In this document: positions 1 to 64,000 of the stretch, one piece after another
How the letters are laid out: every line of letters starts with the position of its first letter
Position numbering within the stretch: position 1 is the stretch's first letter
Origin: Raillietiella orientalis
Lineage: Eukaryota
Direction of reading: 5' to 3'
Assembly (NCBI GenBank): GCA_036172245.1
Contig: JAYWIR010000081.1
Span: 186,001 to 250,000 of the forward strand
Length of the DNA: 64,000 nucleotides
Position numbers and translations under genes: made by a program
Notes under the pieces: generated by a model
Databases searched by the model: none
The model's input: only the letters and a program-made list of their open reading frames with translations
What the model was told of the DNA's origin: nothing

Positions 1-403
1 TCGAGAGCGCGCATGACCTTCGAAAAGGCGCGCTTCTCTCTAAAGAATAGAGATTGCCTACCTTGTAGAACAATGAGGGGTTATACCCCTACTCAACATA
101 GGCCGACAATTCCGCCGCGGCTGCAGGCGATGGCGCCGACACAACGGCGCTCCACGCCCGTGCCGCAGCGGGGACCGATTCTGTGGGTCCGGATGCCCCA
201 CCTCCATCGCCAGTGGGGGCGAAGTTGCCGCCGCCCCCTGGCTCTCCATCGCCTCTGGAGGCGGCGTTGCCTCTGTCCCCTGGCCATCCCTGGTGGTCTC
301 GTCAGTCATCGCTTCCTGATCGACTACCGAACGACACGACGCTTGCACTGGGGGACACTTCCTGGCACGAGGAGCACCAAGAAAACACATCCACCCTGGA
401 GCA
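1..403 (-). mobile_element. LINE family A, 5' end and start of ORF1 (runs off window edge)
   Basis: Homologous to 18925-19320 (MTDETTRDGQG...EAMESQGAAATSP); 5' motif GGATGTGTTTTC; abuts host RT at the KAFD codons. Confidence 0.85.
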
Positions 404-1470
404 CGCAAGGCGGTCGACTTCGTGGACCAGGAGCTTTTGTTGGAGCTCCTGGGTCGCATGGGCTTCCCACCCTTCCTACTAACCTACCTTCGCTCTTGCT
501 GGCGCAACGCTATAATCAACGTCTCTTTCAGTAGTTAACAAGTGTACGGCGTGCCGGTGCGACGGGGCATCAGGCAGGGCGATAGCCTTAGTCCCCTGCT
601 CTTCAGCTCCTACTTCCAGTTTGTGCTGAGAGCATACAGGGTGACTTTGGCTGCTTTGCCGAGCTCGTGCCCCGGCACGCACGCCGTAGCGGCTTACGCC
701 GATGATCTTCTGCTCCTTTGGCCCATGTTCGCCCCGGTAACCGCAGTCGAGGACTTCTTCGACCTGTTAAGTCGTGGGACTGGACTACGGGTAAATAAGG
801 CAAGGTCATCGGTGGTAGCGGCTGGTGCGACGTGGGTCGGACGGCCTGACTGGATCCGTTTGTGGATCCCCATGGCGAGGTGCTTGAAGTTCCTTGGTGT
901 GCCGTTGGGGGACTATTCCCCTTAGGAAGCGTGGTCGGGACGTCTCCGGAAAGTAGAGTTGGAGATCGTCCCGTTCTTGGAAGACAGGTTTCTCCTTCCG
1001 GAACGGTCCGCGGTGTGAAACGCGTTCGCGGCTTCCATCCTCCAGCCCCTGCTTTTTGTTTGCCCCGTCCCGCTGCAGTTGACGAAACGGACGAAGGACC
1101 TGCAAATGATCGCCCTTTGGGGAAGAGGGAGGCCCTGACTCCCGTTGATGAACTTGTGTGCTCCGCGTCGGGATGGCGGTCTCGGTCTCTTGACGCTGGA
1201 GAGAGTGGAGTCTCAGCTGCGATTACGTACCCTGGCCATCGCAGCGAAGTTATGGAGCACCCCTAGGTGCATTCAGACCCGCCTTCTAGCCAGCCGTGTG
1301 TCCCGCTGCGATGGACTCGCATCTTTTCTTCTGCGCCCAGGCCAGAAGATAAGAAGATGCGGCCTACAGCTCGGGCGCGTGGCAACATTGGTCAAGGAGA
1401 ACGTCTGGATGGCATGCAGTTCCGCCAACTCCTCCGCATGGCTGGAATAATCTGTCTGAATTAAAGTCCC
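404..1470 (+). pseudogene. Degenerate LINE ORF2 fragment (RT domain, B/G-type), host of the family A insertion
   Basis: KAxDFVDQELL, RRGIRQGDSLSPLLF, AYADDLLL, LKFLGVPLG, APRRDGGLGL; in-frame stops. Confidence 0.9.
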
Positions 1471-1479
1471 CAGCGATCA

Positions 1480-2378
1480 GGTGTGCCTTCCGCACGTTCG
1501 TATCGGCCAGCCATTCGCGCTCTTTTGTCGTTCAATTGTGCGACATCGAACCGGAAATCTCCGACCGCGATGTTGTAAGCGTGCTGGCGAAGTTCGCCAA
1601 AGTGCACGCCCTGTAGAGGATGCCGAACCCTTTGAAGGATTCCTCCTTTGTCCACATCGGACAAGCCTCCGCTCGGATCACCGTCGCGAACAGGCGTGTT
1701 GTGCCTGAGCAGCTGCAGTTGAACGGCACGGTCGTTCATCTGTGATTTATAGACCAAACTCGCGCGTGCAAGCAGTGAGGCAAGAATGGGCTCCGAATTA
1801 AAGAGTGCCCCTCTCCTAGATGCCGTTATTGCAAAGATTCCGGGCACGAAATCAAAAAATGCTCGGTACTTGCACGAAAAAGAGCCGCATCGGAAATTCG
1901 TCGGGTTGAAGAGACCACTGCACGAAAAGCCGCAGCGGCAAATAAAAAAAGTCGTCGGCAAAAACTCGGAAAAAACAACGAGCGATCCACGGATGAAAAG
2001 AAAGCATCCCCGCCCGCAACGCCCCTAAACTGGAAAGTCACGGCGGAGAAGACAATAAAAGGGGCGCGAGGGTTTGACGCGTGCCGTGCCTTTCCTCTCT
2101 GCCGAACTCGCAGGCAACTCTCCGAGCCAGGAACCAGGAAATCTCCGTAACACCCTAAAGGGAAAGGTAGAAAAACAAAAAGATCGCAACAGTACGAAGA
2201 GTTTTAGCCCCGTTCCTTTGTCCCTTCCGAGTTCCGGACAGCCCCACTGCAGCGTAGGCCTTTCTTCAGAGGCTACGAAAGCCGTAAAAGCAGCGTCGCA
2301 GCAAGCAAAAGCACGCTGCATGCAGTCGCCCCTTCGCCAACTCGGCAGGTTCCCCCAACTCCCACAAAAGGTGGAGTA
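1480..2378 (+). pseudogene. LINE ORF1 fragment (RRM-like region plus zinc knuckles), probably the 5' part of the family E copy that resumes at about 7870
   Basis: Manual translation SFVVQLCDIEPEISD...KFAKVHAL...CKQ*GK..C..CRYCKDSGHEIKKC resembles ORF1 at 27346-29199; link to E is inferred from position. Confidence 0.65.
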
Positions 2379-2661
2379 AATTTATTTTTCAAAAATTTTT
2401 CTACAAAAACATTCACACTGCAGTCTCATTCATACCATTTGCAGTGTCTTTACAACTCTGAGGTCCATGGGTTCACAAGTTCTCCACTCATGGTGCGTTT
2501 CCTGATGTTTGGTCCTGGGCGTCGTCTTCTATCATCTTCAGGATAAATCAATACGTCCAGGCTTGGAATTTCCCACAGTTTCTAATGCGGATTTCCCTCT
2601 ACAGAAGCCCTTGTAGGATCTCAATCGGTGGTGCGGCTCTTCTGGCTTTCCTCATTTTCCA

Positions 2662-5600
2662 CTACCGCACAAGTATGCCGGTGATGAAGAGGGCGCTGGT
2701 CGTCCTCACCATGGGAATGTAACAGGGAACATTACCATCCCCCTGAAACATCACGGCGATGCTCTCCATTACGGATCTGTTCGTGAGTCCGATGATCCTT
2801 TTTAGGATCAGCCAGTCATGCAGCAATGTAAGACAGGTCAAGACGCGAAGACTCGTGTCGTTGTCATCACATGCCGTGCATTCTCGATCTTCCCTTCTTC
2901 CGGTATAGTACTGCAATCGGGACCCACTCTGGATTCCTCCATGAGAAAACATCAGGAGGTCATCCTGGGTGCCCTGCGTTAGGTCACTTCTCCAGAGCAT
3001 CGTGCCGATCGCTAGCAGATTGATCCGGTCACTTCCGTAGATATCGCCGGCTTCCTGGAGGGCACTGATGTGACGGACTTCTTCCCGAATTAATCTTCGG
3101 AGGTTTGTTTTGAATACCCTGGAGCACGCGAAGTCGTTGTGGTTGATCCACACCTCGCGGGTCATGTGGGTAAACCTTCCTAACATCATCTTTATATACC
3201 TAAGTATAAAAGGGTGATGTAGGTACCCTTCTCGTTTTCAGTACTGGATTCGTTGTAGTTTAACTCTGGACCGCTTATGGATCAAGCTTCTCGTGTCCGG
3301 CGGGACAGGAAGCATCCAAGAGATCACCAGGATAGTCTCGTTTTTTTAGAGTTCCCTACTTTTCGGCACGATCTTGATTTTGTGCTTTCGCACTAGTTGT
3401 TGCTACCTCGTGCAGATTGGGTCGATTTTTATCCATTTGCCTGCTCCGCCTAGCAGCGCAGTCATCAGTCCTTTCCAGTTGTTCAACAACAACGCGTAGG
3501 CCCTGGGCGACGCATACAGCCATTTATCCCAGTAAGTGGCAATGTCCAGAATGTGTCGCGTATCCATGATTTCTATGGACTGTGCAAGCGAATTCATCCC
3601 TGAACCGCCTTCTTACTTGGGACAACACAGGTTTTAGTCGAACTCTGGGGCGATAGTGGCCATACAATGTTTTTCTCTGCAGCTTGTCGAACTCCCTCGT
3701 GGTTTCCTTGTTCATCCTCGCGAAGGCTTCCTCGAAGAGCACTTTGAGAAGGAGTACTCCATTCCATATGTTGGCCTTTCGCTTCATTCCAAGGTCCATT
3801 CCTGTGTACTTGGCTGCTTCCTTGTCCGTTTTCCCTAGGATCTACGTCCACAATAGCTTCGACGCGAAGACGTCGCCAATGTAGACACCCAGGTACTTGG
3901 CCTTGTCCACCGTTCATAATCCTCTTCCCGCTAGAGCAGAGAGATCGAGGATTCCAACAGGCAAGAGCTGGCTTTTCTGGGCGTTGATCTTTAGACCCAG
4001 ACCTTGATCCCTCAGGTCTACCACATCCAGAAACGCTCGTTGATTTCTCTTTCCCTTGATACACAAGAGTAGAACATCAACGTATGCCAGATGGGTAAGA
4101 CGCTGGCTATCTATTGTTATGCCTTGCAGTCGTCCGCTTTTCTCGATAAAGGACGACAACGCCTTCATGTAGATGACGAACAACATCGGACTTAGCGAAT
4201 CGCCCTGCCGGACTCCCCGTCTCATCCGGATTGCTGCCGTCTCCTGGCCGTTGACTTTGATTCGGCAGTACTGCTTCTGGAGTACCACCCTCACAAAGTT
4301 GCTGGAGTGTTTCGGAAGGCCTACCTTTTCCAGAACTTTCAGCAGCTTCCCATGGTCGATAGAGTCGAAAGCCTTCTCTACGTCAGTGAACAGCAGAGCG
4401 AGGTTCTCCACGACGTATCGGGTGATTCCGACGGTGACCTGAGCACACTTGACATTGTCCGACATGAGACGTCCAGGGACTGCACACGTTCATACTGGAC
4501 AGATGAGCCTCAACATGACCTTGCCTGAGCGGTTGGACCAGATCATCGCCAAAGACCTGACATCGGAGTTCAGGATCGAGATTGGCCTCCATTGAGCGAG
4601 CTGCGTGAGGTAACCTCGATTTGGCAACAATCTCATCCGACTCTCGTATTAGGACTGTAGAAGTCTTCCTTCTTCGCGGATGCAGAGGGTCAACTGGTGG
4701 AACAAACGCAGGTAAGCATGCAGGTACCGCTGATAGTGAGTGATGGGTACGCTGTCAGGGACCGCTGCCACGTCCTTGCGTAGTTGACCAAACGCGGTCT
4801 TCACCTCGTCTTCGGAGAACTCCTCCTCCAGTCTGTTTCGCTGTAGATCGTCGGTCCTCTTCTCGAGATAGCTCAGAAAGGCTTGTTGACTAGAACGATA
4901 GAGATGTTGTCGCCTGAAGTGCTTCGTGTAAAGCCTGTGAAAGGCTTCCACGATATTTTCGGACAACTGTCGCTCTTGACCGTCGTACAGGATGCAGAAG
5001 ATATCTGTTGCAAGATTTCCCTTTTTATGATGTTGAAGACGTACCGACTCTCGTACTGATCGAAGTACTTTGAGAGTAACCGATGTTGGATGTTCTGCTC
5101 TCGGTACGCGTCCTGCCTCAAGCGACTATCCCCGAATTGCATCTTTGCAAACCGGTGTATCCTGTTCTGCATGCTGTCCCAGTCGGCGACTCTTCTGATT
5201 TTTGTGGTCTTCAGATTCGTCTCCAGGACCTGCTGATGTCGAGGATGTGTCTCAAACCAGGAGGGCATGCTGATGAGCGCCGCCCTGGTGCCTTGCCTCC
5301 GCCGAGGATTCTCCGTTCTTAGGAAAAACCGAACCAGGGGATGATCGGACAACGTGGTCATAATGTCTCGAAAACCCTGGATGCGATTCCCAAGTTCGCT
5401 GCTGTGCAGGACGTGATCGATCGGATTGTGAATTGCAGTTCGCCACACGAGTTCGAACTCTTCGGATAACCGCCCATACGCCGTCCTTCTACTGGCGTCT
5501 CCGGAGAGAGTGATCTCATCAATATCTTGAGATCGTCAGCAACAATCACGACGGCCTTGGGAGCAACCTTGTCACGGAGTGGTGCATGCAGCGCCTCCGC

Positions 5601-5972
5601 ACAACGATGTTTTATACTGTGCGGCCCGCACGCGTTCACCAGGATGAGGTGAACAGTAGCGGACCAGGCCAGTCGCACGCCGATGATTCGTCCGCCGTCC
5701 ATATCCAGAATAGTGAAGGCCAAGTTGTTCTTGATTAGGACCGCCACACCCTGCGTGTTTCGTTCTCCTTCGCTGACGAACATCTGTTTGTGGAATCGTC
5801 GTTCCATTTGCTGACTAATCACGAGACCCATCTTGTCTGTGTACTGCAGGCACACTATGTCTTGTTGAGCGATGGTCCGCACAATCCTTTTTCTTTTTCC
5901 CTGGTCGACCATACCGTTTACATTCCAGGAGGCGATGTTGAGCCTCCTGGCGGTCGATAGGGAAGAGGCCAT
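2662..5972 (-). pseudogene. Family J ORF2 (APE endonuclease plus RT), multiply frameshifted
   Basis: ORF pieces 5358..6077, 4873..5448, 4649..4966, 4383..4592, 3914..4465, 2662..3189 give collinear EN and RT motifs. Confidence 0.85.
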
Positions 5973-5985
5973 AAAAGGGGGAGAC

Positions 5986-7751
5986 CTATTTTTTGGCCTT
6001 CCTGAGCTTCTTTTGTCTGAGAGAGCGTGCTCTTCCAGACAATGAAGAAGCAGCGGGCTTCTCGCTGCCGGCGTCACTCTCTGTTCCAGTGAGGTCGGTA
6101 ATTTCCGTCTCCTCCGTAGAGTGTTCGGCCCGCGCGTTTAATTTTCGAGATAGCGCCTCTATCTCGACATTGGCGCAGAAGTTCGCCTTTACGTCGAGAA
6201 GCTGTTCCTCTAGCTTTTCGCGCTCGGGGACCTTCACAACCTGGTTGACCTTCTCCTGTGCATTGCAGACCTTCTGCAAGATTTTCTCTTGCTGGGGACC
6301 GCTCTGAACCTCCATGTCTTCATTAGCCAGTGATGCTAGCTCCTTCGTAGATTGCAGAGCCTCCTGCGACAGTGGAGTGGCTTCGGCTATTTCTTCTTCC
6401 GCGCCTTCTTGCGCTACCTCCATCTAATCGCCTTCTGGCTCTTCACCTTCCAGGATAAGAAGGTTTCTTGCTCCTTGAGGAGCATCCTCCACTTTCCCTT
6501 CTTCCCTACCTGTATTAAGCCGTCTTCCGATACCGTGACGGCTTATTTCACCTTCTTTGGTCTTCCTGCTTTCTTAGGCTGTTCCGCCTCCTTGGTGTTT
6601 CTTTCTCTCACGGAAGAGAGACCTCGAATCCTTCTGCAGTTTGCAAACTTCGGACAGCTCCATTTGGCATGTCCGCGTTTCTTGCAGAAGGAGAACACCT
6701 CCGGCTGCGGACAGTTTCGGACTTGATGTCCTACTCAGCCGCAGCATAAACAACGACACGTTGGGCAAGCGCCGGCCCTGCGGCCAAACTCCTTGCACGC
6801 GGTGCAGAATATCGACTGTCGGCGGTAACGCACGTTCACACCCTGGGATCGTTCGTCAAGAACGGCTAATCCAGGAATAACAGCTCCCTCTTTCTACTTC
6901 ATTTCGGCGATCATGTCGCCAGAAAATATATTTCCAGAGAAGTTCTGGAATTCAAGGTCCAGAACTTCCCCATACTGCTCCAAAAAGTTCCACACCGATA
7001 GTTGCGGTGTGAGGATGGAGATCCCGTTCAGAAAGACGGTTGTGTATGGCATTTCGCCAATACTACAAACCATACTCCCTTGTATATTGATCCCCTTCTG
7101 GATCAATCGCTCTCTAATATTTTCACAGTCTGTGATGACTGTGAACCCGTTATTTGCCGGTATGATCGCCTGTATGCGATCAAAATTGATATCGGTTTTA
7201 TCCAGGGACAGAGACACCTTCCTAATATTATTCAACTTGATCAGCCTAATATTGAAAATGATGGGCTTCACATTCGGCCCTAATTCCACGATCGGCCGAT
7301 CCACCTTTTGGACTTTACCGCATAGCGGCTTCCCGAATTTTCTTGGTGGGTGGACACTCGCTTGTCCAGCCGCCACCGACGCATAGTAAAAGTGCTGCGC
7401 TGCCGCAGCTGAACAAGATGGCGTCTCGCGCTGAACCGCGTGGACGCCCGCGGGTCCTGCCTGGGACGTAACCGCCGCGAGCGCAATCCTCGACGTCGCC
7501 ACCGTTGCCGACGCGGGCGGCACCCCCGGCATCCCCGCCGCGGGCACGATCCTCGGCGTCGCCGCCTCTGGCACGACCTCCGCCGTCGTTGCTGCGGGCA
7601 CGACCCTTGGCATCGCCGCCGCCGGCGCAGCAAAGCCAGCCGCGGGCGCGATCCTCGTCTTGCCTTCCACCGCCTCGCCGTTGCCGCACGTTACCTCCAT
7701 GGCTTCCATGGGGGACGACGTTCTCTCCACTCCTCCTCCAGGTGCCTGCAT
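5986..7751 (-). pseudogene. Family J ORF1 (Ala/Pro-rich N-terminus, RRM-like region, CCHC knuckles, coiled/acidic tail), disrupted
   Basis: ORF pieces 6894..7751 and 5986..6423; knuckles such as CKKRGHAKWSC; homologous copy at 63000-64000. Confidence 0.75.
7480..7650 (-). repeat. Degenerate ~27-bp coding tandem repeat (AAxPRxVPA) in family J ORF1
   Basis: AAMPRVVPAATTAEVVPEAATPRIVPAAGMPGVPP; similar array at about 63260-63420. Confidence 0.6.
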
Positions 7752-7870
7752 CCTGGCAGCTGGTCTTGCTGCACGGGATTACTGCAGGTCTTCCGCCGCG
7801 AACTCCTTGGCCCTTCTTTTGTAGTTTCTTCTGGAAACTTCCTTTCTCCGGGCGCACACGGGCACAATTA

Positions 7871-9365
7871 ACTGATTAAGTTGTCGAGCGCACAATACCT
7901 TGAGCCGCGAAGCAAGTTTACCGACTCGGCAGGAGAAGAGCAACCACCCGACTGCCAAGAAGGTGACTCCGTTGCCACCTTTTAAAAGCGTAGCGAATGC
8001 ATCGCCTCCATAGAACGCAGCTGAAATCCCGGAAGTTTCCGCAAGTACTGCTGCAAAAACCTCAGAAAATCGCGAAGGCGAATAGAAGGTTGAGGAGAGG
8101 AGGAAAGAGAAATCTCCAAAAAAACTTCGCAACATCCATCCTTGAGGTCTTCCAAAGGAAAAAGCAGTCGCGCGAATACGAAAACACGCGGGGATTGCGC
8201 TTCTTTCCAGGAAACAGCCAGCGCCTTCAACGCGTGCAAGAGCGCTTCTGTGGCCGCCGAGAAAACCATTCCGGTGCAATCGGACCGATGCAAGCGCACG
8301 TCGATCGTGCGAGCATCAGACTTCACAAAGGAGTCCGATAGCGCCGACGAACGACGCGTTACTCGAGCGGGAGCGGGCGCCCGCATGGCTGAAGCACTGA
8401 AGCGTCACAAACTCGCCGCGGAACGGCGAGTGCTCACCCCGGAACCCCAATGTTCTGCACCCGAAAAGGAGCACTCGATTACGTGCTGCAGCACAGTTGA
8501 GGCCGGTGGCGACCGCGCCCTCAAGCCCGTCGTGCTGCTTACTGCCCGCTCGCCGGTTGAGGCGAGCACCACGGCCTCGCTTTCCAGTCCGTGATGATGG
8601 CAATCGCTTCTTTTCGTTTTGTTGCCGTGACGTCTTGCAACGGCAACGCGCTCCAACACAAGGAGAACCGGCGACTAGTGGCTCACGCTCTGCGCGCCTT
8701 TGACTTGACGCTCCTGCAGGAGATTCACAGCATCTCTGAAGAGCAGGCTGCCGAGGTGCGGTGTTGCACGTACGTAGGGCGTCGCTTTCCTCATGCGAGG
8801 AACTTTAGCGGGAGCGGTGCGCAGCGTCCGTTTCGACTGGGAAGGCCGAATGGGACACATTTTACTCAAGTGGTGCGACTCGATCGACCTTGTCGTAACC
8901 AACGTCTACGCGCCGAGCGGTGCTGGACGATGGGCCGAAAGGATGGAGTTCTTCGGTACCGTTTAAAGCCAGTGGTTCACTCGATCTCAGCCTACCGTGG
9001 CACATCTCATTGCTGGGGAATTTAACGTGCACCTGCTTTTCGAGAATAGCTCCCACAAAAGGGAAAAGTTGCTAGCGAAAGAGATGTGCGCGTCCGTGTA
9101 CGCGTGCAACTTGTTTGCTAGCGACCCTATTACGGAAACCTCACGGGAACACGTACTCCTTGCTTAACACTTCCTCTCTTGAGTGAGTCGGAGCTGTCCC
9201 CTCCCATCTGTGCTTTTAGAGCAAACAGGCTCGAGTTCGAGTGGCTCCCGCCAGGCAAGGGGCCTCCAAACTGTTTCTGGAGGATGCCGGCAGACTTGCT
9301 AAGGCACCCGTAGGCGGCTAAGCATCTTTGCCAGTACCTTCTCGGTTTTGCCATAAGGGAGTTTG
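7871..9365 (+). mobile_element. LINE family E fragment: ORF1 C-terminus plus APE domain, interrupted by family D and resuming at 14856-14960
   Basis: ORF1 ends SLSSP* overlapping ATG (TGATG, 8592-8596); LLQEIH, NVYAP, AGEFN; reading ...GFAIREF| continues |VDWDDLKRSVHEF at 14856; homologous to 61500-62990. Confidence 0.8.
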
Positions 9366-9366
9366 A

Positions 9367-12300
9367 TTTTCACCCGGTTGCTCCGGGGCGTGTATTCTTT
9401 GGAATAAAACAAAGGTTGGCGGCTGACCAGGTGGTCCGTCCACGCACTGGTATACAAAATTAAGCCTGCCGGGTCAAGGGTTCGTATTCCGGCACGGTCC
9501 ATCACGACGGCAAAGGGCCCAAGGACAAAACCAAAAATAAAAGAAAAAACAAGAAATATATAAAATCAAGATCTGGGGGGCACGGGAAGGAATCACAGTC
9601 TGCTGGGGGGCCGTTACATCCTTTGCAGCATGCCGGCAAGCTGTTTTTGAATGTTTGAATCCAGATGGGTCTATTTTGTCGTCGTCCGCATAAAGTCGGC
9701 TGCGCACTGCACGCAATCTTATCGCGAGGTCCTCCCGTTGCTTTGCTTCATGCACCGACTATCCCGCGAAAGCAGCACAGAGCTGCTAACGCGGCCGAGG
9801 GCCGAAGGGCGTCGCAAACGAAGAGGGATCTCATTGCGTCTCTGGGGTTGCCACAGGGGTTACCGATTGCTGCGGCAAAACGGTTCTAAAGGGGCCGAAG
9901 AGCCACACAATCCAAGAGGAGGTGAGTGAGAGACTCTAGTTCTCCACACCTCGCACAATTAGGGTTCACCGCTCCCCGAATCCAATGGTGTCGACGGGCG
10001 TTGCAGGGGAGTCCCCAATGCAGCACCTATAGCGCCGACTCCTGCTATTTTAAAGGGAGGGTATAGGTGTTCATAAGCACCAGGGCCCACTTTTATTGTT
10101 CCCGCGGAACATTAAGCAGATCGCTTCAGCGCAAAAGTCCAATATGGGTGGTAGTCCGGGCCGCGGTATCGCAGAGATTTCCCGTTTTCCATTCCCCGAT
10201 GTTTTTCTCTGTACCGGAGATTTTGATGTCAACATCCCATTTCGCGGCAGTGTTGCTGTTTAAATGTTTTGCGGGCAGAAACAGCATTGCAGCGAGGGGA
10301 GTTTTTCTTGCACACGCTCGTTTTTGAGGGCTCTCCAGGACCTCTTGGAGCGTCAGTCGTTTATTTCGGGCGGAGAATTGTCTTTGCCCTTCTTGGGTGC
10401 GTTGCTGTGTGCTCCTTACCCACGTCTGAACCGTTTCCTGCACCCATGCAGGTCCGTTAACGGGACAACAGCAGAGCCATCCTGCGTGATTCCTCATCAG
10501 GTCAGCCACTCTCAGTAGCTGCAACCCGCAGTGACCGACTTGGCGGCGCCGACGGAGTGCAAGGAAGGATGACAGTCCCACCTTGCCTGTAGCCAGCTCG
10601 ACGAGGAGACGTGCGGGCTCGCACCAACTGCTACTCCAATATATCTCCACTAGGGCGAGTAACGGAAACTGGAGCTGGAGCTGCAGCCGCTCTAGCGTCA
10701 GGAGGCTCAGACCTCCGTGCCGACGCGGAGCGCTCATGTCCTCAAGCCTGCCTCGGGACCTCCCATAACCCACAGGGCAATCCTTACGAGGTCCTTCGTC
10801 CGCTTTTTAGTCTCTGTGGTAAGGGTACAAACAAAAAGCAGGGAACGAAGGAGGGGCGTTGCGAATGCGTTCTACACCGCTGCCCGTTCCGGCTGGAAAA
10901 ACCTGTGGCCTTGGAACGGGCCCAACGCCGTTTCTACCTTTTGAAGGCAGCTTGACCACGCATCCGAAGGGAGATAATCACCCATCGGTAAACCGAGGTA
11001 CTTGAAGTACCGTACCGTGGGAATCCCTAAACTGACCCAGTCCGGCTGCCCTGCCCAAGCCGCACCGATTGGCATGGCGGACAACTTCGCCCTGTTGACC
11101 TCAAGCCCGAATCCCCGACTTAGCAGGTCAAAGAACTCGACCGCCGATGCCGGGGTGGACATAGGAAGCAGCAGCAGTAGGTCGTCCGCATATGCTGACA
11201 CCGCGGGCGTACCGGGAAAGTCGCGCGGCAGGTGCGCTAGAGCTTTCCTGTACGCTCTCAGTACCAACTCGAAGTAGGTACTGAAGAGCAAGGGACTCAG
11301 GCTGTCTCCCTGCCGTATCCCGCGTCGCACCGGAACGCTGTGCACGGTGTGTCCACTGAAAAAGATCTTGATCAGCGCGTCGCGCCATTAGAATCGCAGG
11401 TAGGTCAGAAAAGAGACCGGGAAGCCCAAGCGTTCCAGGAGCTACTGGAGGAGCCTCTGGTCGACTCAGTCGAATGCTTTATGCAAATCGACTGCGACTG
11501 CGAGGGCTCCCTCCCCCCCCAAAAATCCCATTTCCTAGCGGTCTACCTTCCGGAAGTCCGGTTGCCCATCCTGACCGTTTTCTGCTGGAGCGCGAGAAAC
11601 ATGCTGGCGAGGAACAGGTTGGCATCCATGCTCCGCCCGGGAACAGCATATGTCTGCTCCGGGCTAATGAAGCTTTCCGCTTACCGCTCAAGCGTTCAGC
11701 CCACAATTTCGTTAGCAACTTGGAGTCCGCGTTCATCACGGTAATCGGCCGCCGGTTGCTCATGCTCTGAAGGTTTCCTTCCTTAGGGAGGAGACCCACC
11801 TTTGCCGAACGAAACCAGGCGGGGACATCGCCCGTTTCGGGGATCAGCAAGATGAGTTTCTTCATCAGAGTAGTGAGTTCTGCCGCAAAACATTGAAAAA
11901 TTTATGCTGGCAGGCCGTCCTACCCTGGAGCCATCCGCCTCTTGAGCTTTCCGATGGTCGAGATGATCTCGCCCATCGTAAAAGGCTCGTCAAGGGACTT
12001 TCTATCTTCCTCCCCGATCGCCTGAGGGTCTTCCGGAAGAAGAAGTCTCTAGAAATCCCGTTCCGGTGCAGAGCGCGCGTACAGGGAGGAGTAGAATTTT
12101 TTTAATAAGCCTTTTACCTGGGCGGGGGCCGATTGCTTTGAGCCCTGTTCGTCCAGTAAGCTAGCCGACCCGGATTGCCACGCCTGCCTCTCGGCTGTCG
12201 CACGGTATTCGGCTAGCCTGCGTACGTCTGGTGTTCGCACGTAACGTCGCGATTGTAAATACCATCTCTCGTTACGCACGCTTCCACCAAACCCGGCAGG

Positions 12301-14855
12301 CAGGAGGTTCATAGGTAACTGGTCGACCGAGCGCTTGAAGCGGTCCCAGTCCTGAAGCGTCAGCAAGCTGAAACCTCGTATGAATCCGCGGAGGTGCTCC
12401 GCGGCTTCTGCAAGTTTCAGCCAGTCCCCCGGTAAGCGCCACGCAGATGACGACGGACCTCTATCGCGTGGGCGCACCTCGAGTACGATCCGGTCATTGT
12501 TCGACAGTTCCCACGGTAACTTGCAGCGCCTGCCCACGCGTGAGCATAGGCGCTGGTCAAGAAACACGTGATCTATGCTGTCGGCCATTTCCGGATCTCC
12601 CGCGAGCAAGTTGCGCCTGTGCATCTCTGCGCACAGCTCGTTCACGCGGTCCCGAAGTGTGTCGGACGCACCTGACAGCAGGTGCAGGTTAAAGTCACCT
12701 GCGATTAGGTGCGCCTTGCGCACTCCCGCTTCGTCCAGATATTCGCGCCTCAGGGTAAGGAAGAAATTTCTCCTTGCCTTTGCCCTTAGCGCGTCGCGGC
12801 CGCTTGGGGCGTACACGTTGGTAATGACCAGATCGATGGAGTCGGACTACCTGATGGTCAACTGCCCGACGGGACCGGCACTATCGAACCGTACACCCTT
12901 TGCCGCAGCCTTGACAGCTGGACGAAGCAGGAACGCGACATCGCAAGTTTTAATGGTGCCGCAACGCCACAGCAGCCGCCCACCCGAGATACGCTCGATC
13001 TGCGTTGCTTGATCTGCGGAGATCAAGTATATCTCTTGCAGCAGCATCTGGTCTAACGATGCCAAGGTGTAGGCCACGTCTCGTCTCTTGCCGTCGTCGC
13101 CTAGCCCGTTGACGTTCCAAGAGGCCATTTGCAGACGGCGGTAAGAAGTCATTCCCGGCATTAAGGCTGGGAACGTGGCGTTGCAGCATCTGTCAGGGGA
13201 CAGGTGGGAGGGACGAGTAAGGGGACCGCGTCCATCTCAGGCACTTGAAGCACCTGGGGCACAGACTCTACCCTTTCCCTACCTCTCGAGGAGAGTCCCC
13301 GGAGTTCCCCACTTTATTCGCACGCTCGCTTCCCTCAATTATCTCTCCCTTTTCCACGGACGGGATTATTTTGCGGCTAGCCTTTTTCGTGCGAATGGCC
13401 TTTGGGCGGGAGACCGCAATGCCACAGGCTGTGTTTTCCGCCTCTGCGTCAGACTTCGGAATCTCCGACTTCTTGATCGAGGTCGGACGCCCTAAGGCCT
13501 TTTTCGTGGATTTAAGGGGACGCTGCAAGGACGCAACGAGCTCCTCCGCCGCTCGCTCGAAGGCGACGTAGTCGAGCATGCGTTCGACGACGGACCCCAC
13601 CGCCGGGTCGATAGCCTCCGGCATTAATTTGCCGGAGGGCTGAAAGTCGGCAGCGACGACTGCAATTTTGCCGCTCTTTTCGACCGCAGGAATGCGGTTC
13701 ATGACGACAGAGCAGCGTTTGATAATTTCTCGACGCATCAAATTCTCGCTGCGTTTGGCGACATTTTTTTTAGCTTCCTTGAGGCTTTTCTGCCTCTTGG
13801 ATTTTACTACCTGGTATTCAGGTTCCTGGCCGTTTTCCTCGACCTTGTCCGAGTTTTCCAAGATCTCGGAGCCTACCTTCACCTGGGGCACGATAGTTGT
13901 TTTTCGAGCGGCGGCTATCTCTCGCGCTGCCTGAACTTCGCCACGCGCTTCTTCGCATTCCGTGCGGACGCGACGCGGACTTCATTTTGCGGGCACACTG
14001 GAAGAGTGTGCCCGGGTTGCTTGCACTGCTTGCACTGCAAGTGGCGGCTTTTTTTTTTCAGGTGACCTGAAGTGCTGCAATGCCCTCAGAAATGCGGCTT
14101 ACCGACATACCAGATGTCAACGGGTTCGCCCTGGACCTCCAGCTTGTGTGGTAGGGAGCAACCCTCGCGGACCGTGATGCGCGCGGAAGCCATACCGCAA
14201 TTCATTAGATCGTACTCCCAATACGGAATCGGCCTTCTCCACAACGCGTGGACGGTTCCTAATTTAATGAATTCCTTTCGGACAGCTTCTTCGGCCATCC
14301 GAAGGTGATTTCGAGGAGGTGGATTACTATAGATCTATCCACGGTGATCGGGAGGAGCCGGCGATTTTCTAAAGGAACAGGTGTACGGAGCAGACGCAGG
14401 GCAAGACTTGCTTCTTTGCAAATCACCTCAACGTACTGTCCACCACTCCTGATGGTCATCGCCAAGAGCTCCTTCTGGGGTACTTTGAGGGACTGCATCG
14501 CTTTCGAGAAAGCGCGTTCACTCTCAAAGGAGTAGAGGTTGCCTACCTTGTAGAGTAGAGGAAGATTGTACTTCTCCTCCAGGTGGGCTTTCAATTCTGC
14601 CGCAACCGCTTGCGTTGACGCCGCAGCCACGGAACTCCAGCTTCTCCCTAGCGAGGGAGTCGCATCTGTGGGGCGGTTGCCCCCACATCCATTGATTTAG
14701 GAGGCGACATAGACGTCGTCCCATCCTTAACATTGGTGATGGTCCCAGGCATTGCTGCCTAGCCACCACCGAATCCGTTGGCACATTAAGAAAGAAAACA
14801 AAAAACTGAAACCAAAATCGCTCAAGAGCGAAACTAAAAGCCGTCGCTCTCGCTC
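9367..14855 (-). mobile_element. LINE family D, full-length (about 5.5 kb), degenerate, antisense inside family E
   Basis: ORF1 about 14760-13161 (YNLPLLYKVG, IWYVGKPHF); ORF2 13161-9593 (ASWNVNG, YAPSG, AGDFN, RQGDSLSP, YADD); 3' terminal motif at 9367-9396; host reading frame rejoins across it. Confidence 0.88.
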
Positions 14856-14959
14856 GTGGACTGGGACGATCTGAAAAGATCAGTCCACGAGTTCTGAAGC
14901 TGCTTCCCCTTGCGCCTCCTTCCCTGTGGCTTCAAGGCAGGCGTGGCCAACACGACCTG

Positions 14960-16100
14960 CTAAGCCGTGGGACTGGACTGCAGGTAAAGAAGGCAAAGTA
15001 GTCCGTGGTACCGGGAGTTGCAACGTGGGCTGGACGGCCTGACTGGATCCGCTTGGATATTCCCACGGCCAGGTACCTGGAGTACCTGGGTGTGTGTGTT
15101 GGGAAAATTCTGCCTCGCAGAAGCCTGGTGAGGTCGTCTTCAAAAGGTAGAGTTGGCAATCGGCCCGTTCCTGGAAGGCAAGTTCCTTCTTCCGGAACGG
15201 GCCGCGGTGTAGAACGCGTTCGCTGCTCTCATCCTTCGCCCCCTGCTCTTTGTGTGCCTTTTCCCCGTGACTTGAAGAAAAGGACAAACGACCTTCTTCG
15301 CATCGCCCTCTGGGGCATCGGGAGGCCACGAGCGCTTTTTAAGAACATATGCGCTCCTCGTCGTGACGGAGGCCTTGGCCTCCTGACGTTGGAGCGCCTG
15401 GACATACAGCTGCGATAGCGCACCCTCGCCATCGCAGCAAAGCCATGGAACACCCCGTTGTGCGCTCCGTCCCGTATCCTCGCCAGCCGTGTATCCTGGA
15501 CGCAAGGACTCGCGACTTTCCTTCTGTGCCCCGGCCGGAATGTCAGGAGATGCGGCCTTATCCTTGGACGCATTGGAACTCTAGTGAGAAAATACGGCTG
15601 GACTAAATGCAGCCCCGCCAACTTTATTGAGGAATCCGTTGCGACATGGACCAAGCTGAACAATCCAGGAACCGAGAATTGGAACCGCTTGCGATTCGGT
15701 TCCATCGCCTGCTGCACCCTACGGAGCACTCTGAAGTGTTCCGCCAGCAGCACGTCGGTGGAGACCACCCCTTTAGCTTCGACGCTGCCCTTTCTTCGGA
15801 GGGCTTTAACCAGCGGTAGGATGCCAAAGTGGCAAGTCTTCTGCCGAATCGCATAAAAGGAAAAAAAGATGAGCGGTTGGACCATGGGAGAACTAGCAGC
15901 CGCCACCACCCCTAGTGCCCTCTCGCGTGGACTTTCGAGATAGGGTGAGCTGCTCGGTATCCCGACGGATGACCTGATGTGGCCCCCAGTTCTCATCGGT
16001 TCCAGGCTTTTTTCTCGGAAGTGGCAAGGGACGGCGCGCTGCTGCTGTTGCACTGCGGTCTACCCTGCAACGCGCGCCGCTTCCACTGGACGCGGGGAAG
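14960..16100 (+). pseudogene. LINE ORF2 fragment (RT C-terminal part to HWTRG), host of family G
   Basis: EYLGV, CAPRRDGGLGLLTLERL, LHCGLPCNARRFHWTRG then abrupt junction. Confidence 0.85.
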
Positions 16101-17135
16101 TTTTCTCCCGGTCACGCCGGTGCGTTTATTAAAAAACACTTTACATTTGCGGTACTAGGCCCCGCTACGGCCAATATTTCATGGGTCCATCCAGAAATCC
16201 GGTTCTCAGGCCAGCCTGTCCTCCTCGGCAGCGGAGGGGATAGGGGGTAAAACAAAAAGAAAAATAAATGAAATAACAAAAAGAAACTATTTGATAGGCC
16301 GGGTAGGAATCACAACCCGCTATAGGAAGAGACTATCCTTTCCAGGATGCCCTCGAGGTCCCTCGTCATAGCTCCCAGATGGGACCAGCTAATCGCGATT
16401 CGCAGGTAGCGACCCGCGTGTACGATGGGGGCCCTGCCGCTGCTTCCTCTTCTGGCTGCGCTCCACGCAGCCACAATCCCTCGGAGGCAGCAGAGCGCTG
16501 CCAGGGCTGAGGCTGGTGGCAGGGCGTCCGGCACGAAGAGGAGTCTCACAACGTCTCTGGGGGTACTTCCGACCAAAATAGGAAGAGTCGCAGCATAACG
16601 TTCCCACAAGGGCCGGAGGGCAGCGTAGTCCACTGACAGATGGGGTAGGGATTCCTTCTCCCCGCACACTGCACAGTTCTGTCCCACGTTCCCCAACGTC
16701 CAGTGGTGGCGGCGCGCGTTGCAGGGAAGACCCCAGTGCAACAACAACAGCGCCGTTTCCTACCACTTGAGGGGGAGGATGGATGCGTCTCTAAATAACG
16801 GGGGCCACTCTAGGTCATCCGCCGGGATGCCAAGCAGCTCGCCCCATCTCCGTATGCATGCGGGTTAACGCTTGGGCTTGCGGCGTCTGCCAGTTTCCTC
16901 AATGTCCACCCGCTTAGATCCTTTTTCTTGCCCGGTATCCGGCAGGAGGCTTCCTATCTCGACTTCCGGCTTTTTTGAAGCGCCCTTCGTAGAAAGCGCT
17001 GCGCCGTGGCCAGTGGGGTCGTCTCCGGCCTGGATTGCCAGGCTTGACGCTCGGCCCCGTCTTTGTACCTGGCCAAGCGACGGATGTCAGCGGTCCTCGC
17101 GAAACGACGGGCGTGTAAGTACGCCCTTTTGTTAC
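16101..17135 (-). mobile_element. LINE family G, 3' end plus a linker remnant (large internal deletion near 16950)
   Basis: ORF 16310..16747 with CAVCGEKESLPHL finger ending DLEGILERIVSSYSGL*; 3' motif 16101-16130; RNKRAYLHARRFART at 16990-17135. Confidence 0.85.
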
Positions 17136-18360
17136 GAAAGGACGTGTTTTTCCTTTGCTCTGTCAACAAGTACCGGGAAGCGGTTTCTTCTTGGGAAGTG
17201 TGTGTTTTTTCACATCGTAGGTGTCCGATGGCATAGCTGCCAGAGGACATTACGATGGAGGTGGGCATGGGGAAGGCTAGTCCCCCCCCGCCCTACTGTA
17301 TCAGGGGCATCCGTCCCGGAATCATCCCTGGCAACGCCGAGGACGTGGAGCGCCATGGTGGCCGCGTCGAGCGCGGAAACCTTGGCGGAGCAAGCGGCCT
17401 ACAGGGCCTCCGGCTATAAACCATCTCTGGTTTATAAGGTAGGACCCCTGTTTGATGGTCGCACTTCCCGTGCACTTAGTAGGGCACTGCAGGATTTCCC
17501 TGTTCGAGAGGAGGATCTTGACGGCCTCTCCGTACTCAGCGGGGGGCAGCGCGTGGAGGTCGTCTGCAAAGACGTAGCCTTAACACAGCGCCTGATAAAC
17601 ACCCCGCTGAATGTGGATGGTTGGAAAATCCTACCGGTTAGCATGGACCGCCCCGTAGTGGTCCATCTAACCGGAATCACAAATCGGATGACGCGCTCGA
17701 CGTTCAATTCCGAGTTGATGAAATACGGAGAGGTACACAAGTTGTGGCCAAGGCCCACCATCTTCGAAGGCTTTCATAGCCATTTCGGAGGTCAGGCTGC
17801 AGCGCGTGTCACTGTCAATGAGAATGCTGGGTTGCCCCACAAGCTGGAGGTCGCGAAGGAATCCGTCGACCTCTTGTACGTGGGGAAACCCCGCTTTTGT
17901 GGCTACTGCAATGCAGTAGGGCACTTGCGCAAGCGGTGCCCGTACATTAAGTGCCACTTGTGCGGGGTTAAGGGACACGTGCGTCATGTGAGCCCTAAAC
18001 TCTCCACCCCGGTGTCACCTGCTGCCAAAAAGGCGTTGGCCAAAAAAATGAACAAGGTCGAAAGACCTAAGCGAAAAACTGGCCGGCCTCAGCCGCCATC
18101 TCCTCTTCTTCTCACCCAGGCGTCAGATGATAAAGCCGCAAAAGACGCCGGAGTGGAGGAGGGATGGCACCTGGTAAAGGCCAGGAAGGAGAAACAAATG
18201 GTGAAAGAACCACTGAAGAAAACGGAGAAAAAGAACACGGCTGGCAAAAAGAATAAAGCCGCGCCGCTGTCAAAAAAACTCCGCGAGTGCTTGGTAGCAC
18301 TGAATCGCGTGAGCGTTCCTGAGGCTGCCACCCGGGCCGACGAGCCTCCCCTCTCGATCT
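17136..18360 (+). mobile_element. LINE family B-like, 5' end plus ORF1 (truncated)
   Basis: GGACGTGTTTTTCC at the 5' end; ATG 17228; YKPSLVYKVG, YVGKPRFCGYCNAVGHLRKRC..CHLCGVKGH. Confidence 0.85.
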
Positions 18361-18935
18361 GATCGCCGTCTCGACTTTTTGGAGGCAGCCGCACCACGCT
18401 TCCGCTGCGGAAAAGTCCCCCAACGGCACACCAAGGTACTAAATGCACCTCGCAGTGGGGATCCCCAAACGGACCCAGTCCTGCTGCCCTGCCTACGCCG
18501 CACCAACTGGCACCACCGACGACTTCGCCCTGTTCACCTGCAGTCCGGTCCAGCGGCTGAGCAGGTCGAAGAAATCTCCGACCGCCTTCGCCGGGGAGGA
18601 CATAGGTAACAGGAGCAGAAGATCGTTGGCATAAACACTTACGGCGAGTGTGCCGCGGCATGAGCTCGGCAAGAGGGCCAAAGTCACCCTGTACGCTCTC
18701 AGCAATAACTCGAAGTAGGTGCTAAAGAGCAGGAGAACGAGGCTATCGCCCTGCCGCATGCCCCGCCCCACCGGCACGCCATACACCCGTTGACTGCTGG
18801 AAACGATCGAAATTATCGCGTTCCGCCAGCAGGAGCGCAGGTAGGAAATCAAGGAGGGTGGGAAGCCCATGCGACCCAGGAGCCCCAAGAGGAGTTCCTG
18901 GTCTACACAGTCGAACGCCTTGTGCGCTCCAGCGT

Positions 18936-18948
18936 GGACGTGTTTTCT
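18936..18948 (+). promoter_or_regulatory. Conserved 5' motif GGA(C/T)GTG(T/C)NTTT, DPE-like internal promoter element; representative copy
   Basis: Found within about 5-12 nt of element 5' ends at 392(-), about 17139, 18936, 29247(-), 31678(-), 36148, 43485, 49146 and 51448. Confidence 0.6.
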
Positions 18949-19018
18949 CGGTGCTCCTCGTGCCAGGAAGTCTCCCCCAGTGCAAGCGTCGTGTGGTTCG
19001 GTGGTCGATCAGGCAGCG

Positions 19019-20681
19019 ATGCCTGACGCGACCACCAGGGATGGCCAGGGGGCAGCGGCAACGCCGCCCTCAGAGGCGATGGAGAGCCAGGGGGCGGCGG
19101 CAACGTCGCCCCCAGAGGCGATGGAGGTGGGGGCATCCGCCCCCACAGAATCGGTCCCCGCTGCAGCGCGGGCGTGGAGCGCCGTTGTGTCGGCGCCATC
19201 GCCTGCAGCCACGGCGGAATTGTCGGCCTATGTAGAGAAGGGGTACAACCCCTCATTGTTTTACAAGGTAGGCAATTTATATTCTTTAGAGAGCGCGCGC
19301 GCCTTCTCGAAGGGCATGCGCGCTCTCGATGTGAAAGAGGAGGAGCTCAGCGCTATGACCATCCGCAGCGGGGGTCAGTACGTTGAGGTCATCTGCAAAC
19401 ATGCAGAGCTGGCCCAACGACTGCTTAAAACCCCCGTTGTGATGAAGACGCGCAGGCTTCTCCCCACTACGGCGGACCGCAGCATGGTGGTCCACCTGTT
19501 AGGCGTGACCGCGCGAAAGCGCAAAGAACAGGTTCGCGCCGCTTTGGAACAGTTTGGAACGGTCCACGCGCAGTGGCCGAAAGTTAGTCCTTATGAGGAC
19601 TACACGGGGCTGCAACACGGCCTCACTGCTGCGCGCGTGACCGTTCGGGAGGGCTGCACTCTTCCCCACAAACTGGTGGTCGAAGGCGAAACCGTCGACC
19701 TCTGGTATGTGGGGAAGCCGAAATATCTGTGGCTTCTGCAATACGTCGGGCCACCTTAAAAAGAGGTGTCCCAATGTGCAGTGCCAAGTATGCGGCACAA
19801 TGGGTCACACGAGGGAGGTGTGCCCAAAAGCAGCAGTGCGGGTGGTTTCCAAGAGAAACCTTAAAAAACGCGCCCGGCTTCTGCAGAAAAGACTGGCGGC
19901 GCTAGCTGCCGCGAAGGCTGTGCCACCCGCGCCCAAAACCCAGGCCGCACTCGAGACCCCGGCGACCAACGCCGAAAAAGTTGAGGGAGCCGGCCAGGAG
20001 ACTGAGTGGCAAGTGGCCACAGCCAAAAAATCAAAGAAGGAGAGGAGGATGGAAAAGAAAATCGCCTACCAACAGAAGAAGAAAGAGCAGGGTAGCGCGA
20101 TAATTAAAGAGTGCAGCGTCGTTGTCGAACGCGTTCTCGATGTTGCCGAACGCTGCCGGAATGAACTCGCCGCTACCGACGACCTCCCCTCTGTTGACAC
20201 AGTCAACAGCGAGGGGAGCGAGCCGGCGGCGGCGTCCGTCATCGACAACACCATCGATGACGTAGCCTTCGCGCGAGCCGCGGAGGAGCTGGCAGCCTCG
20301 TTGCAGCCAGAACCCTCCAAGGCTGGCAAGAAGGCCGTAAGGCGTCCGGCCTTCCCTCAGGAGTACCCCACTTCCGACCCCGAGGTGGAGGCCGGAAGCG
20401 CAGCCTCCGTATCAACGGCACCGCGCAAGAAGGCTGGACGTAAGTCCAGAAAGCCAAGGAAGCTCGTCTCCCCCGTCGAAGGGGAAGAGATGGCTTCCGC
20501 AAGCGAGGGTGCCATGAGCGTGGGAAACTTTCGGGACCCGTCGCAACAGAGACTCCCACCCACGGACACGGAGGGGATGGAGGGGGTGGAGGCCGAACAG
20601 GTGCCTCAGGTGCCTGAGAAGGCCGGAACCCCCATGGACATCCCGCCCGCCTCGCAAGAAGAGGGCTCCTTCACACCTTAA
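19019..20681 (+). pseudogene. Family A ORF1 gag-like nucleic-acid-binding protein (one frameshift near 19725)
   Basis: ORFs 18869..19759 and 19707..20681; CGFCNTSGHLKKRC and CQVCGTMGHTREVC knuckles; 42-bp duplication at about 19045-19125. Confidence 0.88.
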
Positions 20682-20695
20682 TCTTCCCAGCAGTA

Positions 20696-23600
20696 ATGCC
20701 GGGAGTCTCCTCCCGCCGTCGTCTGCGCATCGCCGTTTGGAACGTGAACGGCATCACAGACGCCGGCAGGAGACGAGACATGGCCGCCCTTCTGGAGTCC
20801 TACGACCTTGCGCTGCTGCAGGAGATCCACGTGATCTCTGCAGAACAAGCGCAAGAGATCGAACGGATCTCCGGAGGGCGGCTGTGGTACAGGTGTGGGA
20901 GAGCGAAAAGTTGCGGTGTCGCCTACCTGTTTCGGCCAGCCGTCGAGGCCGCGGATCGGGGCGTGCGGTTCGACGATCACGGTCGTGTCGGCCAGCTGAC
21001 TCTCAGGTGGTCCGACTCGATCGATCTGATCGTCACGAACGTGTACGCACCGAGCGGCAAAGACCTGATGAACAGGAGGGCGAGGAAAGAGTTTTTCCTT
21101 GCCCTCCGGCGAGACTGGCTGACCGAAGCAGGCGTGCGGAATGCCCATCTGGTTGCAGGCGATTTCAACGTTCGCCTGAAACCAGATGAGCAGAATCCCG
21201 AGCGTGACCTGTTCAACGAGGTGTGCATGGCGGTGCACACCTGTAATCTGTTGGCCAGTGCACCGGGGATGGAAGACAGCATTGACCACGTGTTTCTTGA
21301 CGAGCACCTGTGCCGTCGCGTGGACAGGCGCGGCAAGTTACCGTGCGAGCTGTCCGACCATCGCCCGCAAGTCCTCGAAATCCATCCGCGCGACAGGGGC
21401 CCCCCCCTCGTCAGCGTGGCGTCTCCCAGGGGACTGGCTGAAGCTCCCGGACGCAGCGGAAGATCTCCGCACATTCATACGGAGCTTCAGTTTGCGGACA
21501 CTCCATGATTGGGACCGCTTCAAGCGGTCGGTCCAGGAGTTCTGCGACCAGTTTCCTCTGCACCGCCTACCTACGGGTTTTGGGACCGGGATCCGTAACG
21601 AACGAGCCTACCTGCAGGCCCGTCGTTACGCAAGGACCCCCGACATCCGCAGGCTGGCGGATTACAAAGCGGGAGCCGAGAGGCAAGCCTGGCATTCCGG
21701 ATCGGCCAGCTTACTGGACGATCAGGGCCAGGAGCACTCGGCACCTGCCCAAATCCGCGGCCTGCTGCGGAGTTACTACTCCTCCCTGTATGCCAGGGCA
21801 CCTCCGGAGAGGAACGTCTCACGACTCCTGCTTCCGGAAGGCGCTCCGGCGATCGGGGAGGAGCAGAGAAAGACCCTCGACGAGCCTTTCACGATGGACG
21901 AGATCCTCTCGGCCATCGGAAAGCTCAAGAGGCGAAAGGCTCCAGGGGAGGACGGCCTGCCCGCGGAGTTTTATCAAACTTTCGCGGCTGAGCTTACCAC
22001 CCTGGTACAGCAACTCACCTTGCTGATACGCGAAACAGGTGACGTTCCCGCCTCGTTCCGTTCGGCAAAGATGCGGCTCCTCCCTAAGGGAGGAGATCTG
22101 AGGAGCATGAACAACTGGCGTCCCATCACAATAGTGAATGCGGACGCCAAGTTGGTAGCCAAGGTTTGAGGAGAGCGTCTGGGACGGGTTGCCAACATCT
22201 TCATCAGCCCGGAACAGACATATGCTGTTCCCGGGCGAAGCATGGAGGCGAACCTGTTCCACGCTTCCACCTGGCTTGAGCTCCAACATGAAAGGAGCTT
22301 GGTGCGCAGCCGGAATTCCGGTGCGTGCGCCGGCAAGGGGTTGGATGGTCGGGTGGGGGAGGGAGCCCTTGCGGTCGCAATCGACTTGCAGAAAGCATTC
22401 GATTGCGTCGACCAGAATCTCCTTCTGGAGCTTCTGGAACGCTTGGGCTTCCCGGCCTCATTAGTGGCCTATCTGCGCTCCTGCTGACGCGACGCGCTCA
22501 TAAATGTTACTTTCAGCGGGCAGACGGTGAACGGCGTGCCGGTGCGGCGTGGGATCCGGCTGGAAGACAGCCTGAGCCCCTTGCTCTTCAGTTCCTACTT
22601 TGAGTTTGTACTGAGAGCGTACAGGGGAACTCTGGCGCACCTGCCGCACGACTGTGCCGGTACGCCGGCCGTTTCAGCATACGCGGACGACCTTCTGCTG
22701 CTGCTCTCTATGTCCACCCCGGCTGCGGCGGTCGAGGAGTTCTTCGACCTGCTGCATCGGGGAACCGGACTTACGGTGAACAGGGCGAAGTCGTCCGTGA
22801 TGCCAGTTTGTGCGGCGTGGGCAGGGCAGCAGGACTGGGTCGGTTTGAGGATCCCCACGGTGAGGTACTTCAAGTACCTTGGTGTGCCGTTGGGGGACTA
22901 CTCCCCTGCGGAAGCGTGGTCCGGCTGCCTTCAAAAAGTAGAGACGGCGATCGGCCCGTTCCGAGGCGGCAGGTTTTTCCTGCCTGAACGGGAGCGGTTT
23001 GGAACACGTTCGCGGCTCCTCTCCTCCGCCCCCTGCTTTTTGTTTGCCTTCCCACAGAGAGGATTAAAAAGCAGACAAAGGACCTCCTCCGTATCGCCCT
23101 TTGGGGCAACGGGAGGGCCCGAGTCCGCTTAAAAAACTTGTGCGCTCCTCGTCGGGATGGTGGTCTGGGCCTCCTGACGCTGGAGCGGCTGGAGCTTCAG
23201 CTCCAGTTCCGCTTGCCGGCACTCGTTCCAGAGTTGTGGTGCACCTGTTGGTGCGTCCCTGCACGTCTCGTTCTCCAGCAAGCCACCGGCAAGACGGGAC
23301 TGACGTCGTTTCTTGCACTCCGTCGCCGCGTCAACCGATGCGGACTCCAGCTACGGAGGGTGGCTGCGCTGTATCGGAAAAACCCAGGATTGCTCACCTG
23401 TCTTCCCTTTAACGGTAGTGCCTGGTTGCAGGAAACCGTTCGAACGTGGGGACGGTTCGGCATGCAGCGCTCCCAACAGGAACGAAGGTTCCTGTTTGGG
23501 GGTTACAGAAGTTGCACGCTTCGCGAGATCCTGGAGGATCCAAAGAAGAGAGCGTGGGCAGGAAGAACCCCCCTCGCTGCTGCGCTTCCCTCCCTGATTG

Positions 23601-24276
23601 AAGATCTTGACAGCGATGTTGCGGCGAAGTGGGTGGTTACAGTAACAATCTCGGGAAAGGAGAAGAAGATAGGAGAGTGGAAGACGGGGAAGTTAACAGA
23701 CGCTGCCACCCCGAGTACGCCTCCACATGGACTTCTTTGCTGGGACGCGCTGCACGATGTCCCATTGAACATCTGAAGTGGCCCCCGGTGCTCATGAACA
23801 CTTCCGCTTTCCCCTTAAAATGGCAGGAGTCGGCTCTCCTGTTGCAAAACTTGGGATTCCCCTGCAACGCCCGCCGACACCACTGGACCTGGGGAGCGGT
23901 GGACCCCAATTGCGTCAGGTGTGGGGAACGCGAGTCCCTCCCCCACCTGCTAGTGGATTGTGTTGCCCTTCGGCCCCTTTGGTTTCGCTTTGCCGTGGCC
24001 ATCGGAATCCCCTGCGGCAACCCCAGGGACGCACTGAAAGCCCTCTTCGTTGCCGACGCCCTTCGGCCAGCGGCCTCGTTAGCAGCTTTGTGCTGCCTAC
24101 GCGGGATCGTCACCGCTTGAAGCAAGGCTACGGGAGGACAACGCGACCAGGGTGCCATCCAGCCAGCCTCCCAGTTCCTGAGGAGGGCGTCCCGATGGCC
24201 CCACCTGGATCCAGGAATGCAGAAAGAGTTTGCCGGCATCCTGCAAAGGATGCAACGGCCCCACCAGCAACTGTGA
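20696..24276 (+). pseudogene. Family A ORF2: APE endonuclease, reverse transcriptase and C-terminal Cys/His finger, disrupted
   Basis: WNVNG, LQEIH, NVYAP, AGDFN, SIDH, LSDH; KAPGEDG, NWRPIT, KAFD, YADD, KYLG; CVRCGERESLPHLLVDC; several stops and frameshifts. Confidence 0.92.
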
Positions 24277-24463
24277 TCCCTTCCGTTACCCTCCCAACTT
24301 TTCTTTTGTTTTTTGTTTTGTTTTTTGTTTTTCCCCCTTCTCCCTGCTGCCGTGGTGGACCGTACCGGTCTGCGAATCGGTGACCCGGCAGGCTCTGTGT
24401 TTCTGCGTGCGTGGCTGGAGCAATGGTCCAGCCACCGCACGTCTTTGTAGATGTTTATTTTAC

Positions 24464-24494
24464 AATAAACGCCCCGGCGAAATCCGGGTGAAAA
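24464..24494 (+). terminator. Shared LINE 3'-terminal motif (poly(A) signal, GC hairpin, short A tail); representative of 12 copies
   Basis: AATAAACGCCCCGGCGAAATCCGGGTGAAAA; other copies on + at 27359, 34599, 49095, 54427, 57798 and on - at 9367, 16101, 25747, 37311, 40491, 58373. Confidence 0.8.
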
Positions 24495-26129
24495 TCGAAC
24501 GCCTTATGGAGATCGACTGCGGTCGCTAGGGCTCCCTTCCCCGCCCCGAGTTCCTTTCCCAGCCCCGCTGGCGGCCCCAATGTTGGGTTGCCGATTTTCC
24601 CTTTCCCTTTCTTCTCTCTTCTCCTAGAATGCATCCACGTGCTTGCGAAGAAGAGGTTGGCGTCCATACATCGCCCGGGAACAGCATAGGTCTGCTCCGG
24701 GCTAATTGTGGACTCTGCCACCTGCCCCAAACGCGAAGCCCGTAGCCCTGCTAGCAACTTGGCGTCCGTATTCACGATGGTGATCGGACGAAAGTTGCTC
24801 AATTACCTGAGGTCTCCCTCTTTCGGGAGGAGCCTCACTCTGGATGAACGAAAAGAGGCGGGAACATCGCCTTCGTCTCGGATCAGCCTTGTCAACACGA
24901 GCACCACGGGGGCCAGATCTTGCGCGGAGCACAGAAAGAACTCCGCGGGCAAGCAATCCTCTCCTGGCGCCTTAAGCCTCTTGATCCTTTTGATACCGGC
25001 GAGAAATTCGCAGAGAGTGAAAGGCTTGTCGAGGCTTACCGACTCCTCTTCCCCTATTGCGAGGGCACCATCCGGGAGCAAGCGCCAAGAGGCATCTTAG
25101 TCCGAAGGCGTCGTGGCTTAGAGGGATGAATAAAATCTCCGCAGGAGATGTTGTTATGACGCCGGAAACGAACATTCCCGGCCCTGATCGTACAGCAAGC
25201 TGGCCGACCCGGATTGCTAGGCTTGGCGTTCGGTCCCAGCGCGGTACTCGGCCAAGCGACGCACATTAGCTGTTCTCTCGTAACGACGGTCCTGTAAATA
25301 GGCTCTATGGTTGTGAGGACCCTCGCGAAATCCGGGGGGCGGGCGATCCAGGGGGAACTGCTCGCAGAACTCCCGGACCGAGGCCTCAAAAAGGACCCAA
25401 TCCGAGAGACGCTGGAGCGTGACGCCTCTCAGAAATTTGCAAAGGTGTTCCTTCGCACCTTAGAGTCGCGTCCAGTCCCCCGGCAGACGCCAATATCTGG
25501 ATGGCGGTCTTTTGTCGCGAGGCCGCATCTCGAAAACTAACCGGACATGGTTCAAAAACCTCGACGCAACCCTCCTTCGTTTGCCGAACCGTGAAAACAC
25601 GTGAACGTCGAGGTAGACGTGGTCGATGCTGCGGATTATTCCCTTCTCACCCGCGAACAAGTTGCGCGCACGCATGGCGGCGCTGAACTCGTTCATCGCG
25701 TTCTCTTGTGTTTCAGGCTCACCTGTTAGCAGGCGGAGATTAAAATTTATTACCCGGTCACGCCGGGGCGTTTATTAATAATAATAAACTGGTCATGGAC
25801 AAAGTCCTCAACAACAGAACGTCACGGAACATAGAAAAATTCTCGGCACGCAGGCCTGGTAAACAAACCGCTCGCAGCGTGGGAGGAATGAGGGGAAACA
25901 AACAAAAATCAAAAACTGGAGGGACGGGTAACGGGTTTTTGGTTAGGCTCCGTACTCAAGGGAATTTATACGATGAGCACCTGAAATGTTCCGCAGCCTA
26001 TGGGGACGCTGGTGTGGAAAGAAAATACAAAATTAGTTTATGGAGGGAAGGGCAATGATCACCGGGCTGGCCGCTGCTGAGCGTGTGTCAACCGGCGGTG
26101 TATTGCGGCGAGATTCCTTTTTTTCTCCT

Positions 26130-27389
26130 CAGTCAACCGGCTGCTTCGGATTGACTTCAATCCTGGTGGCCAACGAACGCAGCCTGAACCATTGTGGTTA
26201 TCAGCTGCCGGATTTGGTTGCTCTGATGAGAGACAACCCTTGGATCTCCTGCATCCCAGCGGACTGGACTACCTGGCTTCAGGAGTCCGTATCCGCATGG
26301 GCGAAGATCAATGGCACCAGCGATGAGGACTTCTCCTGCCTCCGCAGAGGAAGGCACGCTGGTCAGCCACTCCAGGAGATCGTTTCCAACCCACGGAAAC
26401 TTCTGTGTGCTTCCTCCCCCCCCTTGCCCCAGTGCTGCCCTCCCTCAGGGAAGTTCGTGACAGCCACCAACAGGCATCGTGGGAAGTGTCCTGTCTCATC
26501 GGAGGCAGGAAAAAATCACTGAAGGCGTGGACGCCGAGGGAACTAGCGGACGCTAGTACCCCGAGTGTCCCGCCGAACGGACTTTTACGCTGTGGCGCGC
26601 TACAAGGTATACCTCCGGAGGAGGTGAAGTGGCCCCCAGCGTCATGGGACAACGGCACCCTTCCCCTGTAGTGGCAGGAGACGGCGTTGCTTCTGCTCCA
26701 CTGGGGACTTTTAAGCAGAGCACGCCTGTCGCGCTGGACATCGGGGAATGTGGATGCTAGTTGTGCAGAGTGCGGCAAAAGGGAGACCTTCCCCCACTTG
26801 ATTCTGGAGTGTGTTGCCCTCCACGAAATGTGGGACAGACTCTCGTCGATCCTCAACATTCCGGAGGGTGACCCGAAAAATATATTCAGACGCCTTCTAA
26901 CGCGAGACGGCTTGCCAGCCTCCGGGAGCGTAGCAGTGCTCTGCTGCATACGCGGTATCCTGGAGAAGTGGACCGCGTCTAGGAGAGGAAGGACAGCCGG
27001 AATGCCATCTACTGGGCAGCGATCTCCTTGGAGAAAGCGTGCCGTTGGCGCCGACTTCAAAAACATTTACCGGCACTTGTCCGCATTCGAAACCGGATTC
27101 AAAGGCCTGCTCACGGCGCAATGTGATCCCCTCCCTCCCTCCCGCTACCCAAAAACATTGCCCTCCAGACGTTTTTCTTTTTTTGTTTTGTTTTCTGTTT
27201 ATTTTCTCCGTCCCGGCGCCAGTGAAGGACTTTATCGGCCTCCGGGTCGATAAAGACAAGTGCTATTTAACTTCAATGAACGTCTGACGTCCGAAAAAGA
27301 AAATTTTTTTTAACAACAAAGACCTTATTACAAAATTTTGTAATGTCAGAATTTTAGTAATAAAAGCCCCGGCTTACCCGGGTGAAAAA
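26130..27389 (+). mobile_element. LINE family F-like 3' fragment, antisense within family C
   Basis: LLLHWGLLSRARLSRWT..CAECGKRETFPHL matches 40747..41388; 3' motif 27359-27389. Confidence 0.82.
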
Positions 27390-29199
27390 CCCCGTCGGGT
27401 TTCGTGGAGACTTCGCGTTGCTTCGCGGCGAGCGTTGCCTGGCTGCCTACTTTTGATCGGCGCGCACACGCTTTTGAACGAGTTGTCCTCGTCTCGGTGA
27501 TCGGAACAGCATCCACTTCAGAGTCCGACCGGCGCATGTTCGATCGGGTTTCGGCCTTCCGCGAAGTAGTGACAGGTTCTGCTGGATTGACAGCTGTCCT
27601 GTTGTCGTTTTCCGTCACCAGAGCATCGCTTTTGGTGACGGCTGCTTTCCCGGCGCGCGCGTTTTCAGCGTGCTCACGCGCAGTTGCACGAGGGACCTTT
27701 GCTGAAGTCTTCTTTACTTCATTACGGTTCCTCACTTCGCGTGGCGCCGTAAATGGAGATTGTGCTCCATTGCCATCTTTGAAGCCATCCGCGTCTTTGG
27801 ACGTGAGCACTTTGGATGGCTTCGACACGCTCGTCATGGACGCTGCCTTCGGAAGGGCTTTTAATCCCTTCGTTGGCATGGCATCCGCGCCAGTCGAGAG
27901 CTTGCTCTCCGATTGCGACGGCGTGTGATTTTTCTCCGCTTTCGCGGTGTTGGATCGCGACGCAGATGTTTTTTTGCCGACTTTCGAAGTCGACACGGCA
28001 CAACCCTTCTTACCCAATTTAGGCTTCTCAGCCACTGCAGAAGGTGAAGGAATGGATCTGACGGTACTGGAAGTGTCCTTACCGCCGTTGTCCATTGGCG
28101 TCCCCGTCTGTTGCTCGAACTCCGAGAGAGCCGGGCGTGCTTGGGAAAGACAGCTATTGCGCCTAGGGCAACTTACCATTGCCCCGGATTCCCCGCACTC
28201 TTTCTTTTTCGGCTCCCCTGCCGCGAGACGAAGCGCGCAGGGCTTCGCGTGAGAGGTTTCCTGCTGCTTTGGGGCGACATTCCGCCTCGCGTTTTTACGG
28301 AATTTCCGCCGTGAGGTCTCCAGGTTTTCAGCAGATTTTTTCTTTTTATCCGCGCTTTGTTTTTTAAGATGGAACTGAGCGGCTGTCTTTTTTCGCAAGG
28401 GATCCGGGCAATTTTTCAATTGGTGCCCGGATAGTTTGCAATAACGGCATATTCCAGAGGAACATTTATCCAAACAATGCCCCTCCTTCCCGCATTGCTC
28501 GCACGTTCTTGCTTTGCCCACGAACCACAGGTGAACGACCGTGTCTTCAACCTGTAGTTTGGTGGGCAGCAGACGGCGGTCCGGCATTGTAAGCCGGACT
28601 CCAGCGACTCCGCAGTGTATGGACGGGAAGTCCTTGAGGTTGCTACGCACCCTCCAAAGCGCATGGACCGCGGCGAATGTCGCCAACGCGTTCCGAGTTT
28701 CAATATCGGAGATTTCCGAATCGATGTCAAAAATCTCCGCCACAAATGAGTCGTCCATGGCGGCCGGGAAGACCTTCTTGCCACGGATCGCCAACATGGT
28801 GCGCAGCAAGCGTTGCACAAGTGCAGCGTCTTTGCAACGCACCTTGAAATAGTCCATATTCTTTACTTGCATAATGGCGAGGAGGTCCTCCTCCCGCACG
28901 CCAACACGGGTCAGTTCATCGTTGAACTGATTCCCGTCGCGCGCAGAAAGAAAGCCACTCACCTTATATCGGAGAGCAGGTCTATAGCCTTGGGCTACGT
29001 ATGCTCGCAACTTCGACTCGTCGAGTGGTTTCCCTTTTACGGCTGCTGTGGCAGCAACGTCAGCAAAACTCCTCTCCATTGGCGAGAACGACGAAGTGGA
29101 GGCGGCCGTCGGTTCCGCGATTGCGGATCCGGATTCTGTTCCTCCAACTTCAGTAGCTTCGTGTTGGGTCGACATCGTCGTCAAAATGTACGACGCCAA
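27390..29199 (-). CDS. Family C ORF1 (about 600 aa open frame, two CCHC knuckles, Lys/Ser/Ala-rich tail); C-terminus cut by an insertion
   Basis: ORF 27346..29199; CEQCGKEGHCLDKC and CRYCKLSGHQLKNC; the last ~14 codons come from the inserted element. Confidence 0.8.
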
Positions 29200-30224
29200 G
29201 ATGGAGCGGATGAAAGCACGGTGACCAGAGCGAAGAAAAACACGTCCGCACTTGATTGAAATCTCCCGCTATCAGGTGAGCCTTCCGCACGCTCGTGTCC
29301 GCCAGCCAGTCGCGATTCAGGGATTGGAGCAACCTGGTGCGGTCGCTGTATCCCTGTTTACCGCTCGGGACGTACACATTTGTGATGATCAGTTCGATCG
29401 AGTTGGACCAGCTGAGAATCAGCTGAACGTTTCGATCGTCGTCATTGATGCGAACGACCTTTACGGCAGCGTCGATGGCCGGCTTCACGAAGAAACCGAC
29501 CCCGCAGGTGTTGCGGCAGCCGCTTTGCAAGTACAGCCGACCTCCCGCGATGGTCTCGATTTCCTGGACTTCCGTCGCAGAGATCACGTGGATCTCCTGC
29601 AGCAGCGCCAGGTCGTGCTCACGCAGGGTGTCGGCCGTATATCGTCTGTTGCCGTCGTCGTGCAGCACGTTGACATTCCAACAGGCGGCGCGAATCCGAC
29701 AGCGACTGGCGAGCCCAGGTGTTAGTCCTGGGAAAACGGCAATGCGGCGTCCGCCACCTGCTAGGGCGGGTCGCTAGGTGGAGGTGAAGGGGAGACAGGT
29801 ACTGAAGGCACCTTTTCCTCCTCCTCCATCCGTGCTGGCGCGCCGGCCGGATCACCCGCAGGTTGAGTGGCGCCTACCTGTGCGCCCTTCAACATGGATT
29901 CGGGCTGTTCAGGTTCCGGGACTGCAGGGAGGACTTCACCCCCCTGCTCACCCTCCTCCATGGTGGTGACCGACTCGATGGCTTCGGGAGTGGGTGTTCC
30001 CTCTCCGGGATTCCCACGCTGCCGGTTCCTTCCGGCTTCTCCTCCTCGGGAAAAGTAAAGGCGCCTCCTGGGTTTCTGGGACTTGCGTCCCCACTTACTG
30101 GGGATCGCCTCCGAGGAGGAGGATGTGCTTACGGCCCTTAGTTCGCACTCACCTGCGGGGGCCTTCTTCGTCGGAGCCGACCTGCGTACGCCCTTGCGCG
30201 ACGGGGTTTTGCGCTCGGAGAGCG

Positions 30225-30380
30225 TTACTGCGAGCTCCTCCGCCGCTTTCTCGAAGGCCGCGTCTTCGCCAGCGGCGACCGTTGCCGCGGGCTGCTCCGC
30301 GACCTTATCGAGCGCGGAGTCATCGCTGACGGCGATCGTTGCCGCGGGCTCCTCCGCGACTTTATCGAGCGCGCCGTCCT
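30225..30380 (-). repeat. 57-bp coding tandem repeat (about 2.7 copies) in family B ORF1
   Basis: DGALDKVAEEPAATIAVSD / DSALDKVAEQPAATVAAGE / DAAFEKAAEELA; only a single unit in the other B copies. Confidence 0.75.
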
Positions 30381-31689
30381 GGCTGTCGGCTCGCGAGTCT
30401 AGCGTATCACCCTCTAAACGTAGAATGGGCTCGTCCAGGCGAGTATTCATAGCGTCCGCATCAGCTGTTCCGCTAACATTGCCGAGGTCGGCCTCGGCAG
30501 GAACGGCTAAGCGTTCTAGTGCCACCGAGCATTTGCGGAGTTGTTTCTTTGAAAGTGGCGCGGCTTTTTTCTTTTTGCCGGCAGTTTTCTTCTCCGACTT
30601 TTCTGATGCCATCAGTTTCTTTTTTTTTCTTTCCTCGCCTGAACCAGCTGCCAACCCTCCTGCATTTCCGCGTCCACGGTAGCTCTTTCCTCCGACGCCT
30701 GTACGGCAGCAAGGGAGGCTGACAGTTGGGAACGGCCATTCTCGCGAGCTGGCCTTTCTACCATCTTTCCACGTTTTCCCTGCTCTTTTCTGGCGGCACG
30801 GGGCACCGGGGTGGGACGCTTGGGGCAAACGCACCGAACGTGACGCTTTCCACCGCATAGGTGGCATACAATATTCGGGCACCTTTTTCGTAGATGCCCT
30901 ACTGCATTGCAGTAGCCACAAAATTGGGGTTTTTCCGCGTACCAGAGGTCCACCGCTTCTTGGCAGACCTCCAGCTTGTGGTGAAGCGCACCACCCTCTT
31001 TTACTGTGATACGCGCTGCAGCTTGACCTCCGAAAAGGCTATTGTAGCCTTGGAAAATCATGGGCTTCGGCCACAACGCGTGCACTTCTGCGTGCTTTTG
31101 CAACTGATCACGAACCTCTGACCTAGTCATGCGATTGGAGATCCCAGTGAGATGAACCACTACCGAGCGGTCCATCGTCACCGGCAAGATCTTTCGACCA
31201 TCAACGATCAGCGGGTCGATGATCAGGCGTTGGGCCAAGGTGATATCTTTGCATACCACCTCGACCCGCTGCCCGCCGCTGAGGACGGAGAGGCCGTCAA
31301 GATGTTTTTCGAAGATATTGGCGTTCTGCAGCGCCTTCGTAAAGGCGCGTGCAGTTCGCCCATCAACAAGGTTGCCTACCTTATAAACTAGCGAGGGTTT
31401 ATATCCCGCTTTCTTGTAGGCTTCCATCTCGGCCATGGCTTCCACGCTAGGCGCGGCCACCATGGCTCTCCAGGACCTCGGCTTCGCCGGGGACGATTCC
31501 GGGGCGGATGCCCCTGATCCAGTAGGCTGTGGGGACGAACAAGCCTCCATCACGCCTACTTCCATCGCGGTGTCCTCTGGCAACGCTGCCATCGGACACC
31601 GACGATGTGCTCGCACAAACCCTTTAAGAAAAAACCACTCGCCTTGCCACGCAGGCGGAGCGCAGGAAAAGCACGTCCTCTCTCCATAG

Positions 31690-34627
31690 AGGAAATTTGG
31701 ATGAAGGGCCCGCAACGAAAGGGCGTATTTGCACGCCCGTCGTTTCGCAAGGACCCCTGATCTCCGTCGCTTGACGGAATACAAAGCCGGGGCTGTGCGT
31801 CAGACATGGCAAACCGGACCGCTTAGCGTGCTGGAGGATTTGGACCAGGAACAGTCGGAGCCAGCTTCGATCCGTCGCCTCTTGCGCGGATTTTTCTCCT
31901 CTCTTTGCGGGAGGGCTCCTGCCGAGTGGGACGCTTCGCGGCGTTTGCTTCCAGATGGAGCCCCGACCATAGATGAGGAAGAGAAAGAAAGTCTATATGA
32001 GCCTTTTACAATCGGGAAAATCATCAGGTAGATTAAAAGCCTCAAAAAACGTAAGGCGCCAGGGGAGGACGGCCTGCCGGCGGAGTTCTTTCAGTGCTTC
32101 GTCGCAGAGCTGACCCCCATGGTGCTCAAATTGACATCGCTGATCCGAGACGAAGGCGATGTTCCTTCCTCGTTTCGGTCAGGCAGGGTGAGGCTCCTCC
32201 CAATGGGAAGGGACCTTAGGAAATAAAGCAGCTGGCTTCTGATCACGATAGTGAACACGGACGCCAAGCTGCTGACCGGACTGTGGGCAGCGCGACTGGG
32301 ACAGGTTCCGAGCTGACAGCTTCGTCAGCTCGGAACAGACGGACGCTGTTCCCGGGAGAAGCATGGAAGCGAACCTGTTCTTCGCCAGCACATGGTTTAA
32401 TCTACAATACGAAGAAAAAGAGGAGAAAAGAGAACAAAATAACGACAAACCTGATTTCGGAACGCCAGCGCGGCAAACAAAGGACTGCAGGGAAGGGAAG
32501 GGGGCTTTGGCGGTCGCAGTCGATTTACACAAAGCGTTCGATTGCGTGGACCAGGAACTCCTTCTGTAGCTCCTGAATTGCATGGGCTTTCCGAACATCT
32601 TATTGGCTTACCTGCGCGCCTGCTGTCGAAATGCGATCATTTACTTATGTTTCAGATTACAGCATGTGTTCGGGCTACCGGTGAGGCGCGTCATCCGGCA
32701 GGGCGACAGCCTCAGTCCCCTACTCTTCAGCACCTATTTCGAACTGGTGCTGAGAGCATACAGGGTGACATTGGCTGCCCTGCCGAGCTCGTGTCCAGGT
32801 ACACCGGCAGTGTCGGCGTACGCTGACGATGTTTTGCTCCTGCTGCCCATGTCCGCCCCGGCTTCGGCAGTCGAAGATTTCTTCGACTTGTTGAACCGTG
32901 GGACAGGACCACAGGTGAACAGGACGAAGACATCGCTGGTTGCGCTTGGTGCTACGTGGGCAGGACGACCTGATTGGATCCGCCTGAAGATCCCCACGGA
33001 CAGGTACTTAAAGTACCTCGGCGTTCCGTTGGGGGACTTCTGTCAGTCGGAAGCCTGGTCAGATCGTCTCCAAGAGGTGAAGTCAGCGATCGGCCCGTTC
33101 CTGGAAGGCAAGCTTCACTTGCCGGAACGGGCCGCGGTGTGAAACGCGTTCGGGGCCCCCCTCCTTCGCCCCCTGCTTTTTGTTTGCCCCGTACCCCGTG
33201 AATTAAGAAAAAGAACGAAGGACCTCCTACGTATTGCCCTGTGAGGCGACAAGAGGCCCCGTGTGCCTCTAAAAGACTTGTGCGCTCCACGCCGGGACGG
33301 AGGTCTCAGCGTAGTGACGATGGAGCGAATGGAAACACAGCTGCGGTGGGGCACTCTAGCCATCGCAGCGAAAATGTGGAGCACCCCTTGGTGCGTTCCA
33401 GCCCACCTTCTTTCCAGACGTGTGTCCGGGACTGAATGACTCGCGTCTTTTCTGCTGTGCCCCGGCCGGAAAAAAAGAAGGTGCGTACTTCTCCTGGGAC
33501 GCATGGCCACTCTGGCAAAGGAGAAAGCGTGGATGACCTGCAGCCCCGCCAACTCTAGCGCATGGCTGGAAGAAACAGTTGGAACGTGGGCAAAGATAAA
33601 CAATATCAGTGAAGAATCCTGCAACGGCCTGCGTACCGGCATCTACACCCGCTGCACGCTGCGGAACATGAACGTGTGTCCCGCCAGAAGAACTTGGGCG
33701 GAGACGACCCCACTGGCCACGGCGTTACCCTTCCTACGGAGGGCGCTCCAAAATATCCGGAATCCTAGATGGCATGTCTCCTGCGGATAGCGGGCAAAGA
33801 GAAGGATCTGACTGGGTGGACCATGAAAGATCTGGTTGAAACCTCGACCCCAAGAGTTAACCCGCATACACTACGGAGATGGGGCGAGCTGCTTGGCATC
33901 CCGATGTATGACCTAGAGTCGCCCCCGACGTTCATTGATTCATTTATCCTCCCCCTAAAGTGGCAGGAAACGGCGCTGTTGTTGTTGCACTGAAGTCTTC
34001 CTTGCAACGGGCGCCGCCAACACTGGACGTGGGGGTATGTTCATCCGATCTGTGCAGTGTACAGGGAGAAGGAATCACTCCCCCATCTGTTAGTGGACTG
34101 CGCTGCCCTCCGGCCCTTGTGGGAACGTCTTTCAACGAACCTTTCAGTGCCCGTAGGCAGCACCATCAGAGACGTTATGAGGCTCCTCTTCCTGCGACAC
34201 GCCCTGACACCAGCCTCAGCCCTGGCAGCACTTTGCTGCCTCCGAGGGATTGTGACCGCGTGGAGCGCAGCCAACAGAGGAAGCAGCGACAGGGATCTCA
34301 TCGTACACGGTAGTCGATGCCTGCGAATCGCGATCGGCTGGTCCCATCTGAGAACAATGAAGAGGGATCTCGAGGGCATCCTCGAAAGGATGGTCTCTTC
34401 CTCCAGCGGGCTTTGATCCCTTCCCGGCCCTCCAAATAATTTCTTTTCGTTTATTTCTTTTATTTTTCTTTTCGTTTTTACCCTCTACCCTCTTCTCTGC
34501 CGAGGAGAGTCAAGACGGCCTGCGAGCCGGCTTTCCGGCAGGTCCAAAGGACTATTGGCCGTAGCGGAACCTCGTTATGCGAAAACAAAGTGTTTAGGAA
34601 TAAACGCTTCGGCGTGACCGGGGAAAA
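31690..34627 (+). mobile_element. LINE family G, ORF2 from linker to 3' end, degenerate
   Basis: RAYLHARRFARTPD, KAPGEDG, DLHKAFD, RQGDSLSP, YADD, ends DLEGILERMVSSSSGL*; 3' motif 34599-34627. Confidence 0.88.
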
Positions 34628-36136
34628 CTTACCCGTGTCCAGTGATGACGGCGTGAATTGCAGGGCAGTCCATAGTGCAACAGCAGCAGCGCCTAATCCT
34701 GCCATTTTAGGGGGAGGATTCTGGTTTCTGTTATTACTGGGGGCCACTTGAGCTCATCAGTCATGATGCCGAGCAGCTCGCCCCATTTTTTGAGTCCTTG
34801 CGGAAGGACGCTATGTTGAGGCGTCCACAAGCTGTCGCACTGTCCAACCGCTCTTTAGGTTTTCGCTGCCTACGATACGATAAGAGACTTGCCACCTCGG
34901 CGTCCGGCTGCTCACGATTGTCCTACGTAGGAAGGGTAGCACCGTCGCCAGGCAAGTCGCCTCTTCCCACGTGCTTCTGGCGGGACACTTCACGATCTCG
35001 CGTAGAGTGCAGCGGGCGTATCGGCCGCGTCGCAGGCTAGTCCATGTCACGTAACTCATCTTATTCACTACAGCCCACGTGCCAACTGTTTCATTCAGCC
35101 ATGCGCTGGAGTTGACGGGGCGGCAGATCATCCAAGCATTCTCCCTCGCCATGGTGGCTACTTGTCCCAGCAGATGTCCGAATCTTCTTGTCTTCCTTCC
35201 ACGACATTAAAGAAGCGATGCGAGTCCTTCCGTTCCGGATACACGTGTGGCGAGTGAGGGACAGGGAGCACACCAGGGAGTGCTCCACATCTTGGCTGCG
35301 ATCGCCAAGGATCGCAATCGCAGCTGAATTTCCATGCGCTCCAGCATCAGGAGGCCTAGTTCACCATCACGACGCGGAGAGCACAAGTATATCAAAGGGA
35401 CTCGGGGCCTCCCCTTGCCCTAAAGGGCGATGCGCAGGAGGTCGTTGGTCCTCTTTTTTAATTCTTTGAGGACGGGGCAAACAAAAAGTAGGGGGCGAAG
35501 GATGGGAGCCCCTAAAGCGTTCCATACTGCGGCCCGTTCCGGCAAGTAAAACTTGCCGTTTAGGAACGGGCGAATCGCCAAATCCACCTTCTGAAGATCG
35601 CCTGACCATGCTTCTGACGGGCAGTAGTCCTCTAGAGGAACGCCAAGGTACTTCAGATGTGTGTCAGTCGGGATCCCCAGGCGGATCCAGTCAGGCCGTC
35701 CTACCCACGTCGCTCCAGCTGTCAACATCGACGAAATTGCTCTGTTGACCCGTAGCCCTGTCCCAAGGCTTAGCAAGTCGGAGAAATATTCGACTGCGGT
35801 TGCAGGGGAGGAAATTGGGAGCAGTAGCAGGAGATCGTCGGCATATGCAGCCACGGCAGGCGTACCGGGACATGAGCTTGGCAAGGCAGCCAAAGTCATC
35901 CTGTATGCTCTCAGCACCAACTTCAAATAGGTGATAAAGTGGAGGGGACTGAGGCTATCGCCCTTTTGAATCCCGCGGCGCACCGGCACGCAGTACACGC
36001 TCTGCCCTCTCAAAGATATGTTTGTTAACGCGGCTCATCAGCAGGAGCGCAGGTACGCCGTTAATGTAGGAGGGAAGCCCATACGATGCAGAAGCTCCAG
36101 CAGGAGCTCCTGGTCCACGCAGTCGAACTCCTTTTG
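34628..36136 (-). pseudogene. LINE ORF2 fragment (KAFD to HWTR), bounded by an A insertion and a G insertion
   Basis: ORF 35420..36013 (QKGDSLSP, AYADD, KYLG); LHYGLPCNSRRHHWTRV at the left end. Confidence 0.85.
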
Positions 36137-37310
36137 TGCTCCAGGGTGGATGTGTTTTCTCGGTGCTCCTCGTGCCAGGAAGTCTCCCCCAGTGCAAGCG
36201 TCGTGTGGTTCGGTGGTTGCTCAGGCAGCGATGGCTGACGCGACCATTAGGGATGGCCAGTGTGCAGCGGCAACGCCGCCCCCAGAGGCGATGGACAGCC
36301 AGGGGGCGGCGGCAACGTCGCTCCCAGAGGCGATGAAGATCGGTCCCCGCTGCAGCGCGGGCGTGAAGCGCCGTTGTGTCGGCGACATCGCCTGCAGCCG
36401 CGGCAGAATTGTCGGCCTATGTAGAGGAGGGGTACAACCTTTCATTGTTCTACAAGGTAGGCAATCTATATTCTTTAAAGAGCGCGCTCGCCTTCTCGAA
36501 GAGCATGCGCGCTTTCGATGTGAAGGAGGAGGAGCTCAGCGCTATGACCATCCGCAGCAGGGGTCAGTACGTTGAGGTCATCTGCAAACAAGCAGAGCTG
36601 GCCCAACGACTGCTTAAAACCCCCGTGGTGATCGAAACGCGCAGGCTCCTCTTTATTACGACGGACCGCAGCATGGTGGTCCACCTGTTAGGTGTTACCG
36701 CGCGGATGAGCAAGAAACAGGTTCGCGCCGCGTTGGAGCAATACGGAACGGTCCACGCGCAGTGGACGAAAGTTAGTCCTTGCGAAAAATACACGGAGCT
36801 GCAACACGGCCTCACGGCTGCGCGCGTGACCGTTCGGGAGGGCTGCACTCTTCCCCACAAACTGGTGGTCTTAGGCGAAACCGTCGACCTCTGGTATGTG
36901 GGGAAGACGAAATACTGCGGCTTCTGCAATACGTCAGGCCACCTCAAAAAGAGGTGTCCCAACGTGCAGTGCCAAATATGCGGCACAATGGGTCACACGA
37001 GGGAGGTGTGCCAAAAAGCAGCAGTGTGGGTGGTTTTCAAGAGAAGCTTTAAAAAACGCGCCAGGCTGCTGCAAAAGAAGCTGGCGGCGAAAGCTGCCTA
37101 GAAGGCTGTTCCACCCGCACCCAAGGCCCAGGCTGCACCCGCGACCCCGGCGAACAACGCCTAACAAGTCGAGGGAACAAGCCAGGAGCCTAAGTGGCAG
37201 GCGGCAACAGCCATGAAAACAAAAAAAGGACGAAGATCAAAAAAAAAGCTCGCGTACCGCCAGAAAAAACAGCAGACAAGATAGCAAGTGAAACAATGCA
37301 GCGTTATCGT
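36137..37310 (+). mobile_element. LINE family A, 5' end plus ORF1 N-terminal two-thirds, interrupted by family I
   Basis: ORF 36376..37101 closely matches ORF1 at 19019-20681; same junction in host KAFD. Confidence 0.88.
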
Positions 37311-39750
37311 TTATTACCCTATTGCGCCGGGACGTTTATTCATAATATCAACTGGGAACTGTGTTCCCAGGCAAGGGGAACAGAAAATGTGGAGTAGATT
37401 TCCTGGAACGCAGGCCGGGTTCACTGAGATTTCGGACGGGAGGGGGTGGGATAGGAAATAAATAAATTGGGTGGGAGGGCGGGGATAGTGATATACAGTG
37501 TAGCCTTTCCTATTCTCAAAACCAACAATGAATGCCGCCGATCTCTGTCCTCACTTCTGCTCCCAGGAGTGGCCACCCGGCAGCCATTTGCAGGTTGCAG
37601 GCTGCGGTGTCGGGGACCGATGTTGGGACGGCTCGCATCTGCGATACGTGGCAAGCCCTGACAATGGCGCGGACGCAGCAGATGATTGCGACGACCGCTC
37701 CAAGAGAAAGACCGCCACGCGTGTAGAAGTGTCGCATCCAATCGAGTGCGGTGTATCCGGGTTGCAAGAGCGCTAAAGACAGCCGCCGCCACAGATCCTG
37801 GAGGGCACCGCACTCAAACAGCAAATACGGAAGCGATTCCACCGCTCCGCATTTGGCACAGTTCGGAGACGCAACTCTTCCGGAAATCAGGTGCACCCGC
37901 TGGTTGCAGTAGAAACCCCAATGCAGCAGTAGAAAAGCGTCCTGCTTTCACCGAAGGGGGAAAAGAGTCATGTGCAAACACGCAGAAGGGACCACAAGTT
38001 CATCGGTGGGCACCCCGAGGAGCTCACTCCACCGGAGTAGTCCCTTGGCACGAAGGCGAGATGTGGCAGCGTCTGCCACTTCGAGACTCCGCCAGCCGCC
38101 CAGCAGAAGGATTTCGCCCGCGATTTTGCAACTGATCTCCAACCTCGCCGGCAGGTCACTGTCATCTCACACCATCAGTGCACACAGTGCTTCGGCTAGT
38201 GGCGTAGCAACTAGGCGTGTCCACTGGTCCTGGTGTTCCAGCACTCCCCCCACTGGACAGTATGAAGAAAGTTTCACGCAACGGAGTACCAAACGGGACA
38301 CATCCTGTTGCGCTGCCCAGGACGATAAGGCTTCCTGCCTCCAGGCGTTGAAGTTCGTCGGCCGGCAAGAGATCCACTCGTGCTTTCCCAGAAGCGTGGG
38401 GAGCTGCTGCAAAGGGAAGCCGAATCCTCTCTGGGCGCGCTCCCTGCGCAGATGCAAGGAACGTAGTCCTCCGCCAGCCGTTCAGCGCCGCAGCAGCAGC
38501 CGCGCTGGAGCACACCAAAGAGTAGTCCAGAGCTGCGCACAAAGTGCCAGCATGCGGAACTGCACTAGCAGTCCGATCCGCTCCAGCGTCAGGATGCCCA
38601 ATCCTGCATCCAGCCGAGGAGCCGCCAAGTCCTCTAGGCGTATCCAGGAACTCGCCAGTCCCCACAGGGCGTTCCGCAACAGGCATGCGCTCGGCGCTTC
38701 CTCGAGAAGCGAGGAATACAAACAACAAAGAGGGGACGGAGGAGATGGGCAACGAAAATCTTCCACACGAACGCCCGTTCCTTTAGGAGAATCCTGACGC
38801 CCCATGGAATGGGCCCGGAGCCGTCTCGGCCTTATGAAGGCAGTCCGACCACGCTTCTGATGGATAGAAGGCGCACAAGGGAACGCCGAAGTACTTGAAC
38901 CACCTGCCCGTAGGGATCTACATGCGGATCCAGTCGGACTGCCCCTCTTACGTAGAGCCAACCGGTACAACGGTTGATTTCGTCCTGTTGACGCTCAGGC
39001 CCGCTCCCCGACGAATGAGGTCAAGGAAGTCCTCGAGCCTGGACGCCGGGGTGGACATGGTCAGCAACAGGAGAAGGTCGTCAGCATAGGCGCCACGGCC
39101 GGTGTTCCCGGGCAGTAGCTCGGCAGGTTGGCGGACGTCAGCCTGTACGCCCTCAGCACCAACTCAAAGAAGATGTTGAAGAGCAGAAGGCTTGAGCTGT
39201 CTTCCTGCCTGATACCTTGCCGTAAGGGTATGCCGTACACGTTGCGCCCACTGAAAGAGATACAGCATGACGGGTGGCGCCAGCAGGAGCACAAGTAGGC
39301 GATGAGGTTCGTCGGGAGGCCAAAGCGTCCCATAAGCTCCCGAAAAAGGTCCTGGTTTACGCTGTCGAACGCTTTGCAGTGATCGACGGCGACCGCTAAG
39401 GCTCCCGGCGTTCCATCGTGCCTTGAACACCGCCGCTTACCTTTGGCAGCGCCGATTTCGGCTGCCTGGCTCTGCTACGCCACGCACTGCTGCAACTCGA
39501 ACCATGTTTGCGCGAAGAAGAGATTCGCGTCCATGGACCGCCCCGGAACAGCATACGTCTGCTCCGAACTTAGTAACGACTCCGCGATTCTCATAAGGCG
39601 CGCGACCCATAGCTTGGAGAACAACTTCACGTCCGAACTCATCATGGTGATCGGACGCCAGTTGCTAAGGTGGCGCAAATCACCGCCTTTCGGCAGGAGC
39701 TGGACCTTTGCTGAGCGGAAAGAAGCGGGAACATCTCCCGTCTCACGCAT
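37311..39750 (-). mobile_element. LINE family I, RT to 3' end, degenerate
   Basis: MRETGDVPASF, NWRPIT, RQEDSSS, CAKCGAVESLPYL; 3' motif 37311-37340. Confidence 0.83.
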
Positions 39751-40490
39751 CCGCGACGGTCGCGTACCGACAAGCTTTTGCGTCGCTCCGAGGTAGATTG
39801 GCTCTTGTGTGTTTTTGTTCTGCTGTGCTTCTGTGCTGCAATGGGAGCAAAGAAGAACATCAGCCGCAAGAAGGGAACGCCACCTGCTCCTGAGATGGCT
39901 GCTTCGGCTGCTAGCAGGGAGCCTCTGTCCTCACCGACGGCGAGGACATTCGCCCAGGTCGCTGCCCTCGCAACTACGATAAGACCTTCGCCCGACATCT
40001 GTGAGCTTCAGGCGTATGTAGCAAATGGCTACACGCCTGCACTCTAGTATAAGGTGAGCGTCCTTATGCCTGAGCGGGTTAAGCGCGAGTTTGGCCAGGA
40101 ACTTTAACGGATTGGAGTTCAAAAAGGCCAACTAAAGTCCATCATGTGCATGAGTGGGTGCGGCTACTGAGAGGTGTCCAGTAAGGACGCTCTCCTCACG
40201 CAGTGTTTGCGGCACACGCCGCTGCTCATTCGTGGCAGGAAATACTCCCTGTCACAACGGACCAGTCGTTCGTTGTCCGGCTCAGTGGAGTGTGTGAGGG
40301 CATTTCCGACCGCCAGGTCTTAGAGGCCCTTGAAAAATTCGCAATTGTCCACGTGCTTTGGAGGCTATCAAACCTTGCTGAAGGGTTCGAAGACCACCAC
40401 AGCGGGCCCGCATAAGTGCGAGTGACCATGACGGGTCGCCGTGCTATGCCCACGCTACTGCAGGCGGATAGATTGACGGTCCGCCTGTGG
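39751..40490 (+). mobile_element. LINE family H, 5' end plus ORF1 N-terminal half, degenerate
   Basis: ARTFAQVAA..ELQAYVANGYTPAL*YKV, ILPVTTDQSFVVRL, LTVRLWF: homologous to the other ORF1s. Confidence 0.75.
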
Positions 40491-43479
40491 TTTGCCACCC
40501 GGATATGCGGGGCATTTATTATTTTAATTTTTTACAAAAGATAGATAATAAAGTCTTTAAAAAGATGTTTTCTGTGGAAAAACGCTGCGTTCTCCCAACT
40601 TGCTCGACATGTCAGTTGCCGGTGCATAGACCGGTTAGGTCCATTACTGAGGCGATGGGAAGGGAAAACTAGAACAAAAACAAACATTAAGAGACATAAC
40701 GGGGAGGGAAATAGTTATATGGGGAGAAGGGGGGGCAGGGAAGGGATTACTGGGAGCCTGGGCCGATCCTCCGCATCCTGTTGAGGATGCAGTCAAGTTC
40801 GGTTTTTATTGTGAAAGGTAGACGCCATCTTGTCGCCGTCCCTAAAGAGATCGTCGTCCAGTGGATGGCGTCCCTGCATCTTGGGCCTCTTCTTCTGGCG
40901 TGCCACCTTTGCACAATGCCGCGCACGCAGCAGAGGACTGCTAGAGACGCAGCGGGGCGCACTACGTCAGGCAGAAAGAGGCGACGGTAAATTTCATTAG
41001 GGTCGCCTACAGGAAGATGGAGGATTGGGGCGATTCTACTCCAGAGTCCATTCAGGGCAACACGCTCGAGGGTGAGATGCGGGAAGGTTTCTCTTTCTCC
41101 GCACTCGACACAGCGCGCATCCACACTCCCCAGTGTCCAGTGAGACAGGCGTGCTCTGCTTAACAGTCCCCAGTGAAGAAATAGCAACGCCGTCTCCTGC
41201 CACTTCAACGGAAGTGTGCCGCAATCCGAACACGCTGGGGGCCACTTCACCTCCTCCGGAGGTATCGCGAGGAGCACTTCCCAGCGCGCAAGTCCGTGAA
41301 GAGGGACGCTCGGGGTTGCACCGTCCGTGAGCTCCCGAGTCGTCCACGCCTTTAAAGGTTTTTTCGAGCCTCGGATGAGGCAGGACACTTCCCACGATGC
41401 CCGCTGGTTGCTGCTCCTAGTGTTTTTTAGGGAGGACAGAACGGGGGCCAGGGGGCTGAAAGGAGCTCACAGAAATTTCCGGGGCGTGTTGATAATATCC
41501 TGCAGCGGCTTTCGAGCGTACGGTCTTCGTCGTAGGCAGTTGTATTCCGCCTCGCTCGTGCCGTTGATCTTCGCCCACGCGGAAGCTGACTCCTGAAGCC
41601 GGGCAGTACAGTTCGCGGGGAGGCAGGAGATCAAGCTATTCTCCCTCTTCAGGGCGACCATTTAGCGAAATTTGGGCCACAGTTGGAGAGGATGCGCTAA
41701 TAGGCCACGAGGATCAAGGACAATTTTTCGCAGCCGGTCGCTCTTCTGGCGAGGAGCCGAGCCGGAACGCACCATGGCGTCATCCATAAGCTAGACGCAA
41801 GGGCTAACTTCCGAAGTGTTTTTTGCAGTTGGATGCGCTCCAACGTAAGGAGGCTTAAGCCACCATCCCTGCGTGGAGCGCACAAGTCTTTCCATCGGAC
41901 TCGCGACCTCGCTGTGCCCCAAATGGAAGTCCTCAAGAGGGCTTTGGTTCGTCTCTGTATGATGGGAGGGGCGGGGCGAACAAAAAGTAAGGGGCGAAGC
42001 AGGAAGGCCGCGAACGCGTTCCGCACCGTGGCCCGCCCCTGCAAGTAAAAGCTGCCGTTCCGGAACGGGCCGATCGCCAACTCCACCTTTTGGAGACGGT
42101 CGGACGAGGCTTTTGCAACGCGGAAGTCCCCCAACGGAACGCCAAGTTACTTGAAGCACCTGCCCGTGAGGATCCCCAAGCGGATCCAGTGCGGCCGTCA
42201 GGCCCATAGCCTATTGTTGAAAAGTAGTGGTGATGTTGGAACGATGGAAGATTTCTCACTGTTCACATCGAGGCCTGTCCCGTGGCGCAGCATCTCAAAG
42301 AAATCTTCGAGCGCCGACGCCGGGTGGACCCAAGGAGCAGGAGCAGAAGATCGTCGGCGTAGGCCGACACGGCAGGCGAGCCGAAACATGAGCTTGGCAG
42401 GGTTGCCAGAGTCTTCCTGTATGCTCTCAGCACCAGCTCGAAGTAGATGCTGAAGAGCATGGGGCTCAGACTGTCACCCTACCTTATGCTACGCCGAACA
42501 GGCACGCCGTACGCGTGCCGGCCGCTAAAAGAGATGTTCATTAAAGCGAAGCGCCAGAAGGAGCGCAGGTAAGCCCGGAAGACGGCCGGGAATCCCAAGC
42601 GTTCCAGGAGCTACAGAAGGAGTTCCCGGTCGACGCAATCGAACGCTTTACGGAGGTCGACTGCGACCGCAAGGGCATTGCGCGCGGCTCTTCCATGAAG
42701 AGCGTCCCCTCGCCGGTCAGAGGAGAATCCAGGATTCTCTTGACCTCCCCGGTCTTGCCATTGTTGCAACTGCCACCATGTACTGGCGAGGAACAGGTTG
42801 GCCTCCATGCTTCGTCCGGGAACAGCGTATGTCTGCTCCGGACTCACCACGGTTTCCGCCACCCGTGCCAGTCGCTCAGCCCAAAGCTTGGCAAGCAGCT
42901 TCGCATTTGCATTTACTTCTGTGATGGGACACCAGTTGCCTACGTTGCGATTGTCTCCTCCTTTCGGCAGGAGACGTACTCTAGCTGACTGGAACGATTT
43001 GGGGACGTCCCCTTGTTCTCGGATCAGCATGCAAAGTCAATGCACCAGGGGGGCCAGCTCCGCCACGAAGCCTTGGTAAAACTCCGCAGGCAGACGGTCT
43101 TCTGCTGCTGCTTTCCTCTTTCCGAGCTTTCCGATGGCGGAGACGATCTCCGCCATAGAGAAAGGCTCCTCGAGTTGATGTGTCTGCTACTCCTCTAGCG
43201 CGAAGGCGCCTCGCGGAAGCAAGCGCTGCGCCACGGCGCGCTCTTTTGTTTTACGCTCGTACAAGGAGGAGTGATAGACCCGCAGGATGCAATTTATTCT
43301 CGCCAGAGCTGAGCATATCTGGCCTTGGGCGTCTAGAAAGCTGGCCCACCCGGATTGCCAGTTCTGTTGCTCAGCCCCACCTTTATACTCCGCCAGGCGT
43401 CGAACGTCGGGAGTCCTAGATTAAAGACGGGCTTGGTGGTATGCCCGGTCGTTCCTCCGCCCTTCGCCGAAACCCTTGG
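40491..43479 (-). mobile_element. LINE family F, ORF2 linker to 3' end, degenerate
   Basis: KGFGEGRRNDRAY, DLRKAFD, AYADD, CVECGERETFPHL; 3' motif 40491-40520. Confidence 0.86.
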
Positions 43480-46400
43480 CGAGTGGACGTGTGTTTCCTT
43501 CGCTCCCGAGTGAGTCGACAGGAAGCGGTTTTTTCTTGTGTTGTTTGGTGTGGAACATCGTTGGTGTCCGATGGCAGCGATGCCTGAGGACACCACGATG
43601 GAGGTAGGTGTGGGGGAGGCTTGCCCACCCCCACAGCCTACAGAATCAGGGGCGTCCGCCCCGGAATCGCCCTCGCCGCTCAAGGCGAGGAGCTGGAGCG
43701 CCATGGTGGCCGCGCCGAGCGCGGAAACCATGGCCGAGATGGCGGCCTACCGGGCAGCTGGGTACAAGCCCAGCTTGGTTTACCAGGTAGGCAATCTCTT
43801 TGAAGGGCGAATTGCACGCGCTTTTTCGAAAGCGCTGCAGAACGCCAACGTGTTGGAAAAGGACCTTGATGGTCTATCCGTGCTCAACGGGGGTCAGCGC
43901 GTCGAATTGTCTGCAAGGACATCACCTTGGCGCAAAGATTGTTAACCACCCCGCTGAACGTGAACGCACGCAAGATCCTACCAGTCACGATGATCCGCTC
44001 CGTAGTGGTCCATCTGACAGGGATCACCAGCCGCATGACGCGGTCTGCGGTTGGTGATCAGTTAAGAAAGTATGGAGATGTTCACCCGCTATGGCCAAAG
44101 GCCACAATCTTCGATGGCTACGATAGCATTTTCGGAGGTCAGGCCGCCGCGCGCGTGGAGTTGAAGCAGAGTGGGCTTCCCCACAAACTGGAGGTCAATG
44201 GCGAAGTCGTAGACCTCTGGTACGTGGGGAAACCCCGCTTTTGTGGCTACTGCAATGCAGTAGGACACTTGCGCAAGAGGTGCCCGAACATTGTGTGCCA
44301 CTTATGCGGGGAGAGGGGCCACGTACGCCGCGTATGCCCTAAACGCCCCACTCCGGTGCCGCCTGCTGCAAAGAAAGCACAGAAAAAACGCGGTAAACTG
44401 GTCGAAAGACCAAAAAGAGATACTGGCCGGCAGCAGCCGCTAGCCCCTGTTCCTCCCACACAAGCGTCGGAAGAAAAACCCTCCGAAGACGCGGGAGTCG
44501 AAGACGGCTGGCAGCTGGTCAAGGCCAGAAAGGAGAAAAAGGTGCCCCCCGCGTAACCCGCGAAAGCGGTAAAAAAGACAGCCGGCAAGGCGAAAAAACC
44601 TGGGCCGCGCTCTAAGACCATGCGAGAGTGTACGGTAGCACTGGAGCGCATAGCCGTTCCCGAGATTGCCACCCAGGGCGACGAGCCTTCCCTCGCCGTT
44701 TGCGCCGCGCCCGAGGTTCGCCACGGCGAACCCTCTGTTTACACAGAGGGTGTGCCGCGCGAAAGAGCGACGGTCGAAGCCGAGGACGGCTCGTTTGCTC
44801 AGAAGCCGGAGGAGCTCGCGGCCACGCTAGCCGAGCGTGGGAACCCCTCGCGCAAGGCCGTGCGAAGGCCGGCACCCGCGAAAAAGGCCCCCACAGGTGA
44901 GTCGGATCTGGAGGCCGGAAGTGCATCCTCCTCCTCGGAGGCACCCCCCAGGAAGTCGGGACGCAAGTTTCAGAAACCCAGGAGGCGCCTCCCCTCCACC
45001 AGCGAGGAGGACAAGCAGGAAGGTAGCGGTAGCGTGGGAATCCCGGAGGGGGAACTCCCACGCTCGGAAACCGTCGAGCCGGCCACCACCATGGAGGAGG
45101 GTGAGCAGGGGGGCGAAGTCCTGCCCGCAGTCGCCGAGCCTGAACAGCCCGCCCCCATGGAGGAGGGCCAACAGGTAGGCGCACACCACCTGAGGGTGAC
45201 CCGCTCGACGCGCCGTTACACATGGAGGAGGGGGACCAGGTGCATGCAGCGTCTGTCCCTCCTCCTCCACCTAGCGTCCCGCCCCAACAGCTGGCGGACG
45301 CCGCATCGCCATCTTCCCAGGAGTAACACCTGGGATCGCCAGTCGCCGTCGGATCCGCGCAGCCTGTTGGAACGTCAACGGGCTGCGCGGCGACAGTAAC
45401 AGGCGAGATACGGATGACACCCTGCGTGAGCTCGACCTGGCCCTGCTGCAGGAGATCCACGTGATCACCGCGGCAGACGCTCAGGAGATAGAGACGATCG
45501 CGGGAAGTCGGTTGTATTGGCGGTGCGGCCTCCGCAACACCTGCGGGGTCGCGTTCTTCGTGAAGCCGGCCATCGACGCTGCCGTGAAAGGCGTGCGCTT
45601 CGATGACGACGGTCGGATCGGTCAGCTGATTCTCAGCTGGTCCGACTCGATCGAACTGATCGTCACGAATGTGTACGCCCCCAGCGGAAAACAGGGATAC
45701 AGCGACCGTACCAGGCTGCTGGAATCTTTGAAGCGCGACTGGCTGGCGGACACGAACGTGCGGAAGGCTCACCTGATAGCGGGATATTTGAATCTCCGTC
45801 TGCTAACAGGTGAGCCAGAAACACAAGAGAACGCGAAGGACGAGTTGTGCGCCGCCATGCGTGCGCGCAACTTGTTCGCGGGTGAGAGGGGAATGGATCG
45901 CAGCATCGACCACGTCTTCCTCGACGCTGACCTGTGTTCACGGGTCGGCAAACGGGGGAGGGTTGCGTCGACGTAGTCGGACCATTGCCGGTTAATTTTC
46001 GAGATGCGGCCTTGTGACAAGGGACTGCCATCCAGGGATTGGAGTCTGCCGTGGGACTGGACACGACTCTCAGGTGCGAAGGAATTCCTTCGCGAATACC
46101 TGAGAGGCCTCACGCTCCGGAATCTCCAGGACTGGGACCTTTTTAAGGAATCGGTCCGCGAGTTCTGTGAGCAGTTCCCCCTGGATCGCCTGCCCCCGGA
46201 TTCGGCGAGGGTCCTCACAACCCTCGGGCCTATTTACAGGCTCGTAGGTACGAAAGAACCCCTAATGTCCGTCGCCTGGCCGAGTACCGCGCCGGGGCCG
46301 AACGCCAAGCCTGGCAATACGGGTCGGCTAGCTTGCTGGACGACCAGGGCCGGGAATGTTCGTTTCCGTCGTCGGTAAGGCATCTCGTGCGGAGTTTCTA

Positions 46401-49125
46401 TTCCTCCCTTTACGCCAAGGAGCCCCCGGATCCAGACGCCTCTCGACGCTTGCTTCCGGATGGCGCTTTGGCAATAGGGGAGGAGGAGATGGAAAGCCTC
46501 GACGAGCCTGTTACCACTGGCGAAATTCTAGCCGGTATCAAAAGGCTCAAGAAGCGTTAATTCAAGGGGAAGACGGCTTGCCCGCGGAGTTCTTTCAGAG
46601 CTTCGCGGAAGAGGTGGCACCCCTGCTGCTTAAGTTGATCAGGCTGATCCGAGACGGAGGCGATGTTCCCGCCTCGTTTCGGTCCGCCAGAGTGTGGCTC
46701 CTTCCGAAAGGGGGAGACCTCAGGGATTTAAAGAACTGGCGTCCGATAACGATCGTGGATACGGATGCCAAGTTGATCGCAGGGCTATGGGCTTCGCGTC
46801 TGGGGCAGGTGGCAGAATCCGTAATTAGCACGGAGCAGACTTATGCTGTTCCCGGGCGAAGTATGGATGCCAACCTCTTCTTCTGAAGCACATGGGTGCA
46901 CCTGCTGAGAAGAGAAAAGAAAGGGATAGGGAAAGTCGGCAACTCCACATTGGGGCCGCCAGCCGGGCTGAGAAGCGACCCCCGGGCGGGAAAGGGTGCC
47001 CTAGAGCTCGCAGTCGAACTCCACATGGCGTTCGACTGTGTAGACTAGGAACTTCTCTCGGAGCTCCTGGGTCGCATGGGCTTTCCACTCTCCCTGATTT
47101 CCCACCTGCGCTCTTGCTGCCGGAATGCGATCATTACCGTCTCTTTCAGCGGTCAAAAGTTGTATGGCGTGCCGGTGCGGCGGGGCATAAGGCAGGGAGA
47201 TAGCCTCAGCCACCTGCTCTTCAGCACCTACTTTGAGTTTGTGCTGAGAGCGTACAGGGTGACTTTGGCCCCATTGCCGAGCTCGTGCCCCGGCGCGCCC
47301 GCCGTAGCAGCGTACGGCGACGATCTTCTGCTCTTGTTGTCAATGTCCACCCCGGCAAAGGCGGTCGGAGACTTCTTCGATCTGCTCAGCCGCGGGACCG
47401 GACTGCAGGTTAACAGGGCGAAGTCGTCGGTTGTGCCAATAGGTGCGGCGTGGGCAGGGCAGCAGGACTGGGTCCGTCTGGGGATACCCACGGGGAGGTG
47501 CTTCAAATACCTTGGTGTGCCGTTGGGGGACTACTCCCCTGCGGAAGCGTGGTCCAGACGCCTCCAAAAAGTCGAGACGTGGATCGGCCCGTTCCTGGAA
47601 GGCAAGTTTCACTTGCCGGAACGGGCCGCGGTTTGGAACGCCTTCGCGGCCCTCATCCTCCGCCCCTTGCTTTTTGTTTGCCCCCCCACCGTGGAATCGA
47701 AGAAGAGGACGAAGGACCTCCTCCGTATCGCCCTTTGGAGCAAAGGGAGGCCCCGAGTCCCACTGAAGGACTTGTGCGCTCCGCGTCGGGACGGCGGTCT
47801 TGGCCTCCTGACGCTGGAACGCGTGGAGAAGCAGCTGCGATGGCGAACCCTCGCCACCGCAGCGAAGATGTCGAGCACCCCTTGGTGCACTCCGGCCCGC
47901 CTTCTGGCCAGATGTGTGTCCCGGTGCGATGGACTCGCGTCTTTTCTTCTGAGCCCTGGCCGGAAGATGCGGAGATGCGGCCTACTGCTCGGGCGCATGG
48001 CAACATTGGCCAAGGAGAACAGCTGGCTGGTTTGCTGCCCCGCCAACTCCCCCGCCTGGCTGGAGGAGAATATTGGAACGTGGGCTGTAGTTAACCAGAG
48101 AAGCCACGAGACGTGGAATCGTCTCCGATGCAGCCATTTCGCCCGCTGCACGCTGCGGAATCTCCTGGAGAGTCCAGCAAGATGCACGTGGGCAGAGACG
48201 ACCTGCCTAGCTACGGCGCTGCCCTTCCTGAGGAGGGCACTTCACAGCTCACGGACGCCAAGCTGGCAAGTCTCCTGCTGCATCGAGGGACGCGAGAGGT
48301 TGATCAGCGGCTGCACAGCAGCAGAACTGGGCGACGCCACGACCCCGAGCGTCCAGCCGCGAGGATTATTAAGATGGCGCAAGCTGCTCGCCATCCCCAG
48401 GGATGAGCTGAAGTGGTCCCCGGTGATGAAAGAATCCAGGATCCTGCCCCTCAAGTGGCAAGAGTCGGCGTTGCTTTTGTTGCACTGGGGTCTACCCTGC
48501 AACGCGCGCCGCTTCCACTGGACGAGGGGAGCTGTGAATCCTGCGTGTGCCAAGTGCGAGGAGCGGGAGTCGCTTCTCCACCTTATTATGTATTGTGCTG
48601 CCCTCCGACCCCTTTGGGAACGGTTCGGGACGACCCTCGGGCTCCCTACGGGCAGCACCCCCAGAGACGTTCTTCGGCCCCTCTTCGTGAAGGACGCACT
48701 GCAGCCAGCAGCAGCCATCGCAGCCTTGTGCTGCGTCCGTGGCATCGTGGCGGCATGGAGCGACGCCTGCAACGAAGGAGTGGGTTTGCAGGCGAGGGAT
48801 GTCATCCCGTATGCCCAACGCTTCTTGCGAAGAGCTGCCGGATGGCTTCAACTGGGGAATATGCAGACTGACCTCCAGGGCTTCGTTCGACAGAAGGGCC
48901 TTCCCCACAGCGACCAGTGATCCCTTCCCTGCCCTCCAACTTCTTTTTGTTTGTTTCTTTTTATTTTACTTTTTGTCTTATCCCCATCCCCCTTCGCTGT
49001 CGGGGAGTGCCACGCCGGGCTGCGTCCCGGTGTCCCGACAGGTCGCGTGTTTACGGCCGTTGTGGGGTCTCGTACCACGCATGTAGAGTTTACAAATAAA
49101 CGCCCCGGGCGTACCCGGGTGGCAA
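43480..49125 (+). mobile_element. LINE family B, full-length (about 5.65 kb), flanked by a ~15-bp TSD
   Basis: cgccgaaacccttgg (43465-43479) / cgccgaatcccttgg (49126-49140); ORF1 43571-45326, ORF2 about 45326-48920; 3' motif 49095-49125. Confidence 0.92.
47076..48920 (+). pseudogene. Longest open part (614 aa) of family B ORF2: RT C-terminal half plus Cys/His finger
   Basis: RQGDSLS, AYGDD (YADD variant), FKYLG, CAKCEERESLLHLIMYC; upstream ORF2 has stops. Confidence 0.9.
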
Positions 49126-49140
49126 CGCCGAATCCCTTGG

Positions 49141-52100
49141 AGAGTGGACGTGGGTTTCCTTCGCTCCCCAGTGAGTCGACAGGAAGAGGTTTTTTTCTTG
49201 TGTTGTTTGGTGTGGAACATCGTTGGTGTCCGATGGCAGCGATGCCTGAGGACACCACGATGATGGTAGGTGTAGGGTGTACATGCCCAACCCCACAGCC
49301 TACAGAATCAGGGGCGTGCGCCCCGGAAACGGCCTTGCTGCCCAAGGCGAGGAGCTGGAGCGCCATGGTGGCCGCGCCGAGCGCGGAAACCGTAGCCGAG
49401 ATGGCGACCTACCGGGCAGCTGGCTACAAGCCCAGCTTGGTGTACCAGGTAGGCCCCTTATTTGACGGAAAAACGGCACGCGCGTTTTCGAAAGCGCTGC
49501 AAAACGCCGGAGTAAGAGAACATGACCTTGACGGTTTCTCCGTTCTCAGCGGAGGTCAGCGAGTCGAGGTGGTGGGCAATGAGATCACCTTGGCTCAGAC
49601 TCTGATCACCAACCCGTTGAACGTCGAAGGCCGCAAGATCTTGCCGGTGACGATGGACCGCTCCGTGGTGGTCCATCTCACTGGAATAACGAGCCGTATC
49701 ACTCGCTCTGCGGTAGCACAAGAACTACAAAAGTTCGGCGAGGTGCACGCGCTGTGGCCTAAGCCAACAATCTTTGAAGGCTTCAATAGGTATTTCGGAG
49801 GCCAGGCTGCAGCGCGGGTAACCGTGAGTAAGGACTGTGGGCTTCTTCACAAGCTGGAGGTCGCGCAAGAGAGCGTGGACCTCTGGTACGTGGGAAAGCC
49901 CCGGTATTGGGGCTACTGCGATACCATAGGACACCTTCGCAAGAGGTGTCCTAACATCCAATGCCACATGTGCGGGGAGAAGGGCCACGTTCGACGTGTG
50001 CGCCCAAAACGCCCCGCCCAGGTTCCTCCTGCGACGAAAAAGGCGCAGGGGAATCGCACACTAAATGTCACAAGACCTAAGGCGGACGCTGGCCGGCTGA
50101 AGCTTCCAGATCCTTAACCTCCAAAAGAAAAGACGGAGGAGAAACCTTCCCAAGAGGCCGAAGGTGAAGAGGGCTGGCAACATGTAGCAGCCAGAAAAAA
50201 CATTAAAGCTCCTTGAAAGGAAAAGAAAGAGAAGCCGGCCGGTAAGGTAAAAAAAACCCGGGCCGCGTTCGAAAACCGTACGCGAGTGCACGGTGGCACT
50301 GGAACGTTCCGGAAGATGCCACCCAATGCGACGAGCCTCCCCTTGCCGTTTCCCTCGCGCACGAAGTACGCGACGGAGAACCCTCTGTGCAAACAGAGGG
50401 TGAGCCGCGCGACGCGCCGGTCGACACCGAGGACGCCGCGTTCGCCAAGCGGCGGAGGAGCTCGCGGCCACGCTGGCGGAGCGTGGGAACCCCTCGCGCA
50501 AGGCCGTGCGAAGGCCGGCACCCGCGAAAAAGGCCCCCACAGGTGAGTTGTACCTGGGAGCCGGAAGTGCATCCTCCTCCTCGGAGGCACCCCCCAGGAA
50601 GTCGGGACGCTAGTCCCAGAAACCCAGGAGACGCCTCCCTTCCACCAGCGAGGAGGAGAAGCAGGAAGCTAGCGGTAGCGTGGGAATCCCGGAGGGGGAA
50701 CTCCCACGCTCGCAAGCCGTCGAACCGGCCACCCCCATGGAAGAGGGTGAGCAGGGGGGCGAAGTCCTCCCTGCAGTCGCCGAGCCTGAACAGCCCGCCC
50801 CCATGGAGGAGAGCCAACAGGTAGGCGCGACCCCACCTAAGGGTGACCCGCTCGACGCGCCGTTACCCATGGAGGAGGGGGACAAGGTGCACGCAGCGCC
50901 TGACCCTCCTCCTCCACCTAGCCTCCCGCCGCAACAGGTGGCGGACGCCGCATCGCCATCTTCCCAGGAGTAACACCTGGGATCGCCAGTCGCCGTCGGA
51001 TTCGCGCCGCCTGTTGGAACGTCAACGGGCAGCGCGACGACGGTAACAGGAGAGATACGGCCGACGGCCTGCGTGAGCTCGACCTGGCGCTGCTGCAGGA
51101 GATCCACGTGATCACCGCGGCAGACGCCCAGGAGATCGAGGCGATCGCGGAAGGTCGGTTGTATTGGCGGTGCGGCCTCCGCAACATCTGCAGGGTCGCG
51201 TTCTCCGTGAAGCCGGCCACCGATGCTGCCGTGAAGGGCGTGCGCTTCGATGACGACGGTCGGGTCGGTCAGCTGATTCTCAGCTGGTCCAACTCGATGG
51301 AATTGATCGTCACGAATGTGTACGCCCCCAGCGGGAAACAGGGATACAGCGACCGCACCAGGCTGCTGGAATCCATGAAGCGCGACTGGCTGGCGGACAC
51401 GAGCGTGCGGAAGGCTCACCTGATAGCGGGAGATTTCAATCGAGTGCGGACGTGTTTTTCTTCGCTCTCGTCCCCGTGCTTTCATCCGCTTCACCTTGGC
51501 GTCGTACATTTTGACGACGATGTCGACCCAACTTGAAGCTACTGAAGTTGGAGGAACAGCATCCGGATCTGCAATCGCGGAGCCGACGGCCGCCTCCACT
51601 TCGACTTTCTCGCCAATGGAGAGGAGTTTTGCTGACGTTGCTGCCACAGCAGCCGTCAAACGGAAACCACTCGACGAGTCGGAGTTGCGGGCATACGTAG
51701 TCCAAGGCTATAGACCTGCTCTCCGATATAAGGTGAGTGGTTTTCTTTCTGCGCGCGACGGGAATCAGTTCAACGATGAACTGAGCCGTGTTGGCGTGCG
51801 GGAGGAGGACCTCCTCGCCATTATGCCCGTGAAGGATATGGGCTATTTCAAGGTGGGTTGCAAATACGCTGCACTTGTGCAACGCTTGCTGCGCACCCCG
51901 TTGTCGATACGTGGACAGAAGGTCTTCCCGTCCGCCATGGACGACTCATTTGTGGCGGAGATTTTCGACATCGAGTTGGAAATCTCCGATATTGATACTC
52001 GGAACGCGTTGGCAAAATTCGCCGCGGTCTATGCGCTGTGGAGGGTGCGTAGCAACCTCAAGGACTTCCCGTCCATACACAGCGGAGTCGCTGGAGTCCA

Positions 52101-55100
52101 GCTTACAATGCCGGACCGCCGTCTGCTGCCCACCAAACTACAGGTTGAAGACACGGTCGTTCACCTGTATTTCGTGGGCAAAGTTAGAACGTGCGAGCAA
52201 TGCGGAAAGGAGGGGCATTGTTTGGATAAATGCCCCTTTGGAAAATACTGTGATTGCAAACTAGCCGGGCACCAATTGAAAAATTGCCCGGATGCTTTGG
52301 GAAAAAAGGCAGCCGCGGAACTCCATGTTAACAAACAAAGCGCGGATAAAAAGAAAAAATCTTCGAAAAACCTGGAGACGTCGCGGCAGAAATTGCGCAA
52401 AAACGCAAAGCGGAATGTCGCCCCAAAGCAGCAGGAAACCACTCACGCGAAGCCCTGCGCGCTTCCTCTCGCGGCAGGGGAGCCGCAAAAGAAAGAGTGC
52501 GGGGAATCCGGGGCAATGGTAAGTCCCCCTAGGCGCAATAGCTGTCCTTCCCAAGCACGCCGGGCTCTCTCGGAGTTCGAGCAACCGGCGGGGACGCCAA
52601 TGGACAACGGCGGTAAGGACACTTCCAGTACCGTCAGATCCATTCCTTCACCTTCTGCAAAGGCTGAGAAGCCTATATTGGGTAAGAAGAGTTGTGCCGT
52701 GTCGACTTCGAAAGTCGGCAAAAAAAAATCTGCGTCGCGATCCAACACCGCGTAAGCGGAGAAAAATCACACGCCGTCGCAATCGGAGAGCAAGCTCTCG
52801 ACTGGCGCGGATGCCATGCCAACGAAGGGATTAAAAGCCCTTCCGAAGGCAGCGTCCATGACGAGCGTGTCGAAGTCATCCAAAGTGCTCACGTCCAAAG
52901 ACGCGGATGGCTTCAAAGATGGCAATGCAGCACAATCTCCATTTACGGCGCCACGCGAAGTGAGGAACCGTAATGAAGTAAAGAAGACTTCAGCATAGGT
53001 CCCTCGTGCAACTGCGCGTGAGCACGCTGAAAACCTGGCTTTGCTGCGCCCAACTTGCAATAGGGGAGGAGGAGATGGAAAGCCTCTACGAGCCTTTTAC
53101 CACCGTTGAAATTCTCGCCGGTATCAAAAGGCTCAAGAGGCGTAAAGCTCCAGGGGAAGACGGCTTGCCCGCGGAGTTCTTTCAGAGCTTCGCGGAAGAG
53201 CTGGAACCCCTGCTGCTTAAGTTGATCAGGCTGATCTGAGACGAAGGCGATGTTCCAGCCTCGTTTCGGTCAGCCAGAGTGAGTCTCCTTTCGTAAGGGG
53301 GAGACCTGAGGGATCTAAAGAACTGGCGTCCGATCACGATAGTAAATACGGACGCCAAGTTCATCGCAGGGCTATGGACTTCGCGTCTGGGGCAGGTGGC
53401 AGAATCCGTAATTAGCCCGGAGCAGACTTATGCTGTTCCCGGGCGAAGTATGGATGCCAACCTCTTCTTCGCAAGCACATGGGTGCACCTGCAGAGAAGA
53501 GAAAAGAAAGGGATAGGGAAAGTCGGCAACCCCACATTGGGGCCGCCAGCCGGGCTGGGAAGGGACCCCCGGGCGGGGCAGGGGGCCCTAGCGCTCGCAG
53601 TCGATCTCCACAAGGCGTTCGACTGTGTAGACCAGGAACTCCTCTTGGAGCTCCTGGGTCGCATGGGCTTCCCACCCTCCCTGATTTCCTACCTGCGCTC
53701 TTGCTGGCGGAATAGGACGATAACCGTCTCTTTCAGTGGACAGAAGGTGTATGGCGTGCCGATGCGGCGGGGCATAAGGCAGGGCGATAGCCTCAGCCCT
53801 CTGCTCTTTAACACCTACTTTGAGTTGGTGCTCAGAGCGTACAGGGTGACTTTGGTCCCCTTGCTTAGCTCGTGCCCCGGCACGCCCGCCGTAGCAGCGT
53901 ACGCCGACGATCTTCTGCTCTTGTTGCTAATTTCCACCCCGTCAAACGCGGTCGGAGACTTCTTCGATCTGCTCAGCAGCGGGACCGGACTCAGCGGGAC
54001 TGCTCAGCACCAAGAGGTGATCGGCAAAGCATCTTCCTATATGGAAGGAGCCGCCAGATGGCCTCAATTGACCGAGGATACGAAAAGGGATCTCGCTAGC
54101 ATACGCCGACGGTTTACAGACGCTACCCAACAGCGCACCCGGTGATCCTTACCCCTCGCCCCCTTGATATGTTTTTTTTTTTTTTTTACTTCCGCCCTAT
54201 TAGGCTCCGAAACATTTTAAGTGCTCTCTATTTGAATCCCCGTGAGTACGGAGCTTCACCAAGGACCGGTTACCCCTCTCTCCAGATTTAGATTTTTGTT
54301 TGTTATCCCTCTACACCCTCAGTGTTGTTGGAAGCGGTTTGTTCACCAGGCCTGTGCGCCAATAAATTCTCTGTGCTCCTTGTCGTTTTTTTGGTTACAG
54401 ACATGGTCTTTGACCGGCTTATTTTCAATAAACGTCCAGGCGTGACCTCGTGAATAATTTCAATCTCCGCCTGCTAACAGGTGAGCCAGCAACACAAGAG
54501 AACGCGATGATCGAGTTGTGCGCCGCCATGCGTGCGCGCAACTTGTTCGCGGGTAAGAGGGGAATGGTCCGCAGCATCGACCACGTCTTCGTCGACGCTG
54601 ACCTGTGTTCACGGGTCGGCAAACGGGAGAGGGTTGCGTCGACGTTGTCGGACCATTCCCGGTTAATGTTCGAGATGCGGCCTCGCGACAAAGGACCGCC
54701 ATCCAGAAATTGGCGTCTGCCGGGGGACTGGACGCGACTATCAGGTGCGAAGGAACACCTTCGCGAATACCTGAGAGGCGTCACGCTCCGGAATCTCCAG
54801 GACTGCGACCTTTTTAAGGAATCGGTCCGCGAGTTCTGTGAGCAGTTCCCCCTGGATCGCCTGCCCCCCGGATTCGGCGAGGGTGCTCGCAACCATCGGG
54901 CCTATTTACAGGCTCGTAGGTACGAGTAAACCCCTAATGTTCGTCGCCTGGCCGAGTACCGCGCCGTGGCCGAACGCCAAGCCTGGCAATCCGGGTCGGC
55001 CAGCTTGCTGGACGACCAGGGCCGGGAATGTTCGTCCCCGGCGTCGGTACGGCATCTCGTGCGGAGTTTTTATTCCTCCCTTTACGCCAGGGAGCCCCCG

Positions 55101-57828
55101 GATCGAAACGCCTCTCGGCGCTTGCTTCCGGATGGTGCCACGGCAATAGGGGAGGAGGAGTCCTTAAGCCTCGATGAGCCTTCTACCACCGGCAAAATTC
55201 TCGGCGGTATCAGAAGGCTCAAGAGGCGGAAAGCTCCAGGGTAAGACGGCTTGCCTGCAAAGTTCTTTCAGAGCTTCGCGGAAGAGCTGGCACCCCTGCT
55301 GCTTAAGTTGATAATGTTGATCCGAGACGAAGGCGATGTTCTCGCCTAGTTTCGATCAGCCAGAGTGAGGTTCATTCCGGAAGGGGGAGACCTTAGAAAT
55401 TTGAACAACTGGCGTCCGTTCACGATTGTGAATACGGACGCCAAGTTGGTTGTCAGGCTATAGGCATCGCTTTAGGGCAGATGGCAGAATCCATAATTAG
55501 CCCGGAGCAGACATATGCTGTTTCCGGGCGAAGTATGGATGCCAACCTCTTCTTCGCGAGCACATGGATGCACACCCAGAGATGTCAGAGGGTGAGGAAG
55601 GGAAAGGAAAAATCGGCAACCCTACTTTGGGGCCGCCAGCAGGGAAGGGAAGGGACTCCAGTAAGGAAAAGAAGCCGTAGCACTCGCAGTCAGTCTCCAT
55701 AAAGCGTTCGACTGTGTTGAACAGGAGCTTTTGTTTGAGCTCCTTGGTCGCAGGGGCTTCTCACCCTCTTTAATCACCCAGCTGCGCTCTTGATATCGGA
55801 ATGCGATTATCTGCATCTTTCTCAGCAGACAAAAGGTATATGGCGTGCCGGTGCGGCGGTGCATAAGCCCCGCCGCACCGGCAGAGCAGGGGACTCAGGC
55901 GAAAGCCTGAGTCCCCTGCTCTTCAGCACCTACTTTGAGTTGGTGCTGAGAGCACATAGGGTGACTTTGGCCTCTTTGCCGAGCTCGTGCCCCGGCACGC
56001 CCGCCGCAGAAGCCTATGCTAACGTTCTTCTGCTCCTCTTACCTATGTCCACCCCGGCAAAGGCGGTCGGAGACTTCTTCGATCTGCTCAGCCGTGGGAC
56101 CGGACTGCAGGTCAACAGGGCGAAGTCGTCGGTGGTGCCAGTAGGTGCGGCGTGGGCAGGGCAGCAGGACTGGGTCCGTCTGGGGATACCCACGGCGAGG
56201 TGCCTCAAGTACCTTGGTGTGCCGTTGGGTGACTACTACCCTGCGAAAGCGTGGTCCAGCTGTCTTCAAAAAGTTGAGACAGCGATCGGCCCGTTCCTGG
56301 AAGGCAAGTTTCACTTGCCGGAACGGGCCGCGGTTTGGAACGCCTTCGCGGCCTTCATCTTTCGCCCCTTGCTTTTTATTGGCCCCGCCCCAAGAGTAGT
56401 TAAAAAGAGGACGAAGGACCTCCTCTGCATCGCCCTTTGGGGCAAGAAGAGGCCCCGAGTCCCTCTGCAGGACTTGTGCGCTCCGCGTCGGGACGGCGGC
56501 CTTGACCTCCTGACGCTGGAGCGGGTGGAAATCCAGCTGCGGTGGCGAACCCTCGCCATCGCAGCGAAGATGTGGAGCACCCCTTGGTGCGTTCCAGCCC
56601 ACCACCTCGCCAGGCGTGTGTCTTCATGCGAAGGACTCGCGTCGTTTCTTCTGTGCCCTGGCCGGAAGATCCGAAGATGCGGCCTTATGCTCGGACGCAT
56701 AGGAACCTTGGCGAAGACGAACGGTCGGATGGTTTGTGGCCCCGCCAACTCCTCCGCCTGGTTATAGGAGTCTGCTGGCACATGATCTAAGCTGCACCGG
56801 AGAAGTGAAAACCACATGAACTGCCTGCGAATCGGCCCATACGCCAACCGCACCCTGCGGGAAATACTGGAATTTCCCCGGAGCCGCAGGTGGGCGTTGA
56901 CGACTCCCCTTGCTACGGCGATGCCCTACCTCCTGAGGGCGCTTCAGGATCGCCAGAAGCAGAGGTGGCAAGTCTCCTGCCGGATCGCAGGCAGGGAGAA
57001 GATGTTAAGCGGATGGACCACAGGAGAACTGGCGGCCGCCACGACTTAGAGCGTCCAGCCGCGAGGATTAATGAGATGGAGCAAGCTGCTCGCCATCCCT
57101 ACGGTTGTGGTGAAGTGGCTCCCGGTACTTAAGGAAACCATGATCCTGCCCTCTGAGTGGCAAAAGTCGGCGTTGCCACTGCTGCACTGGGGTTTACCCT
57201 GCAACCCACGCCGCTTCCACTGCACAATGGGAGTTGTGGATCCTGAGTGTGTAAGGTGCGGAGAGGGGGAATTGCTCTCTCACCTTATTGTGGACTGTGC
57301 TGCCCTCCGACCCCTCTGAGAACGATTCGGGACGACCCTCGGGCTCCCTTCGGGCAGCACTCCCAGAGACGTTCTTCAACCTGTCTTCGTGAAGGACGCA
57401 CTGCACCTAGCCGCAGCCATCGCAACCTTGTGCTGCGTCCGTGGCATCGTGGCGGCATAAGCGACGCCAACAACGAAGGAGTGGTTCAACACGCAAGAGA
57501 TGTCATCCCATACGCCCAACGCTTTTTGCGGAGAGCTGCCGGATGGCACAACTGGGAAATATGCGGATGGACCTCGAGGGCTTCCTTCAACGTATGATTC
57601 CTCCTCACAGCGAATAGTAATCCCTTCCCTCCCCTCCAAATTCTTTTTGTTTGTTCATTTTTTCTTCTTCTTTTTCTTTTATCCTCATCCCATTTTCCTG
57701 CTAAGGAACGCTACGCCGGGCAGCTTGCCGGCTTTCCGGCAGGTCCCGTGCGTATGCCCGTGAGCTGGGCCTTGTACCGCGTATGCTGGGCTTTTTAAAT
57801 AAACGCCCCGGGCGTACCCGGGTGTAAA
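49141..57828 (+). mobile_element. LINE family B, second head-to-tail copy, interrupted by family C
   Basis: 5' UTR nearly identical to 43480 onward; ORF1 to 50973; APE to AGDFN at 51441, resumes at 54457; RT 55790..56767; 3' motif 57798-57828. Confidence 0.9.
51442..54456 (+). mobile_element. LINE family C with perfect 9-bp TSD; chimeric interior (ORF1 51496 to about 53035, B-type RT piece about 53050-53990, C 3' end)
   Basis: atttcaatc at 51433-51441 and 54457-54465; ORF 51496..52755 matches 27346..29199; 3' motif 54427-54456. Confidence 0.88.
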
Positions 57829-58372
57829 CCTCCAAGGCAAGAAAGAAGGCCGTAAGGCATTCGGCCTCCCCTCAGGGGTCCCCCACTTCCGACTCCGAGG
57901 TGGAGGCCGGAAACGCAGCCACCGTTTCTACGGCACCCCGCAAGAAGGCTGGACGTAAGTCCACAAAGCCGAATAATATCCTTCCCCTTTACGAAGAGGA
58001 AGAGATGCTTGCCGGAAGCGAAGCTGACATGCGCGTTGAAACTCCCGGGCCCCTTCGCACGGGAGACTCTCACGCGCAGACACGGACGGGATGGAGGGGG
58101 TAGAGACCGAACAAATGCTCCAAATGCCTGAGAAGGCAAAAAACCCACATGGACATCCCGCCCGACTCGCAAGAGTCGGGCTCCCCACACCTTAATCTTC
58201 CCAGCAAAAATGCCGCGTATCTCCTCCCGCCGTCGTCTGCGCATCGCCGTTTGGAACGTGAACGGCAAGACAGACGCCGGCAAGAGACGAGACATGGCCT
58301 CCCTTCTGGAATTCTTCGATCTTGCGCTGCTGCAGGAGATCCACATGATCTCCGCAGAACAAGCGCAAGACA
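57829..58372 (+). mobile_element. LINE family A fragment: ORF1 C-terminus and ORF2 start, interrupted by family E
   Basis: Homologous to about 20313-20860; MPRISSRRRLRIAVWNVNG...LQEIHMISAEQAQDI then junction. Confidence 0.85.
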
Positions 58373-61300
58373 TTTCACTCCCGGTTACGACGGGGCGTTC
58401 ATTTCATATAAGTTCAACAGAAGCAATTATATAAAATAAACCTGTTGGGGACCATGCCCCAACCGACGACGGCACAAGTATCAAAAGTACATTGCTGGCA
58501 CACAGGTCAGAATAACACAGATCGGTTTGTGGGAACTGGAAAAACAAGCAAACAAAAACAAAAGAAAAAGAAATCAACGGCAAACGCCGAAACAAGAGTC
58601 TTTGTGATCGCTCTGGTTCGCTCCGGGATAATAGTAATGGCATTGGTATTCTAGCAGAGCGAGCAAAAAAGGGGTATAGGTGGGTTTCAGGACGTAGTGG
58701 TCACCAGATTGAGCCGTTCCTAGAAGTCTGTAAACCGGCGGTGGATGCCGGCGATGTCCTATCTGACATCGACCCGAAGATGAGACCACCTAGGAGCGAT
58801 TTCAATGGAATCTGCTGCAAACCGGTATGCGTCCCTCCGCTGCGCTGACAACTGCAGGGCAGATCGAGCCCTCACGATGGCGCGAATGCAACACATGGTA
58901 ACGACAATCCCGCATATCGAAAATTCATTCCTCCTGAACAAGCGCCGCAGTACATCATTGACAGTGCCTCCCTGCGGCAGGATGGCTGAAACCAGCCTTC
59001 GCCTCAGTTTACGGAGGTCACCGCAGTACAGCAAGAGGTGCGGAAAAGACTCGATCTCACCGCACCTCAAACAGTTTGGCAGAGCAGCTCCCCCGCAAAC
59101 GATGCTTCGCTGCCGATTACAATGGAAACCTTAGTGTATAAAGAGCACCACATCTTGTTTCCAATTTAAGGGAACACGGAGCTGTCCAAACAAACGAAGA
59201 TGACCCCTATCTTTCCGGAGGGTACACTTAAATGATCATTCCATCGAAGCAGGCAATTTGCCCGATTACGAGGAGTGGCAGTTTCTACCATCTCCTTCGT
59301 CGTGCAACAGCCGAGGAGCTTCCTGACTCCTGCAATTGAGCAGGAGAACTCCCATTTCGCCGGTAGGCAAATTTCTTTGCTTGCTCTAAGGGCAGACAGC
59401 GCTGCTCGAGTGGTGTGGCGGGCAGACGATCCGACATCTGCTTGTCCTGCATGACTTCGTCCATTGGATGACTGAGGAGAAGTCGCAGGCGCCAAAGATC
59501 TAACGGGAGCGCTCCTTCGGAAGCTGCGCACGATAAAAAGATTCCTGCCGCCATGCATTAATATTCATGGGGCGGCAGGAGATCCAACATTGGGCTTCCA
59601 GCAGTGAGGACAACTGCCTCAGCGAAAAGCCAAACCCTATTCTGGTGTGCCGAAAGTGGGGCAACAACGAAAGCAGTCCCTCGCTTCCCGTGCAGCGCCT
59701 TAGTATAAGTCGTGCGGGTAAGCACCACGGCGTACACCACAGCTTGGCACAGAGCCGCAGCATTCGAAACTGCACCTGCAGCTCGATGCTTTTTAAGTCT
59801 AGGATGCCCAAGCCTGCATCGAAAAGCGGCACCACCAAGTCTTTAAGTCTTAAGCAGGATCTTGCAGCGCCTCACAGCGTTCTGCGTAGAAGGTGCTGTG
59901 CCCAGACTTTGACTTCCTGAAGGGGTCGACAAACAAAAAATGAGGGGCGGAATAGGGAAGCAAAGAAGGTGTTCCAGATGCTGGCCCGTTTTGTGAAGAC
60001 GAACTCGCCTCCTGAGAACTGGTCAAGTGCACGCACTGCCTTCCGAAGGCAGTCCGACCACGATTCTGAGATTCAGAAGTCCCCAAACGGCACGCCAAGG
60101 TACCTTAGGTACCTGCCGGAGGGGATCCCCAGGCAAATCCAGTCGGACTGCCCTTCCCACGTAGCTCCAACCAAAACAACCATGCACTTCCTCCTGTTGA
60201 CGCTCACGCTTGCACCGCGACGGATAAACTCAAAGAAATCTTCAAGCGACGCTGCCGGGGTGGACATGGGCAACAGAAGTAGGAGGTCGTTTGCATACGC
60301 TGCAACGGACGGCGTACCTGGACAGGAACTCGGCAGGTTGGTTAGCGTAAGACTGTAAGCCTCCAGCACCATTGCAAAATAGTTGCTAAGGTAATGCGGG
60401 CTTAACCTATCATTCTGCCTTATTCCTCGCCTAACCGGAACGCTGTACACGCGACAGCCACTAAGAACAATGGATGTAATCGCGTGGCGCCAGCAGGAGC
60501 GCAAGTACGCCAACAGGGATGTCGGGAGCCCAAGTAGTTTCTAGAGCTCAAGTAAAAGCTTTTGGTTCACGCAATCGAAAGCTTTGTGAAAATCGACTGT
60601 AACCACCAAGGCTCCCATGGTTTTCCTTTGCGACCCGCGCCTTTCTCGGTGAGAGATCGAAGGCGTTGCTTTCCCACGACGATCCATCGCCACGCGATGC
60701 TGCAATTGCAGCCATTGTCGGATGAACAAGAGCTTCGCGTCCATGCACCGCCCAGGAACAGCGTAGCTCTGCTCCAGACTTACCAAAAACTCCGCGATCT
60801 TCCCCATCCGTGCCACCCATAGTTTTGAGAACAACATTACGAGTGAATTTACTAATGTGATCGTACGCCAATTGTTCAGTTGACGCAAATCTCCGTCTTC
60901 CGGCAGGAGACGCATCTTCGCTTTGCGAAACGACACGGGGACATCGCATGCGTCTCGCATCAACGACGACATTATGAGCACCAGAGGGATAAGCTCCGCC
61001 GCAAAGCACTGGAAGAATTCCTCGTGGAGTCCATCCTCGCCTGGCGCTTTTCGTCTCTTGAGTCCCGAGATGGCCAGAGAAAGTTCCTCTGCCGTGAAGG
61101 GCTCATGGAGACGCGCGCGTTCCTTCTCGTCTACAACAGGTGCATCAATCGGGAAAAGCAGCTAGGAGAGACTTCGTTCCGTCGGTGCCTCTTCATACAG
61201 AGAAGATTAATAGCACCTGTCTATCCGTCGCACGTCGGCTGGAGGCGAGCATTCCCGGTCCTGGTCGTCAAGCACAACTGTCGCCTGAAACTGCCAAACC

Positions 61301-62995
61301 TGGCGCTAAGCCTTGGCCTTGTACTCGGATAATAGACTAACTTTTGCGCGCCTGGAGTAGGAGCGGGCCTGCAGAGAATCTCTGCTGTTGGCTACATTCT
61401 CTTCGAAGCCGCGCGGAAGCTGTTGCAAGGCAAACCGGCAGCAAAACTCTCGGACCGCTCTTTTCAGATTGTCCCAGTCCGCCAGCTTACTTATGTCGAC
61501 GCCGCGGGTGCACTGGCGAGGATGCTCCTCCTCCTCCGGGTGAATAAGCCAGTCTGCCGGCATTCTTCAAACACAGTTTGGACGCTCCTTGTCTGGCGAT
61601 AGCATCTTGAACTCGAGCCTGTTGTTGTCTGAAATTACGGACGGCACGCGACCTCTCGGACCCACTCGATAGAGCAAGTGTTCATCGAGGAATACATGGT
61701 CCGGTGATGTCGCCATAACAGGGTCGTTAGCGAACAGATTGCACGCGTGCCCGGAAGAGTACATCTATTCCACTAGCAACTTTTACCTTTTGTGTGCACT
61801 TTTCTGGATCAGCAGGTGCACGTTAAAGTCCCCCGCAATGAAGTCCGCCATAGTAGGTTGATCACGAGAGAACCACTGGCTCTGAACGGTACCGAAGAAC
61901 TCAATCCTTTCGGCATATCGTCCAGCACCGCAAGGCGCGTACACGTTCGTTACGACGAGGTCGCTCGAGTCGGACCACTTAAGTACATGCTGTTCTACTA
62001 GGCCTTCGGTGTCGAAGCGAACGCCGCGCACCGCTTCCGCCAAAGTTCCTCGTACGAGGAAAGCGATGCTGCACGTAGGTGCGACGCCGCACCTATAATG
62101 TAACCTTGCACCGAGCGCAGTTCGATTTCGGCAGCCTGCTCTTCGGAGATGCTGTGAATCTCCTGCAGGAGCGTCAAGTATAAGTCGCGCAGAGCGTTAG
62201 CCACAAGTCGCCTCTTCTTGTCGTGTCGGAGACCGTTGAGTTTGCAGCACGCCACGGCAACACGACGAGAAGACGCGATCGCCCTCATCACGGCTGGGAA
62301 AGCGAGGCCGTGGTGCTCGCCTCACCCGGCGAGCGGGCAGCAAGCAGTACGAAGGGATGGAAGGCGCGGTTGCCACCGGCCTCCATCGTGCTGAGGGTAA
62401 TCGAGTGCTTCTCCCCGGATGCAGAACCTGCGGGTCCCGGGGAGAGCACTCGCCGTTCCGCGGAGAGCGCATCACGCCTCAGGGCGTCAGTACTGCGAAT
62501 TCTCGATCCCGTGCCAGTAACACGTGGTTTTGCGGCGTTAAAGGACTTCTTTACGGAATCTGATGCTCGCACGATGAACGTGCGCTTGCATCCGTCCGAT
62601 TGGAGCGCAATCGTTTGCTCGGTGGTCATAGAGGCGGACTTGCACGCACTTTTTCCAGGAGAGAAGTACCCTCCGCACGGGTTTTCTTCTTCACGCGGCT
62701 GTTGTTTGCCCTCAAACAGCTAACAGATGGAGGTTGCGAAGCCTTCTTGTGAGTTTTTTTTTTCTCCTCTCGACAATCTCTCACTTGCCGTTACGATTTC
62801 CGGACGCTTCCGCGACTTTTGTCTCGGAAACCTCTGAAGTTTTCGGTACCGTATCTAAAGGCGTCGCTTTCGCCACGCCTTTAAAAGGAGGCAGCGTAGT
62901 CGCCTTTTTGTAAGTTGGGAGATTGCTTCTTTCTTGACGAGTAAATAAACTGGCTTCCAGGTTCATTGTATTGCGCGCACGACGACAGTTAATTA
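58373..62995 (-). mobile_element. LINE family E: ORF1 tail, complete degenerate ORF2 and 3' end
   Basis: ORF pieces 62288..62629, 61998..62291, 61783..62043 (NVYAP, AGDFN), 60541..60981 (DFHKAFD), 60073..60513 (AYAND), 58759..59070; 3' motif 58373-58403. Confidence 0.86.
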
Positions 62996-64000
62996 GTTAA
63001 TTGTGATCGTGTGTGTCCGGAGAGGGAAAGTATCCAGAGGAAAGTGAGTGTGATACAGTCCACAGTGAGTGTGGACAAGAGTGTGCTGCGAAGGATCTGC
63101 TCATACAACTACAAATGAAGCGCCAAGGAGATCAGAGCGGAAAACCTTCAAACTTCCTCAGCAATAGTTTCAGCTGTCAGGATGCTGGCATTAGCAGAAG
63201 AGGAGAAGCCGACGTCCCCATGCAGATGGAGGTAACGTATGGCAACGGCGAGGTGGCATCGGCGATGCCGAGGATCGTGAACACGTAAGGCTTTGCTGCG
63301 CCGGTGACGGCAATGCCAAGGGTCGCGCTTGCTGCGGCAACGGACACGCCTGCGGCGGCGATGCCGGGGGTCGCGCCTGCGGCAGCGGCGTCGGCAACGT
63401 CGAAGTTGCGCTCGCGGCGGCGTCCCAGGCGGGACCAGCGCGCGTCCACACTGTGCAGGGAGCGTAAGATGCGACGCCATCTTGCTCGGCTGAGGCGGTG
63501 CAGCCGTTTTTGTAGGCGTCGGTGGTGGCGGGGAATGTCAGTGTCCATCCGCCAAGGAAATTCGGCAAACCTCTCAGAGGGAAAGTCAAAAAGGTAGATC
63601 GGCCTATCGTCCAGTTAGGGCCAGAGGTGAAGCCTATTATTTTTAAGACTGAAACGATAAAGTTCAACAATATCCGGGAGATATATCTGTCTCTAGACAA
63701 GACAGATATAGATTTTGACCGTAACCACGCAATCATTCCCAGCAACAACGGGTTCACGGTCTTCACGGACTGTGAATACGTTAGGGAAGGATTGATCCAG
63801 AATGGGATCAATATTCAAGAAAAGATGTTTTGTGGCGTTGGCAAGATGCCATACACTACCGTGTTTTCAAATAGCATATCCATCTACACACTTCAACTCA
63901 CGGTGTGGAAATACTTGGAGAAGTTTGGGGAAGTTCTCTACCTCGAGTTTGAGAACTTCTCAGGAAAAATCTTTTTTGGCGACATGATCGCCAACATAAA
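62996..64000 (+). mobile_element. LINE family J, 5' end plus ORF1 N-terminal part (runs off window edge)
   Basis: HPPRKFGKPLRGKVKKVDRPIVQLGP matches 6894..7751; same junction with E as at 7870. Confidence 0.83.

Follow-up and report, generated by a model that had tools for sequence, protein, structure and literature searches.

Several groups of LINEs are known for inserting at fixed sequences. Tx1L and Tx2L of Xenopus laevis, which are APE-type LINEs of the Tx1 clade, use one site in the DNA transposons Tx1D and Tx2D, and the rDNA is the specific target of R1, R2 and the relatives R4, R5, R6, R7 and RT. DIRS-1 of Dictyostelium forms clusters and prefers its own kind. To our knowledge, a known site-specific LINE uses either one DNA transposon or a target maintained by the cell, be it rDNA, snRNA or tRNA genes, telomeres or microsatellites.

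LINE targets are reported to include 'transposons', and Utopia and R2 show precise 3' but variable 5' boundaries as well as tandem insertion (PMC4640811). Transposable elements are reported to be able to prefer other transposable elements, and Tourist MITEs to insert into other Tourist elements (PMC6719617). Zepp of Chlorella and Coccomyxa and ZeppL of Chlamydomonas are described as forming LINE-only clusters by nesting into existing copies (PMC8226300, PMC3446292); Zepp is described as one family nesting in itself, with arrays made mostly of 5'-truncated 3' ends (PMC8226300).

In this regard, we analysed a 64-kb stretch of DNA (the window) that is a pure LINE nest. LINE homology extends over 93% of it, and the parts without such homology are confined to UTRs, linkers and the interior of the single-copy J element. 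We consider it likely that this is a LINE-only island in which lineage-specific endonucleases nick DNA words inside the bodies of other lineages.

Composition of the LINE nest

Self-BLAST and tblastn within the window resolved a mosaic of LINE pieces with 64-92% DNA identity, belonging to about ten related lineages with RT identities of 30-79%. The preliminary description had proposed about ten related nested lineages, and these were recovered with all the junctions that it had listed in their places. Pfam fragments of RVT_1, Exo_endo_phos, zf-CCHC and zf-RVT are found on both strands across the window. Exo_endo_phos matched five ORFs (E-values 1.9e-14 to 1.4e-5) and RVT_1 matched eight, seven of them above the cut-off. 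The zf-CCHC match in the ORF1 of X1 scored 26.2 bits against a cut-off of 20.8, and the zf-RVT match at 23611-24120 in P1, a candidate for the C-terminal zinc motif of ORF2, scored 24.8 bits, below the cut-off of 27.5. The APE of P1 resembles L1 endonuclease chains (1vyb, E 4.8e-6) and ExoIII/APE1, and the RT of X1 resembles R2 and L1 ORF2p chains. The order APE then RT is present in P1, X1 and D (also called P2), and two CCHC knuckles are visible in the ORF1 of both X1 and C1.

The lineages share a plan of an ORF1 with CCHC knuckles plus an APE-RT ORF2, with C having an ORF1-type ORF only. Their 5' terminus is conserved (..GGACGTG..), and the common 3' end has no poly(A) but consists of AAUAAACGC, a 5-bp GC stem-loop and a short A-run. 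Thirteen 3' ends were located, twelve by a profile of this common motif and that of J1 by eye, and the stem is retained in 12 ends. By their sequence features, the elements fit APE-type non-LTR retrotransposons (LINEs, L1 group in the wide sense). None of the copies in the window has an intact ORF2. Protein searches returned almost no relatives, the best being P0003 at 64% identity, and a metagenome scan gave chance matches only.

Nesting reaches a depth of up to seven (A4 > I > M > K > X2 > C2 > B fragment), and at least ten guests keep the conserved 5' terminus (three A, four B, two C and D). Five junctions (1452/1460, 1521, 14950, 18353/18361 and 57824) are not simple insertions; they are rearrangements without an element end. 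The sample is this one window, with 2-4 junctions per lineage.

Insertion sites of the individual lineages

The A family has three 5' ends, at 403(-), 18925(+) and 36137(+), all on one nucleotide of an antisense HKAFD. A3 (1..403, minus strand) is a 5' end running past the window edge, 83.5% identical to 19329-18361; its first base adjoins the antisense HKAFD of S2 (404..1452, plus), an RT fragment of a B-like host (X1 coordinates 3560-4601) with dN/dS of 0.20-0.32 against the other A hosts. The terminus of A3, TGCTCCAGGGTGGATGTG, stands at the host nucleotide also used by P1 and A4. P1 (18925..24494, plus) is a complete A-family LINE of 5570 bp, antisense in the HKAFD of H1 and flanked by a 14-bp TSD, TCGAACGCCTT(G/A)TG. 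A4 (36137..37314, plus), a 5' part 89% identical to P1, lies in Y2 (34628..36136, minus; X1 coordinates 5059-3563), an RT fragment that hosts A4 at HKAFD and G2 at HWTRG. By simple arithmetic, three insertions would meet on the same strand at a single nucleotide of a 5.6-kb body with a chance of about (1/11200)^2. With three identical 5' junctions and the TSD on the complete copy, the proposed threefold insertion of A at HKAFD is confirmed.

D (9367..14851, minus), a full-length LINE, groups with A as its sister lineage in the RT tree (support 0.999). Its 3' end adjoins CATAAGGGAGTTTGA in E2, and this junction was found just before DWD, as previously proposed. The site is in a non-RT part of E2 that is non-homologous to the target of A; it is 3 edits from the 14-mer of A and matches the word of A at 12 of 15 positions. 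In shuffled sequence, 128 kb contain about 25 words as near to the 14-mer. The insertion of D at a look-alike of the A target fits the prediction of a sequence-reading endonuclease. All four occupied A/D sites read AAGG, and seven of ten unoccupied HKAFD sites, including those of A and D themselves, read AAAG; the own copies of A and D read AAAGCA versus AAGGCG in their targets.

The host of D is itself composite. E2a (1522..2357, plus), a 5'-truncated ORF1 plus linker whose translated ORF1 resembles that of C, is probably the part of E2 upstream of J1 and would be continuous with E2b (7826..9366, plus). The latter comprises an E-family linker and APE, 75% identical to 63043-61512, and is interrupted by D; E2 continues as E2c (14852..14950, plus; DWDDLKR...GFKAGVANTT) and is then broken near the GFG/RN site. 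Between S2 and E2a lies N (1460..1521, minus), 62 bp of an APE that stop at the AGDFN (C-site) boundary, with irregular junctions on both sides.

The two C insertions, C1 (25746..29253, minus) in H1 and C2 (51442..54457, plus) in X2, both lie in sense orientation at AGD|FN with identical junctions on either side and the same 8-bp TSD, TTT(C/T)AATC, so that the claim of C at AGDFN stands. C1 carries a 640-aa ORF1-type ORF without ORF2 and contains a 5'-truncated K-like (F-type) insertion (26142-27384, plus), and C2 contains a B-like fragment (53039-54088). The G 3' ends at 16101(-) and 34627(+) also share one nucleotide, in an antisense HWTRG, as had been suggested. G1 (16101..17136, minus), which has an internal 1.9-kb deletion, ends at the antisense FHWTRG of Y1 (14951..16100, plus), a 5'-truncated RT fragment (X1 coordinates 3914-5066). 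G2 (31680..34627, plus) runs from its GFGEG-equivalent to its 3' end at the antisense HWTR(V) of Y2. G1 hosts the B-like Q and G2 adjoins the B-family H1; the nest order Y > G > B arose twice.

For B, the 5' ends at 43483, 49144 and 31679(-) adjoin an antisense GFGEG, three of the four B 5' junctions agreeing within about 2 nt. X1 (43483..49121, plus), a complete B-family LINE of 5639 bp, is antisense at the GFGEG of K, and its flanks are diverged copies of a 22-nt GFG word (17/22 alike). A 22-nt spacer (49122..49143, minus; antisense SKGFGVA) separates it from the tandem copy X2 (49144..57824, plus), which is split into 49144-51441 and 54458-57824 by C2. H1 (18361..31679, minus) consists of three pieces (18361-18924, 24495-25745 and 29254-31679) around P1 and C1, and its 5' end adjoins the antisense GFGEG-equivalent of G2. 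The fourth, Q (17137..18353, plus), is a 5' part that adjoins the antisense RNKRAYL of G1, 33 nt from the other B 5' junctions, and ends at a rearrangement junction. All four 5' junctions claimed for B at GFGEG/RNxRAYL were thus found, but Q is displaced and the 3' end of X2 lies off-site, in the linker between the ORF1 and APE of an A-like element. Only one of the two visible B 3' junctions is therefore at GFG, which counts against our preferred explanation; it is the 3' junction that the first nick determines. Sequence-specific insertion is nucleotide-exact for A, C and G and partial for B.

The remaining junctions involve J, E, F-type elements and single insertions. J1 (2358..7826, minus) belongs to a distant LINE lineage, with an RT about 30% identical to the others, and is antisense in the ORF1/linker region of E2. 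J2 (63107..64000, plus), the 5' part of a second J element, runs past the window edge and interrupts the upstream part of E1 (58373..63043, minus). Both J 5' parts adjoin E, at about 7826 and about 63043-63107, in agreement with the claimed single ORF1 site; the boundary is only approximate, since the window holds no uninterrupted E copy. The 3' end of E1 is antisense after LQEIHMISAEQAQDIS of A5 (57825..58372, plus), an A-like fragment, 85% identical to P1 20311-20859, that has the 3' end of X2 on one side and that of E1 on the other. The lineage I (37315..39760, minus), sister of E, has its 3' end antisense in the ORF1 of A4 after CSVIV and is interrupted before RETGDVP by M (39761..40495, plus; H in the preliminary description), the 5' UTR and ORF1 start of another lineage. 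M is in turn interrupted at its ORF1 LWF by the antisense 3' end of K (40496..43482, minus; formerly F), which reaches the GFGEG where X1 starts. The single insertions E, F, H and I thus sit where they had been placed. The two F-type 3' ends (K and the K-like element, 63% RT identity) occupy non-homologous host positions, 10/15 bases of which are alike by eye. A rule of the same motif for every family with several junctions therefore holds for A, C and G but breaks down for B and F, each of which has an off-site junction.

The targets had also been called conserved coding motifs. Among nine bodies compared, three of the six ORF2 sites fall in the top 15% of DNA conservation (percentiles 96, 87 and 86), but the other three do not (64, 42 and 26), and what is recognised looks, at the sequence level, like a DNA word and not a coding motif as such.

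Origin of the recurrent junctions

Our preferred explanation is that the island would have been built by repeated target-primed reverse transcription of at least ten APE-type LINE lineages. The endonuclease of each lineage would nick its own DNA word within the bodies of other lineages: CAYAAGG(C)GTTYGA for A and D, GATTTCAATC for C, CACTGGACRCGGG for G and TCNCCAAGGGNTTCGGCG for B. A second nick at a fixed distance would produce TSDs whose length is particular to the lineage: 14 bp in P1, 8 bp in C1 and C2, and about 22 bp in X1. With such a word and fixed nick spacing, new copies would repeatedly hit the same nucleotide of other LINEs, usually landing antisense to the host. The APE domain would be the reader of the word, and the elements may live mainly or only in one another. 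The idea of a guild of site-specific LINEs gains from the independent recurrent insertions, the lineage-specific TSDs and the look-alike used by D, but is weakened by the off-site B and F junctions and the five rearranged ones, so that it is partly supported; target partitioning and a safe-harbour niche, also put forward in the preliminary description, may apply but are held as possibilities only.

A more tentative extension, which we hold only as a possibility, is a closed retrotransposon ecosystem of at least ten LINE lineages, with endonucleases that read 10-20-bp words in one another's genes and own copies protected by escape substitutions. The B family's own GFG word is without the CCAAGG half. 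The lineages would be hosts, hyperparasites and competitors at once, each insertion would kill a rival's ORF2, target and endonuclease would co-evolve, and the island might be a chromosome landmark like the Zepp clusters.

Alternatively, elements may be drawn to a LINE island by chromatin or a centromere, as supposed for Zepp clusters, and carry only weakly specific endonucleases, so that the guild would be a by-product and not an evolved partition. With one word present in all copies of the island, a nick preference of about 5-8 bp would hit it repeatedly. Since the window is all LINE, any insertion necessarily falls in a LINE; good conservation is limited to half of the ORF2 targets; and the B- and F-type 3' flanks, off-site events included, have only a short common word, (G/T/A)(C/A)AA(A/C)(C/G), as in GCAACGCC, TAAACCTC, GCAAACCAC and AAAAACCCC. 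Zepp clusters are likewise described as arising by nested insertion into existing copies (PMC8226300). However, a short preference predicts several matches per 5.6-kb body, whereas A (3/3), C (2/2) and G (2/2) use one position; the D look-alike matches at 12 positions instead of 5-8; and TSD length is constant within a lineage. We therefore regard such regional targeting as unlikely.

Segmental duplication of a few ancestral composite units, in which a recurrent junction would go back to one event and have multiplied together with its host, was named in the preliminary description as what would overturn its proposal. Homology indeed crosses the junctions (14953-18353 versus 35780-30498 at 71-74%, and 27661-30297 versus 53034-50402 at 89%), and the host pair H1-X2 differs almost neutrally. 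Nevertheless, in each of the five recurrent cases the hosts have diverged from each other to a different extent than the guests. The guests are the more similar pair for A (P1-A4 89%, dS 0.28, versus H1-Y2 71%, dS 0.97), G (G1-G2 81%, dS 0.29, versus Y1-Y2 68%, dS 1.14) and C (94.1% versus 82-87%), and the less similar pair for B (Q-H1 71%, dS 0.91, versus G1-G2 81%) and J (dS 0.72 versus 0.32). X2 also groups with X1 (88-92%), which is without C. Most pairs, moreover, were under purifying selection, which is impossible for dead duplicated copies: dN/dS was 0.18-0.54 in 11 of 14 tested pairs (0.76-1.5 in shifted-frame controls), including 0.29 for the ORF1 of J1-J2, and 10 of 14 pairs had a third-position excess (p 0.023 to 4e-15), with a weak signal in G1-G2 (p 0.078). 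The young pair C1-C2 is neutral (dN/dS 0.85; mismatches by codon position 32/29/30), so post-insertion decay shows no codon bias here, and the low dN/dS values indicate that the copies stem from separately evolving active sources. Selection was not clearly visible in the C hosts H1-X2 (third-position share 0.34-0.39, p 0.46 and 0.053); independence in this case follows from the unequal divergence and the absence of C from X1. These sequence comparisons support independent insertions over copies of one ancestral junction, and duplication appears very improbable. Chimeras formed by template switching or recombination at conserved motifs are scarcely credible: pieces without an element end do occur (the B-like fragment in C2 and junctions 18353/18361 and 1452/1460), but recurrent junctions join complete 5' and 3' termini to the host with TSDs, which excludes this origin for A, C and X1, and most guests are antisense, which is not expected from switching on sense RNA.

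Comparison with described site-specific and nesting elements

If insertion by lineage-specific words holds genome-wide, the lineages would offer a natural series of related APE endonucleases with different long recognition words, helpful for learning how specificity is encoded and re-programmed. It would also represent parasitism of transposable elements on one another, with target and nuclease able to co-evolve, provide a concrete growth mechanism for Zepp-type LINE-only islands, and explain how one genome holds many active LINE lineages at little cost to genes.

Tourist and DIRS-1 resemble the window in the preference of transposable elements for copies of their own kind, but they belong to other transposon classes, without nucleotide-exact sites or a set of lineages with distinct sites. 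Zepp and ZeppL, as described, share with the window both the LINE-only island and nested insertion into existing copies. Unlike Zepp as described, the window contains about ten lineages instead of one family, and many guests have complete 5' ends in place of a 5'-truncated array. Insertion at a fixed nucleotide is a feature of the window elements.

The likeness to Tx1L and Tx2L is one of insertion behaviour: an APE-type LINE targets a specific sequence in another transposable element. Here, however, insertion is into the coding bodies of related LINEs instead of a DNA transposon, and it involves many lineages that swap roles, with A in B, E and I in A, D and J in E, and B in G and F. As with the rDNA LINEs, several lineages each have their own fixed site along one common multicopy sequence, the junction is precise at the 3' end and varies more at the 5' end, and a single site can hold tandem copies. 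The cell keeps the rDNA as a family of host genes, whereas here the target is the retrotransposons themselves, so target and guild evolve together and a competitor's gene is broken with each insertion. Overall, we judge the system in the window to be a variation on site-specific LINEs (Tx1, R-elements) combined with nesting LINEs (Zepp), in which the new feature would be that the common multicopy target is the retrotransposons themselves, split among many related lineages.

Anatomy and relationships of the nested elements

We used the uninterrupted element at 43465-49125 (X1, a complete copy of lineage B) as a ruler, against which all other pieces could be positioned along a shared LINE body through DNA and protein comparison. 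LINE homology accounts for 93% of the window, with the remainder lying inside the single-copy J element, linkers and UTRs, and GC content stays between 50 and 62% throughout. Self-BLAST of the window gave 247 HSPs, nearly all parts being repeated elsewhere in it at 64-92% identity and in both orientations. Fragments of RVT_1, Exo_endo_phos and zf-CCHC were found in stop-to-stop ORFs on both strands, with zf-RVT below the cut-off; the window contains no tRNAs and no Rfam families. None of its copies retains an intact ORF2, and the longest ORFs reach 640 aa (C1, a copy of lineage C) and 623 aa (the RT part of X1). Parsing by element ends yielded about 27 pieces of about 10 lineages. Among some 20 host-guest pairs in the window, no guest lies within its own lineage, and guests are antisense to their hosts in all lineages but C, the exceptions being the irregular sense junctions Y1/E2 and X2/A5.

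The 3' ends of all lineages carry AATAAACGC, a 5-bp GC stem-loop, and then TG or a short A-run, with no poly(A). A profile built from seven 3' ends recovered five further ends, the J1 end was picked by eye, and the stem is preserved across 12 aligned ends. Lineages A, B and C have a common 5' terminus, ..G(T/C)GGA(C/T)GTG(T)TTTTC.. (403, 18925, 36137, 43483, 49144, 31679, 17137, 29253 and 51442), which suggests a shared internal promoter or initiator retained across lineages. All three A copies also have a 42-bp tandem duplication (two copies) in their 5' UTR (202-284, 19044-19126 and 36256-36335).

Groups of lineages were drawn from RT protein identities together with a FastTree phylogeny. 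Group B comprises X1, X2, H1 and one fragment, and a looser cluster contains the hosts S2, Y1 and Y2 with the two G copies, G1 and G2. In the tree A pairs with D (support 0.999), I with E (1.0), and K with the K-like insertion inside C1 (1.0), while J lies far outside the other lineages at about 30% RT identity.

The C copies (27346-29268, minus strand; 51427-52755, plus strand) have a long ORF1-type ORF, and ORF2 is absent from both. In C1 this frame is open over 640 aa, contains two CCHC knuckles and has a long tail rich in K, S and T. C appears to be a non-autonomous LINE derivative, about 2.25 kb long, that has ORF1 only. It shares its 3' stem-loop GGCGTGACC with G, whereas the targets of C and G differ. 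The 5' 1.6 kb of the two copies are 94% alike (27661-29246 and 51449-53034) but the 3' 0.39 kb only 72% (25746-26136 and 54068-54457). Both tails begin at one common point after a foreign piece; in C1 this piece is the K-like insertion, and in C2 it is a B fragment that lacks element ends.

Recurrent junctions and their independence

The preliminary description had placed A, B, C, G and J each repeatedly at one host site, with single junctions for D, E, F (here K), H (here M) and I, and these junctions were found to be real as described. For A, the first base of three copies (403-, 18925+ and 36137+) adjoins one and the same host nucleotide, at the end of ..GTCGAnCnCCTTGnG, the antisense of HKAFD. 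The complete A copy, P1, is bordered by TCGAACGCCTTGTG and TCGAACGCCTTATG, and uninterrupted X1 reads through the HKAFD site without a break. Both C copies are sense-oriented, with ..GGGAGATTTCAATC directly before them and TTT(T/C)AATCTCCGCC directly after, giving a TSD of 8 bp. Both 3' ends of G are followed by CTT(C/A)CCCG(C/T)GTCCAGTG, the antisense of (F/H)HWTR(G/V). In lineage B, X1, X2 and H1 have their 5' ends after ..TGG(C/A)GA(G), 6-11 nt ahead of the antisense GFGEG codons, and the B-like Q has its 5' end after antisense RNKRAYL, 33 nt beyond the junction position of the other three. X1 is followed in tandem, head to tail, by X2, and a single 22-nt copy of the GFG word (49122-49143) is all that separates them. 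Other site-specific LINEs are described as forming tandem insertions of this kind; here the third copy of the word, expected downstream of X2, is absent. Two 5' parts of J adjoin E, one in each E copy. The two loci align collinearly apart from an indel of 65 nt where the boundary is presumed to lie, and the J boundary is therefore not nucleotide-exact.

The targets had also been described as conserved motifs, which holds for only half of the six ORF2 sites. In an alignment of nine bodies, the DNA-conservation percentiles were 96 (A), 87 (H) and 86 (C), and 64 (E), 42 (B) and 26 (G) for those where the claim fell short.

Repeated junctions might derive from duplication of dead composites, which predicts equal and neutral divergence of host and guest. 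We set reading frames by cross-family tblastn, aligned each pair with MAFFT and calculated dN/dS by the Nei-Gojobori method; the same calculation in frames shifted by 1 and 2 served as control. For A, the host pairs gave dN/dS values of 0.32 (S2-H1), 0.20 (S2-Y2, dS 1.04) and 0.25 (H1-Y2, dS 0.97), and the guests P1-A4 (89% identity) 0.30 with dS 0.28. The G hosts Y1-Y2 (68% identity) showed dS 1.14 and dN/dS 0.24, and their guests G1-G2 (81%) dS 0.29 and dN/dS 0.54; G1-G2 are in turn the hosts of the B guests Q-H1 (71%, dS 0.91, dN/dS 0.25). For J, the guests J1-J2 (dS 0.72, dN/dS 0.29) are further apart than the hosts E2-E1 (dS 0.32, dN/dS 0.60). The C guests C1-C2 (94.1% identity) are neutral, at dN/dS 0.85 with mismatches of 32/29/30 by codon position, and their hosts H1-X2 share 82-87%; X2 is nearer to X1 (88-92%), which lacks C, than to H1.

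The shifted-frame controls gave dN/dS of 0.76-1.5. Third-position excess was significant in 10 of 14 pairs (p from 0.023 to 4e-15) and not in G1-G2 (p 0.078), two stretches of H1-X2 (p 0.46 and 0.053) and C1-C2 (p 0.57). Most copies therefore diverged under purifying selection, in separate active lineages. Host and guest divergence was unequal in all five recurrent cases, in both directions, and with most pairs constrained the duplication reading is rejected. Segmental duplication with equal divergence, which the preliminary description had itself named as contrary evidence, thus failed in every case. It follows that the large inverted repeat 14953-18353 versus 35780-30498, in which Y contains G and G contains B, reflects a nest order built twice, independently. 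These two nests face each other across 18353-18361, where Q body position ~1230 is joined to H1 ~4121 without an element end, probably a deletion or inversion breakpoint.

Target words and irregular junctions

The D copy P2 ends next to CATAAGGGAGTTTGA, at first sight HKAFD-like. A transduced HKAFD piece was ruled out because this 3' flank aligns base for base with the homologous part of E1, which lies outside the RT (..DISKLADWD..), and host E2 resumes at DWDDLKR beyond P2. The adjoining word is 3 edits from A's CATAAGGCGTTCGA. Shuffles of the window contained 16-35 words within 3 edits on both strands (mean 25), so the chance of a given junction falling on one is about 2 in 10,000. Since D is the sister of A and sits at a look-alike word, this argues for a DNA-reading nuclease common to both by descent.

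Occupied A and D words have AAGG in 4 of 4 cases, whereas 7 of 10 unoccupied HKAFD sites, including A's and D's own, have AAAG (Fisher p ~0.015, in a small sample with later mutation as a possible confounder). The own HKAFD words of A (22389) and D (11483) read AAAGCA, against AAGGCG in occupied targets. In B's own GFG word (46198 and 54870) GGATTCGGCG is present but the adjoining CCAAGG is missing. In this small sample, such own-word differences in A, D and B may reflect self-immunity.

Some junctions depart from the fixed sites. The 3' junction of X2 lies away from GFG, and its flank (57824) has CTCCAAGG, an inverted version of the core of B's GFG word, which in this single case may be a look-alike of the B target. 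K and K-like occupy non-homologous host sites. Five junctions lack an element end (1452/1460, 1521, 14950, 18353/18361 and 57824) and look like deletions or rearrangements. Twin-priming inversion for X1/X2 with K was rejected because X1 is full length.

Searches beyond the window and known systems

One sequencing run contains 25% of X1 words. When three runs were placed on X1, one gave 328 short contigs (nine at least 99% alike) and the other two one each. The placed contigs had 224 loose ends; among the 10 listed, six fall on X1 copies (45638, 45687, 45840, 46827, 47582 and 47822) and none hits a predicted site, these contigs being short, fragmented at repeats and uninformative either way. 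A metagenome scan with the 3' motif AATAAACGCCCCGGN{4,8}CCGGG returned 113 loci, none similar in protein or DNA to the LINEs of the window, and these are chance matches. Protein searches gave only 2 and 3 matches. The best match, P0003, shows 64% identity to B and 73% identity to A across 430 aa; its RT is uninterrupted and lies on a contig of 2870 bp that has no insertion junction.

According to passages in PMC8226300 and PMC3446292, Zepp clusters form when new insertions target, and nest within, copies already present, and the resulting arrays consist mainly of 5'-truncated 3' ends. A passage in PMC4640811 includes transposons among LINE targets and assigns target-specific APE LINEs to the Tx1 and R1 clades, and one in PMC6719617 states that Tx1 targets Tx1D and Tourist targets Tourist. 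Full-text literature searches, whose scope left out most subscription journals, Repbase Reports and the original Zepp papers, gave no description of a set of LINE lineages that each use a fixed site of their own in the bodies of the others. In mechanism the system matches site-specific APE LINEs and in architecture Zepp-type islands, both already known; what is new is the reciprocal, multi-lineage use of fixed words within fellow LINEs.

Follow-up and report, generated by a model that had tools for sequence, protein, structure and literature searches.

Long interspersed elements (LINEs) that insert at fixed sites are known to target rDNA, telomeres, small-RNA genes, microsatellites and, in the case of Tx1, a DNA transposon. 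In its main texts, the open-access literature searched describes no LINE aimed at the reverse transcriptase (RT) codons of other LINEs. Tx1L of Xenopus laevis and other Tx1-clade elements are APE-type LINEs that belong to the L1 group and insert with strict sequence specificity, and Tx1 inserts into the piggyBac-type transposon Tx1D (PMC4494074, PMC6719617). Tx1 is also described there as an animal clade (PMC4494074). The R1, TRAS and SART elements, as well as R2, are likewise site-specific in multicopy targets, and the endonuclease (EN) domain of R1 is reported to cut both target strands specifically (PMC1919474). A different kind of comparison is offered by green algae. Published accounts describe nested Zepp clusters of up to 42 kb with a GC content above that of the genome (PMC3446292), L1 clusters that are putative centromeres in several species (PMC11005252), and Zepp arrays in which 5'-truncated 3' ends with poly(A) tails predominate (PMC8226300, PMC3747384). 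None of the open-access texts searched, as far as their accessible parts go, gives a precise Zepp target site.

Here we describe a LINE family, denoted family A, in a 64-kb window, by which we mean the whole stretch of DNA that was analysed. Judging from the sequence of its junctions, family A probably inserts by sequence-specific TPRT into the H-K-A-F-D codons of RT motif A of related LINEs, always in antisense. The evidence base is three events in this one window, and the features involved are listed in Table 1.

Table 1. Coordinates of family A, its sister lineage, its hosts and the empty target sites within the 64-kb window.
Feature	Position	Strand	Remarks
A1, full-length family-A non-LTR retrotransposon, 5570 bp	18925..24494	+	without LTRs
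A1 ORF1	19019..20681	+	ATG at 19019; frameshift near 19650-19760
A1 apurinic-type endonuclease (APE) domain	20735..21361	+	Pfam PF03372, E 1.9e-14
A1 reverse-transcriptase domain, approximate limits	21960..22890	+	Pfam PF00078, E 2.1e-07 on 22515-22889
A1 zf-RVT-like Cys/His region	23722..23982	+	PF13966, 24.8 bits, under the 27.5 cut-off
A1 3' box	24466..24494	+	AATAAA, 5-bp stem CCCGG/CCGGG, GTGAAAA tail
Left TSD copy, 14 bp	18911..18924		antisense of host codons H-K-A-F-D (2 nt of the last)
Right TSD copy, 14 bp	24495..24508		one G>A difference
A2, 5' 403 bp of second family-A copy	1..403	-	runs off the window
A3, 5' 1.2 kb of third family-A copy	36137..37311	+	interrupted by a further minus-strand LINE, at its 3' end
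A4, internal family-A fragment	57826..58373	+	no terminus; A-coordinates 1387-1935; 84.8% identical to A1
B, sister lineage of A	9367..14846	-	73% identical; same GGGTGAAAA tail; without TSD
Host H1, part upstream of target	24509..25747	-	A-coordinates ~3464 back to 2237
Host H1, part downstream of target (RT motifs after KAFD)	18361..18910	-	cut off at 18361
Host H2	404..1456	+	begins exactly at the target 14-mer (404-417)
Host H3	34636..36136	-	stops exactly at the target 14-mer (36123-36136)
Empty target site	53609..53622	-	14-mer identical to the H1 target
Empty target site in C3, closest relative of H1	47022..47035	-	85.5% identical
Empty target site in uninterrupted paralog	55698-55711		

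In A1 the APE endonuclease lies N-terminal to the RT, which is the APE-type LINE arrangement, and the element's own version of the RT motif (IDLQKAFDCVDQ) is found at ~22374-22409. Two CX2CX4HX4C (CCHC) knuckles can be read by eye in ORF1, which also contains a 42-bp tandem duplication (19039-19122) and has no match in a Pfam profile search. The sole terminal direct repeat of A1 is its 14-bp TSD, and its tail is a short GAAAA after the hairpin, not a long poly(A). The sequence of this 3' hairpin is kept, yet none of its five pairs shows a compensatory change, and there is no covariation support for it. A1 is a dead copy, with ORF1 in two frames and ORF2 in at least four frame pieces, and every family-A copy in the 64-kb window is likewise dead. 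Two in-frame TGA codons (22167 and 22485) raised the question of a variant genetic code in which TGA is a sense codon; this was rejected, as relatives have CGA and TGG in their place and several frameshifts are present besides.

Family A, an APE-type non-LTR retrotransposon by its domain order, is called L1-like here after its best retrotransposon matches in the PDB. The best such match of the A1 endonuclease is human L1 EN (E 2e-06 to 1e-05). A protein word-index search with a 623-aa piece of ORF2 gave two matches among longer proteins and three among those of similar length, of which only one, the JGI protein P0003, is close (64%). This 619-aa, uninterrupted relative matches L1 ORF2p (1e-39) much more strongly than R2 (7e-17). 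An exhaustive HMMER search with P0003 gave 328 proteins at E <= 1e-30, including P0011, a 132-aa fragment at 70%; the full-length representative next after P0003, a repetitive gene model, reaches only 34% identity. A metagenome scan with P0003 returned seven loci, all of them distant RTs (22-35% identity or a 28-residue motif match), and no family-A relative or junction among them.

As originally predicted, A1 is flanked by a 14-bp TSD, TCGAACGCCTTGTG on the left and TCGAACGCCTTATG on the right, which differ by one mismatch and form direct-repeat family D7 (spacing 5584). Removal of A1 plus one repeat restores the host, a minus-strand LINE (...AVDLHKAFDCVDQELL), and it does so in frame, because the minus-strand frames meet where one ends in ...ATAVDLHKAFD (24495-24802) and the other opens with HKAFDCVDQELLLGLL (18493-18924). 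In an alignment, the three uninterrupted paralogs in Table 1 carry a single 14-mer across the junction. The same 5' junction recurs, again as foreseen, at two further copies: in A2 the minus-strand 14-mer at 404-417 (TCGACCGCCTTGCG) is followed by the 5' end of A at 403, and in A3 the 14-mer at 36123-36136 (TCGAACTCCTTTTG) is followed by that end at 36137. The host base and the antisense orientation are identical at all three junctions. The 5' ends are complete in 3/3 visible family-A copies, and these share their first 11 bases followed by a GGAYGTGTTT box. Among copies with at least 84% identity to A1, four termini are visible, and all four fall at the target site. With up to one mismatch, the IUPAC pattern of the target has six matches in the window against 0.06 expected, a number reached in none of 100 shuffles. 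In three hosts that diverged separately, family A thus occupies a single exact position within the H-K-A-F-D codons of RT motif A, antisense and with a 14-bp TSD, which bears out the central claim of the prediction. A search of public sequencing runs listed one DNA run (X1, share of words 0.21) and no RNA run. Compared with 18361-25747 at 85% likeness, X1 gave 296 short contigs, 31 of them at least 99% alike; among the contigs listed, no joint skips A1 and no loose end falls at 18925 or 24494, which bears neither way.

Two further claims concerned what the target encodes and what follows for the host. The host was expected to be inactivated, and A1 does split its ORF2. The target was also correctly placed in an RT motif, but the TSD itself does not carry the catalytic Asp, since its 14 bp extend over H-K-A-F plus the first two bases of the next Asp codon, the second of the motif. 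The Asp aligned to residue 600 of human L1 ORF2p (the D of AVD), which we take to be the catalytic one, lies two codons upstream, outside the TSD. The suggestion that mutation of the site is hardly open to the host fares poorly. The 13 copies of the site differ mostly at wobble positions (GCG/GCA/GCT, AAG/AAA, GAC/GAT) and in some the His codon is also replaced, so that escape by mutation appears possible. A1's own version of the site differs from the target at three of 14 positions. Targeting by family A is not saturating: it occupies 3 of the 13 RT copies in the window, and the other ten target sites are empty, one of them identical to the H1 target.

Family A resembles the Tx1 clade in inserting sequence-specifically into a repeated target (three independent insertions at one base), a likeness of insertion habit. 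Unlike the non-autonomous DNA transposon, snRNA gene or microsatellite used by that clade, the target of family A is the protein-coding RT motif of autonomous sister LINEs, entered in antisense. With R1/TRAS/SART and R2 it shares precise junctions and full-length copies, but their targets are rDNA or telomeric repeats, and R2 has a restriction-like endonuclease where family A has an N-terminal APE domain. Compared by description, Zepp and ZeppL of green algae are like this window in that insertion into existing copies gives LINE-only nested clusters. The complete 5' ends of family A, its hairpin box with four As and its nucleotide-exact antisense target are unlike the Zepp arrays as described.

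Interpreted under the standard TPRT model, the geometry of the junctions suggests how insertion may proceed. The family-A endonuclease would nick the host coding strand between ...GCGTTCGA and CTGTG..., and the 3'-OH at the nick would prime cDNA synthesis from the family-A 3' box. A cut in the other strand 14 bp away, between ...CCTTGTG and GAGATCGAC, would then produce the 14-bp duplication; the duplex predicted to receive both cuts spans CAGTCGAACGCCTTGTGGAGATCGACTG. TPRT of this kind would yield full-length copies, each of which would split a host ORF2 and spare non-LINE sequence. Because it encodes a conserved motif, the target stays similar in LINE families that are only 71-78% identical, and one specificity could therefore serve many hosts.

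An alternative that we consider unlikely is RNA-guided homing, in which the site is set mainly by base pairing: transcripts of resident copies would continue into the downstream TCGAACGCC... flank, and this 3' extension would anneal to the nicked target and position reverse transcription. Annealing of an RNA 3' extension to the target has been proposed for some rDNA- and telomere-specific LINEs. The target sequence follows every correctly inserted A copy and would be carried by a read-through RNA, and the element's GAAAA tail has no obvious complementarity to the primer end (...TTCGA), leaving room for guiding by RNA. Cotranscription with the target can also strengthen target-specific integration (PMC4494074). 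However, a nick at the precise base is needed before any RNA pairing can act. Moreover, B lies in antisense in its host at a position other than the A target and still has a target-like 3' flank (TCAAACTCCCTTATGG), without descent from a copy at that position; matches this good outside the true sites number ~26 in 128,000 positions. This off-position flank speaks for reading of the DNA sequence itself and not of its protein-coding context, and it fits recognition of DNA at the nick. We infer that the sequence is read by the APE domain and not by another part of the protein or by RNA. The same flank had suggested B as a fourth insertion at A's codons, which was rejected when a tblastn map and translations placed it ~900 bp upstream in the host, with no TSD; B is treated here as an off-target-like case.

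The three family-A insertions are independent events, since the hosts have diverged more than the A copies and H1 and H2 are closest to empty copies. Identities among H1, H2 and H3 are 77.7, 71.1 and 73.2% (K2P 0.27, 0.37 and 0.34), while those among the A copies are 92.0, 92.9 and 89.2% over ~400 nt and 89.1% over 1132 nt (K2P 0.075-0.119). The nearest relatives of H1, which is the same element as the C-type copy C2 (5' end at 31678), are the empty copies C3 and C4 (82.6% for C4), ahead of the other occupied hosts (77.7% and 71.1%), and the nearest relative of H2 is also the empty copy C3 (79.4%). It is very improbable that segmental duplication, or retrotransposition of a host-plus-A composite, multiplied a single A insertion whose copies then diverged. 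Old duplications may be present in the window, where the Host0/H3 and H4/H_B blocks are 73.8% identical across a junction and two E-plus-host blocks are 89% identical. Duplication predicts equal divergence of host and insert, however, whereas the hosts are ~3 times more diverged, and a copied insertion would also require precise loss of A from C3 and C4, both closer to H1 than the occupied hosts are. Just as hard to credit is a structural hot spot that is fragile or attractive to any LINE, with family A simply the active family, for although an inverted repeat from the two Asp codons (CAGTCGA...TCGACTG) lies around the target in H1 and around that of the empty site at 53609, all three family-A events share one orientation and the A target is not an endpoint for any other family in the window (C, E, the Host0/H4 type, J, G, D and H5 end elsewhere, several at recurrent places). 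As the other families of the nest end at other recurrent sites and never there, the A target is family-specific.

LINE-derived segments run along the whole 64 kb, and tRNA and Rfam scans of the window found nothing. Other recurrent junction sites are present in it too. We suggest tentatively, rating it somewhat less than probable, that the window may belong to a LINE nest that assembles itself, possibly an L1 cluster resembling a centromere. Its builders would be a guild of four or more related L1-like lineages, each with a nucleotide-exact target in conserved codons of the others. Besides family A, the guild would comprise family C, in antisense at the G-F-G codons between EN and RT (a tandem second copy is present and the TSD is at least 10 bp long), family E, in sense orientation at the G-D-F-N codons of the endonuclease with a 9-bp TSD, and the Host0/H4 type, in antisense at the H-W-T-R-G-A codons of the zf-RVT region. 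A 20-bp TSD considered for C3 was rejected, as alignment with uninterrupted copies supports a host origin for only ~10 bp.

The proposal for family A can be tested directly, since it specifies a 14-bp site, nick positions and a family-specific 3' box. For the engineering of targeted insertion, there would be interest in a compact APE endonuclease whose recognition site is long and defined. In the accessible parts of the open-access literature searched, the growth of green-algal LINE clusters is described only as an element that 'targets existing copies'. If true, targeting by family A would provide a sequence-level mechanism for the growth of LINE-only nested clusters. Should the guild reading also be true, mutual targeting of catalytic or structural motifs would keep the elements within a safe haven and also allow lineages to disable their competitors. 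A LINE with the conserved RT motif of competing LINEs as its fixed target would, if true, be a clear case of a transposon that parasitises and disables its relatives.

Family A, an L1-like LINE, inserts site-specifically and antisense into the codons H-K-A-F-D of reverse transcriptase (RT) motif A in other LINEs, and three independent events of this kind in the window are well supported. The full-length copy A1 is flanked by the 14-mer TCGAACGCCTTGTG at 18911-18924 and by a second copy, TCGAACGCCTTATG, at 24495-24508, recovered by a repeat finder as a direct-repeat pair with a spacing of 5584 bp. To the right of A1, the minus-strand frame of the split host H1 ends in ...ATAVDLHKAFD, and the left-side frame opens with HKAFDCVDQELLLGLL. 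Uninterrupted paralogs at 53609, 47022 and 55698 align across the junction with one copy of the 14-mer each, and that of the paralog at 53609 is exactly the H1 target. The 14-mer pair, the host frames and the three paralogs confirm the original prediction of an antisense insertion in RT codons with a 14-bp target-site duplication (TSD). The further 5' junctions which it placed at 404-417 and 36123-36136 are also real. In element orientation, the junction reads are ...AGTCGAACGCCTTGTG / CGCTCCAGCGTGGACGTG for A1, ...AGTCGACCGCCTTGCG / TGCTCCAGGGTGGATGTG for A2 (417 to 403) and ...AGTCGAACTCCTTTTG / TGCTCCAGGGTGGATGTG for A3 (36123 to 36137). A degenerate form of the 14-mer, allowing at most one mismatch, yields 6 hits across the window (0.06 expected), a count reached in 0/100 shuffles. 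The target is surrounded by an inverted repeat, CAGTCGA ... TCGACTG, which is a product of the motif's two Asp codons (18905-18935 with 24495-24520; 53595-53640).

A tblastn census, using the host peptide beginning at HKAFD as query, found 13 RT copies in the window that keep the site, of which 10 are empty and 3 carry a family-A insertion; one more RT copy has lost the site region by deletion. With 84% identity to A1 as the lower limit, the window copies are A1 itself, A2, A3 and one internal fragment, A4, and every visible terminus of a family-A copy (4/4; three at the 5' side, one at the 3' side) lies at the site. A1's own site, TCGAATGCTTTCTG, is off the H1 target at 3/14 positions, and 0-2 differences are common among empty sites too; the site of B, a sister lineage of A, is TCGAATGCTTTATG. 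The evolutionary argument that the host can hardly mutate the target away is supported in part only.

A single A insertion later copied along with its host would predict equal divergence of hosts and elements, and occupied nearest relatives, neither of which was found. Over 564 nt of RT after the target, the hosts H1-H3 are 77.7, 71.1 and 73.2% identical to one another (K2P 0.27, 0.37 and 0.34). The A copies share 92.0, 92.9 and 89.2% identity over their first ~400 nt, and A1 and A3 share 89.1% over 1132 nt (K2P 0.075-0.119 among these comparisons); a BLAST comparison of hosts and A copies gives the same picture. The nearest relatives of H1 are the empty copies C3 (85.5%) and C4 (82.6%), and that of H2 is C3 (79.4%). 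By our own arithmetic, for a LINE of ~5.5 kb and either strand, the chance of two further random insertions at the same base and in the same orientation is ~1e-8.

Coordinates of LINE features in the window
Feature	Coordinates	Strand	Remarks
A1	18925-24494	+	5570 bp; short leader before ORF1
A1 ORF1	ATG at 19019	+	two CX2CX4HX4C knuckles, by-eye reading
A1 APE endonuclease		+	PF03372, E 1.9e-14
A1 reverse transcriptase		+	PF00078, E 2.1e-07
A1 zf-RVT-like region		+	PF13966, 24.8 bits, under 27.5 cut-off
A1 3' box		+	AATAAA, CCCGG/CCGGG stem, GTGAAAA
A2	1-403	-	
A3	36137-37311	+	
A4	57826-58373	+	internal fragment
H2	404-1456	+	host of A2
H3	34636-36136	-	host of A3
B	9367-14846	-	sister lineage of A
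Stretch with C3	43475-49125		C-family stretch
Spacer	49126-49145		C-family stretch
C4	49146 onward		C-family stretch, tandem
E1	25747-29247	-	640-aa ORF1, little else
E2	51448-54452	+	640-aa ORF1, little else
Host0 3' end	34628/34629	+	3' loop GCGTGA
H4 3' end	16100/16099	-	3' loop GCGTGA

A1 is a dead copy, with ORF1 split over two frames, ORF2 in at least 4 pieces, and two in-frame TGA codons where relatives carry CGA and TGG. The repeat finder detected no terminal repeats around A1 longer than the 14-mer pair, and A1 is therefore not an LTR element. Among retrotransposon proteins in the PDB its endonuclease matches human L1 EN (E 2e-06 to 1e-05), which is outranked as a PDB match by bacterial and archaeal exonuclease III. 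P0003, an uninterrupted protein relative of 619 aa, matches L1 ORF2p at ~1e-39 versus 7e-17 for R2 (PDB). In its alignment with L1 ORF2p, the AVD Asp lines up with L1 residue 600, which we take to be the motif-A catalytic Asp, and the KAFD Asp with residue 606. The TSD therefore spans H-K-A-F-D (2 nt of the last codon), with the AVD Asp codon placed just outside it. In a set of 1.84 billion proteins, the full-length representative ranking next to P0003 is only 34% identical, and by this comparison the family-A lineage is isolated in sequence space. A 42-bp tandem duplication in the N-terminal coding part of ORF1 is present in 3/3 family-A copies (19039-19122, 202-284 and 36256-36335).

In target-primed reverse transcription the position of the first nick is given by the 3' junction. 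Judging from the junctions, this nick would fall on the host coding strand after ...GCGTTCGA, and the second cut on the other strand, 14 bp off, after ...CCTTGTG. Target specificity may reside in the APE domain, by analogy with R1 (PMC1919474) and Tx1 (PMC4494074). B, which shares 73% identity and the GGGTGAAAA tail with A1, lies antisense in another host ~900 bp upstream of the A target, where it separates the codons ...REF from ELVDWD and lacks a TSD. The 3' flank of B starts TCAAACTCCCTTATGG, resembling the A target, which favours the view that the DNA sequence would be what is read; B looks like an off-target hit. Allowing up to 3 edits, the two strands of the window hold 39 matches to the A target, comprising 12 true sites, the B flank (1) and ~26 background matches (~2e-4 per position). 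The family-A tail is unable to pair with the ...TTCGA primer, and a variant in which read-through RNA carrying the downstream target has a role in insertion therefore stays live.

APE-type site-specific LINEs are assigned to the Tx1 and R1 clades (PMC4640811), the Tx1 target being the DNA transposon Tx1D (PMC4494074; PMC6719617). Nested clusters that consist of LINEs only are built by Zepp and Zepp-like L1 elements, with existing copies as target; these clusters are putative centromeres of green algae, and the passages cited describe the arrays as mainly 5'-truncated 3' ends and name no exact target (PMC8226300; PMC3446292; PMC9940879; PMC11005252). Family A is likewise sequence-specific and APE-based, as are Tx1 and R1, and likewise resident inside other LINEs, as is Zepp. 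Unlike either group, it enters sister LINEs antisense at conserved codons of the RT motif, and its 5' ends are complete. No description of a LINE targeting the RT codons of sister LINEs was found in the open-access full-text literature searched.

LINE-derived segments run along the entire 64-kb window, in which tRNA and Rfam scans found no tRNAs or Rfam families. All 10/10 aligned element 3' ends (24494, 9367, 49125, 57828, 27388, 25747, 34628, 16100, 40492 and 58372) share a 3' box, AATAAA(C)GCCCCGG, a loop that varies, CCGGGTG and a short A-rich tail. Its stem is kept in sequence, with family-specific loops and compensatory change at 0/5 pairs among the aligned 3' ends; the box may be an RT recognition element. 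Elements of A, C and E all carry a GGACGTG box ~11 nt in from the 5' end.

Other junctions also recur. H1 is the 3' part of the C-type element C2 (5' end at 31678), which is additionally split by E1 at G-D-F-N codons. C-family 5' ends at 31678 (-), 43485 and 17140 (+) lie antisense at or near the G-F-G codons that separate EN from RT in other LINEs. CGCCGAAACC and CGCCGAATCC flank C3 on its two sides, and past the spacer (49126-49145) C4 joins on head-to-tail, the arrangement that a second hit on the duplicated target would give. E1 and E2 each lie in sense within the endonuclease G-D-F-N codons of a C-type host, their TSD being 9 bp long (ATTTYAATC). The 3' ends of the LINE copies Host0 and H4 both adjoin CTTMCCCGYGTCCAGTG, which is antisense to H-W-T-R-G-A codons of the host zf-RVT region. 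The minus-strand LINE J adjoins A4 by its 3' end at position 1935 along A1 (58373/58374), and in a contig assembled from a public DNA sequencing run the A1 sequence stops at that same position (20859) and gives way to the 3' end of another element in antisense; one more recurrent target may lie here, in the EN-coding part of family A. Divergence among C copies is about as large as among their hosts, the flanks of the two E blocks have 1 mismatch in 53, and the alignment of the Host0 block with the H4 block (73.8%) runs through the junction without a break; these extra sites are therefore leads rather than findings. E1 and E2 may represent one event copied together with the host, and an old duplication could account for the Host0 and H4 blocks.

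H1 breaks off at 18361 (position 4028 along A1), facing the ORF1 end of a C-type copy in the opposite orientation (17140-18361), and this looks like a rearrangement rather than a clean insertion. At ~2662-8300 (-), the stretch of lowest GC (50-55%), lies a far more distant LINE with ~30% amino-acid identity to A and the motif FTDVEKAFDSIDHG, and the nest therefore includes an unrelated lineage as well. We tentatively suggest, at a little below even confidence, that the nest may be built by LINE lineages which target one another as a guild.

Follow-up and report, generated by a model that had tools for sequence, protein, structure and literature searches.

The locus analysed here, a 64-kb stretch of DNA (the window), contains two copies of the same LINE family in head-to-tail orientation, each preceded by the same 15 bases, and this raises the question of whether the element recognizes those bases as its target and whether the target copy produced by one insertion served for the next. 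Site-specific LINEs are known mainly from rDNA, small RNA genes, microsatellites, telomeres and one DNA transposon. The whole case comes from this one 64-kb window of degenerate copies (longest ORF, 640 aa), and suggests that the element, designated family B, inserts antisense into a short conserved ORF2 stretch of other LINEs, a targeting that is well supported, and that it forms a head-to-tail pair with a 15-base target between the copies, as in R1.

The B1-B2 tandem and its 15-base spacer

The tandem (B1 and B2) and its flanks comprise the following features:

40492..43464, minus strand: host LINE v, 3' part of ORF2 from just past the linker GFG codons, through the reverse transcriptase (RT), to its own 3' tail GGGTGGCAA (40500-40492); left flank (L) of the B array
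43465..43479, plus strand: T1, CGCCGAAACCCTTGG, antisense of host codons (P)KGFG; left copy, putative B1 target-site duplication
43480..49125, plus strand: B1, full-length, degenerate family-B LINE; base 43480 (C) is the extra junction base
49126..49140, plus strand: T2, CGCCGAATCCCTTGG, between the B1 3' tail and the B2 5' end; 14/15 identical to T1
49141..51441, plus strand: B2 part 1, B positions 1-2315, stopping at the 'GDFN' codons of the endonuclease (EN); 49141 (A) is the extra junction base
51442..54456, plus strand: element o nested in B2, of another family, in sense; 9-bp duplication ATTTCAATC at 51433-51441 and 54457-54465
54457..57828, plus strand: B2 part 2, from B position 2307 up to the 3' end, with tail GGGTGTAAA
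57829..58371, plus strand: X, L-family LINE fragment (ORF1 end and EN start), 85% identical to 20311-20859; 3' flank of B2

B1 has the 5' motif GAGTGGACGTG, an ORF1 with a CCHC knuckle, an APE endonuclease, a linker, an RT and a C-terminal Cys/His region, and it ends in AATAAAC, a hairpin and GGGTGGCAA. Pfam searches with fragments of B1 were above cut-offs for Exo_endo_phos (29.2 bits) and RVT_1 (30.8 bits), and ORF1 matched zf-CCHC. As a general form, the family-B 3' tail reads AATAAAC-hairpin-GGGTGNNAA. B2 is split by the 3,015-nt nested element o, whose 3' motif is at 54427.

A pattern scan of the window for the 15-mer CGCCGAAWCCCTTGG retrieved two exact matches in 64 kb, at 43465-43479 (A) and 49126-49140 (T), and a third, at 14767, with two mismatches and in an unrelated RT context; shuffled sequences yielded a mean of 0.38 matches when up to two mismatches were allowed. 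Both exact matches are followed by one extra base (C or A) and then by the full-length family-B 5' end GAGTGGACGTG, starting at 43481 in B1 and at 49142 in B2, so that the 15-mer does precede both consecutive copies, as the sequence-only reading had claimed. Because the sequences 5' of the two 15-mers are unrelated (host ...CCGCCCTT before T1, the B1 tail ...GGGTGGCAA before T2), the edges of the repeat are sharp, within ~2 nt. B1 is thus flanked by a 14/15 direct repeat, since T2 directly follows its 3' tail; its left flank runs into host v and its right flank is T2 and then B2.

The reverse complement of T1 reads (P)KGFG, in frame with the ORF2 of host v (KGFGEGRRNDRAYHQARL...), and, in each of the six linkers of the window that are uninterrupted (B1, B2, B3, l, g and y), T1 aligns to the (L)PxGFG codons. 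T1 is host LINE coding sequence, from the linker between EN and RT. The 15-mer could have been simply the constant 5' terminus of B, with unrelated sequence upstream; instead, it belongs to the host, and the v-type 15-mer is absent from the junctions of both other B-like copies in the window, B3 and j (see below).

We consider it probable that B is a sequence-specific APE-type LINE of L1/Tx1-like architecture, that its target is the antisense EN-RT linker (...GFGEG codons) of other LINE families, and that re-use of T produced the tandem. The B endonuclease, in which the specificity would presumably reside, would nick the strand that primes reverse transcription putatively at ...GCCCTT^CGCCGAA... 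(B orientation), and the second strand would be cut at a predicted position ~15 nt downstream. A full insertion would then have the form L-T-B-T-R, with T standing for the 15-bp duplication and R for the EN side of the host; since neither the 5' T nor the host sequence upstream of it would be altered, the next B could insert there, giving head-to-tail L-T-B1-T-B2 as described for R1 tandems in rDNA. B1 is probably the later insertion, because it lacks the nested element o carried by B2.

An identical-looking L-T-B-T-B arrangement would also arise from a single B insertion with a 15-bp duplication, followed by local duplication through unequal exchange or replication slippage between T copies or neighbouring copies; indeed, in its treatment of the D. 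melanogaster R1 array, bioRxiv 10.1101/158386 invokes unequal exchange for array growth. Duplicates that decay neutrally should, however, diverge evenly, and identity between B1 and B2 is strongly uneven. Per 400 nt it ranges from 68% to 93.5%, with 68-74% over B positions 401-1200 and 89-93.5% over 1201-2800 (heterogeneity chi-square 264, df 13). This pattern fits two source elements, and hence two insertions, better than local duplication, although later gene conversion could blur it; also, a repeat of only 15 bp is ill suited to exchange. In all, we regard a local duplication as unlikely.

The 3' ends are less regular. Only two B 3' ends occur in the window, one followed by T and the other by fragment X, which starts at 57829 in place of a third 15-mer after the B2 tail and is itself interrupted at 58372 by the 3' end of the minus-strand LINE y. 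Where the B2 tail meets X, at a point within ORF1, the two share just 2-3 nt of microhomology. In the window, none of the B 3' ends continues into the EN side of a host (R), and an orphan linker-upstream half is likewise absent. We also considered that X could have inserted later, in 5'-truncated form, at the boundary of B2 and T, but this is unsupported, the own target of family L being absent there and the far end of X lying beyond the stretch that can be read. The claim that the target-site duplication was regenerated as the target of a second insertion is thus in agreement with the repeat flanking B1, the same-form 5' junction of B2 and the uneven divergence, but it falls short of proof, given that the B 3' ends show no host EN side and that there is no third 15-mer.

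These 3' ends could alternatively mean that only B1 is canonical, with T on both sides, and that B2 was primed off-target in X and its 5' end resolved at the downstream T of B1, with deletion of the host EN side in a LINE-mediated rearrangement. This would account for the missing third T and the missing R, and agrees with a complete 3' tail that meets X at a non-target site with microhomology. Yet the 5' junction of B2 (T, one nucleotide and GAGTGGACGTG) has the same form as the canonical junction of B1, and the cDNA of B2 would have had to find T; we therefore judge such an origin of B2 rather unlikely. Likewise, the spacer could have been brought by B2 itself if B RNA carried the 15-mer as a co-transcribed leader from donors resident in linkers. 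Co-transcription with the upstream target is discussed for R1 in PMC2718515, and T2 does differ from T1 by one base; against this, neither j nor B3 has the v-type 15-mer, and T2 lies exactly at the 3' end of B1, so that the same site would have been hit anyway and B would stay site-specific. This makes a leader origin of the spacer very unlikely, and re-use of T remains the reading that we favour.

As regards sequencing reads, one of the three runs listed contains part of the stretch (0.24 of words), and at 80% likeness its contigs gave 458 short pieces, none of which bridged the junctions among those listed (10/484 pieces and 10/318 loose ends). An exact pattern search for the B 5' terminus in metagenome contigs gave 0 matches. 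Separately, one contig (depth 2, 21-nt side) links 49137 to 51440 through CTTT, possibly as another tail-T-head junction, although it is too weak to use.

B-like copies in other hosts

The window contains two further insertions of diverged B-like copies:

31683..34633, plus strand: host q (family G), from linker P*RKFG*RARNERAYL to the 3' end; antisense to B3
29254..31682, minus strand: B3 part 1, diverged B-like copy; full-length 5' end GAGAGGACGTG (31682..31672) adjoins host q
17136..18359, plus strand: j, 5' 1.2 kb of a diverged B-like copy; 5' end GAAAGGACGTG
16107..17135, minus strand: host i (family G), internally deleted; linker ends ...RNKRAYL; 15-mer equivalent absent

B3 resumes at 25746..24495 and 18924..18361, past nested insertions, and the 3' parts of B3 and j were lost at a rearrangement (18359/18361). 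The sequence-only reading had placed diverged B-like copies near 31686 (-) and 17136 (+), both adjoining the same linker, and we could map their 5' ends to 31682 and 17136, next to the linkers FG*RARNERAYL and RNKRAYL of family G hosts. It had also described the copy at 17136 as shifted by ~20-25 nt; the shift is real but larger, with the j/i junction 28 nt short of the B3/q junction, which in turn lies ~4-5 nt deeper into the host than the 5' junction of B1 with host v.

None of the four B-like 5' ends in the window is truncated. Three of them adjoin an antisense host linker, in the same orientation, within a 28-nt span and in two host families, which bears out the claim that family B targets the EN-RT linker; the fourth lies on the T spacer. 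By our own arithmetic, the chance that two more random insertions into a 5.6-kb element would share the orientation and lie within 28 nt is ~6e-6. Host v maps by tblastn to B-equivalent positions 2713-5414, with its ORF in frame through the B1 junction. It forms a separate branch in the RT tree and is 66% identical to both B1 and q in the RT region; on these comparisons, the host of B1 (v, to 43479 with T1) is of another family than hosts q and i. The three B-like insertions are independent, because host identity (i and q are 82% identical over 16234-16854) differs from guest identity (j and B3, ~59-75%) and v is of another family. The same disagreement led us to reject a composite host-plus-B unit spread by segmental duplication. 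Twin-priming with 5' inversion was also rejected, because the supposedly 'inverted' partner belongs to another family and is full length.

In total, three of the nine linker sites in the window are occupied (those of v, q and i). The sequence GCCCTTC at the putative nick is common to v and q, the only two hosts in this comparison, and the six empty sites differ there. For the q-type equivalent of T, the window holds no intact q-type linker.

Affiliation of family B and comparison with known elements

The tandem had been likened to those of R1-type elements. This holds as an analogy of mechanism only, through the published R1 tandems; the endonuclease and RT of family B look L1/Tx1-like rather than R1-like. 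In a comparison of the B endonuclease with solved structures, L1 endonucleases came first, and neither R1 (R1Bm) nor TRAS (TRAS1) was among the 29 matches; chains of R1Bm and TRAS1 are present in the PDB. The nearest database relatives are ~30% identical and contain Exo_endo_phos, RVT_1 and zf-RVT, some of them with the automatic names 'Transposon TX1 ... protein' or LINE-1 ORF2, and atlas neighbours carry RVT_1 and zf-RVT. Seven loci are related to the sole close protein relative (P0001), all of them distant (22-35% identity, with one 28-residue stretch at 61%).

The likeness to R1, as far as the sources cited here describe it, would consist of an APE-type LINE with a fixed target, a fixed-length duplication and head-to-tail copies with the duplication between them. 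The account in PMC2718515 has R1 tandem copies spaced by a 14-bp duplication and arising when a new element enters the duplication on the 5' side of a copy already in place; for the D. melanogaster array, bioRxiv 10.1101/158386 attributes a 33-nt spacer to double insertion, and both sources describe a rigid 3' junction and a flexible 5' junction for R1. Family B differs in that its target is the antisense ORF2 linker of other LINEs, not rDNA, and in its spacer of 15 bp versus 14 bp.

Members of the Tx1 clade (Tx1L, Keno, Mutsu and others) are likewise sequence-specific APE LINEs of the L1 group, and Tx1L targets the DNA transposon Tx1D. Unlike in these, the target of B is the coding sequence of other LINEs, several LINE families here target each other, and the nearest relatives are just ~30% identical. 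In its coverage of target-specific non-LTR elements, PMC4640811 includes transposons among the known targets. A further parallel, by description only, are the Zepp/ZeppL elements of green algae, which form LINE clusters through a similar behaviour (insertion into existing copies). Their arrays are, however, described as mainly 5'-truncated 3' ends, whereas 4/4 B-like copies here are complete at 5', and the junctions here lie at single, family-specific ORF2 nucleotides. None of the database matches looked up bears the name Zepp.

Other LINE families and their targets in the window

Family B is accompanied by other LINEs with recurrent junctions. Family L is inserted antisense at the RT KAFD codons, with a 14-bp duplication and three identical 5' junctions; family o is inserted in sense at the EN GDFN codons, with a 9-bp duplication, and was seen twice; and family G is inserted antisense at C-terminal zinc-region codons, with the same 3' junction nucleotide twice. 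Such recurrence could also result from recombination among diverged LINEs, or from mis-assembly in a nest of repeats, and not from insertion specificity, as the window does contain clear rearrangements (18359/18361 and 1459/1460). Nevertheless, a complete 5' terminus or 3' tail meets the same host nucleotide across families and orientations, and families L and o have complete insertions with duplications, so we consider this origin highly improbable and maintain insertion specificity as the explanation.

It is possible, though we hold it as a tentative proposal, that at least four related LINE lineages form a guild in the window, each homing to its own conserved, motif-coding ORF2 site of the others, with LINE coding sequence acting as a partitioned 'safe-harbour' that leads to self-growing LINE islands; a comparable partition is that of rDNA among R1, R2 and other R elements. 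If true, a LINE with a conserved coding stretch in other LINEs as its target would account, at the nucleotide level, for the growth of LINE-only islands that leave genes unharmed, and the split of the target among several lineages would strengthen the case. Islands of this kind resemble the centromere-associated Zepp/ZeppL clusters. The case would also provide a natural collection of related APE endonucleases whose defined target sequences differ, useful for studying the evolution of endonuclease specificity. Lastly, breakpoints that fall exactly on the putative nick sites (57828/57829 and 1459/1460) are a hint that rearrangement, too, is driven by recurrent cutting of regenerated targets.

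LINE families in the window

The window consists of nested, degenerate APE-type LINEs and has about 57% G+C; LINE fragments, mapped with B1 by blastn and with B1 ORF pieces by tblastn, lie on both strands along nearly all of its 64 kb. Pfam matches on the B1 fragments were zf-CCHC (in ORF1), Exo_endo_phos and RVT_1. No intact element was found in the window, where the longest stop-free frame spans 640 aa; this frame (27346-29268, minus) makes up the ORF1-like 5' portion of element o, nested in a B copy, and gave no Pfam match at E 0.01. Copies were grouped into families from an identity matrix and tree of the RT region.

Groups in the RT-region tree
B clade: B1, B2, B3, z, b
Related to the B clade: q, r, h
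Family L: l, g
Host v: alone on its own branch
t and y: a separate group
e: distant

All families share a 3' end, consisting of AATAAAC, a short hairpin, GGGTG and four A-rich bases without a long poly(A) (9 matches in the window versus 0.87 expected), and a 5' terminus, G(A/C)GTG(C)GGACGTG; example sites of these termini are 49095-49125, 24464-24494, 43481-43491 and 18932-18942.

The 15-mer and the linker junctions

The sequence-only reading had proposed that a 15-mer, antisense of the host KGFG codons, precedes two consecutive B copies. Indeed, CGCCGAAWCCCTTGG occurs exactly twice in the window, and a single base separates each copy from the full-length B element that follows it.

The B tandem
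43465-43479: left copy of the 15-mer
43480-49125: B1
49126-49140: right copy of the 15-mer
49141-51441 and 54457-57828: B2

An element of 3,015 nt from a different family splits B2 at B position 2307-2315 and is flanked by a 9-bp duplication, ATTTCAATC. One 15-mer follows host sequence and the other the B1 tail (GGGTGGCAA); as these two upstream flanks are unrelated, the 15-mer repeat is bounded to within about 2 nt. B1 thus carries the 15-mer on both sides, with 14 of 15 bases identical, and the junction at the B2 5' end has the same form as that of B1. B1 and B2 are 83.8% identical overall, ranging from 68% to 93.5% per 400 nt (heterogeneity chi-square 264, df 13). This unevenness favours two insertions from two source elements, since decaying local duplicates should diverge evenly.

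The alternative that the 15-mer is simply the constant 5' terminus of B does not hold within the window, because the 15-mer lies in a host frame and is absent from B3 and j, two diverged B-like copies with 5' ends at 31682 (minus) and 17136 (plus), respectively. The minus-strand frame reading KGFGEGRRNDRAYHQARL runs on, past one stop, into the rest of the ORF2 of host v. When all nine linker regions of the window were aligned, the 15-mer fell on the (L)PxGFG codons of the uninterrupted linkers, of which there are six (B1, B2, B3, l, g, y). By frame and alignment, the 15-mer is host sequence.

B3 and j do adjoin the antisense linker of hosts q and i, as had been claimed. Upstream of B3 lies the version of the site proper to q (P*RKFG*RARNERAYL), with the junction some 4-5 nt deeper in the host than that of B1 in v; upstream of j, host i is cut 28 nt short (RNKRAYL), which amounts to a target-site deletion. 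Three of the nine linkers are occupied. GCCCTTC at the inferred nick is common to v and q and differs in the six empty linkers, a contrast that, with two hosts behind it, is weakly suggestive.

As to the INDEPENDENCE of the three junctions, they could be copies of one ancestral composite. This is excluded because q and i share a family to which, by the RT-region tree, v does not belong, because host and guest identities disagree (82% between i and q, over 621 nt, against about 59-75% between their guests, j and B3) and because the j and B3 junctions are 28 nt apart. By our own arithmetic, the chance that two further random insertions into a 5.6-kb element would land in the same orientation inside a 28-nt span is about 6e-6. 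Site-specific antisense targeting of the linker by family B is well supported.

Downstream joints and the origin of the tandem

No host EN side follows a B 3' end in the window, and no orphan linker-upstream half was found anywhere in it. Instead, the complete B2 tail (GGGTGTAAA) joins, with 2-3 nt of microhomology, an L-family fragment (X) that lies in sense orientation and matches the end of ORF1 in element l (20311-20859) at 85% identity; a third 15-mer is absent from the B2 3' end. X is cut at 58372 by the 3' end of the minus-strand LINE y, and the rest of X does not appear in the window. The joint may reflect breakage and misrepair at a regenerated nick site, or B2 may have primed off-target in X, its 5' end being resolved at the downstream 15-mer of B1.

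The re-use of the target-site duplication proposed for the tandem fits the 15-mer on both sides of B1, the B2 junction of the same form and the uneven divergence, although the downstream host flank that would decide the matter is missing; we consider it the best explanation, and a reasonably probable one. The layout B1-15-mer-B2 is that of R1 tandems (PMC2718515), where the bottom-strand cut is described as rigid and the top-strand cut as flexible (PMC2718515); McGurk and Barbash (bioRxiv 10.1101/158386) describe an R1 array of D. melanogaster with 33-nt spacing, and also double insertion as a general process. Under an R1-type model, B1 would be the younger of the pair, and its lack of the nested element carried by B2 fits weakly with this.

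Joints 1459/1460 (at a GDFN site) and 57828/57829 (the B2 end, where a third 15-mer was expected) lie exactly at inferred nick sites, with an unrelated LINE fragment on the far side, and may represent breakage at regenerated targets. LINE y (58372-62300 and beyond, minus) has a near-complete ORF2 layout, and its 3' end (AATGAAC...AGTGAAA) sits antisense in the EN start of X.

B3 and j both terminate at the rearrangement joint 18359/18361, which links B position 1221 of j to position 4106 of B3. The surrounding region (14953-36131) is mirror-like (h-i-j, k...p-q-r), each side holding a host, a guest of family G and a guest of family B. A recent fold-back is ruled out, since the arms are only 70-82% alike, which points to two independent nests fused by rearrangement.

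Relation to known LINEs and insertion in other families

In its apparent mechanism, family B resembles the sequence-specific APE LINEs of the R1/Tx1 type. Listed targets of sequence-specific LINEs include transposons, the APE clades concerned being Tx1 and R1 (PMC4640811). Among 1.84 billion representatives, the B RT (47049-48920) has one close relative (64% identity, on a 2.9-kb contig), all others showing about 30% identity or less, and it appears very isolated among public protein sets. Names among its best ten hits include 'Transposon TX1 ...' and 'LINE-1 ORF2'; four of the five scanned hits contain Exo_endo_phos and RVT_1, three of these four also zf-RVT. The best solved-structure matches are L1 endonucleases for the EN, and a reverse-transcriptase-like protein and L1 ORF2p for the RT. 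Judged by these relatives, domains and structure matches, the elements look L1/Tx1-like and not R1-clade. Zepp was compared by its published description. Keyword searches of the open-access literature retrieved no description of several LINE families targeting each other's distinct ORF2 motifs, which is not proof of absence, and the original Zepp papers may bear on novelty.

The interest of the B case lies mainly in the multi-family pattern around it.

Insertions of families L and o
18925-24494: element l (family L), antisense in B3 at the RT KAFD codons
~36131-36150 (plus): L-type 5' end of s, same junction
~380-405 (minus): L-type 5' end of a, same junction
51433-54465: o in B2, sense, at the EN GDFN codons
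25738-29262: o in B3, sense, at the EN GDFN codons

Element l is flanked by a 14-bp duplication, TCGAACGCCTT(G/A)TG (18911-18924 and 24495-24508), and the three L-type 5' ends share an almost identical junction (...GTCGAAC.CCTT.TG(C)GCTCCAG.GTGGA.GTG); the 3' flank of g (9366-9383, minus) resembles the same KAFD site. Family o shows a 9-bp duplication (ATTTCAATC / ATTTTAATC). Its copies, of about 3 kb in B2 and 3.5 kb in B3, differ inside: the B2 copy contains a B-like RT piece (53039-54095), the B3 copy a nested element, n (~26142-27385). In the segment they have in common, mostly o, likeness reaches 92%, above the 83-88% of the B2/B3 sequence on either side, which suggests two separate insertions. 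In family G, i (16107, minus) and q (34633, plus) lie antisense in hosts h and r, their 3' tails meeting the host at one and the same nucleotide of the C-terminal zinc-region codons (CT[TC][AC]CCCG[TC]GTCCAGTG). The L, o and G cases support reading the B 15-mer as a target-site duplication, and site-specific LINE-in-LINE insertion with 9-15-bp duplications appears to be a property of this element community.

Host v has at its own 3' end (40492-40520, minus) the tail GGGTGGCAA, as in B1; this tail abuts, in antisense, the ORF1 region of element u (40236-40511), which may be a further family-specific target.

Follow-up and report, generated by a model that had tools for sequence, protein, structure and literature searches.

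A LINE lineage that appears to insert at a fixed site within the endonuclease gene of a related LINE family

Background

Site-specific LINEs such as R2, R1 and Tx1 are natural models for programmable RNA-templated gene insertion. To our knowledge, the targets of these elements comprise rRNA, snRNA and tRNA genes, microsatellites, telomeres and DNA transposons. The closest described systems are found in the Tx1 clade, which includes Tx1L in Tx1D (piggyBac-type), Tx1-Mar in Mariner-N4_AMi and Tx1-9_AMi in Harbinger (PMC4494074). 'Transposons' also appear as a target class of site-specific non-LTR elements in a second source (PMC4640811). LINE family C, the subject of this analysis, resembles these elements in that it would be of the APE type and the L1 group and is found at a fixed position in another multicopy transposable element. 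The targets differ, however: the known ones are DNA transposons, whereas that of family C consists of the codons of the GDFN catalytic motif in ORF2 of a related LINE, family B, so that every insertion would kill a same-clade competitor. Moreover, the Tx1 clade was described from animals (PMC4494074), while the nearest Atlas clusters found here were fungal or oomycete.

Three other systems share part of these characteristics. The endonuclease of R1Bm, an APE-type LINE of the Bombyx 28S rDNA, cuts the bottom and top strands at fixed positions (PMC1919474); like family C it has a constant target site duplication (TSD) and a fixed orientation, but its target is an rRNA gene. CNL1 of Cryptococcus neoformans is a fungal non-LTR element placed with the R2 superfamily/MoTeR; it is subtelomeric, is reported to prefer insertion into its own copies, where it forms arrays, and has a variable TSD of 0-13 bp and an undefined sequence specificity (PMC12810828). 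In contrast, family C belongs to an APE-type clade, has a 9-bp TSD and occupies a single nucleotide position in a different family. Celine, a centromere-targeting LINE of poplar, is mostly nested in other retrotransposons, and its copies each have a unique TSD, the targeting being regional and directed to CENH3 chromatin (PMC11288735). Family C is likewise nested in retrotransposons, but at one sequence position. A full-text literature search, with most subscription journals and Repbase Reports beyond its reach, yielded no report of a LINE that targets the coding sequence of another LINE. Site-specific APE LINEs on transposons are known (Tx1); a LINE coding motif as the target would be new.

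Results and discussion

Two family C copies at one position in family B

The window, by which we mean the whole 64-kb stretch of DNA that was analysed, contains the nonamer ATTTCAATC three times (51433-51441 and 54457-54465 on the forward strand, 29254-29262 on the reverse strand), against a chance expectation of 0.43; three copies were reached in 0 of 100 shuffles. A fourth copy with one mismatch, ATTTTAATC, is located at 25738-25746 (-). These nonamers flank two copies of family C. The first, C2, is a 3015-bp copy with an internal deletion (51442..54456, +) that lies in sense inside host copy B2. Its 5' TSD copy (51433..51441, +) is formed by the final 9 nt of the B2 (G)DFN codons plus 1 nt, and its 3' TSD copy (54457..54465, +) is identical. 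The second, C1 (25747..29253, -; 3507 bp), lies in sense inside host copy B3, with ATTTCAATC on its 5' side (29254..29262, -) and ATTTTAATC on its 3' side (25738..25746, -). The sequence-only reading had noted the perfect duplication around C2, the one-mismatch pair around C1 and a sense-oriented split of the AGDFN motif at both loci, and translation and strand assignment bear all of this out: ...AHLIAGDFN precedes the insert in either case and both copies sit between the AGDFN and LRLL codons of the family B APE endonuclease gene.

The host sequences resume on both sides of the inserts. B2 consists of a 5' part with leader, ORF1 and APE domain up to GDFN (49142..51441, +) and a 3' part with the remainder of the APE domain, the RT, a C-terminal CCHC domain and the 3' hairpin (54466..57826, +). 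Upstream of C1, B3 provides the N-terminal half of the APE domain (29263..30268, -), beyond which a more diverged ORF1 runs on to about 31690, and downstream it extends over 24495..25737 (-) and is interrupted at 24495, where a family A element has inserted in antisense.

Both of the two C copies in the window thus share the same site nucleotide, the same orientation (that of the B host) and a 9-bp TSD, although their hosts belong to different B subfamilies. In addition, their first and last nucleotides are identical, so neither copy is 5'-truncated. Family C appears to recognise and disrupt family B, rather than to insert at random, and we consider it probable that integration of the C lineage into the family B endonuclease gene is sequence-specific. 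What weighs against this reading is the small sample of junctions, which consists of the two window copies and one public-run contig of uncertain independence; the scans of sequence collections described below added no further copy. If the reading is right, a LINE fixed on the catalytic codons of another LINE would constitute a new target class, a natural case of transposon-versus-transposon competition inside one clade and an APE-type endonuclease that seemingly reads a 9-bp-staggered palindromic site.

The empty target is represented by a third host copy, B1, in which ATTTGAATC (45786-45794) lies at the centre of an imperfect palindrome (45766..45816, +); the uninterrupted sequence reads AHLIAGYLNLRLLTGE and ATTTGAATC is present once. 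An uninterrupted allele had been proposed at about 45780-45800: the single-copy site is indeed there, but B1 is a paralogous B copy and not an allele. Compared to the occupied sites, B1 has two substitutions among the 12 nt that make up its GDFN-homologous codons. One of them falls within the nonamer, and the two destroy the catalytic GDFN motif; with a further substitution just downstream of these codons the total across the hairpin comes to three. A fourth B-type APE fragment, ...KAHLIAGDFN (1457..1520, -), is broken no more than 1-2 nt from the C site and is joined there to the reverse complement of the C-terminal domain of another element. Altogether, four of the eight GDFN-type APE copies are B-type, two carrying C, one broken at the site and one empty but mutated, while the non-B copies are intact in four out of four cases.

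The TSD length is family-dependent, as had been suggested, with 9 bp for family C, 14 bp for family A and a 16-bp imperfect repeat bordering B1. The 'family-specific cleavage geometry' that was derived from these lengths is read from the junctions only, as neither C copy encodes an endonuclease. It is doubtful, on the other hand, that C is the sole family inserted co-directionally, as was also claimed, since B1 precedes the B2 body head-to-tail in the same orientation, inside or beside the B2 leader.

Anatomy and classification of family C

C2 starts with a 78-nt leader (51442..51519, +), whose opening motif (GAGTGCGGACGTG...) has homologues at the 5' ends of the A and B families. This is followed by an ORF1 remnant with two CCHC knuckles (51520..53034, +), which is 94.1% identical to C1 with zero indels and contains premature stops at 52753 and about 52996, and by an RT fragment (RVT_1; 53035..53994, +) that abuts ORF1 with no APE domain between. 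The RVT_1 match covers 53297-54142 (Pfam, E 8.8e-19), and the fragment is nearest to B1 (91.5% identity, against 84% for B3 and 81% for B2). The 3' module (54068..54456, +) comprises the last part of an ORF2-like frame and a 3' UTR, with AATAAA, a GC hairpin that has decayed and GTGAATA as the tail; it lacks a poly(A) and shares only 71.6% identity with the tail of C1. In C1, an open ORF1 extends from the ATG at 29175 to 27386 (-), there is no RT, and the place of ORF2 is taken by the 5'-truncated 3' fragment of another LINE in antisense (26137..27385, +), which carries its own AATAAA and hairpin (27359-27385).

Neither Pfam nor tblastn revealed a credible APE segment in C1 or C2. A tblastn match starting at 54279 was rejected as a C2 APE, being a low-identity extension of the APE of B2, which resumes at 54466. 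Both window copies are dead and internally deleted, and considering the lack of an APE they would be non-autonomous remnants, with the enzyme encoded elsewhere; that the copies are APE-less and the enzyme hypothetical weighs against site-specific integration by C. An in-frame fusion of C ORF1 to B ORF2 was discarded as well, the B frame ending at 51536 and C ORF1 starting from an ATG of its own (51520) in a different frame. Rfam gave no match at gathering score in the whole window and just two sub-threshold miRNA-like matches within 51300-54600, so that the C 5' end is marked by no known self-cleaving ribozyme.

Family C may best be described as a putative L1/Tx1-like, APE-type non-LTR retrotransposon lineage. 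The evidence for this likeness is indirect and consists of the RVT_1 and zf-RVT-type relatives and, for the host families, of a match to the human L1 EN. Among the PDB sequence matches of the family B and A APE domains, this was the LINE endonuclease structure closest to them, while those of R1 and TRAS were absent. As to LINE features, C has an ORF1 of the RNA-binding (RRM/CCHC) type, a B-like RT domain in C2 only, no APE, a defined 3' end and a 9-bp TSD, and it has no LTRs or TIRs. In the window families the Exo_endo_phos (APE) domain is N-terminal and ORF1 is separate, unlike in R2/RLE-type elements, which have a single ORF and a restriction-like endonuclease on the C-terminal side of the RT, and Pfam revealed no RLE-type family in the 53 frames scanned. 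Sequence-specific integration into a repeated target, a trait of the Tx1 clade, is indicated by two of two copies, in diverged hosts, and by one further junction in the public run.

Translation of C ORF1 showed two CX2CX4HX4C knuckles, and the protein is 29-45% identical to the ORF1s of the other LINE families in the window. It had no Pfam match at E<=0.01 and no match in a word-indexed protein search, but 168 distant relatives were recovered at E<=1e-3. Fifteen of these were scanned, of which 12 contained zf-CCHC, four a weak RRM below the Pfam cut-offs and one a fusion to RVT_1. The protein search with B ORF2 yielded three matches, one of them close (P0006, 64% identity). An exact scan of metagenome contigs with the C 5' end returned 0 loci, and a related-locus scan with the B1 APE protein gave 216 pattern matches, none of which was confirmed.

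Independent insertions or a copied composite

If C1 and C2 descended from one duplicated event, guest and flanks should be equally diverged. Such equality was looked for and is absent: the host B flanks of the two loci are 83.1% identical on either side (n=1011 and n=1250), but identity amounts to 94.1% in the 5' part of C (n=1593, 0 gap columns) and to 71.6% in the 3' tail (n=384). In the region surrounding the site, B2, which is occupied, shares 90-94% identity with B1, which is empty, and the occupied B3 shares 78-89% with either; occupancy is thus independent of host relatedness. The C1-C2 differences are spread evenly over the codon positions (33/26/30), as expected for neutral decay after insertion. 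These comparisons suggest that the two C copies are separate insertions and not one copied composite of B and C.

An alternative is that C entered B once and that the composite was later copied, by segmental duplication or retrotransposition, with patchy gene conversion afterwards. The BLAST alignments are unbroken across both junctions, mosaic copies are common in the window and the 60 nt before the junction are identical at both loci, all of which would fit. However, at least two independent conversions would be needed to make the C 5' part younger and the tails older than the flanks. In addition, B2 shares its occupancy with B3 but is nearer to B1, whose site is empty, and LINE insertions are not precisely excised. 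The high-identity block is bounded in a non-random way, starting near the C 5' end and ending at the internal C breakpoint, and a guest younger than its host was also found for families A and D at other sites, a repetition that supports site-specific integration of C. On balance, we regard a copied composite as very unlikely.

The second alternative is a homology-based, homing-like spread, in which read-through C transcripts or cDNAs with B flanks were recombined or converted into other B copies, so that junction and 'TSD' were inherited. The distribution of mismatches between the loci is suggestive of this, with none in the last 60 nt of B before the 5' junction and four in the first 60 nt after the other junction; farther out there are about 8-16 per 60 nt. 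A short conversion tract would leave the same identity upstream, which as such weighs against site-specific integration, and the sense orientation would allow co-transcription of C and B. Nevertheless, the upstream 60 nt is near-invariant in the empty B1 too (three private changes) and overlaps the selected hairpin, so identity is expected there without conversion, and an endonuclease requiring an intact site would create the same bias. Furthermore, transfer in a single tract does not agree with C 3' modules that are 71.6% identical, and the other families each have a fixed site elsewhere and a TSD length of their own, which fits target-primed reverse transcription. We therefore consider homology-based spread very unlikely.

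The difference between the C tails (28% diverged) and the 5' parts (6%), and the mosaic relation of B1 and B2 (69-94% identity), indicate that recombination or gene conversion is frequent and could blur divergence-based dating. This mosaicism, the gap between tail and 5' divergence and the B-like RT fragment in C2 all weigh against integration of C by sequence specificity. Public data, which support such integration, comprised one run, in which 0.23 of the sampled words were present and contigs were short. In one contig, 51432 was joined to 54457 with nine ambiguous bases, which corresponds to a precise empty site. Another showed 30 nt of B flank followed by the C 5' end, which shares 95.3% identity with C2 along 1623 nt; past 53034 the contig matched in two short patches only and may represent an orthologue or a further copy.

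The target palindrome and a possible route of insertion

The target is an imperfect palindrome of ~21 bp with TTCA as apical loop. The calculated DNA MFE of the hairpin is -19.8 and -21.0 kcal/mol (z -4.8 and -5.7), and the palindrome is selected at the nucleotide level and kept up beyond coding constraints in three lineages. Comparable hairpins in the same codons of A1 and A2 are unoccupied. That the hairpin is kept beyond coding need raises the question of what use an RNA or DNA structure has for the host LINE, and whether it acts as a vulnerability trap.

Such a hairpin could also be a fragile site, at which LINE cDNA was captured after cruciform or hairpin breakage and no sequence-specific endonuclease was involved. 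Its predicted stability agrees with this, as does the fourth B-type copy, which was broken there and joined to an unrelated inverted LINE fragment. Endonuclease-independent L1 insertions, however, typically lack a TSD and are truncated, whereas both clean insertions seen here are of one family and one orientation, with both ends complete and a 9-bp TSD, and the A1 and A2 hairpins have remained free of inserts. Capture at a break is, in our opinion, highly improbable.

Under the preferred reading, sequence-specific integration of C into B, the endonuclease of an autonomous C (or C-compatible) element elsewhere would nick B on its antisense strand, where the nonamer has its left edge (bottom strand, ...AAT^CTCC...). 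The freed 3' OH would then prime reverse transcription from the 3' end of the C RNA, with its AATAAA, GC hairpin and short A-rich tail without poly(A). A nick in the sense strand 9 bp downstream (...AATC^TCC...) and fill-in would result in the 9-bp TSD. The deduced nick positions are near-equivalent in the two half-sites, with an offset of 1 nt, so specificity for a single half-site could make both cuts. Inspection by eye of the C 3' tail and the nicked target revealed no evident pairing, except in the case of a transcript that continues into the TSD downstream.

Related families at other sites

For family A, the guests are 89-93% identical and the hosts 73-78% at three junctions, and for family D these values are 81% and 65%. 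Families A, B, C and D differ in their targets despite a similar 3' hairpin, which favours family-specific endonuclease specificity over one shared enzyme. A guild of related LINEs (at least A, C and D, possibly B) could be envisaged, in which mutual hyperparasites each home to a fixed position in ORF2; we see this as evenly poised between true and false. The position would be the GDFN codons in the endonuclease for C, the HKAFD codons (RT motif A) for A, and RFHWTRG, which lies in the C-terminal domain, for D. The chosen sites would be conserved at the nucleotide level, two of them forming hairpins, and the hosts seemingly cannot mutate them away, as they encode catalytic motifs and their secondary structure is selected. 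In such a guild, each insertion would gain a 'safe' multicopy target and inactivate a competitor.

The type of 3' end found in C, with AATAAA, GC hairpin and short tail, is common to 12 ends of elements within the window. At ~37303 (-) there is a third C-like 3' end, whose tail is likewise GGGTAATAA. It was rejected as a C copy at a different site, since it belongs to another family and its 3' UTR aligns poorly with that of C.

Element content of the window and the junctions of family C

The window consists of densely nested, decayed non-LTR retrotransposons; its G+C content is 50-62% across the 64 kb, and a tblastn map placed ORF1, APE, RT and C-terminal-domain modules on both strands all through it. 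Pfam matches within 53 long frames comprised six APE domains (Exo_endo_phos), nine RVT_1 domains and one zf-CCHC, and a search of the whole window against Rfam yielded no match at the gathering score. For the APE domain of both B and A, the closest LINE endonuclease of known structure was human L1 EN. The ORF2 of B clustered with RVT_1 plus zf-RVT groups that are mainly fungal or oomycete, and P0006 (64% identity) was its sole close database relative.

Two copies of LINE family C reside within copies of family B. As the sequence-only reading had stated, C2 (51442-54456, +) lies between two perfect copies of the 9-mer ATTTCAATC, and C1 (25747-29253, -) between ATTTCAATC at 29254-29262 (-) and a copy with a single mismatch at 25738-25746 (-). 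At both loci the host frame reads ...KAHLIAGDFN before the guest and LRLLTGE after it, which splits the host at its catalytic GDFN motif, and each guest is found on the same strand as its own host (B2 for C2, B3 for C1). The uninterrupted B copy that had been proposed was likewise recovered: B1 possesses a single ATTTGAATC at 45786-45794, with the translation AGYLN. The window contains three copies of the 9-mer ATTTCAATC where 0.43 would be expected, and none of 100 shuffles reached three. One public run covers part of the stretch (share 0.23). In one of its contigs position 51432 is joined to 54457 with nine ambiguous bases between them, a pattern characteristic of an unoccupied site with one 9-mer copy. 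A second contig starts 30 nt inside the B flank and extends across the 5' part of C, from which it differs at 76 of 1623 nt (95.3% identity), and may represent an orthologue or a further C copy. The core of the earlier interpretation, sequence-specific integration of C into the GDFN codons of B, is supported, and we put its probability at around 0.78 given a sample of two or three junctions.

Eight APE copies with a GDFN-type motif were recovered. The four outside family B were all intact, and the four of B type consisted of two with C, the empty B1 and one broken copy. In the empty site of B1 the GDFN-homologous codons carry two substitutions, one within the 9-mer. The broken copy (1457-1520, -) breaks off at most 1-2 nt from the C site, where a piece of another element follows in inverted orientation.

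Some details of this last locus may be recorded separately. The B-type APE fragment in the 1447-1520 region (65 bp, -) stops at GDFN, precisely at the position of C insertion, and is joined there to another element's C-terminal domain, reverse-complemented and internally truncated. The other end of the fragment adjoins a 5'-truncated ORF1 (1506-1898, +), the nearest relative of the C ORF1 in the window (45% amino acid identity). The arrangement may have arisen by inversion or by aberrant insertion at that cleavage site.

One insertion event or two

A composite of B and C that was copied once should show a single divergence throughout. The C1 and C2 loci were aligned by segment. The 5' and 3' flanks of B were both 83.1% identical (n=1011, SE 1.2%, and n=1250, respectively), the C 5' part consisting of leader and ORF1 94.1% (n=1593, 94 mismatches, no gap columns) and the C 3' tail 71.6% (n=384). 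These three values lie many standard errors apart, which argues against one copied composite, the outcome that would have undermined the sequence-only reading. Over some 1.7 kb surrounding the target, B1 (empty) and B2 (occupied) were 90-94% identical and the occupied B3 matched either of them at 78-89%, so that neither occupied host has the other as its nearest relative. Judging from these alignments, the simplest reading is two insertions of the C lineage into B copies of different subfamilies. The differences between C1 and C2 were spread evenly over the codon positions (33/26/30) and 60 of the 78 differing codons were non-synonymous, indicative of neutral decay of dead C copies.

The identity of B1 to B2 varied from 69% to 94% between 200-nt windows. 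Together with the very unlike 3' modules of C1 and C2, this mosaicism implies that recombination has been frequent here, either between RNAs before insertion or by conversion later. Between the two C loci, the 60 nt of B that lead up to the 5' junction show no mismatch, and the first 60 nt past the 3' junction show four. The 60 nt at the 5' junction are near-invariant in the empty B1 too (three private changes) and overlap the selected hairpin described below, and we therefore read the identity on this side as target conservation plus ascertainment, not as a conversion tract. Homology could conceivably have helped to join C at its 5' end.

Anatomy of C

C1 and C2 begin at the same nucleotide, with (G/A)AGTGCGGACGTG..., a motif that is homologous to the 5' ends of A and B. 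The leader of 78 nt is followed by ORF1, with its ATG at 51520 in C2 and at 29175 in C1, which encodes two CX2CX4HX4C knuckles and is 29-45% identical to the ORF1s of the other families in the window. Distant relatives numbered 168 among 1.84 billion representatives, the best at 33% identity; of the 15 scanned, 12 contained zf-CCHC, four gave weak RRM hits and one was fused to an RT. In C1, ORF1 is open for at least 596 codons and interrupted at 27386 by an antisense 3' fragment of another LINE (26137-27385, 1.25 kb), beyond which only the C 3' module is found. In C2, ORF1 directly abuts an RT fragment at 53034/53035 (RVT_1, E 8.8e-19), which ends at 53994 and is followed by the 3' module. Among the B copies, this fragment matches B1 best (91.5% identity), then B3 (84%) and B2 (81%), and thus nests inside the diversity of family B; it may derive from template switching or conversion, or signify that the ORF2 of C is B-like. 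An APE domain is missing from C1 and C2 alike. At the end of the 3' module stand AATAAA, a GC hairpin that is intact in C1 and decayed in C2, and finally GGGTAATAA or GTGAATA as the tail, with no poly(A). An element at ~37303 (-) with the same tail was considered as a further copy and found not to be C.

The target site as a conserved hairpin

The 9-mer forms the tip of an imperfect palindrome of around 21 bp, with an outer stem of 10 bp, inner stems of 5 and 6 bp and a TTCA loop, which is unbroken in B1 (45766-45816). Reconstructed to their state before insertion, the two occupied sites have folding energies of -19.8 and -21.0 kcal/mol (DNA parameters; z-scores -4.8 and -5.7), a stability reached in none of 300 shuffles, and that of B2 belongs to the stablest 0.4% among 12,788 sixty-nt segments of the window. 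Hairpins at the same GDFN codons are present in the two A copies A1 (21142-21192, -21.1 kcal/mol) and A2 (12664-12715, -, -17.6 kcal/mol), where the nucleotides, and partly the downstream amino acids, differ from those of B. Two other families in the window lack such a hairpin (-4.0 and -5.8 kcal/mol). When synonymous codons were reshuffled with the amino acids kept, equal stability was obtained in 0/1000 cases for B2, 2/1000 for A1 and 4/1000 for A2, a rarity which implies that the GDFN hairpin is kept beyond coding needs. The TSD extends four nt to the left and five nt to the right of the palindrome centre. As read from the sequence, nicks would be predicted at AAT^CTCC on the antisense strand and AATC^TCC on the sense strand, one nt off perfect two-fold symmetry, in an order that would follow from the TPRT model.

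Long conserved hairpins occur elsewhere in ORF2, several on catalytic-motif codons, and rank among the stablest 60-nt windows. These include the WNVNG codons (45336-45395, 50986-51045), the AVD..KAFDC codons (53600-53650, 22380-22430) and the C-terminal domain (47571-47645, 56271-56340, 33076-33150). The KAFD hairpin shows one compensatory change (GCAGTCGA/TCGACTGC versus GCAATCGA/TCGATTGC). The stablest hairpins of the window are two neighbouring near-perfect palindromes in the B2 RT (55846-55922; stems of 14 and 18 bp), which stand where the motif-B codons (..RRG..QGDSLSPLLF) belong and look like an inverted duplication of flanking coding sequence.

Relation to known target-specific LINEs

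The Tx1 and R1 clades hold site-specific APE-type LINEs, with 'transposons' as a recognised target class (PMC4640811); Tx1L targets the piggyBac-type Tx1D, Tx1-Mar a Mariner family and Tx1-9_AMi Harbinger elements (PMC4494074). The R1Bm endonuclease specifically cuts both strands of its rDNA target (PMC1919474). Insertion into own copies has been reported for CNL1 of Cryptococcus, but this element is R2-like and has variable TSDs (PMC12810828), and Celine is found nested in other retrotransposons, each copy with a unique TSD (PMC11288735). A LINE with a coding motif of another LINE as fixed target was not found in the full-text literature, a coverage outside which most subscription journals and Repbase Reports fall. 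C, whether of the Tx1 or the L1 clade, appears to resemble the known transposon-targeting LINEs and would differ in its target, a coding motif of another LINE.

Insertions of the other families and shared 3' ends

The 5' junctions of A (18928, +; 36140, +; 400, -) lie against the reverse complement of host HKAFD codons (RT motif A), and its 3' ends near 24494 (+) and 9360 (-), such that A is antisense at these codons in three or more distinct hosts. Identity is 89-93% among the A guests and 73-78% among their hosts. The 3' ends of family D (16100, -; 34628, +) occupy the same place in the C-terminal domain (RFHWTRG) of two hosts, also antisense, with guests 81% and hosts 65% identical. B1 (43481-49125) has the same orientation as B2 and is flanked by a 16-bp imperfect direct repeat (43465-43480 and 49126-49141), with the sequence upstream of B2 resuming on the far side. 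Either B inserts in sense into B-type leaders, or B-type elements share a fixed upstream target. The proposal that C is the only co-directional family thus holds with respect to A and D and is weakened by B1, so that C is not clearly the sole case. TSD length does differ by family as proposed, being 9 bp for C, 14 bp with one mismatch for A1 and the 16-bp imperfect repeat for B1.

The sequence upstream of B1 (43330-43480) is continuous with the B2 body (49142 onward) and shares homology with what lies upstream of B3 and of an element at 17040. B1 (43465-49123) and B2 (49126-57826) form a mosaic, in which identity is 93% across leader and APE, falls to 69-74% within ORF1 and covers 61-92% over RT and C-terminal domain; B1 46471-47408 is 91.5% identical to the RT fragment in C2 versus 81% to B2.

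The motif AATAAACGCCCCGG-loop-CCGGG closes 12 element ends in the window, and a search allowing up to three mismatches gave 16 matches versus 5.6 expected. The 3' end common to all families reads AATAAACGCCCCGG-(4-6 nt)-CCGGG(T/A)G, to which each family adds its own tail of 4-6 nt, and poly(A) is absent throughout (e.g. 49095-49125, 57798-57826, 24464-24494 and 27359-27385). The stem of this motif is invariant across the 12 ends. Finally, a LINE 3' end at 58380-58410 (-), with hairpin and tail TGAAAT, lies antisense within the element after B2, where it interrupts the codons of the APE N-terminus (...LLQEIHMISAEQAQDIS).
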